Shown: positions 1 to 64,000 of the stretch, in pieces
Layout: each line of letters starts with the position of its first letter
How positions within the stretch are numbered: the first letter of the stretch is position 1
Assembly (NCBI GenBank): GCA_013239625.1
Contig: MU053810.1
Coordinates: 5,240,071-5,304,070, forward strand
DNA length: 64,000 nt
Source of the DNA: Lama guanicoe
Lineage: Eukaryota
Direction: 5' to 3'
Translations under genes and position numbers: made by a program
Notes under the pieces: model-generated
The model's database searches: none
Seen by the model: the letters and a program-made list of their open reading frames with translations, nothing else
Told to the model about the DNA's origin: nothing

Positions 1-575
1 ACATAATAATAGGACCATTTTGTATTCTTGATAATGCTAATGTATGCAAATTTACCGGTAATAGATTCCCTTAGAATGCCCTGGACACGAGGGCGGACTG
101 TGAATACTAGTGAAGCTGGAGAACCTTGGAATGGAATCTGAAGCTCTTTGAGCAACTGTACAGGATGCATACATATGATTTTTAAAAAAAATTTTAAATT
201 ATCCACGTTGTGCTTTCAGTTCTATTAATTGACAGCACCACTGTCAACTTTCTGAGGCCACTTCTCATTTGCACTGTTTTATTTTGTTTTCTAATGAAGA
301 GCTCATGTAAATAATAGAGTATACACTTCTGGTCTTTTAAAAGTCTGCCTGAAGTTGATTCCGAGCATCTGCATTTTCTTTTCCTCAGTTTTTCCAAACT
401 TCCTGAAGATCATTCTACTAAGTCAAAATCATTTACCTTCCTAAGATTGCTGGGAAGTCTGCTGAAGTATTGTCCTTCCCAGTTTGGAGAGGGGATCTTG
501 GGGTGCAGAGAAGTTGTGACTTCCACCCAGCTGGCATTGGAGCAACAGGTGGACTCTGCTGCTGTGATTTCCAGT

Positions 576-983
576 TGTTACGGAAATGACGGGCCAGCCA
601 AGAAACAAGCACCACTCGGAGAGTTGGAGTACTCAGATTTATTACGCCGGCGGGCTCAGAGGGGCTTCTGCTCCGAAGCTCTGAGCACCTCCAAGACGTG
701 CACGTGAGGTTTTATAGGGTTAATTACAAGTATGGGGCTATTAGCCAATACGATCGGTTCAAAAAAAGCAAGGAATCAGTACACTGGAGCTTATCAATTT
801 GGAACAGATCACGTTACTGACACTTGTGAGCTTGGATTTACGAGTTAGCTCGTTAGCCCAAGAGACTGACACTAAACTTCAGATTTATGAGTTAGCCCAG
901 CAGAGCTCAGATCAGTAATCCGACACTTGTTGCACTTAGATTTGTGACTCAGCTTGTTAGCCCAGCTGGGCTTTTCCTTCACA
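576..983 (-). mobile_element. Solo LTR, probably ERV1 class (408 bp)
   Basis: TG...CA termini with a 4-bp direct repeat CAGT at 572-575 and 984-987. On the - strand: imperfect U3-like repeats (~810-965), TATAAAA (710-716), then AATAAA (638-643). Several CpGs retained. Confidence 0.8.
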
Positions 984-1689
984 CAGTGAATGCACTTTTT
1001 ATATCCCCCTTGCTAGGTCACGCCTCAGTGATGCCTTAACTAGGCCAGAGGGACTTGGGGCATACAGATGGAGTCATCCGTTGGAGCAGGAGAAGGGATC
1101 TAGATGTCTGTTTCAGATGGTCAGGGAGGGGCTGAGCTCAGCTCCACTGCACCACGCAGAGCTGGCTGTTACCCTTTCTTCCGGGTATTTCTTTTCCTCC
1201 ATCACCAGACATTCAGAAATTCCTGATGAAAGAGAGTTCTGTCTTTTCTGGCCAGGTGCTGCTCTTCGAATATGATAGGATGTTAGAATTGACGGTTACC
1301 TCAGAGGACAGCTAGCTCTAAACTTTTCAATTTGTGGAACTTTTATGAGTAATTAGACCCAGAGGGTTTAAGCAATTTGCCTGGAGAGGCTATGACTCTT
1401 ATACCTAGTTAGTAGCAGTGCCTAGGCTGCTACGCATGTCTTGATTTTTCATCTTTGTCTCCTAGTGATAGTTACTATTTCTGCTAGCTTCAGTTGAGCA
1501 CCTACTATGTGTCAAGCACTACACATGCTTTTAGTCCCCACCACAATTCCCAAAATGGGTCACAATTATCCTCAGGGCCAGTGAATCAAAAACTACTCAT
1601 CCACATCAGGATTTTTACAAATTATTGTAAAAGAGAGCAGACAAATAGCAATTTACATGCGTAGCTCGCAACAACAAGAACAATAATAA

Positions 1690-1925
1690 CAGCTAACACA
1701 CGGCACTTGTGAGTGTCAGGTTCTGGCCTAAGGGCTTTATACATGTTAACTCATTGAGTCCTCCGGGCAACCCCATTAGGTGGTTACTATTATCCCTGAT
1801 TTACAGATTAGAAAACCAAAGCACAGAGAGGTGAAGTAATTTGCCTGAGGTCACAGAGCTGGTAACTGACAAAGATGAGATTTGATTCCGGGGCTGTCTG
1901 GCATCAGAGCCCATGCGTCTTAACA
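1690..1925 (-). mobile_element. MIR SINE
   Basis: MIR core-like 'ttacagattagaaaaccaaagcacagagaggtgaagtaatttgcctgaggtcacagagctgg'; boundaries approximate. Confidence 0.75.
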
Positions 1926-3359
1926 ACCACACCCCCTCAAGGAATCATTATATGTTGATCATTATCAACTATAAATTACCAGTGACATCTGACTGACTCT
2001 CAGCCCAGAAACCAAGGGCCAACGTGTCAGTCCACAGGGAAACCTGAGGGTCCGCCCTGGAGGTCTGAGCCAGCTCTGCAGCTTCACCTCCAGCCCCCTC
2101 ACTAGCACATGGACCAGGACACGGGAAGGAAGCCCCAGTCCATCGTCAGAGAGGTTCCACTTTGTTCTCGGAGAAACCAGTGAGAAATCAAAAGCTCAGT
2201 GTCCACAGAGGTTGTGCCTATTACCCTGACCCAGAGACAACTTAAGGAGGTTTAATAAAGGGGTAGTAAGTTTCCTTGAAAGTTCAGTATGGCTTCTGCC
2301 TGAAAAGCATCTTATCCTTCCACTCAGTGTCTGGCAGACGTGAAGCCACGTGGCCTCTGGTACAGCCAGTTCGGTAAGCCCATTTGCACCGGGGAGGGGA
2401 GAAGGCACATTTCTAATCAGTCTTCCCATCGCCTTTCAGGATCTTGCCTTCTAGGTGGTGCTGGCTCTCTGCAGCCGCGGTACAAACCTTCACCACAAGG
2501 GGGCACCTAGAGATCACAGACTGCTCCCTGGAACGGGGCCCTATGGGGACATGAGCAGTGTTCTCTGACAGGATGGATTCCTGGTTATAAGCTTGAGCTT
2601 ACGGTTATAGCGCTGCTAAGCATAAATTTGGGGGAAATGCTTCTATAAGATTAAATGAGGTCAACTAAAGTTATTCCAAGAGGCTCAGCAACTCTGGTAG
2701 CCAACTTATTAACACTCCCTGCCGCCACCTAGCAGTCCCCTCCAAGCCCCAACCCCAGACTCCCCTTATATGGGCAGCTCTCTAAGCAGAAGGTGGGGTG
2801 GGTGGCGTTGGGGGTCCTGACACACACACCCTCCCTGTGTTGACTGGATCACTGGTGGGGACAGCCATGTTGGCGGCAGGCATCATTCTTGGGATCACTC
2901 ACTCCATGTGGCTTTACAGATGTTTGGTGAATAATTAGTTGGCTAACTTTTCCTTTTTTTCTCTCATATATTTGTCCATGTCATTTCCTGTTTCAGCAAA
3001 AACAATGACAGTAAACCCAAGGCACCAGCCCTAGGAGGAAACCAGCAGGAACGCTAAGCAGAGCTGGAACCAGGGCAAGTGATGCATCCAGGCTGCCCTT
3101 TGCTTGCACAGCCTGAGAGCTAATGCCTCCTTTCATTTTGTGCCCCAGGCAGCTCTCTTGCCTCCCCTCCGTCCCAGCCCAGAACTGCCACTGCAGGAGG
3201 TAGCCAGCAGCCCTGCAAAACAGCCAGCTATTTATTTGCTGCTGGTCTTAAGCCCTAATCCCATTTTCTTTACCTCCACCCTCCTAAACCCGTATCTCTT
3301 CTTGCTCTTTCCTGTTAAGGATTACTGAGGACTTCCTAGTCGGGGGCCTCGACAATAAA

Positions 3360-3595
3360 AGTTACTAACATTTATTCAGTGCTTGCCACGTGCCAGAATT
3401 GCTTCTAAATGCTTTACAAGTGTTGGGTTGCTTAGCTTTCTCAACAATATTGTGATGAAGGTATTTATTTTACAGATAAGGTAACTGAGGCACAGAGAGG
3501 TGAAGGTGCTTACTGACGACCACGGTTAGTAGATGATGGAGCCATATTTTGAATCCAAGGAGTCTTTACTCCAGAGCCTGCTCTCTTAAGCATTA
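3360..3595 (-). mobile_element. MIR SINE
   Basis: 'ttttacagataaggtaactgaggcacagagaggtgaagg' MIR core; boundaries approximate. Confidence 0.75.
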
Positions 3596-4022
3596 CATCT
3601 GCTCGAGATACTGAAAGCCTTTCAGAGATGCTAAACACAGGATTTCAAGTTTCTAGGGGCAAAAAGAGGGGCAATTTGATGTTTTCAGTTGGGAACCCTC
3701 CAAATCACAAGTGATGGCTACTTGGCAGATTGGCCAGACCTTAGAGCTACTGCCGTTGGCTTACATTTGAACAGATTGCTGTTCTTCTGAACGAATGGTG
3801 TGGCATTGTTAATACTGATTTACTACAACTCTAAAAACTGGATTTACTTGTATCTTTCTTATTCCTGTTCTGATCTGGTTCTCAGTAGATGGTTGTGAAC
3901 TCGAGAAGGGAGGAGTCTCTTATTCATCTTTGTGTTTCCAACAGTCTCCAGCTTTTTGGCTAAGTAAGTGCTCACTAAATGTTGATCCATTAAGATTAAA
4001 CCCCTTTAGTTTGTATCAGCAC

Positions 4023-4155
4023 ATTTTTTTGCCACTATTGGGGGGGAGGTAGTTAGGTTATTTATGTATTTATTTTAATGGAGGTCCTAAGGATTGAACC
4101 TAGGACCTCATGCATGCTAAGCCCACACTCTACCACTGAGCTAAACCCACACCCC
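4023..4155 (-). mobile_element. tRNA-derived SINE, camelid vic-1-like
   Basis: Reverse complement has a tRNA-like head (tagctcagtggtagag...ggttcaatcc) and an AT-rich tail; near-identical flanks tgtatcagc(c)ac act as TSD. Confidence 0.8.
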
Positions 4156-7100
4156 ATGTATCAGCCACCTAGAATCACAGGCCATGGCAAAGGAGCACTT
4201 CTGGGACTGGCAGATGACCCTATCCTGTCTGCCACTGACCTTGTTTTCTTTTTTCCCACCTGCACACAAAAACAACATCATTTCTTTATTCAGATTTAAT
4301 GGGGGGAGGGTTGGTTCTGTTTGGTAGCTGCAACCAAGAACATGCATTTTTGACTGCATCTTTTGAATGTATATGTGTAGAATGGACTAGAAAATCTACC
4401 TTCCATTTCTAATTGCTCACCCTCAATTTAAAGAATAAACTAAATCCTATTATTCTACCTCAATCTAGTTTATCTTTCATTTCAGATGCCTCCCTCTGCC
4501 ATATCTGTCCTTTTCCCCCTGTATCTTTTTATGAGCATTTCAGATCATTCATTTTGTTCTTCAGCTTCTCATCCCCACCTTTTTACAAACTTAATAGCCA
4601 CCCAAATATTAAAGATCAAGACACACTGACCAAAATCTCCAATCCCAGGCATCACCAAGAGGCTGCTGTCTCTCCCAAACAAGCTGATCTCTCAGAGGCC
4701 CTAGGTTCCTAGAACAGGGCAGACTCTGGCTTCAGAAAGGAAATTCAGTCATGCTCAAGAGCAGTCTGGGACCCACCCCTAGTCTGACCCAGAGCAGCTC
4801 AACTCCAAGGTTGACTCTGAGCAGGGCTGCTCCTCTCTGGATCTGTGGAGCAGGTGGATTCACCTTCTACTCATGGTCATTCCAACCCGTATGTGCTCTG
4901 GATGGCCTCACTGTCCTCATTCCTCTGCCAATATGTTTCCAACATGTTGAAAGTAAAATTCTTAAATCACTTCCTCCGCGTGGCCATATCTGAGCAACCC
5001 CAAGATCTCTGAGTCTTCCTTTATTCTTTATTATTCTTTATTCTGTATCCCATCATCTTCCAAATCCTAATGTATAAGTAAGAATTTTCCAGACTTCTTC
5101 CAAATACATGGAATATCTTTAGAATCTTTTCTGAAATAAGTGGATTTGTGAGGGTTTGCAAGTCATATGTAAGCTTTCCTACAGTTACAGATTTTAAATG
5201 AAGTTTGGCTTCTATTTATCATATTGATACTTGTAAGTCTGTTGCTTAATAAAAGCTCCCCAGGCTCTCTGTGCGTGATGCTTTTCTTTCCAAAGGCACA
5301 GACCCACGTTTGCTGGTGTGGTCCTGCTGCATATGGCTGTGCTCAGGTCAGCAGTGAACATCAGCAGCCTGCTCAGGCTCAGAGTCTCCCCAAAAGGGAC
5401 CCCAGAAATTTATCTACTTTTTAAGAGGCTCCATCAGCATTCAGAAACATCCTACCGCAAAGGGCATCAATTCTGCTGCTCCATAATGGCACGTCCTCCA
5501 GGCCTCCTTTTTGGGGTTCTGGGCCCTGAAAGTCTTTCTGTGCCGCACTTACATAACCTCCCATGTTGTGCACCTGCACTGTGACCTCTGTGACTTCCCT
5601 TTACCTGCAGTGGGATTCAGGATCTAGGAATTTCCCACTATGTCCTTTTCTATGCTTTTCCTCAGCAGGCCTGGCCTGGCCTGTCGTCCAGGCTGGCTCC
5701 TTTGGCCTACCCCTTCTCTGTTGCCCAAAGGCTTTGCCTGTGGAGCTCTGCGAACAGTTCCACTGATGAAATTGAATCTGCCCAGCATGAATGCTGGAGG
5801 GATGATTAAATACATGGAAGCATTTCATAAAAACTGCATTGGAAAGTGATAGTTTTTCTGATCATCTCACGACAATGATTAACTTCTTTCAACAGTTCTC
5901 TATGCCTGTGAATGGCTTATCAAAACAGATTGAGAATATTTTTTATCCAAGTTCTTATTAATATTGCAATATAGTTATTTTTAGTTTGGTATGGAAACAA
6001 CCCCAACTGGGAAAGGTAGCTTTAAAAAAACCCGACTGACCAAAAGCATAATCAGTTGGAAAAGAACCTTGAATTCTTTTATTCTTCTGGTGAGAGGCAT
6101 GGGAAATAATAGGAAAGGAAAAGTGGGGAGTGCTACTCATCAAAAAAATGTTTTTAAAAATGTGCTGGCTTCTATTTCAGGAAGGTTTACATTGATGATG
6201 CTAACACAGACAAATGAAGGAAAAGGAAATCTGGCTCATTCGTTGGTATTTTTCAGAAAGGCTGATTGATAATATTTTCTCATATTTGAGATAGTCAAGG
6301 ACAGAAAGCAATGTCACAGGATGTGAGTTACTCCCCGTGACGGTGGGGAACGCAGTTGATATACAGGGCCTATTTTCTGTCTGCTCTACGGTATCTCTGT
6401 GAAGGCCACCCCACACCGAGTCCCTGGTCTTTCCTCCTCTGACCCTTTCATGTGACTTTGACTCCGCACTGGTAGGGCCTTTTCCTGATTCTTTGGTGAT
6501 AATCCAGTCATGCTGTACTTACACAGAGTGCTGGAAATAAGCCTGTTCAGGCATGACACAGCCTTCCTCCTCCTTTGAAGGGGTGGTGACCTTCTTCAGG
6601 ACAGCTTTTATTAGGTCTCAGTGTTTCCATACAGGTCACCAGAGGTCTTCCTTTTACAGATTCTAGAGGGTGAGTAGGCAAGTCATTGCATTTCACACAA
6701 TGCCACCACTTCCAATCTGGAGGCTTCTTCCAAGCCTTGGTCAGCCTTGTTTTATGTGGCTGAGGTGAATGAAGTAGGATGTTGGGCCATGAATTGCCAT
6801 AGCCTGGCTGATTCATTATTTTGCCTTTTTTTTTTTTTCAATTAAGCTTTTTTTTTCTTTTTTCTGGCTGTGAAAGTAGTCATTCTGATTGGAGACAATA
6901 TAGATAAGACATAAAGCATAAAATTAAAATCCCACAAAATATCACTGTTACTAAATTTTGTGGTCTTTTCTTCCATGTCTTATTTTCTGAGGATAAAAAT
7001 ATAAATACTTGGTAAAGTTTCAGTATATGTATATGTATGATTTCTATTGGAAGATGGGAACCATGTTCTACCTACAAATTCCACACAGTTTTGAATCCTG

Positions 7101-7764
7101 CTGCTTTTCACTTAGCCTTTTCACTCAGCGTAGCTTGCTGTCTTTAAGTATGCCTCAACAATGTACTTTTTAATAGATGTACAATACTCTGCCATATATG
7201 ACTGCGCCAAGACTTATTTAACTACCTTCCTACTGTCAACATTTTACTTGTTTTTATAGTTTTTACTGTAACAAAGCAATGAAAAATAGCCTTCATGCAA
7301 TTATATTCTGAACCTCATTCCTTAGGGTAGAGTTTTGGAAGGATAAACACTGGGCAAAGCGGTAGGAGCACTTTTGGATGTCTTGCCCAGTTTCCTTTGA
7401 GAACAGTGGTTGCAATTTAAAAATCCCACCTGCTGTGTAGGAGAGGGCCAGTATCGCTGCAACTTCATTAGCACTGTTTGTTTGTGTACGTATGTTTGTG
7501 TGCATGTAAACATATCTCTGTAAATAGATAAAATGATATAGATAAGAAAATATGGTGTCTTTTTTTTAATTAAAATTTTTTTACCTGGCTCTATTGAAAT
7601 ATAATTGACATATAACTGATGGTGTCTATTTTTAAACTTGCATATTTTATAACTGGTAAGGTTGGGTACTTTTACATAGATATTTGCATGGGTCAAATGA
7701 TCAGCCATTGGCCTGGATTGTGTTCATTCTCCCACCAGACTTCTAAGAATGTTAAAACAAGATT

Positions 7765-7766
<2 letters not shown>

Positions 7767-7810
<44 letters not shown>
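7767..7810. repeat. (TA)n/(CA)n microsatellite
   Basis: About 19 uninterrupted TA units followed by CA units. Confidence 0.95.
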
Positions 7811-7813
<3 letters not shown>

Positions 7814-8169
7814 CCTTATGTTCCTCTTTATAGCAGCTGATATAAAACTCGCTTTGCACATTCAGTAGTGGGTACTCTATATGTATGTTGAGACAAAATG
7901 TTAATCACAGATTTATTGTGATATTTAAGAACTAATCAGCTCATATAAGCAAAGCACACAGAGGCAGAGGGAGAAGCACTGAGGGGACGACGGCCTAAAG
8001 CTGGTAAGGAAATAATGGAATTGTTGGAGGACTCGAGACTAAATCACAAGTGTGACAAGGTGATTAATAATGATTTCTTCAATTTCATTTTTATTATTCT
8101 ATCCCAACGAATCCAAGTACCATCATGAAGTAGGCAGTTCCATATCCAAAACCACCTCGACAGCGCAGA

Positions 8170-8410
8170 GCACAGTAGTTAAAAGCATCCATTTTGCAAC
8201 ATGGTTGACGTTGAGCCAGGTCTTGTCTACTTATTCCCAGGTGACTTTGGGCAAAGATTACCTAACCTCTTTTAGCCTCAATTCCATCAATGGCACAATG
8301 GGCACAATAATCCCTACTTCACCGTGTTCCTGTGCAGATGAAAGAAAAGAGTCTGTGTAAGCCCTTAGCCCAGTGTCTGATACAGAATAAGAACCTGATA
8401 AACAGTAGCT
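8170..8410 (+). mobile_element. MIR SINE
   Basis: 'gtgactttgggcaaagattacctaacctcttttagcctcaattcc...aatgggcacaataat' resembles sense-strand MIR. Confidence 0.65.
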
Positions 8411-8704
8411 GTCCCTGTTCTCACCTATGACCATAAAACGTCACCTGCCACTGGCATCTTGTACTAAGGTCCTTGTGCTGTAAGTCTGTCATTCCTGGAC
8501 AGTGAAATGATGGTGAAATAACCCTAATTTCTTCTTCTCTCGCAGGTCACATTAGCCATGTGACCTGCGAGCTGGTTTGGTTTACCACCCATCCCCATCA
8601 TGTTTTAGGGATGTTGTCTTTCTTCCTGAATCCGGAAGACAATGAAAATGATCCAATGAGAGGAAATAAAATGAAAAAGATCAATCACTCAACAAGATAC
8701 CTAC

Positions 8705-9430
8705 AAGATACACCTACAAGAGTGGCTAAAATTTAAAAAGACTGACCATACCAAGTGTTGGGAAGGGGACAGAAGAAATGGCACTCACAAATACTCCTGA
8801 TGGTATAATCATTTTGGGAAACAATTTAGCAATTCTTAAGAAGTTAAACATAGACCCACCGTATAACCCAACCATTTTACTTTTAGGCTTTCACCCAAGA
8901 AAACAGGAAATATATGTTCACACAAAGCCTTGTACACAAAAGTTCAGCCAGCTCTATGGGTAGTAGCCTAAAGCTAGACACAACCCAAATGCCCATCAAC
9001 AGGTGAGCCAGTAAACAGATTTCAGCACGTCCATGCAATAGAATACACTCAACATTAACAAGGAATGAAGTAGTGGTACACAAAACAACATGGATGAATG
9101 TCAAGATCATTATCCTGAACATAAGAAATCAGACCAAAAAAAGTACATGCCATCTGATTCCATGTGTATAAAACTTTAGAAAATGCAAATGAGTCTATAC
9201 TGACGGAAAGTAAATCAGGGGTTGCTTAGGTGTGGGAGGGAGGCAGGAAAAGGATAGGAAGAAGAAATTACAAAGGGACATGAGGAAACTTGAGTGTGAT
9301 GAATCTATTTACTTGATTGCACTGATGGTTTCAAAGGGGTATATGTAGGTCAGAATTTACCAGATGATATACTTTAAATGTGCTCCGTTTATTGTGTATC
9401 AATTGTAAATACCTCAATAAAGCCGTCTGC
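8705..9430 (+). mobile_element. Ancient L1 (L1M-type) ORF2 end and 3' UTR
   Basis: Degenerate ORF2 C-terminus (LAILKKLNIDPPYNPTILLLGFHP), 'acaacccaaatgcccatcaacagg', ending 'cctcaataaagc'. Confidence 0.8.
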
Positions 9431-12400
9431 AAAAGACCAATCAATTATATATTGGTGTATTTATTCATCTTTCACTCATTAGTCTTCTGTATTTGACTAG
9501 CAGATATAATAATAAACAGGGATACAGACCCTCAGGTCTCTGACTCCAAATGTTGTGCTTTAATTGGGTCATGTATTTCTTGTTCTGAACAGTGCTAAGA
9601 CTCATGACCTCATATCTTTTGGCTCCTATTCATATTTCATTTCTTTCATAGCTTAGATGAAATATTAATCATATAACTCACACACACAAGTATAACTCGA
9701 ATATTAATATCTGAACCTACCAGAACCTGTTTTCTCTTACAACTGCTCCTGGCTCCCAAGAGGCAGAGCCCACCTGTTTGAATATTCAATTACAATTAGT
9801 TGAGGGATTAAACCAAGGGAACTCAAGAACTGAGACACAAATGAGGAAATTCAATTCAAATCGCAATTCAAAGCTTCCCGATGACAAAGCCGCTGCTGAG
9901 ATGGACAGCAACCATCCACCTGTTTTCTTCAGCTGTTCCTTTTGAACTTCCTGCTTCATTAGTACTGTCATTTCATGGAAAAGAGCTAATGCCCAGTTTG
10001 TCCTTACAGGTACCACAGGGAAGTGTTGGGTTCCCAGGGAGGCACCTGACCTAAGACAGATGCTCCCCACACATCCCATTGGGAGCCCAGAGCTGCACTG
10101 GCAGGAGCAGGCTCCCTCTGCAGCCCTTTAGCTCTGCTGCTCTCCCTCCTTCATGGTTTGGTGGACAAGGGAATCGGTTGCCATGGCAATTTTCAGCATC
10201 CATTTCAGGCTAGAGGGAACATTCCCTAAGGCTCTTCTCCATCTGTGTGTCCTTGGTGATTTCCTTGCCTTGGTGAAGTAGGTGGGGAACCACTTCCTCC
10301 AGGGATCTCCCCCAGCTCACGGATGGTATAAATGGGCAGGGGAACGGTGTTGACATGGCAGCAACTCCTCTAGTTCTTCCATTCAAAGAAAGTCTGGCTC
10401 AAGGGATCCACCTGATCCTCCCAATGGCAAAGTCAGCAAGGAACTGCATTATCTTAATGGTTTCCACACTGTCTTTCTAAGAGAGGGGCTAGCTTTGTGG
10501 GGTAGATGCTGGGGGGCTGGCAGGGAGTTTGCCTGAAGAAGCCTGTTCTCAGGGACCCCACTGCCATGGCGACATCCTTAGTGGCAGGGACTGGGCAGGT
10601 CTCTCACCAGCTAAGCCCTGATGCCAACCTTTGAAATCTGTTCTTGTTCTTCTCACTCCCCTTTTTCTTTTTCATAACCCCCAGGGATTTTGCTAGCTTC
10701 TCCTCTCCTGATTCTGGAAATCACTGTGACCACACTTTCCTCCTGCATGAGACCAGTTTCAGGGTAGGGGGCAGTCTTTGTGTATGCTCACATTCTGTAC
10801 ACCAGGATTCCACCAAAAAAATTCCCTGTTGAAAAAAGGCAGATTTTGTACACAAGATAATGGGGTAGAGAGGAATCACAAGAAATAATAATCATGGGAA
10901 AGCTGAATCTTCTGTTAGTTCTAACTGTGCATCCATGGAGGGCAGCCTTCCCTTCAGTCCCCAGACTGTCTTTCTATCCCTGGACTTGGAACCCTTGGTG
11001 AGAAAAAAAATGGCTTTGGCGTTTGAACATCTGGGTTTGAAGCTTGTTTCAAACAATTCCTAGAAGCTGAGAAGTCACAGGCGAGTCACATTCCCTTTCT
11101 GGGTGTACATTTTCTTATCCACGGAAGGAGAAAGCACCATGTCTTCCTTGGAGAACTGTGAGAATCCAGAGACGTAATCTGCGTACATAAGAACTGTGTC
11201 CATACTCAGGCACTTGACAAATCTTCATAATTTTGGTAATTTTTGTTCTCATGGAGCATTTATTTAATTGATTGGCTCAATCAATTATTCATCCAGTGAA
11301 TGGATTAGGGGGTGCACTCTAATAGTTCCTTTAAGGCTGGTGACGTAACCCTCAGGAGGGTCACTGTTCTCATCTGTACAATGGGATAAACACAGTCTCA
11401 AAGTATGATTTTGAAGATTAAATGAAGTACCGACTGATAAGTGTGTGCAACCGCGCTGGGCAGAGTACCTGCTCAGTGAATGATAATTACTCTGATCGAT
11501 TGCCTACTATGCATTCTTCTCGGTTTCTCCTTGGTCTTGAGTCGTGTTGCCATGGCTCAGGTCTGGTTGTTATGCTCTCTGACACTTGGAAAGGCTGAGA
11601 ATTAACAAAGAAGGGTAGGGCCATAAAGCTCCCCCTGCAGACAGTGACTGTGCCCAGGACCATGGTTACGAGAAATAATCAGAGGGATTGTAATGCTTCT
11701 CAACTCCCTTTATATTCAGTGGAGGGTTAATAAATCTGGCCCTGAATCGTGCAGCAGGCACAGATTGCTTGGGGAAACTTCTCTTTGGTTGCCTCTTTTC
11801 CCCTTCTTTGAGGCTTTCTGTCCACATGGACCAAGGGTCAATACCCTCTTGCTGACATCCCCGGACTCTCACCCAGCCCTGCCCTCCCTCATGTGATGCT
11901 TCCAGTTCTCAAACCTTCTCTGGGTCCACCCTCCCTCTGAGCTCACCTGACCCACTGTTGGCTATTCCTCTCAAGTACAACTCTGTGTTCGGTGGTCTAA
12001 TACATAATTTATAGATAAGACATTAAAAAGCAAGAAACATTAAAAACACTGCCCCTCCCAGAAAGTATTTTTGTCGAGTGCCTGGGGGTTTCAAAGACTT
12101 TACTCCTAACCCCTTTGTTACAGCTTTCAAAGTTACATCAGCCTGCGGTGACTGAGTCCTCTGCTCCCTGAACTACCACTAAACTTAGAGTATTTTTTAT
12201 TTTATTATGCTTTAATTATCTCAAGGGGTAGTCTGTTCTCCCCAATGAGACTGTAATTTCTTGAGGGCAGGGCATTTTTTTTTAATACTTCTTGATCCAC
12301 TGCACCCCACGACCAGCAGTGTGAAGCATAAAGTAGACTCTCAGCAAAAAAATTTGCAATTGATTTGTAACGGTGAAGGCAAGAAAATGTCTTCTAATAC

Positions 12401-12437
12401 ATTAGTGTTACATTTGGTAAGTTGAATTCTCTTAAAC

Positions 12438-12590
12438 TTTTTTTTAACATTTTTTATTCATTTATAATCATTTTACAATGTTGTGTCAAATTCCATTGTA
12501 GAGCACAATTTTTCAGTTATACATGAATATATATATATATTCATTGTCACATTTTTTTCTCTGTGAGCTACCATAAGATCTTGTGCATCT
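12438..12590 (-). mobile_element. Young L1 3'-end fragment (heavily 5'-truncated)
   Basis: T-tract plus sequence nearly identical to the L1 3' ends at 38071 and 60073; TSD TTCTCTTAA at 12427-12435 and 12591-12599. Confidence 0.85.
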
Positions 12591-12916
12591 TTCTCTTAAC
12601 CTCTTGATTGATTCTAAACAACAAATATTTTGTGGATTCTGCCTCTATATCCTTTTCCCTGAACAACCATGCTGGGATAATTCTATTTATGTGAGGACGT
12701 CATTTCAAGTGGAGTGGCTTTACCAGAGTTCTTTTGATGGCTTTGTATAAATTTATATCCAAAGAGGCAGTTGTGGACCTGTAACTATACTTTATTCAAA
12801 CTGTTTAATTATTTCTGATAAACCACTGGATAGCTTAGTTCCAGGAAGTCCAGGTTTAAAATAGGCCCTATTAAAGGAAGTGATGCATAATGGAATTGCA
12901 TCTTCATCGATTGGGG

Positions 12917-14117
12917 TTTTTTTTTTTTCAGGAACTGGTATTTATTATCAAAGTCATATTCGATGTCAACAAGATGCCACAACTACAAAAAAAAATGGTG
13001 CACATTGCAGTCCCAATGCAGTCAAATGGAACCCCAGTCATTAAAAAAGTAATTCCAATTACCCCAAAAAGCAACTGAATTTTTAAAACATCTTTATACA
13101 TCCAGCCAACAAATTTAAATGGTTAACAAGAAAAAATACAAATTCAGAGGTCTGGTATCGATGTTTAAAAAAGGCAACAGCTTAAGCATTTCTATCGATT
13201 CTAACATCAGTCTCTCAGCCACTCAGCTTCATCCCATTCATCATATGGCAGGCTCTCTCAGCCACCTCTGGCAACTCAAACTTAACCACATTGCACCCCC
13301 TGGACTTCCCATTCTCCATCTTGATGTCAGCATACAGCACATGGCCACATTTGTTGAATCTGTCTTTTAGCATCTTCCATGTAAAATCAAATGGAAGATT
13401 TCTCAGAGAAGTAGCTGGCAGGCCTTCCTGGCCACCCCAGGAGTGTGGCCTCCTGCTCCACCAAAGGAACCTGTGAAGCTTCCTCCAAAGTTGCCATCCT
13501 CCACCTTGATGGCATGGTCAAAGCTGGCACCTTCACCACCACCCATGGCCAGGCCCATGTGCTCAATGTCAGCGCTCAGGGCAGGGCCTATGGTGGGACC
13601 CATGTGCTCCAGGTTGTTGGCTCCCATGCATTCCAGGCTGGCGGCCATGCGATCCGTCATGGGGCACATGTGCTCCAGGCCTGCCCCCATACTTGTGGGC
13701 ACCATGCACTCCATGCTCAGGCCCATGCACTCGATGGCAGGGCCCATACGCTGCACACCAGAGCCCATGCACCTAATGGTCTGGCCCACCCGGTCAATGA
13801 GCATGGCCATACCCTCAAGGCCAAAGCCCATGCTGGCACCCAATGCACTCCACGACGGAGCCGAAGTGCTCCATGGTCTGGCCCATGTGTTCAATGCTGG
13901 AGCCCATGTGGTAAAGGCCCAGTGGGCCCATACACTCCATGCCAGAGTCCATGCGCTCGACTGAGCCCATGAGGTCCATGACCAGCCCATGCACTCAATC
14001 TCGGAGCCCACACAATTCATTCCGTGGCCCAGGCCTGCACCCATGCACTCCATGCCGGCACCCCTAATGCGGTCAATGCTGGGGCCCATCCTCTGGATTC
14101 CAGAGACACTGCCCCCG
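12917..14117 (-). pseudogene. HNRNPM: Processed, 5'-truncated hnRNP M pseudogene
   Basis: - strand gives degenerate (G/S)xERMG repeats, GNFGGSFTGSFGGAGGHTPGVARKACQ, then a shifted-frame RRM ending RIDRNA* (stop 13182-13184). It is intronless, has AATAAA (12941-12946), a poly(A) tail (T-run 12917-12928) and TSD TCGATTGGG at 12907-12915 and 14118-14126. Frameshifts near 13985, 13845 and 13410. Confidence 0.95.
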
Positions 14118-14558
14118 TCGATTGGGTATTTTTAAGATGTTCCTTTTGCTCAAAACCAAAGGACAGAAATAAAGGGAAAAGCATACTCTAAAACAGTTAA
14201 ATCAGAGAAAAATAGTGGGTAAAGGAAAAATGAATGTTAAAATTAGCTAGGTTGTTTCGGTTTAAGAAAGCTTTTTCTCACTCTCAGCAAAAGGCAGGAG
14301 AGAGTTCCTCAGACACAGGGCCCCTCCAGAGAAAGGCTGCAGGCCTCTGGCCCCTAGGTATAAACTAAGGAAATGTTAATAATCTCACACAAGGGGACTT
14401 GCACAAGGATACAGAAGAGTAGAGCTGTTCTCAAAGGTAACATTCAACACATCGAATTCTTTTTTTGGGGGGGGGGGATACATTAAAATGCCCTTTAAAA
14501 GGTAGTTCTCACTGCCCCGCCTCGCCCAGCCCTCGCCTACTCGGGCGCGTGCCCCCCC

Positions 14559-14785
14559 NNNNNNNNNNNNNNNNNNNNNNNNNNNNNNNNNNNNNNNNNN
14601 NNNNNNNNNNNNNNNNNNNNNNNNNNNNNNNNNNNNNNNNNNNNNNNNNNNNNNNNNNNNNNNNNNNNNNNNNNNNNNNNNNNNNNNNNNNNNNNNNNNN
14701 NNNNNNNNNNNNNNNNNNNNNNNNNNNNNNNNNNNNNNNNNNNNNNNNNNNNNNNNNNNNNNNNNNNNNNNNNNNNNNNNNNNNN
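14559..14785. other. Assembly gap
   Basis: Run of 227 N. Confidence 1.
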
Positions 14786-15020
14786 GATTCGGGAAGTTGG
14801 GGAGAAATTTCTCCGCTTTCCGGGCCTGTCTTGCCAGGGGCCCGGCTCGCCTGACGGTCGTGTCTGATTTCTGATGCTACCTGCTGGCACCCTGCGTCAG
14901 TATCCGTCCCGTACAGTCCTTCCAGATTCCGCCCAAATGCCACCTAAGGTCCTCCTGCGCTGGGAGACCCCCACCCGCGACTTTAAGGTAATGGGACCAC
15001 CCGGTGAGGGGTGGCGAGAT

Positions 15021-18000
15021 TCACTAGCACTGATGGCAACCCTGGGTCTGGGTCACTGGCAGTGAATAGGCACTCTTGGCCATGGTCACTGGCCGTAGAG
15101 ACACACTCTTGACTTGGGTCACTGGCCCTGAAAAAACAACCTGGGCCTGGGTGACTGGCACAGAAGCCATCCCCTGGGCCTGGGTCACTGGCCCTGAAGA
15201 CACACACTTGGCCTTGGACAAAGGCCTTAAAAAACACACGGCTTTCGTCAGTGGCCCTAGAGATGCACTCTTGGCTTGGATCACTGGCGGTGAAAAACCC
15301 GCCTGGGCCTGTGTCACTGGTGAGGGAGCTATTCCCTGGGCCTGGGTCACTGGCACTGATTGCAACCCTGGGCCTGGGTCACTGGCCGTGATGATGCACT
15401 CTTGGCCTTGGTCTCTGGCCCTAAAGACACACACTTGGCTTTGGTCAGTGGCCCTAGAGATGCACTCTTGGCTTGGGTCACTGGCCCCGAAAACATAGCC
15501 TGGGCCTGGCTCACTGGCCTTGAGGAGACCCCAGGGGCCTGGGTCACTGCCCCTGAAGGCACACCCTGGGATTGTGTAACTTGACATGAAAGCAGTCCCA
15601 GGGCCTCAGTTACTTTCCTAGAAGGAACACTGAGGGACTGTGCCACTGGTGCTGCACGCATACCCTTGTCCTTGGACAATGACCTGAAGAAACGCACTTA
15701 GATTGGGTCACTGGCCCTGAAGTCGCACCCTGGGCCTGGGTGTCTGGCCTGAAGTTACAGCTGGCTTCGGTCACTGGCGCCGAAGGCACACCCTTGCCTG
15801 GGTCACTTGTCCTGAAAAATACCGTAGACCTGGATCACCTGCGCTGGTGGAAACCCTGGGCCTGTGTCATTGGCCTTGAAGATACAATTGGCCTGTGTAG
15901 TGGCCCTGGAACATACACTTACCCTGGATAACTGGCCCTGAATAAGCACCTTGGGCCAATGTCACAGGCCCTGAAGACACACCCTTCGCATGGGTCACTG
16001 GCACAGAAGTAACACGCTGGGCTTCGAACACTGGGGCAGAGGGCACACCCTGGGCCTGGATCAAATGCGCTGATGGCAACCCTGAGCCTCGGTGACTGGT
16101 CCTCAAGACACACTCATGGCCTGGGTCACTAGTCCTGATACACAACCTGGGTTTGGGTCACTGGCCCTGAAGACGTACTCTTGGCCTTGGTCACTGGCCC
16201 TGAAAGCAAACACTTGGCTTGGGTCAGTGGCCCTGAACACACACTTGGCCTGGGTCACTGGCATAGAAGTAACATGCTGGGCTTTGGTCACTGGGGCTGA
16301 GGGCACACCCTGGGCCTAGGTCAAAGGTGCTGATGGCAACCTTGGGCCTGGGTGACTGGCCCTCAAGACGCACTCGGGCCTGGGTCACTGGCCCTGAAGA
16401 CTCACTCTTGGCCTTGGTCACTGATCCTGAAGACACACACTTTGCTTGGGTCAGTGGCTCTGAACACACACTTGGCCTGGGTCTCTGGCACAGAAGTAAC
16501 ACGCTGTGCTTGTGTCACTGGGGCAGAGGGCATACCCCGGGCCTGGGTCACTGGCAGTGGTTGCAACAATGGGCCTGAGTCACTGGCCGTTAAGACACAC
16601 TCTTGTCCTGGGTTACTGGCCCTGATACACAACCTGTGCCTGGGTCACTGGCCCTGAAGATGCACTCTTGGCCTTGGTCATTGGCCCTAAAGATACATAC
16701 TTGGCATGGGTCAGTGGCCCTGAACAGGCACTTGGCATGGGTCCCTGGCATAGAATTAACATGCTGTGCTTGTGTCACTGGGGCTGAGGGCGTACTCCGG
16801 GACTGGGTCACTGGCAGTGATTGCAAATAATGGGCCTGGGTCACTGCTACTGAAGGCACACCCTGGGCCTTGTTCACTGGCCCTGAATGCACGCCATTTG
16901 TCTGGCTCACTGGCCCTGAATACAAACTTGACCTGAATCACTGGCCCTGAATTACCAATCTGGGCCTCAGTCACTTTCGTAGAAGGCACAAACTTGTCCT
17001 GTGTCACTGACCCTGAAGAAACATACTTAGCCTGGGTCACTGGCACTGAAGACATACGCTGGGCATGGGTGTCTGGCCTGAAGGCACATCTGGGCTTTGG
17101 TCACTGGCTCGAAAGCACCCCCGGGGCCTATGTGACTGGCGCTGAATGCACACCCTGGAATTGTGTCACTGGCCCTGAAGCCACACACTTGCCCTGGTTC
17201 ACTGGCCCAGAAGGCACATGCTTGGCCTGGATTACTGGCCCTGAAGTCACACCCTTGACCTGGGACACTGACCCTGAAGACCCACACATGGCCTGGGTCA
17301 CTGACCCTGATATACTCCCTTGCCCTGGGACGTTGGCGCTGAAGGTACACCCTGGAACTGCGTCACTGGTCCTGAAGCCACAACCTGGGCTTGGCTCACT
17401 GGTGCTAAAGACACACCCTTGAGCCTGGGTAACTGGTAATGAAGGCACACTCTGGGCCTGGGTCACTGGTACTGATTACAACCCTGGGCCTGTGTCATAG
17501 GCCCTGAAGACACATACTTGGTCTTGGTCACTGACCCTGAACACACAAACTTGGCCTGGGTCCCTGGGCTTGAAGACACACCCTGGACCTGGGTCACTGG
17601 CCCTGGAACACAAAATTGGCCTGGGTCACTGTCCCTGAAGTAATATCCTTGGCCTGGGTCACTGGCCCTGAAGGCACACCATGGTCTTGGGTCACTGACA
17701 CAGAAGTCCCAACTTGGGCCTGGGTCACTGGCCCGGAGAACACACCCTTGTCCTGGTTGAATGGCCCTGAAGACACACTCTTGTCTTGGGTCAATGGCCA
17801 TTAAGACACATACTGGGCCTGGCACCAGCTCTGAAGGCACATCATGGGCCTGGGTCACTGGTTATGAAGACACTCCCTTGGCCTCGGTCACTAACACTGA
17901 ATAAACACCCTGGGCCTGGGTGACTGGCGCTGAAGGCACACATTGGAACTGGGTCACTGGCCCTGAAACTACACACTTGACCTCAGTCACTGGCCCTGAA

Positions 18001-18600
18001 GGCACATGCTTGGCCTGGATTACTGGCCCTGAAGTCACACCCTTGACCTAGGACCCTGGCCCTGAAGACCCACACATGGCCGGGGTCACTGGCCCTGATA
18101 CACTCTCTGCCCTGGGACGTTGGCACTGAAGACACACCCTGGGACTGGGCCACTAGCCCTGAAGCCAAAACCTGGGTCTGGATCACTGGCGCTGAAGACA
18201 CACCCTTGAGCCTGGGTCATTGGTAATGAAGGCACTCTGGGCGTGGGTCACTGGTCCTGAAGGCACAGTTAGTCTTGGTCACTGGCCCTTAACACACACG
18301 CTTGGCCTGGGTCCCTGTCCTTGAAGACACACTCTGGACCTAGGTCACTGGTCCTGGAACACAAAGTTGGCCTGGGTCACTGTCTCTGAATTAATACCCT
18401 GGTCTGGGTCACTGTGCCTGGTTTAAAACCCTGAGCCAGGGTCACTGACCCTGAAGTCACACCATTGGCCTGGGTCACTAGCCCTGAAGACACACCCTCT
18501 CCCTGGGTCAATGGCCATGAAGACACACCCTGGTCCTTGGTCACTGGCCCTAAAGGCAAACGTATTGCCTGAGTCACTGGCTCTGAAGACACACACTCCC
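15021..18600. repeat. GC-rich satellite array, ~30-33-bp monomer (consensus approx. GGCCTGGGTCACTGGCCCTGAAGACACACACTT), roughly 110 copies
   Basis: Variants of ctgggtcactggccctgaag recur every ~32-33 bp across ~3.6 kb. Confidence 0.95.
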
Positions 18601-20631
18601 TAGTGATTTCTCTTTCTCTTAAGAGACTGAGATTTTAAAAAGGCAAATCTCAGTGTCACCCACTTGGCGGGCTCCAATTTATTCGTATCACCCATATTCT
18701 ATGCAAGGAGCCCATGAAATCTCTGTCTTTCGTAAAATGCCAGTTAGAAATTGTTAATTTCAGCAACACCCACATTGTCCTGCAAACCAGAAGCCTTCTG
18801 CTTTTTTTTGGATTTTTTTGTCTTTTTAGGGATTTTGTCAACTGAGAGGAAGGGTACATATCAGAAATTCTGTGGTAAAAAGAGGACGAAGGAGTATGTT
18901 CATGTCCTTAAATGTCTGAAGAAGGAGGGATGTGTGTATCTTGAATTTCTGGGGATGGGAAAAAAATTTCTGAATTTTATTGCAGATCTAGGTTAAAAAC
19001 TGAATTTTTAGAAAAATCAATCTGAAGTATTTGAGAGCACTGTGCATTTACAAATAAATGCATTCAAGCTGCAGCCTTTGAAAAGGGATAGTCTTGCCTG
19101 ATCATGGGTTTTCCTTTGTTGTTTTGTTTTTTTTTTTTATGAGATGGCTTAGAACAGGGTTTTAATAAATTTAATGAAGGATTAAGTAACTCCAGAAGAA
19201 TAAATTCCATTTCAGTGGTGATGAGAACCAGGACCCTGCATGGGTTCCAGGCGGGGTGAAGGGGAAAGAACCTGGTGTGCGGTCAATCAGTCTCTTTCTG
19301 GCACTTTCTAGTTGTTAGGATGTGCTGACCCTCAGTGACCTCACCTGCAAGACAGAGGTGCTGATGCTGTCCTCAGGAATGGGGGCCTCTCCATGAGGTG
19401 AGGCCACGTGATCATCTATGAACGAATCTAGGAGCTCAAGCTCCCTTCCCCCCCTTATAGTCCGTGGAGCTCATTCAAATGTCCAGTCTCCCCTTTTCTG
19501 GGACACTGGAGCAGTGCTTGTGAAGGAACATCAGTGCTGCTAAAAAAATAAGACATTCCCCTCCCGCCCGTCCCCCAGTTCCGGTTTGACTGTCTCAGGG
19601 GCTCGGGGTTTTTAAGCAAGCTCTCCAGGCAATTCTCAGACACATTCATAGAGAACCAATGTTTTCAGGTTCTGCATTTAATTCACCCCTACTCCCAAAT
19701 TTGTCATAACAGTCATGGGATAAAGTGTGAAGAGCATCAAGCTTTATCTTGTTTACCGAACAAGTTTATCTGAGCTCTTCTCAGTTAAGACTTCTCTTTC
19801 TGTCACCGGAAGTGCCATTAAATCTAGTAACAGACCTGCAAGAAGCCATCAGCGGACATCCTTTCAGGTCTTCAGGAGGAAAAGGAAGAAATATCATTTT
19901 CCTCTTGTATTTTCCAGTCAATTGTTGACAGCACCCGACACCTTCCCAGAAGACCTTATAAAAATCTAAGAGCTTAAAAGAAGGCAAATTCTAAACATCT
20001 TTTGGTCTAAACTTCCTAAAGTTTATCCTGCAAGTTCTGACAACTGCCTTGTAAATGCAGAAGAAGGAAGATTTCATATAACTTTTTGTTGCTGAGGCTG
20101 TCACCTGAAATGCCAAAGCAACAAACAAAGCTGAATTAAGCATCTGGGTAAAGGCAGTCTGATTTGGCTCCAGGGTCATAGAAAAATTACTACCACATAT
20201 CTGAGTCGCCCATTTAGTTTAGTAGGGAAGGCTTCTCACATTTGGATGAGTCTTTTCCCAAAGTTCATTTCCTTACGAAGTTGAAAATCGAATTCCCAGA
20301 ATCTGTGCTTCCCCCCCACCCCTTAAAACTTATGCCTCCACCTGACAAGATTAAAGGGAAATAATGGATTTATTTCTGAATGAGTCCACTCTTCTTTAAC
20401 AAAGAATCACTTCACTAGACTCAGAGCCTTGGACAGATCTTGATGCCTAGGGGCTGCCAATATTTGCAGAAATTTTACTAAACATCCTCTCCCAAACCAC
20501 AACTGAGCCACTTCTGAAAATTTTTAACAATTAAAACAAATCTAGTGATGATGAAGCGAAAATTCCAGTCCCCCCACCAACCCCCACTGTGCTTTTTGTC
20601 ATGTCCGTGCCCAGAAGAGAATTCACATTTT

Positions 20632-20763
20632 CTTTTTAAAATATATTTATTTATTTGGGGGAAGATAATTAGGCTTATTTTTTTAATGTAGGTACTGGGG
20701 ATTGAACCCAGGACCTTGTGCATGGTAGGGACGTACTCTACCACTGAGCTATACCCTCCCCCC
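20632..20763 (-). mobile_element. tRNA-derived SINE, vic-1-like
   Basis: Reverse complement gggggagggtatagctcagtggtagag...gtcctgggttcaatccccagtacc plus AT tail. Confidence 0.85.
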
Positions 20764-23059
20764 ATGTTTTCTTATGTTAGCCCTTCTGACTCTCTGTACA
20801 GCATTCTTTTCCTCAAGCCACCACTTTCTGTATTAAGGTAACTTGCCTAAGATTAGAGTGCAAGGTTTCCAGCCCATGGGCCTTTGATCCACAGTTTCAT
20901 TTCAGCAAGTCTCAAAAACTTAAATCAAGGCGTAAGCAATCTCTGTTCATTTAAGATGGCCAAAATCTCTGGTCAGCCAAAATGAGATGTTTCTACAACT
21001 TATTTAAAACTTTCAGAGTCAGAAACCGATTTACCTTCCAGGTTGTGTACTTTATACACACCAATTCTAGAGTGAACCTATGGGTGATCACAGATCTAAC
21101 CCTATTCTCTGCTGCCTCATGCCATGCCACCTCCCACCACTAAAAAGACCCACAGCCAAAGCAGAGAGGGGAGGAGCCATAGGGAGCTTGGATGGGTTGA
21201 AGAGTGGCCACATACATGACATCCTGGGCACATATATCATAGTCTGGTGGCCTCATGGAGGTCTTACACATTTGTTCCTACCTACCCGGCCCCATCAGAC
21301 AAACCTGAACAGCACCTGAAAGTCTATCAAGGTGAGCTCATTCAACTCTCTGGTTGTCCCATGTGCTCATGGGTTGATATTAGATCCTTACCAATCCCCT
21401 AGCCCCCTAATTGACCCAGTTTCTTCCTACCAGACAGGTGGGAGAGGAAATCACTGGGTGAGGAGTTGCATAGCAAGTCACATAGATGGTCCACAGCTTA
21501 GTTTCTCCATGGAACAAAATAAAGGATAAGAATATAAAATTTATCAGTGCTAGAGTGGAATTAAGACCATGCAACCACTGTCAGTTGTATGGCTTTAAAT
21601 ACTTTCCTTATTTTCTCTTAAACTTGGTTTACATGCATACTATTGATATACCTTCCTCATACAAGGATAAGACAGTTCATACTTGATTCTGTACTGTATC
21701 TTTGCATACTGCTTATAAATGTATTTATTAATTCATTATGCATTCAATAGTTGGGTCATTGGTATTCTGAACGCTTCATATTGTGCAGAAATATTTAGTG
21801 GATTATTACCTAGGTTGGACACATTTTGTTTTTCCATTTAAAATAATGCAATAAGGTTCCCCACCCCCCACCCCCATTGAAAAAAAAAGATCATCTGATT
21901 AGATTTCTACACTAAGGCATGCCTGAATACGGAAGGTACTTAGCACTGTTTTGGACACGTGGCTTCCAATAAATGGTAGCTAATATGACCAATAGTTTTA
22001 CTAATACTTTAGTTTCAGGAGGTTATTTGGTACAAAGAATGAGTTAGCTGATTCACTTCCCTGGGTCTTGGTGTCAGCCCTGTCAACAGCTACCAACCCA
22101 TGGACTTTTCTCTAGGGCTAATTCGGGAACAGAAAAGGGCTTCTGTGGTTTTGGTGGTCAAGTTCAATATCAACATTCAGAGGTGGTCTTGTTAGGAAGA
22201 CAGTGCCTCTGTTTGCTGAGTTCTTGTCCCCTCGCAGTTGATTTGGGGAGAGACTGGAATCTCTGTGGCTTGTGAAGAATGTGATTAATGCTTTGCTTTA
22301 GAGATGGATGACATGTTTCTTCCTGGCTCAGAGGTATTTTCCAGTTGTTGAGTCGCGGAACTCACAGTACATGTGGAATTAGAATCCCTGAAACTTCCGC
22401 CTCAGAGAATAGATTAAAATATATTCTAGTAGATTGTCCCACAGTGGGACCAATCCCCCTGAGGCTCAAGATAGGCATCTCTTGATGCCTTCACTCTGAA
22501 GCTGGTGCCATGTAATAGGCTGTTTCCATGTAATAGGCTGCTTCTCAGATCCAAACTCATTTCCAGAAGCTCTCCAATGGTCTTGGAAGAAAGACACTCT
22601 TGTCTTGCTGGGAGAGCTTCTCTTCCACAACCTCCATGTCTATCTTTCTCTCACCGTCTCACGACATTGCCCCTCAAACCTTCCTCTGCCGTGTAAACTT
22701 CGCAGATTAGACAAGCCAGGCATCTGTCCCTGGGTTGTGAAACAAAGCATCATAGAAGCATCTTTTGTTCATTCTCGAACCACCAAACTCTCTGCGAACA
22801 GCAGGATGCGGCAATTGATTGCATCCCAGAAATGAACTGACATCCATTCTCTTAGGTAGGATAACGGAGAAGCAGATGGTACACATTCATTCCATTTTCA
22901 CACCTCTTAAGTGCCAGGCCTGGTGCTAGATGCTGAGGATAGGTCTGTGCACATAGCAGACAAAAATCAAGCCTTAGACCAGTTGTCTTCAAGAGGAAAT
23001 AGAAAATAAGCAAGCAGACAAAGTAATATTAGAACACCGATGCTATGAAGAGAGGAAAC

Positions 23060-23395
23060 AATGGTGTGTGCTAGAGCTGCCACTAGCTCTCACGTGTGGC
23101 TGTTGGTACTTAACACATGGCTCGTCCAAACTGAGATAGGCTGGTAAGTGTAAAATACACAGCAGATTTCAAAGACTTAGCACGACAAAAAGAACGTCAA
23201 CTAGCTTAACAATACTTTGTTTACAATTTTGATTACATGTTGAAATGATCGTATCTTGCGTAGGTCTCAGTAAAATGTTATTAACGTTAATTTCACCTGT
23301 TTCTTTTTATGTATTAAAGTGTGGCTCCTAGAACATTTGAAATGACGTGTGCCTCACATCTGTAGCTTGCATTCTATTTCTGTTGAATGGTGCTG
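23060..23395 (-). mobile_element. MER33-like hAT-Charlie DNA transposon remnant
   Basis: 'gccactagc..cacgtgtggct', 'gtaagtgtaaaatacac..gatttcaaagacttag', 'ttaatttcacctgtttctttt' match the recalled MER33 consensus. Confidence 0.75.
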
Positions 23396-23966
23396 TTCTG
23401 GAGAACATGGGCAGGGATGGGTGCTTTCTGTTTTGGACAGGGTGTCCAGGAAGGCATCCCTGAGGAGGTGGCACTTGAAGCTGAGACCTGAGAAATCATG
23501 GGAAGAAGAAGACCTGAAAGGTGGTGGGGAAGAGCTTGGTGGATCTGACAGAAACTCACGGGGCAGAAATTAAGTGAGAGGAGGGAGAGTGGGCAGGACC
23601 CAGACCAAGGAGGAGATTGTAAGGAGCTTGGATTTCATTCTGAATGCAATGAGGCATCACTTTAAAAGCAAAAGAGCCAGCTGGTTTCAATCAAGGCAGC
23701 AAATTGACAGCTTGTGGTATTACAGTTGGAGCTCGAGGGACTGCTTTTAGGGAATGAGGACTTCCTGTGAGGGCATCATTGTTATATAAAAGTCCAACCA
23801 TGGCTGTCTTATTTGAATCAGGCTATTGAGGCTGCCCACTTTCCCCTCCTATTCATAAAATAATGAACAATGGAAACTGTGGTCGTCAGTGTTCTAAGGC
23901 TATTTGTCAAGCTTTGTTTCTGTGTTTTACTTTTTAAATTATTTTTTTCATTTTTATTTTGCACAG

Positions 23967-24171
23967 TGCTTCAAACCAGATGCCCTGTTACTAATAGCTG
24001 GGGGAGATTTTGAGGATCAGCTCAGAGAGGAAGTGGTCCAGAGAGTTTCTCTTCTCCTCTATTACATCATTCAACAGGATGTAGAATGTAGACTCCTATT
24101 TCCTTTCATAGAATGAGATGGAAGACATCCTGGCTTTTACCAGGCAGTACTTTGACACTTCCAGAAGCCAG
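23967..24171 (+). pseudogene. SLC39A12: SLC39A12 exon 3 equivalent (disrupted)
   Basis: cag|TGC...CAG|gtaag. Reads [38 protein letters not shown], then in a shifted frame [26 protein letters not shown]. 205 nt versus 282 expected from the recalled human peptide. Confidence 0.92.
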
Positions 24172-24992
24172 GTAAGAAAGTCAAAATAGCTAACTGGCTC
24201 TGCTGCTAAGATACAGTCTCAGAGCATGAGTTTTTAGTCCCTTGTTTTTTACTAAGATACTCAGAAACTTCTAAGAGAGGTAACTATTTGTGATTTTTAG
24301 TTATGGGATGTTAGGTGATGTAATTTAAAATTCTGAGTCTAAAGGGGGAAATGTAATGCCTAACCAGTTGTCAGATGAGTTTTAGCCAGAAGCTGGGAGG
24401 CGGGGGTGGATGGGCAGGCAGGCCAGGTGACAGGATAGCTCTGTTCTGAGTCCCCTGGGCACTAAAGTGAGTGTGACTCATGGCTTTTCATCAATCTCCA
24501 AAGACTGAACTGGAGTGGTGAGAGCAGTGTGCCTATTCGCCTTGCCTTTTGGCCAGGGAGGGAGAAGGCAGTAAGAGTTTGAGAGAGATTAATTTATAAT
24601 TAGTTACTTCCCTGAAGGTGCAGCTTGCAAATAGCATTATTCATGACATTCAGCACAGACGGTTTCCCTTTTGTGGCTTTTGATTGGTGCTGCATATGTA
24701 TGTTCAGGGGTCCCAGGTGTGTTTCTTCTCTCACAGCTCCCACTATTAGGAACCGGGCATCTTGCTACCGTCATTACTATTCCAGCAAAAGCTGCCTTTC
24801 AATTACCTTTTTGCTTTCTGCTTTGAGGTGGGAAGTTTGAGCTGATAAAATTCTCTGAACAGAAAGAGTTTTTTTGAGCCCTATTTTCTTAAAGAATTAA
24901 TTGAGGCACCACCATCATATTTTGAAGAGTGTGAGAAAATGTGGTTTTTTGTTTTCTCTCTCTCTCTCTCTCTCAAAGTATTCATTGACATG

Positions 24993-25365
24993 TGTCTTAG
25001 TCTATTTGGGCTGCTGTAACATAAAAGCCATCAACTGGGTGGCTTATCAACAACAAATTTATTTCTGACTGTTCTGGAGGCTGGGAAGTCCAAGATCAAG
25101 GCACTGGGCAGATTAGGCATCTGGTGAGAGGCGAATTTTGGGTTCATGGAAGATCACCTTTTCATTGTGTCCTCATTTGGTAGAAGGGGCAAGAGAGCTC
25201 TTATTGAGGGTCTTTTATTGAAGGGCATTATTCCCTTTCAGGAGGGCTCCACCCTCATGACCTAATTACCTCCCAAAGTCCCCATCTCCCAATAGCATCA
25301 CTTTGGGGGTTAGAATTTCAAAATGTGAATTTTGGATTGGGCACAAAAATTCATTCTATAGCAAC
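24993..25365 (-). mobile_element. MLT1A-like MaLR LTR
   Basis: 'tgtcttagtc..tttgggctgctgtaaca...ctgggtggctta..aacaaca..tttatttct..ctgttctggaggctgggaagtccaagatcaagg'. Confidence 0.85.
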
Positions 25366-26843
25366 ACATATTGATGAATTTGATTCTTGCCCTCAGTTCT
25401 GGCTTCTAGGAGTTCAGAGGTGTCTGTGCAGTCATGCTGCAGCTTAACGCCAGAAAACATATCCTCCAGTTTGCTGTACATAGGTTTAATTTCTCTTGTT
25501 ATTGGCAGAACAAATGGAGTGACTACTAAGGATGTTGTGGATGTCACCTCAGTAACTCTAATCTCATGAATCTCAAAATTTGGCCATATTTCTTCATTTC
25601 TATTTCCAAATGAGAAAATGGAGTTCCTTTATAGAATTCAGTTTTCTGTGTAAATAAGGAGGTGTGCCTACACAGAATTCCCTCAGTGCAACGTCTGTAT
25701 GATATGAGATCCGTTCAAATTAGCCACTAGGTTTTTAATCATCCTTTGTGTTACTGTCTTTTGATACAGATTAAATGCAAATGGAAAGCCAGTACTCCAA
25801 AGCAGATGGAGTGTATATATTCAATACAGATTTCTGGTTATCTAACACATATTGCACATACCTAGGCTTCCCAGTGTGTGTGTGAGATTAAACATTCGTG
25901 GAACAGAAAAAAGTAATTCAGTATTGTATGCAGACCCTTTATTCATCAATTCAGTCAAGTTGAACTGAGCTGCTGATAAGTCATAACCCTAAACTAGGCC
26001 TTAGAACAACTATCTCCCGGAGGACACTACTGTCCATCTCTAGTTCCCGGGAAGGGGCCTGTGGCCCATTCACTTGGGCTAGGATTTCTCTACCAAGACA
26101 GTCAGTCCAGACTTTGGCAGGAGGCTGGTTGACACCTCACTGCAGGCTGCTGCTGTCTTTGACTAGAGAGTGTGAGGTCACACAAGGTGCTGGCAGACCA
26201 GCCCCGCATGACTCTTTCCAGGTCTTGGTTTGCATAGGACTCAACCTCCGTTGGGCAAGCCACTACCAGTAGTTTCAAGTGGGCTTTAACCAGATCCCCA
26301 AGAGAAACAACTTTATACCGTCATTCCCTAATCTAGCCACCCTCCCAAATAGTCGAGAATGCAAGCATCCCTCTCTTTCTTTATTCTCTTTTGTCCAAAC
26401 TGCTCTGTTTTGTCTTCTTGACTCCAGCTCTTAATGCACCCACATCCTCCATTCTGTCCACTCTTTTGCTATCTCCATGGTAAATGAATAGTGATCTGCA
26501 CATGGTTCTCCACTAGTTCTGCCTCTTATCCAGAGGATGTGTATTCATGACAAGGGCAAGAGTCTCCTTGAAGAACAGACATCTTTAAGGGGATAATGGG
26601 AACAGTTAGAAATTGAAGACCAATGGGGAGTTTGAAAATTCAGTGTCATGTCAGATGAATGAATTTTTACCAAATAGAGTTCCATCTGAGACTGGGGAAT
26701 GATGGTGGTTGTATTCCCACAGACAAGTCAATCCTCTTTTAGATGAAGAACTATTTCTTGTCTTTGGGGGAAATCCTAGAGATGTTTTAATCAGAATAAC
26801 TTCAGAGGTTAAAATTTTCTTTTTACTTTGTCTGTGATTTCAG

Positions 26844-27055
26844 TGTATGGAAACCAAAATGCTGCAGAAAAAATCTGGAATCCTAAGCAGCGATGGTGCT
26901 GATGAAAATACACTTCCTCAGTTGGCAGCGACAGTCATGGCTTTGTCTCTCCAAGGTGTTTGTCTGGGGCAAAGAAGTTTGCCTTCCCCAGGCTATTTAT
27001 TTATTTTAATATATTTTCAGTTCCTTGAACAGCACAAATACTCTCCACTTATCAG
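26844..27055 (+). pseudogene. SLC39A12: SLC39A12 exon 4 equivalent (frameshifted)
   Basis: cag|TGT ATG GAA...TCA G|gtaag. Reads [12 protein letters not shown]...[16 protein letters not shown], then +4 nt; the ancestral frame resumes as [15 protein letters not shown]. 212 nt versus 208 expected. Confidence 0.92.
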
Positions 27056-28539
27056 GTAAGAATGCTTTTGGTGAATTCAACTTCCAAGTCACACCTACTA
27101 AATATAAACTGCACAAAAAAAACAAGGGCTGAAGTATGGTAATGACTGAATTTGTTCAGACATGTTTTAAATAGCATTTTTTTTTTTCTCAGCATATAGT
27201 AAGACAGCCCAGGGGCCTTTTCAAGGCAAACATGCTATGATATCTGTGTGGTGATAAGGCAAAAATATGCATTCAATTCAGTTTAGCAGGGATGACGAAA
27301 TTATAGATGGAGAGTCAAAGGGAGAGATTTTTATAATCTACCACTAGGACTAAATGAACATTTTCCTCTTTGGGACAAAGTTCTGGGCCAGGGGTGACAA
27401 AGTATTGTGTAGAAGGGAAAAATAGAGTATTCCAATTGGTGCAAGTGGCTTGATAGCAGTTTGTCTGTCATTATAAAAGTAAGTCATCTCATTTTAAATA
27501 AAAGTACTGTGTAAAGTATGCATCCTGGCTACATTCGTGACTGCCACCTTTCAGGGATCTAAGATAAAATGAGATGTCAGGAATGGAATCAGAACGTCCG
27601 TTTTCCACATTTCTTTGTACTCAACAAGCCTTGAAGAGTGAAATGACTTATTTTTTTTAATCTGTATCAGCACACCCTGCTTTGCACACCAAGGGGACCG
27701 GGTGTGTTACAATAGCTGGTACTGCCAAAACACTTCCTCCTGGGAAGTCACAGCATAGAGGAGAGATACAAAGTTTCAAAAGGACCAGCAGCAGACTCAT
27801 GATCTAGTTACATCTTCCTGTTCTAAAAGGGATCAAGAGCTAGGCGTCACACAGTTCCATGCAGAACTTTCTCTGATTGGTTTGTCCAACACATGGAATG
27901 ACAGATGTGTCTTCCTGCAATTCGTTTGTATTTTCTTTAAGAAATGAAAGAAAGAAACTTTCATTAAGATAAAAGTTGAAATACAATTAAATCATGTTAC
28001 CTAGGTGTCATAATTAGGAAATAGGCCAGGGAAAAGGATGCTATGCCGAGAATGATTTTGACGTGGAAAACGGGAATTGTGAAGTTCAGATTTCAAGTGA
28101 TTGAGTGTGAGCAGTCCAGTTTTCGTTCAACTTCAGGAATGCAATGATTCCACTTTTCCAAGAATGTAAAAATGTGTGCCACTGGAAGGCTCAGTCACTC
28201 TAGAAATAGGACGAGTCATCAGACTGGAATACAGAACATAGTTAGAGGCCAGCTGTGCTGTAAGATCCAGGCAGATTGTTATTGATTATTGTGGACCCTG
28301 GTTTAAAAAAAATCACATAATTGTTCATCAGAGGTATTCATTATCGCCTGTTTGGGCAAAATTCAGCCACTTTGCATTTGAGAACTCAGAATTCCATATC
28401 AGAGCACCATTCCATCTCAGTACAATTAGATCCTCATTCCAGATAAAATTTATTGCCACTGATTGTGTTTTTGGATAGGAGGGGGGAAAGTATGCTAGTT
28501 TTAAGTGTGTTGTAAAATATGTTTTTATTATAGATATTC

Positions 28540-31500
28540 TCAAATGTAAACAAAAGGAGAAACACTAATATAGTGAAACCTCAGCTACACAGTCTCCTGC
28601 CTCAACAATTATCAGCAAGTGGATAAATCTTGTTTTACATTTGCCTCCCTTCTCTCTCATTACTTATTTTGAAACAAATAATACATCTGTATATACTTCT
28701 GTGTGAATCTCTGAAAGAGAAGGATTTTTTTAAAAAAGCATCTATTACCAATATGGCAGCTAAAAAATTAATGATTCTTTAATATCATTTTAAAACACCC
28801 CTTTCATGTTCACATTTTTCTGATTTAAAAATGTTTTAAAACATTTTTATTGAACCAGGATCCAATAAGGTCCATAAAATTGTCAGTATGTCTCTGAAGT
28901 CTTTTTTATAGGTGTTAACGCCCTTCCCCTCCACCCTTATCTTCTTTATTTTGTTGCAAATTTTTTTGTCAGAATTAAAAAGGGATTATTTTATCCCATC
29001 TGGCTTTTGCTGACTGCATTCCTATTCATTTAACATGTGTTTCTATGCACTATGTTTCATATATGTTGATTTTTTAATTTCATTTTTTTATTGAAGTGTA
29101 GTTGATTTACAATGTTAGTTTTAGGTTGCATATTGATTTTTATATGTAGAGGCTTGGATACTTTTAGGTTATTTATTTATCTGGGGGTACCATCTTAGAG
29201 TTGGTATCTCCCATCAATGGCACGTAACATCTGCTTGTCTCTTTCCAAGAAGTTACAAGCTATGAATGTTCATCACCTAGATGATGAATTGTTTGGGACT
29301 TACCCAATGGTCATCTTCCTAATCTCTGTTTTTCATTTATCAGTATAATAATTCTATGGTGGAAAACCTTCCCCTCACCACAATTTCATTTTACTGAGGT
29401 TCTTAAAGGAACGTGAGGATGCATTCATGATTCTTTAGTTTACTACTTTTCAAAATAATAACATCTTTTCCTTGCATCCTTCAAAGAAGAATGATGAGCT
29501 TGTCTTTTTATATCACTATGATTTCATATCTCTCAATCTATTGCCTTTACTGTCTTACTGGTGTTCAGATCATTCTGTCTTTGACCAGTGGAATCTTATT
29601 TAAGGTGGCTCTAAGTCCTCTTCACAAAACCTTTAAACTTTTTGTATCCTAACCCTTGATCTCCAGTTTAAGATATTCCAGGTTCATCTTGTACATTTTC
29701 TGCCTACATCTGGGATAAGTTATTTCTCCAAATACTTTTGATTTTTGTATAAATCAGTTAATCAAACTTTTCTCTAACTGCTTTCGGATTTTGAGTTACA
29801 GTTAAGAAATTTCCCATATTCCTAGGTTATAGAGGAAGTTAACTTGAGTTTTCTTCTAGTACTTCTATGTTTGCATTTCTGACCCCCTTAGGATTAATTC
29901 TGGTGCATGTTGTGAGGATTAGATCCAGTTAATTTTTTCTATATGACTATGTAGTTTTCTTTATACCTTTGATGTAAAATGCAATGGAAATTATTTCCTC
30001 CATTGATTTGAGATGCTGCTTTTGCATACTAAAAGGATAAATGTAATCAGGTCTATTTCTGTTTTCTATTGTGTTCTTTTGACACTTGTCTATCCATGTA
30101 CCATTACTGTGCTGTTTTACTTTAAGGGCTTTATGGTATATTTTACTTTCTGAATAGAGCTAGCCTTCTTCACTGTTCTTCTTTCCAGGGTTTTCTTGGC
30201 TTGTTCATTCTTCCTAACAAATATCATGTAACTATTAAGCTCTGAGGGGAAAACCCTATGATAATTTTATTATAATTACAAAAAAAGTTGTTAAATAACT
30301 TATGAGAAATGACATTTATAAGATGTTGAATTTTTATATGCCCTAATATGTCTTTCCATTTGTTCATGTCAACATGTGTGTTTTTGTAGAGTGTCCCTCA
30401 CATAAGTTTTAGACAATTTTGGCTACATTTATGCCTAAGCATTTCACTTTCTTTTTGTCTCTCTTAACTGAGGTCCTCTGTTTCATTATAGCTTCTAACT
30501 GGTCTTTGCCTATATAAAGTTTAGTGATTTTTTTAGATTAATTTCATAAACTGAATAAAATATAATTATTTTATTCTTGCCATAATTTTTGTTTATTTGT
30601 TTGTTTTTAATTTTAGGGGGGAGGTAGTTAGGTTTATTTATTTATTTATTTTTAATGGAGGTACTGGGGAGTGAACCCAGGACCTCATGCGTGCTAAGCA
30701 TGCACTCTACCATGGAGCCATACCATCCACCCTTCTTGCCATAAGGGTTTTCAGATATATAATTATACCATCAACAAATAGGTATAGTTTTGCATCTTCT
30801 TTTTTAATTCATGTGTTCCTGTTTTCTCTGTCATCTAATTACATTGGTTAATAACCCCAATAAAATGGTAAATATTTTGAAGATGGTCTGCACCCTTACA
30901 TGTTTTTGACTTTGAAAGAAAAGCTTGTAGTGTTTCTTCACTGAGTTTAGAGAACAAATGATAAAGAAATAAATTTGCGTTTTTTATATTAACTCACCTA
31001 TTTACATTCCTAGTGCTCTTCATTTCTTCCTATGTAGTCAACTTACCATTCAGGTCATTTCATTTGATGTTTCTTGTCAGGCAGGTAGGTCTACTACTGG
31101 TAAATTTTCTCATTCATTGCTCATCTGAGGATAATTTTATTTCACCTTCATTTTTGAAACAGTGTTTTGTTGGATATTAAATTCTTCATTGACAGGTTTT
31201 GTTTTGTTTTGTTTTTTCTTTCAGGATTCTTATTCCATTACTTTCTGGCCTCCATTGTTTAGATGGGAGGTCACAATATTAATTGTATTAATATGTGATG
31301 AGTTATTCTTCTGTGACTACCTTCAAGATATATCAACAGTTTGACTATGTCTGGGTGTGGATCTTTTATATCTATCTTACTTGATGTCTGATGGACTTCT
31401 TCAACATGTAGATTAAGGTTTTTACATCAAATTTGGGAAGCTTTTAGCCATTATTTTCTCCATTTTTTTTATTTTCTGCTTCTTTCTCTTTGTCCTCTCT

Positions 31501-32000
31501 CAGTGACTACCATTAAATACAGGTCAGTATACTTGCTGCTTTCCACAGGTCTCTGAGACTTGTTCTCTTTCCTCCCTCTGTTCTTCAGATTGGATTACGT
31601 CTATTAATTTATCTTCCTGTTCGATAATTCTTTCTTCTACCATCTCAATAAGCTGTTGTACTCTAGTAAATTTTTCATTTCACTTATTCTGTTCTTTAAC
31701 TCTACAATTTCCATTTAGACTTTTGTATAACTTTTATCTGATTGAAAATTGCTATTTGTTAATTTATTATTGTCATCCTTTAGTTTCTCAAATGTAATTT
31801 TCTCTAGTTCCTTGAACATAATGGCCACTTTGAAGTCTCTGTCTGCTGAATCCAACATCTGGGAATACTCAGAGATATATTTCTTGACTGCTTTTTTTTA
31901 TCCTGACTCTGGGGCACACTTTCCCATTTCTTTGTAGGTCTCATAACTTTTTGTTGAAACTGGTCATTTAAAATAAAGTATTGTAGTAACTCTAGTTTGT
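28540..32000 (-). mobile_element. Composite of ancient L1 (L1M-type) fragments
   Basis: Long T-rich stretch with antisense L1 phrases such as 'ttttcttctagtacttctat', 'ttttatttcaccttcatttttgaa' and 'catcaaatttgggaagcttttagccattatttt'. Boundaries and subfamilies approximate. Confidence 0.65.
30586..30732 (-). mobile_element. tRNA-derived SINE, vic-1-like, inside old L1
   Basis: Perfect 12-bp TSD TTCTTGCCATAA at 30574-30585 and 30733-30744. Confidence 0.9.
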
Positions 32001-32686
32001 AATTTTTCTATTACTGGTGGTAACATTTAGGAAAATACCAGGGATATTTTTTTCACAAGTAAGAAGATAAATAAATCCAAAGAAATTCACCATTATGTTC
32101 AGTTATTCTCTGTATCAATTAATTTTTAAAAACCTACAGCTGTAGCAAGGGAAACAAAACTGCGATCTATAAATTGACAGCCATGCCACAATAGCATTAG
32201 AAAACGAGGTTTAGTTTGTCCCCACAATCTCATTCCTTTTCATTTCCTTTCTCTTTTTTGTGTTAAACACTTAAGGGGAAAATAATTCGATTGGCTTTAC
32301 ATTAAAGTTATAGTTAACCTACTAAGGATGTATAGTGCCAAGGAAATAAATTTTCTAAGAATTAATTCAGTTTCATCTCTTGTTTACATTTTTATACACC
32401 TAGACAAAGAATTAGTTGACTTACCAGAAAGCACTCCTTTTATGGAATTACTCATTTCATCATGGTTCAGCCCTCAAGCTTAGCCAAGATCTTGTGAAGG
32501 AATCAATATTCATGTGAAGTATAAATGGTCTTTATTCTTGTTCAGAATAAAATCTTGACTTTTCATTAGAACTTGGAAAATTTTGCTTAGTAAAATGTCT
32601 ATTCTGTGGCCATCTGAAATAGTGGCTATTCTGAAACTGGCCTGTCTTTATTCTGTGTGACACCAGATTTTGTATGAAATTTCTAG

Positions 32687-32859
32687 AACTAGACCAACTC
32701 CTCAACATTCTCTGGACTAAAAGTACCTGTATCAGAAAAGATAAAATCCATCAACTTCAAAGGGAACGAAACAACCCAACAATCCGTGATTGGGACTACC
32801 CTCATCTCTCTGTATCCATGGACCAAGAGTCAGAGGATGCTCCAGCTTCCTGGGATCAG
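32687..32859 (+). pseudogene. SLC39A12: SLC39A12 exon 5 equivalent (open)
   Basis: tag|AA CTA GAC...GAT CAG|gtattg; (E)[15 protein letters not shown]...[11 protein letters not shown]; 173 nt. Confidence 0.92.
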
Positions 32860-34529
32860 GTATTGGCATTATTCCTCTTGTACCATCATTTGCTACTGAG
32901 AAAAGAAGTAGCTGTGACAATTCTGTAAGAGTTGTAAAAAACTTAAGGGGTAATGTGTATTTCCTTAAATGTAAAAACTATTCTAGTTCCACAGTGGGGT
33001 CAGGGTTTGTTTTTTGTTTTTTTGGTGTTTTTCTTTTACAAGTGAATCTTTGCAGACATAAACTTGAGGCCAAGCTATTTAGGAGAATTATATATATATA
33101 TTGCTCTTTTGTCAATTGGGTCCATATTGAAGGCATGAATTATTAATTCAGCAAATATATTTGAGCATCTACTATGTGAATCACCATTGTGGGCACAAAG
33201 GGTAAAGTATTGAACAAAAACAGGAGCAATGGAGCCAACAGGGCAGTAGGAGGCTATGGACATAATATAAAAACTTCCAATGCATGAACACTTTGAAGTT
33301 AGGTTGGATTATGAAGAGATTACTTTGGGTTGTGAACAACAGAGGAATATTTGTATCGACTGAGAAGGTTTTGGAGGAAAGGTAATACATGAGCCTATTT
33401 ATCTCCTGATTTCCTGAAGTTGTGTTCCAAAGTACATTCACTGGCCTACCTACGTAATTCTTGGAAAGGGTTGCTCTGGTCCATTCTGTTTGGGAAAACT
33501 GGAGATGTATATTGCACTGTAGCATATTAAAGTATCTGGGGAGGTCCTTTCGTAAATACAATTTTTTAGTCTTATTGAATCAAGTATTTTTCAAACACTG
33601 ACTATAGAAACCTTCCCTGCCCTAATTATTTAAGATCTTGAAAAATTGATATTCCATGATAACGGCTTACATTGATTGAGTCCTTCCTATCTGTTGGACA
33701 CTGCATAATTTCATCTGCAGTTCTTCATTTAATTATTACCAACAACTATATGAGATTAGGTTATATGCATCCTGTGGATGAGGAAATTGAGGCATGGAGC
33801 TAACAAGTGGTTCCTTAAGGTCACAGAAACTAAGGGTCTATACATAGGTTATCTGATAGCATATTCTGTGCTCTTAACAACTATGCTATTATTTGAGAAG
33901 TGTTGATTTAAAGAAATAAAACTATTTTTGTCATTTGTATTTTAGATGAGTTAATAGTCTTATTAAGCATAATCTGTATTTTAAAAGAGCAAAATTTCTT
34001 ACATATTCCTAACAATATTGAAGGTTGTTCCTGCAAGTTTTGAATACATGATTGGACAGTATCACATATTTTTCTTACTATATATTTTAAAAGAGTGAAC
34101 TTCTGTTAATTATGCTGTATATAAAAGGCATCAATTAAAATTGATTCTTTCAAACTCACACTTAGTGTATTCAACTGAAGGTAACAAGAGTTGATGCCTA
34201 TATGAATCCTTGTTTGTAAAGTCTCCTTTAATGTTCCTTCAGGGCCAGCTCTTAGGAAGGGAAGACATTTGTCTGATGGAGACCCTATTTGCATAAAGAG
34301 TATAAGGTTATTTCTTAAAATGTAGGGGTATTTAAGGCACACATCTTCTACTTAAGACATACATCTTCTAAGAACAGTAATAATCATTTCCTGTGCTGAC
34401 TATGAAAAAGAAACAGAGCAACCTCTTTCTCAGTCCTTCTCTGTTTCAACATGTCACTTTCTTTGTGGATCTTGAGGGGACCCTTAAGGTAGGATATTAA
34501 ATCTGAAGATTCTGCGTATATTATTTAGA

Positions 34530-34720
34530 TCAGCGATTCTCAAAGTGTTGTCTGTGGACCAGCAACTCAGCAGCACCCGGGATCTTGTTGGAAATGAAAA
34601 TTCTTAGGCCCCCTCCCAGAATCTACTGAATCATAAACTCTGATTGTGGAGTGAGGCACTCTGACTTTTAACAAGTCCTCTGAGTGATTATCAAAACTCA
34701 AGTTCAGGAAGCAGCACTTC
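34530..34720. mobile_element. MER5A-like DNA transposon remnant
   Basis: 'cagcgattctcaaagtg...gaccagca...cttgttggaaatg.aaattcttaggcccc...ctactgaatca.aaactctg...ttttaacaag'. Confidence 0.8.
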
Positions 34721-36912
34721 AGAATATGTGTGGAAAGTTTCCCCAGAAGTCTGATGACATCAACACAAGTGTGCAAGTATACTGAAGTTTTATGGAGATG
34801 AATAAAGATAATTTTAAAGATTATTGGCTGGAGATTCTAAATTTACATACTGTTTCCTTTATTAAAAATATTTTGTGTACCAAAGTGTTATAGAACATGA
34901 TTAATCACCTTTCAGGATATTTGTGTGAGTGATTTCAGAAGAAATCTAATACAATAATGACCTAAATAGCACAGGAGCAGCACGTAAGTATCAAGGACAT
35001 AGACGCTTATGATAGAATAACCTTACTCCACGAGAAGGTATTCTCAGACTAGAAACTATTCAAATCCTTGACAATGAACAGGAAAAAGATGAATGGTATT
35101 ACATTCATGTTTATTTCTCCACTCTTTTATTTCCCAGGCATTTTTCAACATATTTATTATGAAGGATTCTTCATCAAAATTTTGTTGTTAGTTTACCCTT
35201 ATTGTTGTATTTTTAATGATGAGGTAACTATAGTCCACGAGTAATAAGTGGTGCAAAAGAGGATATTGTCTTGGGTGCAAATTTTTTGATAAAAGGAAAA
35301 AAAAATCACAGATTTAGCTTTCTGTTATTGTTTCTTTTAGTGGAGAACTTTTGGAGTTCTTGCCCAATCCCTTCCTGAGAAATGCCTTCCTGACTCACAG
35401 GGCTGAGTCCAGGAGCCATATATGAAGGGCATAATCCCCCCTCCTATCCTGGGGGCAAAACTGATGGAGTCCAATGAACATCTCATCCAAGAAAACCCAT
35501 CCATGGCTGGGCCAAACCAGGCATATTTATCAGGACTTGCAGACTCAATCCAATCTTAGGTTCTTGGACTGAAAGGTCACTTTAGAATTGGGGCTTATAT
35601 GGCCATGTGTTTATTAAAAGAGAGAAAGCCAGACTGAAAGGAAATAGATTCCTGCAGTGGGAAACAGAAAGGAGACAAGACTGAGCCCTGAAGAGATAAA
35701 GAAAAATATCTAATTCTAATTTTCCAGCTTCTGCTTGTGTTCCTCTTGAGATGTGCAATCCTTTTAATCTCAGACATCCCCCACTATCTTAATACATTCT
35801 CCTCTTGGTGTCTGCTGGTTTGAGTGGGTTGTGTTTTATGCAGCCAAACATTTCCTGATCAAGATTAAACCTTTTTACTCTTGGAGTCATCCCAAAGGAG
35901 TTCTTGGTGGAAAAACCAGCACATGTGTCATCATTATTTTCTGATTAGTCATGTGCCTTTGTTAAAAGCTCCTACATTCTATAGCATGGCAACTCAGACA
36001 ATCCTCATACATCACTTTAAAAAAAATACTTTGTTGTAACTAAAGATCACAATGATCTTGCACTGGGGCCATCTTTCAGTAGAAGACAGCCATTCTGCTA
36101 GTAAAACTATACACCATTCTCATCCACATATTAAAACTATTCAGTGTAATTTTTGATACACAAAATGTCAGCACATAACATGTCTAAGATGGACAAAGGC
36201 TTTGAGGTAGCTTTTAGGGACCTGTTTCATATGTTGTTTGTTTATACTTATTCTCTCTCATAAATACACCTATTCAGTATGAAAAAATTGCAAAGATCTG
36301 AATCAAAATTAGTGAAATCAGTAGGCACTAATGATGATTCCAATTGCTTTTGTGGAGAAGGGATGTCAAGGGACAGAGGGAGCCATATCATTTAATGTTT
36401 ACACACTGGCTAACGACACAGCATTCACTTTTTAAAATATTACCTTTACTTTTATTGTTTTTGAAAATGCATGTTGCCTACCCAGGCTTATTAAATCAGA
36501 GATATTAAAGACAATGATCTCCTTACCTTTAGAGTTCCTGTTTATCATATGAAATTTTAGCTTTGTTAATACAAAGACTCCCAAGAGAATCAAGGCTTCC
36601 TTAGGCTGCTGGTTAGAACATCATCCAACACATCATAAAACATAGTGCATCTTTTCAGGAAAGAAAAAAGTGTGCAAAACTTGTACTACATAGTACTCAA
36701 AACGACAGCGAGGTGCAGCTGACTTTGATCAGATATTAAAAACAATCCTTGGGAATTATTCATGGACAAAAGGTTGCAGGGAAACACGCATGGTAATGGC
36801 TCCATGTGTTGATGAGCCATCCCATTTAGTTCTGGCTCCTGCAGGATGGCAGCTGATGGGGAATTTGATTCACTGCTGAGGTTGGTAACCATGCATGTTC
36901 TTCCTTGGACAG

Positions 36913-37084
36913 ACTTGCTTCTCTGCTGGGCAGTTGGTGGAGATATTTCTACAGAACAGGCATTCCCCCATTTCTAAGGAGGACTTTAAGCAAATGAGTC
37001 CGGGAATCATCCAGCAGTTGCTCAGCTGTTCTTGCCAGCTGCCCCAAGGCCTACAAGCACAGCTGTCACCCACCACTGTGGAGA
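36913..37084 (+). pseudogene. SLC39A12: SLC39A12 exon 6 equivalent (open)
   Basis: cag|ACT TGC...GAG A|gtaagt; [14 protein letters not shown]...[17 protein letters not shown]...PTTVE; 172 nt. Confidence 0.93.
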
Positions 37085-37149
37085 GTAAGTTCTGATTCTT
37101 CTCTCAGAAAACTAATGCACATGATGTGTATAGTAATAACGGTAAAGGA

Positions 37150-37390
37150 AGGACACTTACCACATACCTGGCACTGTTCTAAGCATTTTGCCTTTATCAA
37201 CGTATTTAGTCCTCACAACAATGCTACCAACTAGATATTATTACCCCCGCTTTGGAGATGTGGAAACTGAGGCTTATAGTGTTTAAGTGACTGGTCCAGA
37301 GACACACAGCTGGTTAGTGATAGAGCCGGGATTCAAACCCAGGCAAGCTGGCCCCGTGATCTTTATTTTTAACCACCTATGCTATGCTAC
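37150..37390 (-). mobile_element. MIR SINE
   Basis: 'ggcactgttctaagcatttt...gatgtggaaactgaggctta...agagccgggattcaaacccaggca'. Confidence 0.8.
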
Positions 37391-38070
37391 CTTTCAATTA
37401 ATATTTTATATTTTGTGTATAACTTATATAAATTGATTTTGTATCCTATATTTGACTCTGTCATGGAAGTTGACATTGACCCCTATATTTGACTCAATTG
37501 TGGATCAGCTTAGCAGTCCATGGTTGAGAAGTGGCGTGGTATAAAAGAAAGAACATCATTGTGGGGATCAGAAATGATGAGTCGAGTCATGCCTTCCATC
37601 TTCAGCCAACCCTGAGATCTTAAGCGTTCTCTATTTCCCAAGCCTGTTTCTTTCTCTGCACTGTGGGAAAGCAGCGATCCTACAGGGCTTCCCATCCTTT
37701 CACATGGCAAGGCACATAGGAAAAAAATGCAGGCACATTGGGGTAAGCCACAGAGGCTGCTCCAGGATGGAGGTGACCAGTGCATGGAGGTGACCAGTGC
37801 ATGGAGGTGCCAACCTCCCAAATGTGACTAAAAGCCCCAAGAAATTAAGGGGTCAATATTCACACTCACTTGTAACCCGTAACATCATTGAAGTAGGTGA
37901 CCTGTACCGTAAGACTTCACAGGGTACCAGTGATGTTCCAATGGGATGATACGTACAGAAACATGTTCTGTGAATGTAAAGCACCTTTTATTTAAAAGAC
38001 AAAAACAAAATGGTGGCCTAAGAACATCTATGATGGATAGTAAAAATATGACAGTTAACCATATTCTTTT

Positions 38071-39384
38071 TTTTCTTTTTTAACATTTTTTATTGATTTA
38101 TAATCATTTTACAATGTTGTGTCAAATTCCAGTGTAGAGCACAATTTTTCAGTCATACATGAACATATATATATTCATTGTCATATTTTTTCCTCTGTGA
38201 GCTACCATAAGATCTTGTATATATTTCCCTGTGCTATACAGTATAATCTTGTTTATCTATTCTACAATTTTGAAATCCCATCTATCCTTTCCCACCCTCT
38301 GCCCCCTTGGCAACCACAAGTTTGTTTTCTATGTTTATGAGTCTATTTCTCTTTTGTATTCATGCTTTGTTTTTTTTGTTGTTGTTTTTGTTTTTGTTTT
38401 AGATTCTACATATGAGCGATCTCATATGGTATTTTTCTTTCTCTTTCTGGCTTACTTCACTTAGAATGACATTCTCCAGGAGCATCCATGTTGCTGCAAA
38501 TGGCATTATGTTGTCGGTTTTTATGGCTGAGTAGTACTCCATTGTATAAATATACCACATCTTCTTTATCCAGTCANNNNNNNNNNNNNNNNNNNNNNNN
38601 NNNNNNNNNNNNNNNNNNNNNNNNNNNNNNNNNNNNNNNNNNNNNNNNNNNNNNNNNNNNNNNNNNNNNNNNNNNNNNNNNNNNNNNNNNNNNNNNNNNN
38701 NNNNNNNNNNNNNNNNNNNNNNNNNNNNNNNNNNNNNNNGTCTTCTGAGAATCTCCATACTGTTTTCCACAATGCCTGCACCATACTATAGAGCTACAGT
38801 CATCAAGACAGCATGGTATTGGTACAAAAACAGACATACAGACCAATGGAACAGAATAGAGAGCCCAGAAATGAGCCCACAAACTTTTGGTCAGCTAATC
38901 TTCAACAAAGTAGGCAAGAATATACAATGGAATAAACAGTCTCTTCAGCAAATGGTGCTGGGAAAACTGGACAGCAGCATGTAAAACAATGAAGCTTGAA
39001 CAGTCCCTTACACCATACACAAAAATCAACTCAAAATGGATCAAAGACTTAAACATAAGACAAGATACAATAAACCTCCTGGAGGAAAATATAGGCAAAA
39101 CATTATCTGACATACATCTCAAAAATTTTCTCCTAGAAGAAATAAAAGCAAGAATAAACAAATGGGACCTAATGAAACTTACAAGCTTCTGCACAGTGAA
39201 GGAAACCATAAGTAAGACAAAAAGATAACCGAAGGAATGGGAAAAAATTTTTGCTAATGAAACCGACAAAGGCTTGATCTCCAGAATATATAAGCAGCTC
39301 ATATGACTGTATAAGAAAAAAATAAACAACCCAATCCGAAAATGGGCAGAAAACCTAAACAAGCAATTCCCCAAGGAAGACATA
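38071..39384 (-). mobile_element. Young 5'-inverted L1 insertion (contains N-gap 38577-38739)
   Basis: - strand 3' UTR and ORF2 end (DWIKKMWYIYTMEYYSAIK; ..LWKTVW) at 38071-38783; + strand ORF2 ([45 protein letters not shown]) at ~38783-39384; TSD CATATTCTTTT at 38060-38070 and 39385-39395. Confidence 0.9.
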
Positions 39385-39395
39385 CATATTCTTTT

Positions 39396-39595
39396 ATTTT
39401 TTATCCTTTTAATGTTTTTAATATATTTTTATTGAAGTATAGTCAGTTTATAATGTTGTGTCAATTTCTGGTGTACAGCATAATGCTTCAGTCTATAGGA
39501 ACATACATATATTTGTTTTCATATTCTTTTTCACCCTAAGTTACTAACAAGACATTGAATATAGTTCCCTGTGCTATACAGTATGAACTTGTTAA
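39396..39595 (-). mobile_element. Older L1 3'-end fragment
   Basis: 'ttttattgaagtatagtcagttta..aatgttgtgtcaatttctggtgtacagc...gaatatagttccctgtgctatacagta'; outer TSD TTAACCATATT. Confidence 0.8.
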
Positions 39596-39964
39596 TTAAC
39601 CATATTTAAACTATTATACAATGAGTTTAAAAAGGGAGAAATAAAAATTTTCAACAAATGTGAAAAATATCCACACCAAGAATCAAATAAATGAAAAAAA
39701 TGTAAAACATCATAGAGAAGCTATCTTTCTTACACTGAACTACTAAAGATTAAAAGTAATAAAAACACACAAAATTGAAAACCAGGAGAGAGATGAGAAA
39801 TAGGCTGTTGCTTATGCTGATGGGACTTGACTTTGTATAACTTTTTTGGAAAGTAATTCAACAGTCTATCCTGAAAGCCCAAAAGTGCTCCTAGTTTTTG
39901 AGCCAGCAGTTTTACCTACACTGATGAACTCATCTACAGAACAGAAACACACTTGAAGACATAC

Positions 39965-40280
39965 TAAGCAATCTTACAGTTACCAAGGGAAAGGGGTTGG
40001 GAAGGGATAAATTTGGGAGTTTGAGATTTGTAAATGATAACCACTATATATAAAAATAGATTAAAAACAAATTTCTTCTGTATAGCACATGGAACTATAT
40101 TCAATATCTTGTAATAACCTTTAATGAAAAAGACTATGAAAATGAATATATGTGTGTATGCGTGTGCGCCCACACTCACACACACAGACTGGAACATTAT
40201 GCTGTAAACCAGAAACTGACACATTGTAACTGACTATACTTAGGTTAAAAAAAAATTCTACCTCTAAAAAAAATAATAAA
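39965..40280 (+). mobile_element. L1 3' UTR fragment
   Basis: 'gttacca.gggaaagggg..ggaagggataaatttgggagtttgagattt...ggaactatattcaatatcttgtaataacc' with A-rich end. Confidence 0.8.
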
Positions 40281-40674
40281 ATATTACCATTGATTTGAGG
40301 GCCTTACTTTTTTTTTTCAGAACTACTTTTCTTTCTCCTTGATGTAGTCTGTGATGCCCATCACAGTAGAATTGTTCAGCTACTTATTTCTAACTTATAA
40401 TGGATTCTGCAGCATCAGGTGTCTCATTAGAAGGCTGTGAACTAAAATATGCCAGGTCTATGAGAGGGAAAAAGCTTCATTAAGAGTGAGCAGCTAAATA
40501 ATTCAACAGCTTGTGGTCAGGGAGAGTGACTCAAAAATGGATGAGTGGGACAGAACCTTGGCACCTGGGAGATTCTGTTTTTATGTTCCCACTATCTGGC
40601 ATGGTGTCTAGTAAGAGAGGCCATTCCAAAACAGGGTTTTGGACTGAAGATCCTTGAAAAAAGTTTTATTCCCC

Positions 40675-40957
40675 TTTTATCCTGTTTTTTGTTTTTTTGT
40701 TTTTTTGTTTGGAGTGGGGAGGTAATTAGGTTTATTTATTTATTTATTTTTAATGGGGGTACTGGGGATTGAACCCAGGACCTCATGTATGCTAAGCATG
40801 CACTCCACCACTGAACTATACCCTCCCCCCAATTTTCTGCTAACTTTTTGGGAGGTAATTAGGTTTATTTATTTATTTAATGGAGGCACTCAGGATTGTA
40901 CCCAGGAACTCGTGCATGCTAAGCACGTGCTCTACCACTGAGCTAGACCCTCTCCCC
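40675..40957 (-). mobile_element. Two tandem or nested vic-1-like SINEs
   Basis: Two complete heads (ending at ~40830 and ~40957) in the same orientation; outer repeat TTATTCCCC at 40666-40674 and 40958-40966. Confidence 0.85.
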
Positions 40958-41979
40958 TTATTCCCCCTGTAATTAACTTCTAGGCCCTTCTAGGAAATAA
41001 TCTTCTTGAGAAAAATCCAAACAAGCCATATTCAACTAAAGAACCTAGAAAAACATCACTGTCCTCAATAAAACATGCTGCATTCTATAACTAAAGAGAA
41101 GGGCTTGCATTGGCCTTTTGAAATTGTAGGAATGTAAGATGTCATAATTAAAAGAGAAAGCCACAAGAAGACATCATTAAAAAAACACTGTTCACTCTGC
41201 TGAAACTCAACCCCTAAGTGCGACCTTCAGCTGAATCTCCAGGAAAGAATGTGATGGTTTCAGACCTATGCCAAGAAGCTGCTCAGAACTGCCTAAGATC
41301 TTAATTACAGGTCAAGTTCTGTTGTCATGTTGGGAAACATTTATATGGAACCTGACTCCAGTCAAGATGGCATGACACTGTGTAGGGACCTGGGGTAAGT
41401 GAGCAGAGACTGAGAGCCACAAAAGTCAGGGAGTTTATGGTTTTCAGACCGTTCTTGACACACGAGAGCAGGTAAACTCTGACTCACACATCAAAACCTA
41501 GAAAGATTTATAAGCTCTAGAGGAATGAACCGTCCATTCTCTCTTTCAAAACCCCAGGACAAAGAGGAAAGTGAAAGAAACGAAGAACTTGAAACTTTGC
41601 CTTTTGTTTGGAAAATGTCAGCCGCTAATTTGTCCTTGTGAGTTCTTGACACTTTATGATCTTTTGTAGCCACCATAAGAATGTGGTGACTTCGAATTAT
41701 TAGACACTCAGGTGCTCATGTTTAAAACTCAAATGTCTTTAATTTATGTGTTAGTTGAGAAGAATGATATTCCTACTCAGAGTCTATTTGTGGAAGAGTG
41801 GGATATGAAACTTGGTTAAATATCTCCAGGGGTGTTTTTATAACATGGGTATTTTTACTAAATTAGAGCACGATGAAACTTCAAGGCAGGTGTAGGATTA
41901 TTCCAAACTATTTTTGTTATTTTTTTAAACATGGTTAAAAATTAAAACCTTAAAACCTTCTATCCAATGTAGCACTCAC

Positions 41980-42815
41980 ATGCAGCAGCATGGATGGACC
42001 TAGAGATTATCATAAGTGAAGTAAGTCAGGCAGAGAAAGACAAATATCATATGATACCACTTACATGTGGCATCTAAAATAATGATACAAATTTTATTTA
42101 TAAACCAAAATAGACTTACAAACTAGAGAAAACAGACTATGATTACCAAAGGGAAAAGGGCTGGGAAGTTTAACATAGGAGTTTGGGATTAATAGATATA
42201 CAGTACTATATATAAAATAGACAACAAAGTCCTACTGTACAGCACAAGGAACTATATTCAATACTTTGTAATAGCCTATAATGGAAATGAATATGAAAAG
42301 GAATTCATATATATGTATAAATTAATCATTATGCTGAATGCCAGAAATTGACACAACCTTGTAAATCGAGTATACTCCAATTAAAAAAAAAATTCTGTGT
42401 CTGCTAATCCCCAACCCCTAATTTATCCCTCCCCACCCTTTCCCCTTTGGTAACCATAGCTTGTTTCCTTTGTCTGTGAGTTTGTTTTTGGTTTATAAAT
42501 AAAATTTGTGTCTTTTTTTAGATTCCACATGTAAGTGATATCATGTGATATTTGTCTTTGTCTGACTGACTTCACCCAATATGATCCTCTTAGCAGACAC
42601 ACATTGCTATGTATGGAATGGATAAACAACAGGGGCCTGCTGTCTAGCACAGGGAACTATATTCAACGTCTTGTAATAGCATAAAATGGAAAAGACATAT
42701 AATATTTTATTAATACATGATTTATTAATCATTAATTAATAACATGTAATCTGAAAAAAAAGTATGAATGTATATGTATAACTGAATCACTTTGCTGAGC
42801 ACCTGAAACTAACAT
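41980..42815 (+). mobile_element. L1 3'-end cluster: one + strand fragment followed by a second, partly inverted copy
   Basis: + strand 'catggatggacctagagattatcat..aagtgaagtaagtcag' to an A-run at ~42392; the same region antisense at ~42394-42580; + strand resumes at ~42590. Confidence 0.8.
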
Positions 42816-42966
42816 AGAGAATCAGTGACCCTTTAATAACACAGCAGTCACAAACAATTTCACGTGCCTCCCCATCGTATTACAAGACGGAGTCTTCTTG
42901 GCATGTTCGCTAGCAGAGGCGCCCACAGAGGGCTCTGGCCGTCTTTGCAATCTCCTTCTGACCTAG

Positions 42967-43137
42967 AATATGGCTTCAGCGCAATGGCCGTGATGCTGCT
43001 GATGCTGGGCTCCAAGCTAGGGACAAGTCTGATCCTTTTCCACAGCTGAGGAGAGCTACGGGCTCATTTTACAGCTGTTTGTGGGCCTGGCCGTGGGGAC
43101 ACTTTCTGGGGATGCTCTGCTCCACCTCATCCCTCAG
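42967..43137 (+). pseudogene. SLC39A12: SLC39A12 exon 7 equivalent (frameshift, stop, dead donor)
   Basis: tag|AA TAT GGC. Reads [26 protein letters not shown] (TGA 43047-43049); the shifted frame gives [30 protein letters not shown]. Donor position reads CAG|ataagc. Confidence 0.92.
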
Positions 43138-45337
43138 ATAAGCTGCTCTTGTCCGCTTCGATGACGTGTTTCTAATTTCTCTTTACCTTTAGCCACTGGA
43201 GGTGTGTATGCACCATTCCACAGTGACTTGGATGCCTAGAGACAGTGGCCTGTGTTCTCCTCAGAAATCAGTGTTATTCCCCCAAAGTCCTTGCAGGAGC
43301 AAAGAGATGATCAACCATAAAATTCACCATATTGCTCTTACTTCTGAAATTAAAAAAATAGGTGGTCAAATATAGATTCCGACTAAGAAAACTCCAGGAG
43401 GTGTACAGTCAGTATCTACAAGTAAAAATGAATAGACTGTAAGATGCACTTGTCTTTCTCCCGTTGCCTCAAGCCTCACAAATTCCACCCTCTGCCCGTC
43501 TCTGCTGTCTTTTCTGCCCCAGAAGTTTGTGTCTCCTCCTGCATCAGCTCCCTTGCAGGCTGGATTGTTGTTTGAGGTCCCTTATTAGGGACACAACAGA
43601 AAAGCCAGGGTGGGAGGAGAGAGTGGCAGGGGTATTGCTTCCCCACTGCCCTCCCTCTGGTACTTATTCTCGAAGCAGCTGATTACCTGCAATATTACTG
43701 CTCCCCAGCTCCACTTCCCACTGAGCTTCAGTAACATTGTTTCCAACCTTTGCCCTTTGCCCTGTCAGACCTAAGAGAGGTAATGACTTCCTGGGATTGC
43801 TCGTTTTAGAGTGTCTCATTATTCCTCGTTTATACCCTTGACCCTGCCCACACCTCTGGTCATAGCACCAGCATTAACCTCTCTTCATCTGAACCATCAA
43901 AATGAATTTCTCTTTCTTGCCCAGCTATTAGCACCTAGATTTCCTTTAAGAAACATGCAAGCTCCAGGAAGCTGGCTCTCTGCTGGAGTCTTCTGAGGCT
44001 CTCTATTGATCAGAAATAAAAGGACTAGGACCTGAGATGCAAAAGAGTTCAGGGAGAAGTGTCTTCAGATGAGGTTACCCATTCCTTCTCAGATCGCTTA
44101 TGATGGATAATGATGAGCAAATGATTTCCCCTCTCCTGCAAAGCCTGAGATGTTAAAATTTTCCACAAGCCCCTGGCAATTTCCTCCAGGGTCACTCTTG
44201 TTGCTTAGAGGCTCCACAGTTATTAGATTTTCTGAAAATTGCAAAGTGAGCATTGGAGAAATGAAACAAACCACTATTAGTCTTAATTTCCCTTGTAATC
44301 TAATTTTCTGGAAATATTTCAGGGCTTATTGGCTGGAGGCAGTGGCCTAAGCCTGTTTCTAGGTCACTGCAGTGGGTACAGAGCTGATCACTGCCCAGGA
44401 ACCTGGGATACAGCAACTGGATGGATCTTAAAGCTGCCTGGGTCTCCCCCCCAGCAGGGGGAGCACACAGCTCAAGGCAGCAGGGGAAGACGTGGGTGGG
44501 TGGGACTGTCAGCTGGCCCTATAGAGACATATTACAGAAGGGAACTGAGCTGGGTTTCATTTAGAAGGCAGTCACTTTGAGAAAAGAGACGAGGACAAAA
44601 GTTTTTGGGAAGAGGAAGAAAAATGCAATACAAGTGTGGTGGACAGCTAGAAAAATCAGTGGTTCCTGAATCTGGTCCAAGGCAAGTTTAAAGGACTACC
44701 CAGAAATGAGAAAATACTGCTGTCATGATTTCCTCTTTTAACTGGCTAAATTTACTCAGTTTTAAGATCGAGATTTTATTCTGTGGGGTTTTCTTCTGTT
44801 TTGTGACATTCCAATGCCCTCTGTTTTGTGAAATGATGGTAATTACAAATACTAGATGGGTGTCCTTCCATTTCTTTACCAAAAGAAAACGTTGACTAAC
44901 ATGGACTTGTTTTCAGTTATGTCCATAAACTCAATGTGTGTATGTAGATCTATATGGATACTCACACATGTACACGTATGTACGTATATGTATACATACT
45001 TGTGAATCTACATACATATTCGTATGAGCATATACCCATAGGAGTTCTTTTTCCTTTTTAAAATGTAGTCCTCAGGAACATCCTAAATGTGAAAAACACT
45101 GTGCTATTCCCCAAAGTGTCTTCTCCTGGGGAGGCAATGTGATACATAGTGATTTCCTAGCTCACAAGAAATCATGAGGTCAACAATGGAATGAGTCAAC
45201 CAAGGGGATGAGTCAACTAGAGGAAAATTCCTAAAGCTTTTCTAGTATCCTTTTGTGTCCCAGAGAGCTGACACTATGGCTAGGCATACAGGATGGAAAA
45301 GTCTTTCTGGCAGATTTCTTACTGATCTGAACGTTTA

Positions 45338-45545
45338 TTTATTAATCTATTAATGTATTTATGTATTTAATTGGAGTATTTTCCTTTTTTAAAATATATT
45401 TTTGTTTTTATTTATTTGTTTTGTTCTGGGGGCAGGTAATTAGGTTTATTTATTTATTTATTTTTTGATGGAGGTGCTGGGAATTGAGCCCAGGACCTTG
45501 TGCATGCTAAACACACACTCTACCACTGAGTTACACCCTCCCTTC
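45338..45545 (-). mobile_element. vic-1-like SINE with long AT tail
   Basis: tRNA-like head on the - strand; TSD CTGAAC(G/A)TTTA at 45327-45337 and 45546-45556. Confidence 0.8.
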
Positions 45546-46001
45546 CTGAACATTTACTAAACCTTGTATTTAACTGCCAGGGGTGCTGGGGAGAGAGAAT
45601 AAACCCCAGATGAAATGTATCTTTATATTTGTTCTGAATGTAAAAGGCACTGGTTTGTTACAAAGCATTGCTGTGCAAACAGACACGGATTGAACTTCTG
45701 AGAAAAAAATTCAGCTAAAGGGCAAATAATGTATGAAAATTTAGGCTACTTGCTGAAAAAACCTTAGGCCATATTCTCCTTGTTAGTAGAAGCTATTCAA
45801 AGCTCTCCTCTCTTTTCTCACATCTTATTTGACCCCAGTTACATCACATAGTAGCTGTACTCATGGATGGGCTTTGAATGATTTCAGGTGTCATCATGGG
45901 GTTTCCTAGAATGGAAGTTGAATGTATTCCACGGTGGACCTACTAATTAATATTTAGGTCGTTGAAAGTTATGTCTTTCTGTCTCTCTCTTTTCTTTTTA
46001 G

Positions 46002-46154
46002 ATTCTTGGTTTACGTAAGCAGAAAGCTTCAGAGCTGGGACAGTTCTATGAAAGCAAGGACCATAGTTGGAAAATCTTGGGATTAATTGGAGGCATCTAT
46101 GGATTTTTCTTGATAGAAAAATGTTTTATCCTTCTGGTACCACCAAGTGCTGAG
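46002..46154 (+). pseudogene. SLC39A12: SLC39A12 exon 8 equivalent (open; not in ORF track)
   Basis: tag|ATT CTT GGT...GCT GAG|gtatat; [51 protein letters not shown]; 153 nt. Confidence 0.92.
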
Positions 46155-48027
46155 GTATATTTAAAATCTTACTTATCTTTTGCTTGAGGGCATCATGATG
46201 TTGATCTTTTATTTCAGAACTACTTGTTCAAAAGGAATTGACATTGTGAGGTTGTCTATAAGGGATGGGGCTCTGATTTCTAGAACACACAGATGATTCT
46301 GACAGCTATAAGCCTGAGTGTTAATTTTTTAAACATCTGTTGCTGGCCCATTCATACACTTGTTACAACCTCCCTGGCTAGTTTAGACACAGGAGACCAT
46401 TTCATGTCTGGGAATGAAGGGGTTTCAAGAGCTAGCTACCAATCTGTGTTTTGGATGTCTTTCCTAACCCGAAACACAGAAACAAGCAAGCAGAAATGTT
46501 GGGAAAAAATCCACAAAATTATGCATCATTTTCTACCTTCAGGACATTTAAAATTATGAACACAAGAGGCTCAGGAATGGGAATTATGGCCCATCTTTTT
46601 ATCAGTTTAAATAATTGCTTTCATTGTGCCTGTATTTGATCAATTTCTGCATATAAAATGAAACGTAAAATGCAATGTGGCTTATTCATAGATTTTTTGT
46701 TTCTTGTTGCTCTTATGCATCATCCTATCAGAAAATAGATTAACTCGTTGGGAGAGTGAAAAAGGTAAACACTTGTGAAAAACTCTAGGAGACTAAAATA
46801 AACTTCTCTTACAAATCCTGGGGCTCAGCAGTCCTCATGGTTTTCCACGTATTCCCTGACTTTCTACTTGTTCACATACTATAAAACACTTGGGCACAGG
46901 GCACACACATCAGTAGTCTTTTAAAATATCTGCATTTGTTGTTTACTATCTGCCCTAGGTTTTTCAAAAATTCTATTTTATGTGTCAAAAATGAGGTGGT
47001 TTTCTGGATAGATGGAGGGATGTTAGATGGATTGATGGGTGATAAAATACAAAATGTCCATGGTAGGAAATGGGGGGAGGATACCTGGGTGTTGACATCA
47101 CAATTCTTTCAGCTCTTCTGTATAGTTGAAACTTTTCATTAAAAATAGATTTTAAACAAAATCCTGTAACATTTTTCTGTTTTAATGAATCAGAGCTGTT
47201 ATTTGGCCTGGGACCCATGCTAGGATTCTGCAGTCATTCAGAAATTTGGAATGCCAGCTTCAATCCCAGTACGTAGTCTAAAAGTTTAGGAACTTAACCT
47301 CCACAAAAGGAGTTCTAATCTAAATAAGCATAAAAAAATAAGATTCTCCATATACACAATAGACTAGTATACCCAGACTGGGAAAACTAAATTCCACAGC
47401 CAACATATCAATCTATGCATAATAATTAGAAATGTAACCAGATGGAAATGAGTGAAAAAAATTCTGAGCATCTCCATGTTAGAATTTTTTTCAGATTGTC
47501 CTTGGACTTGTCAGAAAACCTAAAATGAGTTTTAAGAACCTAATTTTAAGATGTATGATACTGGGTAAAATAAAAGCAATGGGAATATTTTAGAAGTTAC
47601 AAGTACTTTAGTGGGTGGTTATCTTTCTGGAGATATTAATTTAGTAATTATGGGGTAAAATACAGTTTCAGTTATCATCCTTTTGGTATCTCCATCAGAA
47701 AGAATTCACAATTTAATTTTACAGTGAGTAAAAAAGAGAGTAGAATAAAAAAAGACTGACTACACTGTTTGAGCCTTTGTGAATCATGACTAGAATTTCT
47801 GAAGTTGTGTTCTTAAAGTATTCAGAATATGCGTGATATTTTTGGGCAGTCCTGTGCTTCTCCATTTTAGCAAGTGTTTATCCTGATGAAATTCTTCCCA
47901 GTCCTCATTTTGTGTCACCCATCACTTTGGCCAATAAGCAAAATGTTAACTAGAACCATGGAATTGACAAAGGCTGCACCTGTGTTCTTCTGGCTTCAGC
48001 AACTAATTTTAAACCATCTTCATTCAG

Positions 48028-48138
48028 CAGGGTGTGTCATTGGTTATTGGGCATGTGGAACATTCCCACCACCTTGCATCCAAGCCTGAATTAAGTGACC
48101 AGTCAGGCAGAGGCAAATCTGCTTCCACTATCCAGTTG
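48028..48138 (+). pseudogene. SLC39A12: SLC39A12 exon 9 equivalent (open; His-rich loop)
   Basis: cag|CAG GGT...CAG TTG|gtaggt (NAGNAG acceptor); [37 protein letters not shown]; 111 nt. Confidence 0.92.
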
Positions 48139-49871
48139 GTAGGTTATCGATCTCAAGTGTTCTATTGATTTGATTACCTTCTTTCCTTTATTCCTTGATA
48201 AATAGATGAAAATCAGTAGGCTAGGTGAATAGAATCCACTCCTGATTTGCCTATTCTTGACCGTGATAAATCCTGTTTGGAAAACTTTGCCAAGCACCTG
48301 CAAGCTGTTTTAAACAGTGAAATGCATTTTCCACGGATTCAAGTTGCTGTTCTCTGCACCACTTTGAAACGTGTATAGATCAGATAGACATAATACACAT
48401 ATCCTTAATCACTGTGTTTACATGCTTTCATAAACCAGCCAACCTTGAGCTCTTCCATTCTAAATAATCCTCAGTCATGACCAGGTGAGGCCAAATAAAT
48501 GCTGAGCAAGGAATTAGTGCATCCAGGAGTCGGGTGCTCATTTCATAACATGGGAGAGAACTTATTCTGCCCAATGAGATGTCTCATTGTAAGTGCCTCC
48601 TATTATATTGAATTTTCCATGACAAAATCTTCTATATGAATTCTCAAAACACAACTGCCAATCAGATTCTAAAGAATATTCCTGTTCTAATTCTTAAAGT
48701 AACAAGTAAGGGGACAGGAAAATGATGAAAGTACTATATCATAGTTAAAAAACTTGCCTCCTGTACCCATGGCCTTGGGATAGGGGGTTACAGTTCAAGA
48801 ACAGATTCCCGAGTAGGGATTAGTAAACTGTTCTTGAGACATGAACCTGCCCAAACAGAAGTCTGGCAGTAGGCTGCAGATCTAGAGCTGACTCAGAGAC
48901 AGGGACAAAAATTTTTTCTTTAAAGATAATGATTTGAACAAAAGCCCTGTTATTGTTGAGATACATCATGTGTGGTTTGAAAGAACATAACTTCAAGCTG
49001 AAATTAATTTTTAATTCACTTTAATGCTGACTTCATTCCTTCTGTGGGAATGAAGGGTCCAGAACCCCAAGATGCAAATAAACAAAACTCTGATGCTAAC
49101 AAATTTAGAACAACTTGACTCCTCAAACTCGCTAATAATGTATTCACCGTTTCTTTTGTTATTTGAGCTGCCAGATCCACCCAAAGAGAAACAAATAATA
49201 CGAACTTTTAGAATTGTTTGACGGGTTCAATTTCCTGTTTTGTTTTGTTTTGTTTTTTAAGGAAGGAGGGAACTCACAAATCTTCCCAATCATCAAAGGA
49301 GTCTCGGATGCTTGCCTCTAAATTCCTTTACCTAGTGTGACAATAAATAGCTTTTTGGGGAAAAAAAAATCCTAGAATAAATATTTGAACTCCTGTCTTT
49401 TTTAAGTAGATCTATAGAGCCTTTTGATTATAATCAGCCTTTTGATATGATGTAATTTTTAAAAACTACATTTTTTTTTTGTTTCTAGATCCACAGATCT
49501 CAGGCAAGAGGGCTGACTGCCTCCTCTAACATTGCATCTTTCAGCTCCTACCTTCTCAGCCATCCTGCTCCAAAAATAGCCTATTATTACATCTTTTGAG
49601 TAGCTGCTTCATTCTAACATGTGAATGTCAAGTTTACTTTTTCTGTTTTACATTTGAAAAATAAAAAGATGCTTATGTCTCACACTAAATTTGTCTCAAT
49701 GTTTCCACAATTTTGGGTGATACGAATGTGCTTGTTCTAGATTATGTTCCGTACATGAATACAAAGTCTTCTTTTCACATAATAGCATCAGAATCTGAGG
49801 CCTAGGGAAGGAAAGTGACTTTCCTGAAACTGAACCATGAGTCAGTCTCTGAAATAAAATCATATCATCTT

Positions 49872-49985
49872 GGAGGGGGAGAGCATAACTCTGTGGTAGA
49901 GCGCGTGCTTAGCATGTACAAGGTCCTGACTTCAATCGCTAGTACCTCCATTAAAAAAACTTTTTTAATAAATAAATAAACCTTA
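49872..49985 (+). mobile_element. vic-1-like SINE
   Basis: 'gggggagagcataactctgtggtagagcgcgtgcttagcatg..aggtcctg..ttcaatc..agtacctccattaaaa'; both flanks aaaat..tatcatctt. Confidence 0.8.
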
Positions 49986-50617
49986 AAAATTGTATCATCT
50001 TAACTCATAGAAGTCAATTTCAAAATTTCACTTCTCTGTCATAAGAAAGGATGAAAAATCTTTTAAATGTATTGTGTTCATCTTTTGTCAGTTTATCTAC
50101 TTTCTCAATCAGCAAGAGACTTTGACTGACTGGAAAGGCAACAAAACCAGCCTATTCTGCTGTGATGAATGAAATGAGATGCTGGGTTTACATAGGTTTC
50201 TCCTCCATGATCTACTTAAAGATTAGAAGGTGAACCCTAGATCCACAATCTGCCATATAGGAGAAGTGCCAACTTAGGTCAAGAATCAAAAATGTTTTCC
50301 CTACAGCTTTTGTGTTTCATAAAGGCTTACATGCTGTAAGAGTCTGAATTACGGACTATCTCAGTTGCCCCTAGCTCTCTATGGACAACTCTGAGCTACG
50401 TAACAGTGCTGGTTTCATCTAAGTGTAGACAGTGGAGAAAACATGCTTGCAGACTGTCAGCTCTACCTTCTCTGTTTGTCTTTGAAACTTAGAAGTTCTA
50501 ACATACTCCAAGGAGTTCAAATGTCTTTTGATAATCAACAGAACGCTTCACATGTTTCATTTCATAAAATGAGGACTATTGCTTATCTTTCATCCTTTCT
50601 TTTTCAGTTTAAAATAG

Positions 50618-50684
50618 AAAGGCCCAGAAGATTCACAGGCAGCTGAAATTCCTATAGGCAGTATGACTGCCCCCAACAGAAAAT
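50618..50684 (+). pseudogene. SLC39A12: SLC39A12 exon 10 equivalent (open)
   Basis: tag|AAA GGC CCA...AGA AAA T|gtacca; KGPEDSQAAEIPIGSMTAPNRK; 67 nt; the phase joins exon 11 as T|GC = Cys. Confidence 0.88.
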
Positions 50685-53600
50685 GTACCAATTAAAGAAA
50701 GCAAAATATTAACTATAGAAAGTGCCATGTAAAAAGTTATACCTGCTTTAATGTAAATACGTCAAAATCATCTAAATTTCATTTTGAGTATGTATTTCAT
50801 TATTAAAACCTTGGCAATAATTTTTTTTAAATTGAGGTATAGTCAGTTTACAGTGTTGTGTCATTTTCTGAAAACAGCACAGTCCTTCAAAAAAATTTTA
50901 ATAAAGACCCAATCCTATGAGTCTTTTAAACATATTACACATTAATATCAACTTTATTCTTTAAAAATGTTTTCCTCAGTTGCTTAGAACTGATCCTCTG
51001 GAAACTTCAATTAGCATGCATACCTATGTGGTTATCAAGGCTCCTTTAAAATCCTGCTTATTTGAGCCTTTCCCTTCCTACGAAGTCTGGAGACATAATT
51101 GGGTTTTTTGTTTTGTATCACATCTACTGATAATTCATCACAAATGTCTGTCTCATTTGAGATACTGTCATTAAGATGGTAGAGTTCAAAAGAGTGATTT
51201 CTCATTACTTACATCTTATTCTGTAACTCATTTGTTTGTATAATTTGCATCCAACCATTTTCTTTCTACCATTTCCACTATTTTTGAATTTAATCTACCA
51301 GTTGTGGATAGAACTTTATTCCCTTTTACTTATGTTTCTGAATAACTCTTAGAATTTTTTTTAAAGGTCTGTTTTGATTTTTATCAGTTGCTCCTGAATC
51401 TTTGCTCCATTTTTCTCACCAGTATTAACCTTTTGTGAACACCCTGTCAATGTTTTGATGTTAAGCAGTCATGATTAGTTATCCCCATTCTACCATAATA
51501 AGTTAGTTACCTCATAAGAAAAATAGCTATTTATTGAGTACTTATTATATACCAGGTACAATGCTAAACACATGAAATGGATTATCTCATTTAATCCTCT
51601 TGCAACTTAATGAAGTAAGAATAATTAATAACTAAATTATACAAATGAAGAGACTGATCCTTAGGGAGGGTAGGTCACTGCTCTGGATAACACAGCTAGG
51701 AAGTTCTAGCATTGAGGATCTGAGGAATGCAACTGTGCCAACCGTTTCCTTGTGATCATCCATTCATTTATGCATGCATCCATGTGTTTTTTCACATTGT
51801 TTCATTCATTCAAGAAATGTCTGACGATGTTTCAGGCACTGTGTATGCACTGGGGGATAAAAATAGGAATGATCATTATGCCTAGTTTGCAATGTGGTTG
51901 AGGATGTGAATGCTAGTAAGAACAAACACAATTGTAACAATCACGATTCTGAATGTGTTCGATGTATTAGCTCCTGTAATTTATTTCTTTGATTCAAAAT
52001 ATGTAATTACAGAGTCCATCCAACTCTGCTCTCAGAGTGTTGTCAGTGATATCTTTCCTTATAAATCTTTAGTTCCAGGAGACATTTTAGAATGTCTGGC
52101 ACCTAAAAGGTATATAATAGACACTTCTTTGTTTTAGGAAGAAAGGAAGAGGAGAGAAGGCTATGCCTAGTCAAATTAGGAGCAGAGAGCAGCTGCTCCA
52201 TCAGGGAGTAAGGATGGTCTGATTCAAATATTTTGTGGACCTCATATCTTTCCACTTCACGTATCAAGCTCGCCGTAGAGAATGAACAGTGAACACATCC
52301 AAATTTGATTACTCAACTGCCCTTTTGCTGGGGACATATTGAATTAGCTTCAAATACTTGATTACTCGTTTCATATTACCTCATTGATGGAACTCAGCTT
52401 GTGTTTCAAAAGACAGGATGTGAAAATTCTATCCACAGTCATTTAAATAAACAAAAAGCAACATGATACAGGTCCAGTGTACATATCACCATGGAAAACA
52501 TCTAATAGGTCAGAAATGTGGAACTCAATATGACTGCCAGGTACCAAAGGAAAGGTAAAATATAGTCAGTAATTCAGAAATGAATACATTGATTTGCCAG
52601 TGAATGCTTGTCTTATTTTCCACTGAAAAATGTTGAAATTATCTTAAACAATGTGCACAATGTGTTCCCTGTAGCTTATATGCAAATATGTATTTTTGCC
52701 TTGTGGCTTGGTACATGTCCATGACGTGACATTTAGAAACCCACAATCAGAGATAATAAAATAACAGACAACCAAAGTAGGCCATGCTGGTTTTTGGCAG
52801 AGTATAAATCGGGTAAAGATTTTCCCATTTGAATATATGCTATTCATATCAAAGCTGTACGTAAGCATCTGGACAGCACAATTTATTTGTATGCTGAAAT
52901 GCTGTCAAATGAATTACTTTAAATTATTTTACTTTGTTTTATTTTCACAAAGAAGAATTTTACTTCTGAAAGTCGGCAGGAAGAGCCATGTGACCCGTTT
53001 GCATTATTAGGCTCTGAGAGCTTCCAGGCAATGCCAGTAAGCACCCCCTGAATTCAATCATTTGATATTTGTTCTGCGTTTTTATGATTGTTGCCTAACA
53101 TCTCAGTTTTAATAAAGGACAAAATGAACCAGGAAACCACAAGAAGCATAGAAGTAGGTCTCACAGTGATGGTTGTAAAGAAAGCAAGATTTTTAGAAGT
53201 AAAATGCCTGGAGTATCTTTGCAACACCATCAGTAGAGTTATTTCCTGGCTGGTAGTCTGGGTTATATCTGCTGTTTACTGAAGTTACTTATTTCACTGT
53301 GGGATATGCAATAAGTCAAATCATATTCCCCTAATAAAATAAGAACCCGATTATAATGCAGCCCCTCTGCAATCAGACCATGGAACAGAAACCAGAAGGT
53401 AACCTTTTCTTATTTTTATTGAGTGTAGAGTTATTAGAATATTGTGTGCCATTCTAACAGTAACAACAGTGACCCCTCATACCTGTCACACACAGCATAC
53501 ACATCAGTATACATCAACTGAGTGATTAATGAAGTTTTTAGGCTACGGCAATTGATTTTAATGGCAATTCTTATCAAATAGTATACCTTGGTAGTTCAGT

Positions 53601-54509
53601 CAGAATGAGTGTTAACCTTGAAATACTTTTTGTATTTGTTAGTGGTTCTGCTCCGTAATTGGGTCATACTAATATACAACTTTAGGTTATTGAAAACAGA
53701 AATTCTGTCCATTAAAAACTTAAACCCAATTACGATCTAATTATTTTACTAATGAAACCCATTATGGTCCAAATTTCTTTGGCTCTCTACTAATCAGATA
53801 ATGTATATGATGTAATAGAATCACATGAAAACAGCTTATCTTTATTTTATCCAACTGCTAGTCGGTCTAGTACTGAAAATTATTTTTCAGAAATAATTCA
53901 GTCATTGTTCTAAAGCTAACTTCGGAATCAGAAGGGTTGGTAATGATTCTATCCTGGTCACATTTGGGGAGTGAACGAGGCACTGCGGGAAGGTCGCTAG
54001 CACCAACTAGAAAGGGGAACCATCACAAAATGACAGGAGGTTGACAGTTGACTCCAGCAGATTGACACGAGGGATATTCTGACTCCGAGGGGAAAGTTTT
54101 GGAAAGCAGACTCCATTTTAATGACATTCTGCAGGGAGGCTCTTAAATTATTTAAAAATTCTTTACGAAAGACGCATATGAAAAGGTCATTGGTGGTATT
54201 TTGGAAGGTCATAACAGTGTTATTTTTATTTCCTTCTTTTTGCACAACTGAACAAGGTGATAGAATAGCAAATACCCTCCCTTATCTCATGATCAGTCAG
54301 GCCGGATAGAAAAACAGCGACCAAACATCCAAGTGTTCCATATTGGTTACCATATTTGCCTCTTTAGTCCTGACTTGTTTTGAAAGCTGAAACAAAGTGG
54401 TTACTTAACCTGATACAATTTTAGGATGTGGAAGACGGATGTGTTGAAGGATTCCATGAAGTATGTAGCACTCTGTTAATGCTTCTCACACTTTTATTTG
54501 GTTCTTTAG

Positions 54510-54668
54510 GCAAAACCATTAGCTTGTTAGCAGTAATGATCCTAGCTGGGGACAGCCTGCATAATTTTGCAGATGGCCTAGTAATAGGAGCGGCCTTCTC
54601 ATCTTCATTGGAGTTGGGAGTGACCATAACAATTGCTATCTTGTGTCATGAAATTCCCCATGAAGTGG
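54510..54668 (+). pseudogene. SLC39A12: SLC39A12 exon 11 equivalent (open; ZIP metal-site motifs)
   Basis: tag|GC AAA ACC...GTG G|gtaagt; [55 protein letters not shown]-1 family HEXPHE motif; 159 nt. Confidence 0.95.
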
Positions 54669-56268
54669 GTAAGTCTGCCAGTAGGATCACTGTTTCCTGC
54701 TTGTTGAGAAAAATCATACTCTATTTCTAGCTATGGTTTACTAGGCTCCTTTTTCTACCACACAATTGAAAGATGAATACTTTCCGTTCATAATTGATTT
54801 AAACCATAAAAATCTGAGAGCTAGAAAAAAGAATTCCTGTACCTCAAGATAAAATTCAATGAAACTTTTTAAATGTTATTTCCTGGAACCAGAAGTGACT
54901 CTTTCTGAATTCTGGAGAATTCTATATGGGAGAGAGTCATCGGGGAAACCTCCTTTTAAAGAACTTCGGCAAAAACTTTAAAATCTGCATATTAAACGTG
55001 GGGGAAACATTCAAGAGGGAGTTTTATCCATTATGTCAGCAAACAGGCCAATGAGGTAAAATAACATTTAAACGAAAGCCAAACCATTGTTTCATCAACC
55101 TGATTTATACAGAATGTCTAAAGCGAAGCATGACATTGAAATGACAGGCGTGTGGTAGCAGATGGGTGTAAGACTCTTTTTCTAGATAATCTTAATAACC
55201 CATGTAATTCAGATCCTGCCTCCCAGGAACCAAGATGACACAGGGTAGACATTTCTGGACCAGATCCAGAAAGAATAGAGGCTGGTCCCAGGCACATGTA
55301 TGCCCTAGAAAGAGGGTTCTTGGTGGTCCATCTTTCTGCTCCCACTTTCATTAGCGGCTGGGACCACCCCTGACCTCTTATGTTCTGGGACTATTGTTCA
55401 GAGTCCTTTCACTGATCATCACTGACCCATTCCTCTCTGAGGAGTTTTTCCAGGGTCCTTCCTGAATCTGTTAAATATGACTTTCTCCTGGTCTGAGAGT
55501 CTTATCGTATGGTCCTATTTTTAGCTACTATAATAAAAACCAGCTGGGGTGGGTGACACTCCATGGCAGGCCAGCAGAAATGTCTTAAGTCCTGTTCAAA
55601 GGATTAATTATGCAGTGGAACTAGGAAACTGAGTCCCCAGGCTGTCCCTTGATTGAATTCCAGCCTCTTCTCAAATCCCAAAACTAAGAAAGGCTCTCAG
55701 ATTAAAAGATCATGCTTCTTTGGGAGGAAAACTGTGGCGAGAATAAGGTCATTATCCTATAATCATCGAGGCAGCAAAACATTTTCTAAAGGATGAATTT
55801 GTTTTCCTCACCAGCTTTTGCAGTGATTTAAGAATCTCATATTAAGTTGTTTTCTCTTTCCCTATAGCCGTTCCCACCTAAGCAAAAAAGAAAAGCCCAT
55901 ATAATGTTTACTACCTTGGGATTTTGCCTGGCAAGTTTGCAGGTAAAAAGATTTAGAAACCCCAGGGCAGCAAGGGCTTTATTTTGCATTTGTCTAAGTT
56001 AAAGATGTCACAGGACATTAGGAAGGAAAAGTGTGTCACAGTTCTCTCTGTATATACTACCTTCAGGAGCAGTAAAAGGAATAAAACTCTTGAAATATCA
56101 CTTCCAAAAGTATAATGAGATGGGCTATAAATCCTTGAGAAATATAGGAAAGTGTTTTATTAACTGATCGTTCAATTTTACTGAAATTTGAAACTAATAG
56201 CAAATGACTCTAGCAAAGGCATGATTAGTTAAATGAGAATTATATTTTCCTTTTCCCTTAAATTTCAG

Positions 56269-56456
56269 GAGACTTTGCTGTGCTGTTAAGCTCTGGACTT
56301 CCTATTAAGATCGCCATCCTGATGAATTTTATAAGTGCTCTAACTGCCTTCATAGCACTGTACATTGGGCTCTCAGTATCAACAGATCCATGTGTTCAAA
56401 ATTGGATCTTAACAGTTACTGCTGGGATGTTCTTATACTTATCCTTGGTGGAAATG
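56269..56456 (+). pseudogene. SLC39A12: SLC39A12 exon 12 equivalent (open)
   Basis: cag|GA GAC TTT...GAA ATG|gtaagc; (G)[62 protein letters not shown]; 188 nt. Confidence 0.95.
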
Positions 56457-58957
56457 GTAAGCTTTGCAGCTTTTCTATTTTTTTTTTCCAAATGCAAAAA
56501 AAAAAAAAAGTGAAACAGACAAAAAGCCACAAAATGGAAGGATTGATGGGGAGAAGTAAAGAATATAGATAAGAACATAGAAAAGATTGAGTTAATATTC
56601 TGTGCAATCCAAGAAAGTAAGTGGTAGGCAGAAGGAACATAATTTGAGATACAGAAAATATTGACATTCTTTAAGTGAATTTAAGGGGAATGAACAAAAC
56701 CTTTTATCAAAAAGTGACCATTAGTTCATTCTGCTGCAGCTTCGTATCTATATAAGATGCCTATACTTCCAGCTGAAAAATGGAAAGTTCTGTTAAACAG
56801 CTAGCTATTTTGTTTATACTTTGGGAAACAGTTCAACTTGATGTGTCATTAAATAACTGGCTTAATTAATCAACCCTACTTTTTAAAATAATGATTTCAT
56901 CTTTATTTAAGTTTTAATTGCCAAAGCGCTATTATACTGGCAAAATGAGAAAGATGATTATAGTACTGAGTCTCTAAAATTACAACATATCTTTCCTAAA
57001 TAGGTCCTTGCTGATACCAATGGTTAACTCAATCATCATTTTTCATGCTTTATAATCTTATGAAGGAATTGAACCTGGGAAATTTCACTTTTTTTCCCCC
57101 TCTTAAATTCTGGTCTCTGCAGGATAAACTAGTTTTTTAAGATCACTTTTTAGTAGACTTGTTGACAACTTACATGCTTTAAGGTGAATGTCATAATGAT
57201 CTTCTTGTCTCATAGGCAGGAATAAGGCAAATAAAAATGGCAGAAGTTTACAGAAGAAATATTTAAGGCTTAAAATTGATAGAAAGTCAATCTGAACAGA
57301 AATAAAACATGTGATTATCTGTATCCTGGAGCAGAAAAGTCAAATAAATAATCTTGGAGGTCATATGTGGAGCTGGACCCTTGGGATGGACTAGTGATGT
57401 CACAGAATCCAGCATTTGTCCTAGAAAGAAGTAAAGAGAATATTTCATAAGGAAAAAAAAATCTGGAAGCCAGGAACCCACGTGAATACAACCAGAACAG
57501 CACATCCCATAGGTAGAATTCAAGAAGGGGATTCTTCAAGAAGGTGTTACTTCAAGTAAACACCATCAGTTTAAACCCTACTGTAAATGCTTCTGACTTT
57601 TCAGTTGTTTTTCTTAATTCTCATGAGATTCAAATATATGAGGTAAACACCAAAAGGGACTTCCATGTTTGGAAATGTTCTTATCTATTATTTATGATAT
57701 TTGGGAAATTTCTTTACTTTGATAGTAAAGATAGTTAAAAGTGAGGCAGATTCTGCCCATCTTTTCTGAACCCCAGTCACCAACCTGTGATCAGTGTTAC
57801 AGAATCCGGCTAGCCTTCTAGTTTGAGAAACCTGGATTTCTAGCCTTGGGTGACTTAAAAGTCACAGTGTGACTCATCACTGAATGTTATAAGCTACCCT
57901 TTGTTTGAAAAGTCTATATATCAGTCCTGAGGTTCACTCTTGAGCCTCCTGATTTTCAGCTTTCTATTTCTAATTTCTTTTCTCTTATGAGTCCATTGGG
58001 GGACAGTTGCTATATTCTTTTGAAGTTTAGTTTGTTTTTTTTTTAACACAGTCTGGATTTCTCTTTAACTATGATGGGTGTGTATGAATATAGTCAATCC
58101 TTTCTCTTTGTTACAATGTCTACTCTCCTGAAATTGACCTGAGAAGATGATCAAGAGCCATTTGTCTGGTAGAACCCTAAGCTAAACACATCATTTTCCC
58201 CTCAGTGATCCTCCTCTTGATCTTGTAAGTAGAAAGAATTGCAAGAAAACAATGTGGCTAATATCCTATGAGTTTCCAACTAGAAGAAATCCTGACCCTA
58301 TTGCAAATTACTACTGGCCAGAGAAAAACCAGCATCCTGGCAAAAAGACAGGAAAGAAAATACTCTGAGTTTCCTGGGGCGACTTCCTATAATCCAGGTC
58401 GCCTGCTCTCACGGCCTTTTGAATAACTTCTAAACAAATACAGCTCTTTCACATAGCAGCAAGTTTAACTGTTGTTGTACTCTGGGGCTGTGCCAAAGAA
58501 AATACTTTTTTGTCATTTCAAGGGAGGAAAACAAGGTTTCAAGGCTCTGTACAACAGCAAAGAAAATAAATGACAGCAACTAAAGGATAAGCAGGAATAC
58601 TTCCATACACGAGCTATTCACCCAACCCTGGAAATTTACCAGGCACCTCCTGAGTAAGGTTAATGTGAAAAGATTAGCTAGATTTTTGCCTTGCTTATTT
58701 GTTTCAAAGAAATTGGGTGTCTTGTTTGAACCTCTTAAAAGGAAAAGAACTAGGGACAAAAATGGGGCTATTAGCAATGATGCCAATGAAGCAGAAAGTC
58801 TTCACTAGGGAAGATTTTCAGCCTAAATTCTCCAAAGCAGTATTGCCTTATCCAAGTACACCAACTCTCAAGTCTCACTGAATGGTTTCTAAAGAAGGTT
58901 AAGAGTGAATGCAGCTCTGGGTGGCCAGAGGAAATTCATTCTCTATTATAAACAGCA

Positions 58958-60065
58958 TATCCTAGACTGGGTTTCCCCCAAGCAGAAGCTAAGACAAAGG
59001 TGTGTGTGAAGTCAGTTCACTTGGGAGGTGAGCCCAGGGAGCAGGAGGGAAGGGCAGGTGGATTCAAACAGAGAAGAATAAAAAGTCAATAAAACAATGG
59101 GTCTTTATTAAGATGAACACTACTATGGGGCATCCACCATGTAGGTCCTTCTGAGGGGGCTTCGGACCCCATTGTTCAAAGTTGGTCCCATAAGCATCAC
59201 CTCCACGCTTCAGGTTACGGGTGCTTCAGGACCAAGGGAGTGTCATGGCAGTCCCTTGCAATCACATGGAAAATTGCCCAGGACAAGAGAAAGAGGAATG
59301 TCATATGGGCCTGAAGCAAGGCTCTGTGCAAAACTAGTTAATGCCCTCTTGAAACTGGTCTCTGCAGCAGTAGCTTGTGTGAGACATGGGCTGAAAGAAT
59401 ATGAAATAGCACCCAGGTACTGTGCATTAACAGTTGACCCCACCCACCACTCAGATAAGCTCATGATCTCCTTTACATGTATGTTCCATCTATACCAAAT
59501 TCCCTTCATGGTAGTAGCAGCCAAACACTCCACAAAGACTTAATACAAAATACAAAGACTCTAAACCCTACTGGCCTTGAGGCAATTTTTATTCATTATC
59601 TTTCATTATCTCTATCCTCCAACTCAATCTTGATTCACCTTACCTACCTTCGGCTGACCTAGATTTCTTTCCTAGTAGGGAGACCCAGGTCTTCACTGAG
59701 GTGTATTCTTTGTCCTTGGCAGGCCATGTTTCCTGTGGTGACCAGGCATGGAAGCACCAAGACAGTCTCCAAGGAATTCTCAGGTTTCTAGATATGGTTC
59801 TTGCTTACTCTGTTGGCTACCAATCACCCTAACTCCTCTTGGTAACCAGTGACAATTACTCCCACCAGTATTTTAATTTTATTCTCTATTGGTTGATCCA
59901 TTGGCATGGGGCACGCAAACGACCAGGTGGTAGTCATAACTTCAAGTTCAGTGGAAATACTCCCTGGTGTGTTCTCCTTAGGAACAGGATCTGTGATCTG
60001 ATAGTGCTGAAGTTTGCAGGAACAGGAAGCACAAATCCCATAAACAGAAAAACTGGCCATGGTTG
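58958..60065 (-). mobile_element. Ancient ERVL remnant: LTR16-like LTR (~58958-59420) plus internal dUTPase-like region
   Basis: LTR16-like end 'tcctagactgggtttcccc..aagcaga.gct.agaca'; - strand peptide MPMDQPIENKIKILVGVIVTGYQEELG resembles the recalled ERVL segment MPLNQQAKKGVTVLAGVIDPDYQGEIG. Confidence 0.6.
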
Positions 60066-60072
60066 TACACTA

Positions 60073-60222
60073 TTTTTTAAACATTTTTTATTGATTTATA
60101 ATCATTTTACAATGTTGTGTCAAATTCCAGTTTTCAGCGCAATTTTTCAGTCATACATGGACATATACATACTCATTGTCACATTTTTTCCTCTGTGAGC
60201 TACCGTAAGATTTTGTGTATAT
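60073..60222 (-). mobile_element. Young L1 3'-end fragment
   Basis: Near-identical to 12438-12590 and 38071-38225. Confidence 0.85.
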
Positions 60223-61105
60223 TTTGCTTCATGATTTCCTCCATTGTTTCTGCTCTTATTTCAATTATTTCCTTCCTTCTATTCACTTTGTTTTTAATTT
60301 TCCATTCATTTTCTGGTTTTATGAGGTAGAATGATGTATCGTTGATTTTAAATATTTTCTTCTTTTGTAATATAAGCATCTAAAGCTGTAAATTTCACTC
60401 TAAGCACTGCTTTGCTGGATTTCATGTATTTTAATCTGTTCTGTTTTCCATATTGATCATTTTGAGATGTTTTGAAATTTCTCATGTAATGTTTTCTTAT
60501 TTAACCCATGTCTTATATGGAAGTATGTTGCCTAACTTCTCAATATTGGTAACTTTAAAAAATATCTTTTAATGATTGATTTTAACTTAATTTTTGCATA
60601 GTCAAAGAATGTACTTGGTATTATTTTAGCCCTCTGAGCTATTTTGAGACTTGTTTTATGGCCTAGAATATGGTCTATCCTGGCAAATGGCCCCTAGGTC
60701 TACTTGAAAAGTACATGAGTGCAGCAACTGTTGAGTGTGGGGTTCTGTGAAAGTCAATGAAGTCAGGTTGGTTGATAGTGTTATTCGTATTTTCAAATTC
60801 TGTACTGATTTTTTTCTCCACTAGTTCTGTTAATTATTGAGGGAGTGATTGAGGGAGTTAAAATACAGACCTATATTTACAGGTGTGCCTGTTTCTTTCT
60901 TAGTCTTATCACTTTTGCTTTCATGTATTTGAAGCTCTGTTGTTAGATGCATGCATACTTAGGGTTGTTATGTCTGCTTAATTGAGTTGATGCTTTTATT
61001 ATGCTGAACAAGTCCTCTTTATCTCTGGTAAAACTCCTTGTCTTGAAGTCTCCTTTGCCTGATGTTAGTATGGTCACATCTTCTTTCCTGCTTACTGTCT
61101 GCACA
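60223..61105 (-). mobile_element. Ancient L1 ORF2 endonuclease-region remnant
   Basis: - strand 'VTILTSGKGDFKTRSFTRDKEDLFSIIKAS' resembles the L1 EN segment (VAILISDKxDFK...RDKEGHYIMIKGS). Confidence 0.75.
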
Positions 61106-61344
61106 GAGTATGGAAAGTAAGTGGTAGGGCTTTGAGAGAGTATTTGAAGTGTCACATAACAGGAGAAGTGTCTGATATAATCAGCAATGTCTGTGATTAA
61201 TATGTCAGTATCCATTTATCTTTTTATCTATTTTCAGTAAATCTTATTTATAACAAAATCCTTTGGTTTGCCATCTTTTTCATATTCCCATGAACAAAGA
61301 TTTCCTACTCCCTACAAAGATTTCATGGGATTTTTTTTCCCTAT

Positions 61345-61832
61345 AGATATAATGGCCCTGCAAAAATATACATGTTCTAATATTGGGAACTTATGAATAT
61401 GTTATCTTACATGTCAAAAGAGACTATGCAGATGTGATTAAGGTTTAGGACCCGGAAATGGGCAGAATATCCTGGATTATCTGTGTAGCCCCAATCTAAC
61501 CATCAGTTCTTAAAAATGGAAAGCCTTCCCCAGCTGTGGTCAGACAAAGATACGTGATGACAAGGGCAAGAGAGATTTGACACTGTTGAATTAGAAGTCA
61601 GAGGAAGGGAGCCAGAAGCCAAGGAATGCAGGCAGCCTCTAGAGGCTGGAAAAGATAAGGAAACAGATTCTCTCCTAAAGAATCCACAATGGAAAAACAA
61701 CACATTGATTTTAGCCCAGTGAGACCCATGTCAGACTTCTGACCCACAGAACTGTAAGACAACAAATTTGTGTTGTTTTAAACCACCAGGTTAGTGGTGA
61801 TTTTCTGAAAGCGGCCATGGAAAGCTGATCTA
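61345..61832 (+). mobile_element. MLT1D-like MaLR LTR
   Basis: 'gaatatgtta.cttacat..caaaagagact.tgcagatgtgattaagg...gccaaggaatgcaggcagcctctagaggctggaaaag...ttttagcccagtgagaccc'. Confidence 0.85.
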
Positions 61833-63604
61833 GCTCTGTGCTGCTGATATTGGTTTAAGCAAGCTTGGGAGCGGAAGCAGCTGTGTAGAGGCATCTTACT
61901 CTGTCTGAGAATGGAAAATTTCCAGAACTGAGAAATCTAAAGGATATCTCATATCCACCATCTCTCAAGTTCACAGAATCTCTCAAATAGGAAAAGACAA
62001 ACCCTGGCAGTACTGTTTTTTTCAGCAGCTTGGATAAGAGAGACTTTATTTTTAATGATATGACTTACTATTTAAAGAATAAATTAATTCATTTTGAAGA
62101 GCATTAAGTAGGTTACTCCAAGGAAAGGTTTATTTTAGATCTGAAACAAGTTTCAAACCTTTAGGCATTTTTCCTAAGGTTTGAAATCCTGCAAAACTGT
62201 TTCCATAGCAACAAGCCCATAGAAATCTCAAGGGGCCATTACTATGGCTATAACTGGAGATGTCCCTAGAATTGGAATAACTGGACCACTGCCCAGGATC
62301 CAATATGTTAATTGCACCCAATCTGATAGTGGAGGAGTTGTAACTCAGAGAGGTAGGTACAGGAGAAGGAACTGCCTACCAGTTCATTCCAAAACAAAAT
62401 AAAACAAATTTCCAGGGCCCCCTCCATGTACATCAAGGCAAATTAGTTGAGAATATACCTTAATTTCCAGCCTCATTTCTCCACCAATCTTTCTTACTAC
62501 ATAGATCTCTGGGTTGCTTCCTCTTTATTCTGCACTTGTTTTATTTTGGGGGGAAGATGATCTTATAAAACTTCTTTTCACTTGTGTAATAATGGGAGAG
62601 GAGACAGCAAGATTGAAGAGCAGTCACTTAGAGCAATTTGCTTATCTACCCGCTTCTGGAAAACACCTTCTCCAGTCAATACCACAGCCAGCCTTTCACC
62701 TGGAGCATTTTCCAATTTCCAATTAATCTTCTTTGTATGAAAGGCAGGGTAAAGAGTTTTTGAATTTGAACTTAAGATCCGCTGCTTTGAAAATATACTC
62801 AAACACATAAAAATGAGATCCACCTATTAAACCCACTCAATAAGTAGGATCATTATTATCCAGATGAAGGGCATCCATTGACTTCCCTAGAATTATTTTA
62901 GTTCAGTAAATAAGACAGCTTCAAGAAAGTGAATTGGGTAAAAAGATCATAAATTGTCAAGGGCCACCTTCCTAGCTAGTTTTCTCATCTTTTGAAAAAT
63001 CTATAATATTAAGCTAAAATTGAATCCTACACATTTAAGATATTGATTCTACCCTCTGCTCCCCATAATTCTTTCTTTATCTTCCAACTTAGAGCATTGG
63101 ATTGAGTCTTTCTTTCTTAGAGAAATCTAGATAAATCCAGTGCAGTTCAGTCAATAATCTGCAATCACCAAGTTAACTCTGGTAAGTGAGTTCTTTATCC
63201 AAAACACTAGTGAGCTCTCCTTTCTTTGAAGTTTGGCAATAGCTAGGAGTAATGCCCTTTAAACCATATCCATCTGTAGAAAGGTGATAGTTTGTCTGAA
63301 AAGACATATAAAATAATCTCAATATGCATACTTGCTTTCAACAAATACTGTACTTGAAATCAATGAGTGTAACTGACATCATTCAAACAGTCTTTTGCTG
63401 TGAACAAAATGACAAGCATTTTAAAACCATTTCAGGCAGAAAAATGAATATAATTTAATATTCACAATTATTTCTTCACAAAAGCAAGAAGGGTGAATCA
63501 TTCTTACCAACAATTTTGAAAGATTTCTATTCTCTTTCTGTGAAAATCAGTCAAACCCCACACTTTGATATTTTCTACTAAGAAAAATGATTAATAGGCC
63601 CAAC

Positions 63605-64000
63605 TTTTTTTTCATTTTTTATTGAAATATAATTAATTTTCAATGTTTCAGGTGTACAGTAAAGTGATTCAGTTATACACACACACACACATATATATAT
63701 ATTCTTTTTCAGATTTTTTTCCATTATAAGTTATTACAAGATATTGAACATAGCTCCCTGTGCTATATAGTAGGACCCTGTTGGTTATCTATTTTATATA
63801 TGTTAATCCCAAGCTCCCAATTTATCCCTCCCCTCACTTTCCCCTTTGGTAACCATAAATTTGTTTCCTATGTCTGTGAACCTCTTTCTATTTTGTAAAA
63901 AAGTTCATTGGTATCATCTTTTCAGATTCCATGTATAAGTGATATCATATGATATTTATCTTTTCTATCTGACTTACTTCACTTAGTATGAGTATCTCTA
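63605..64000 (-). mobile_element. L1 3' end running off the window
   Basis: T-tract, 'caggtgtacag..aagtgattcagttatac', 'cccctttggtaaccataa', 'ctgacttacttcacttagtatga'. Confidence 0.85.

Follow-up and report, generated by a model that had tools for sequence, protein, structure and literature searches.

A disabled SLC39A12 (ZIP12) gene in the guanaco and its probable loss from the camelid lineage

Results

Ten exons of SLC39A12, the gene for ZIP12, lie on the plus strand between positions 23967 and 56456 of the 64-kb stretch of guanaco DNA that was analysed (hereafter the window). Searches with tblastn, using buffalo, pig and rhinoceros ZIP12 as queries, recovered them in colinear order, as the initial annotation had read them, and identified them as exons 3-12, with E values against buffalo ZIP12 of 1e-13 to 1e-31 for most exons and 3e-6 for the shortest. 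Because they are separated by nine introns of 1.6-5.9 kb, the locus is a genomic copy, as had also been claimed; a processed pseudogene (retrocopy), which would have a poly(A) tail, a target-site duplication and no introns, was rejected. The introns contain fragments that we take, from their appearance by eye and without a repeat library, to be MIR, MLT1, MER5A and L1M. Exons 1-2 and exon 13 are absent from the window, and no neighbouring gene was found inside it.

The ZIP4_domain, EF-hand_Zip and Zip domains are present in order, and their best matches are ZIP12. Exon 5 (32687-32859) has an open frame and normal size, and frames are open in exon 6 (36913-37084), which carries EF-hand_Zip, in exon 8 (46002-46154), in exon 9 (48028-48138), which is missing from 654-aa isoforms, in exon 10 (50618-50684), which has a weak donor (GTACCA), and in exon 12 (56269-56456; Pfam Zip, E 2e-11). 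The HNFAD and HEIPHE metal-site motifs are intact in exon 11 (54510-54668; Pfam Zip, E 1e-13). The motifs HEXPHEXGD and HNFAD, which we take to define LIV-1 proteins, are retained across exons 11-12 as HEIPHEVG-D (the hyphen marking the exon junction) and HNFADG.

Across 523 codons the sequence is approximately 84-85% identical to ZIP12 orthologs, the 15 closest matching it at 440-447, and in a FastTree phylogeny the window sequence nests inside Artiodactyla with support of 0.95, its position as sister to pigs receiving only 0.67. In exon order, phases and sizes (seven of ten lengths exact against buffalo ZIP12, P0049, the size reference), it resembles SLC39A12 of other placentals, such as pig (XP_003130776.2), cattle, hippopotamus (P0214), whales and horse, in which ZIP12 is a ZIP zinc importer of the LIV-1 subfamily. 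Conservation of ZIP12 extends across the sampled mammals and birds. A PDB sequence search with exon 11 gave no matches, and an ESM Atlas lookup returned family names only. One of 41 stretches in a metagenome scan was confirmed as a distant ZIP12-like locus (L001, ~70% identity) with much shorter introns; it is of no use for synteny.

Unlike placental SLC39A12, the window copy lacks upstream exons 1-2, is frameshifted three times, and has two nonsense codons and a dead splice donor. Exon 3 (23967-24171; buffalo residues 88-181) measures 205 nt against 282 in buffalo, having lost 3 nt in a Leu run and a further ~74 nt (net -77); among 54 orthologs, only one, from oryx, has some gap over the deleted stretch. 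A nonsense TAG at 24109 replaces a site that is Gln in 50 of the 54 orthologs. Read in frame, exon 3 runs for 49 codons to a stop, TGA, at 24114. Exon 4 (26844-27055; ZIP4_domain) has 212 nt against 208, with a +4 nt frameshift near 26995-27005 and a nonsense TAA at 27007, where 47 of 54 orthologs have Glu and six have Asp. Exon 7 (42967-43137), which encodes the first membrane helices, is 171 nt long against 173, and its 2-nt deletion produces a TGA at 43047. All ten acceptors are AG and nine of ten donors are GT, exon 7 having AT at 43138-43139. None of the 54 orthologs used contains a stop codon.

This exon-by-exon comparison with buffalo bears out the at least three frameshifts, in-frame stops, internal deletion and GT>AT donor previously noted, and it supports pseudogene status. 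An intact frame with a signal peptide and eight membrane helices is not encoded: exon 2 is absent, and the frame terminates in exon 3, upstream of any membrane helix. Because of the six disabling lesions in exons 3-12, the assembled sequence shows a gene from which no transporter could be made.

The window is draft sequence with two N gaps (390 N). Between 0.86 and 0.92 of sampled words from 23900-33000 are present in 16 of the 24 read runs listed (five organism labels and seven studies, one possibly the source), which shows at the level of the region, not of single lesions, that this DNA is real. RNA runs X17-X20 contain 0.10-0.13 of the sampled words and give no evidence of expression.

Upstream of exon 3, the satellite of the initial annotation proved to be a genuine tandem array of ~108 units of 33 bp (15021-18594). 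It marks the candidate neighbourhood of a putative rearrangement breakpoint. The upstream flank (1-23966) contains neither exon 2 nor any exon that could be recognised as belonging to MRC1 or another intact gene. The best HMM score for exon 2 in the window was E 0.15 (controls, 1e-23 and 5e-18). A Pfam scan covering the 131 longest of 198 upstream frames, with a minimum of 52 aa, gave no MRC1 lectin domain, only an RRM in a retrocopy and two sub-threshold chance matches.

No camelid-named ZIP12 was found among the matches listed in three protein searches (the best 120 of 821, 84 of 84, and the best 120 of 807), which listed pig, ruminant, hippopotamus, whale and horse ZIP12, or among the members listed in 30 cluster look-ups (15 of 61, 15 of 54 and 15 of 43 in the large clusters); thin coverage of camelids in the protein database would mimic this negative. 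The exon 5 search, with all 84 matches listed, reached a best identity of only 81%, in a bat. None of 449 retrieved proteins is closer than ordinary mammals are (highest values 46/57 for exon 5, 50/57 for exon 6 and 41/51 for exon 8), and unnamed full-length matches cluster with bats.

Two dromedary gene tables point the same way, as annotation rather than DNA, in which SLC39A12 would equally be missing through a gap in the assembly or a model left unnamed. A supraoptic-nucleus catalogue, restricted to genes whose mean count is >0, includes 13 of 14 SLC39 and 10 of 10 SLC30 genes, SLC39A12 alone being missing (PMC9508118 supplement). The entries listed in a kidney table that keeps genes with zero counts (PMC8222267 file 10) comprise 13 SLC39 genes by name, none of them SLC39A12; part of that table's name column is scrambled, 8574 denoting DUSP26 in it but GPR158 in PMC9508118.

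Decay of the exons is modest, at ~0.015-0.03 substitutions per site (d 0.007-0.044 across confidence intervals). In the window copy, 10 of 233 near-invariant columns are changed; of 20 ungulates and whales (mean 1.35), 19 have 0-3 such changes. The amino-acid excess is likewise modest (hippopotamus 7/237 and 11, against 10 and 22 in the window copy; pig 23 against 30), and the branches of shrew, pika and beaver equal or exceed that of the window copy.

Discussion

We consider it probable that this is the lineage's only SLC39A12, a unitary pseudogene that is most likely non-functional in every living camelid, and that no intact copy lies elsewhere in the lineage. Camelids are thus probably natural ZIP12 knockouts. 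The initial annotation had preferred a decayed duplicate and offered gene loss as the alternative; the second now appears the likelier of the two. Under the former, the locus would be a partial segmental duplicate of exons 3-13, dead and next to a satellite, and SLC39A12 would be intact elsewhere. The missing 5' exons and the upstream array would suit such a copy, as would the appearance of MRC1, TMEM236, CACNB2, STAM, VIM and ST8SIA6 under two IDs each in one dromedary table. However, the unlinked SLC39A1, A7 and A8 are doubled there too and IDs disagree between files, and the idea of a dromedary MRC1-CACNB2 duplication was discarded, the doubled names being an artefact of that table. A sister copy that split off 7-23 million years ago should moreover have led the exon 5 search, where a bat came first. 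Because neither the matches listed in the protein searches nor the two dromedary tables hold an intact camelid copy, we regard this duplicate as improbable.

It is also improbable that a real loss was limited to South American camelids, or occurred independently in camels, possibly favoured by altitude. The range of d overlaps the separation of Old World camels from those of the New World at 11-25 million years (PMC4884201), llamas are reported to lack pulmonary arteriole muscularisation at altitude (PMC6504829), and the dromedary evidence consists of annotation tables rather than Camelus DNA of the locus. Against this, the dromedary too lacks an annotated SLC39A12 and seems to have MRC1 apart from CACNB2, and no Camelus ZIP12 protein was found among the matches listed. 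That assembly or sequencing errors in a gapped draft make an intact gene look broken is extremely improbable: the six lesions fall into four kinds, with a 74-nt deletion among them, and are accompanied by excess replacements, and the read runs confirm the region, if not the single lesions.

A rearrangement with a breakpoint between MRC1 and CACNB2 accounts better for the missing 5' end than duplication does. We assume that the ancestral gene order was pig-like, with SLC39A12 presumably adjacent to CACNB2. SLC39A12 normally flanks MRC1 (PMC4229073). In the dromedary, the order, read from rows and IDs rather than coordinates in a scaffolded assembly of another species, is STAM, TMEM236, MRC1, GPR158, MYO3A, GAD2, APBB1IP, ABI1, ACBD5, MASTL, YME1L1, an unnamed gene, CACNB2, an unnamed gene, THNSL1 and ENKUR (PMC8222267, PMC9508118), which suggests that MRC1 and CACNB2 are separated there. 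A single intrachromosomal inversion broken at SLC39A12 would fit this order and explain the missing 5' exons. It would have one breakpoint in the MRC1-CACNB2 interval, probably within intron 2 of SLC39A12, and a second one between GPR158 and THNSL1, so that exons 3-13 would have lost their connection to the promoter and to exons 1-2; part of the upstream flank (1-23966) is then expected to come from the THNSL1 side. The gene may have died through the inversion or may already have been dead when it occurred. After it, the exons would have drifted neutrally to their present divergence over roughly 7-23 million years, an age near the camel-llama split.

Other mammalian unitary pseudogenes, such as the OAS, PCSK9 and KRT24 losses (PMC9964502, PMC7929951, PMC6662840), are likewise orthologues with introns that decayed in a single lineage, where the same gene has no functional paralogue; unlike them, SLC39A12 here also seems to be physically split by an inversion. 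We found no report of ZIP12 loss in the literature, including the supplements of PMC5865188, and subscription journals, bioRxiv supplements or TOGA-type loss tables may record it.

Andean altitude is probably not the cause of the loss, because the decay age lies near the camel-llama split, and the altitude link of the initial annotation is weak, since the loss seems common to the lowland dromedary. ZIP12 is reported to drive hypoxic pulmonary hypertension in rats (PMC6504829), and the Slc39a12 knockout WKY rat, likewise without ZIP12, shows an attenuated form (PMC7395987, PMC6504829). Unlike that rat, camelids would have a family-wide loss fixed for millions of years, with no camelid phenotype tied to it. 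A doubtful but possible scenario is that one Miocene inversion in the ancestor of all living camelids cut SLC39A12 in intron 2 and inactivated it, and that this earlier loss abolished the HIF-ZIP12-zinc arm of pulmonary vessel remodelling and contributed to pre-adapting South American camelids to the altiplano. If so, camels, llamas, alpacas, guanacos and vicunas would have been ZIP12-free ever since.

Conclusions

ZIP12 is reported to be necessary for neurite growth and frog neural tube closure (PMC11698502), and a humanised anti-ZIP12 antibody is under test on patient cells (PMC13238927, abstract A001). If the loss is true, the locus would cleanly illustrate how a chromosomal inversion can split a gene, the old observation that llama lung arterioles stay unmuscularised at altitude would become testable, and a large, healthy mammal family without ZIP12 would provide a natural test of its dispensability, bearing on ZIP12 as a drug target.

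The SLC39A12 remnant and its lesions

With exon 11 of the window as query, a protein search returned ZIP12 proteins from many vertebrates. As the initial annotation had proposed, tblastn with buffalo, pig and rhino ZIP12 queries identified ten colinear SLC39A12 exons on the + strand (23967-56456), which together cover buffalo residues 88-649; exons are numbered as in the human gene. Seven of the ten exons match exactly the size that the buffalo protein predicts; of the others, exon 3 falls short by 77 nt, exon 4 has 4 nt too many and exon 7 lacks 2 nt, bearing out the frameshifts and internal deletion that had been noticed earlier. The in-frame stops and the GT>AT donor were likewise upheld: comparison with orthologs revealed nonsense codons on the + strand at 24109 (TAG) and 27007 (TAA), a TGA arises through frameshift at 43047 (+), and the donor of exon 7 (+) reads AT. 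The reading frame stops at 24114, 49 codons into exon 3, and stop codons were found in 0 of the 54 orthologs used. This analysis shows that ZIP12 cannot be produced from the window locus.

No convincing match to exon 2 (best E 0.15) or to exon 13 (best E 0.24) emerged from profile searches of the window, with control exons recovered at E 1e-23 and 5e-18. Exon 13 may lie past the window end, and the last intron of human SLC39A12 is long. A young L1 fragment with a 5′-inversion structure around a 163-N gap is located in intron 6 (38080-39380).

The window contains seven copies of a tRNA-like SINE that we take to be of camelid type, and the ZIP12 remnant falls inside Artiodactyla in a protein tree (support 0.95). 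Sampled words from 23900-33000, which test the region and not single lesions, were present at a fraction of 0.86-0.92 in 16 of 24 listed runs. These 16 runs carry five organism labels and derive from seven studies, with one run possibly being the source; the region is therefore real and common to close relatives.

Copy number of SLC39A12

A decayed duplicate, the reading preferred by the initial annotation, would leave an intact ZIP12 gene elsewhere. No Camelus, Vicugna or Lama ZIP12 entry was present among the matches listed in three protein searches (best 120 of 821, all 84 of 84 and best 120 of 807 matches) or among the members listed in 30 cluster look-ups (up to 15 members each, with large clusters represented in part). 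ZIP12 from pigs, ruminants, hippo, whales, horses, rhinos, bats, carnivores, primates and rodents did occur among the matches listed. The top match to the variable exon 5 was from a bat (81%, all 84 of 84 matches), and none of the 449 proteins fetched was nearer to any piece of the remnant than ordinary mammals.

ZIP12 expression is described as high in brain (PMC11698502). For the dromedary supraoptic nucleus, a transporter catalogue (mean count > 0) contains 13 of 14 SLC39 genes, the missing one being SLC39A12, and 10 of 10 SLC30 genes (PMC9508118). A dromedary kidney table in which zero-count genes are retained has these 13 SLC39 genes as well, and SLC39A12 was not named among 30 of 32 matches within it (PMC8222267 file 10; data mapped to CamDro2/Ensembl 100). 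Such tables mirror annotation, and an assembly gap could imitate the absence of SLC39A12. With no camelid ZIP12 among the matches listed and no SLC39A12 named in the brain catalogue or in the covered part of the kidney table, loss of the gene is favoured over a dead duplicate. It is highly probable that the window holds the sole copy, taking family-wide and Lamini-only loss together.

Separately, SLC22A4 is also missing from the transporter catalogue and SPNS3 is present (PMC9508118 supplement file 6). Many gene names in the kidney table are doubled, MRC1 and CACNB2 among them; a real doubling of these two was rejected because the effect extends to unlinked genes and IDs conflict between files. 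Some names in that table also mismatch their Ensembl IDs; for example, ID 8574 is DUSP26 there and GPR158 in PMC9508118.

Decay and age

Over 523 codons, the terminal branch of the remnant was 0.111, versus ~0.075 for the pig lineage. Near-invariant columns were changed at 10 of 233 positions in the remnant, versus 0-3 in 19 of 20 ungulates and whales and 7 in hippo. At a looser threshold, 22 of 331 columns were changed versus a mean of 3.85 (hippo, 11), background counts being biased low where a species has near relatives in the dataset. When lineages were compared one at a time, the excess shrank, to 30 vs 23 for pig, 29 vs 19 for hippo and ~30 vs 7-12 in the remaining five. The excess corresponds to a neutral distance of ~0.018-0.027, with a confidence range of 0.007-0.044. 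The two nonsense codons gave 0.033 with a very wide range, and a distance of about 0.015-0.03 was adopted. With 1.3-2.2e-9 substitutions per site and year, this distance corresponds to roughly 7-23 My, which overlaps the Old/New World camel split at 11-25 My (PMC4884201). With the dromedary data included, the simplest reading is that SLC39A12 was lost shortly before that split. Conserved-column change is also raised (7-11 of ~235) in the intact ZIP12 of hippo (P0214), shrew, pika and beaver, a hint of relaxed selection in those lineages.

Missing 5′ end and gene order

CACNB2 comes after SLC39A12, and the pig-like order is MRC1, SLC39A12, CACNB2, YME1L1 and on to GAD2, MYO3A, GPR158 and THNSL1. 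Across vertebrates, STAM and SLC39A12 lie on either side of MRC1 (PMC4229073). One block in the kidney table follows chromosome order, judged from adjoining blocks (PMC8222267 file 10). The dromedary order there is VIM, ST8SIA6, STAM, TMEM236, MRC1 (ID 8354), GPR158 (8574), MYO3A (8724), GAD2, APBB1IP, ABI1, ACBD5, MASTL, YME1L1, an unnamed gene, CACNB2 (12541), another unnamed gene (13781), THNSL1 and ENKUR, on to SPAG6 and PLXDC2 (IDs from PMC8222267 and PMC9508118); MRC1 and CACNB2 are therefore at least eight named genes apart. A single inversion, with one end inside the MRC1-CACNB2 interval and the other between GPR158 and THNSL1, would turn the pig-like order into this one, as judged from row order in the scaffolded assembly of another species, the dromedary. 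Such an inversion fits the window because exons 3-12 occur without exon 2 upstream and none of 131 upstream frames has an MRC1 lectin domain. We lean slightly towards SLC39A12 having been split by this inversion, which could be either cause or sequel of its death; the remnant would have decayed neutrally since the inversion.

Upstream of exon 3, ~108 units of 33 bp that are 65-70% alike form a tandem array (15021-18594), which may or may not mark a breakpoint. The array is organised into higher-order blocks of ~227-260 bp and 790-820 bp. It is directly adjoined by a GC-rich stretch on both sides of a 227-N gap (14134-15020), whose - strand gives the impression of an endogenous retrovirus leader. 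Further upstream is a decayed processed copy of an mRNA 3′ end (12917-14117, - strand; RRM_1, E 1e-13), presumably hnRNP M-like. It carries a poly(A) tail and is bracketed by a target-site-like repeat (12907-12915 and 14118-14126). This retrocopy is an independent L1-type insertion.

Implications

The SLC39A12 remnant is probably a further case of the same kind as known mammalian unitary pseudogenes. No report of camelid ZIP12/SLC39A12 loss was found in literature listings or in the PMC5865188 supplements, and genome-wide loss tables may record it. Under hypoxia, rats with ZIP12 deleted have lower pulmonary pressure and less right ventricular hypertrophy and vessel remodelling (PMC6504829; PMC7395987). 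Llamas at altitude are without arteriolar muscularisation, and yak vessels are thin like those of the llama (PMC6504829). A yak (Bos mutus) ZIP12 record exists among the cluster members listed, so the thin-vessel trait needs no ZIP12 loss. A loss that is common to lowland camels and older than the settlement of the Andes could not have been selected there. At most, ZIP12 loss would be a pre-adaptation to altitude.
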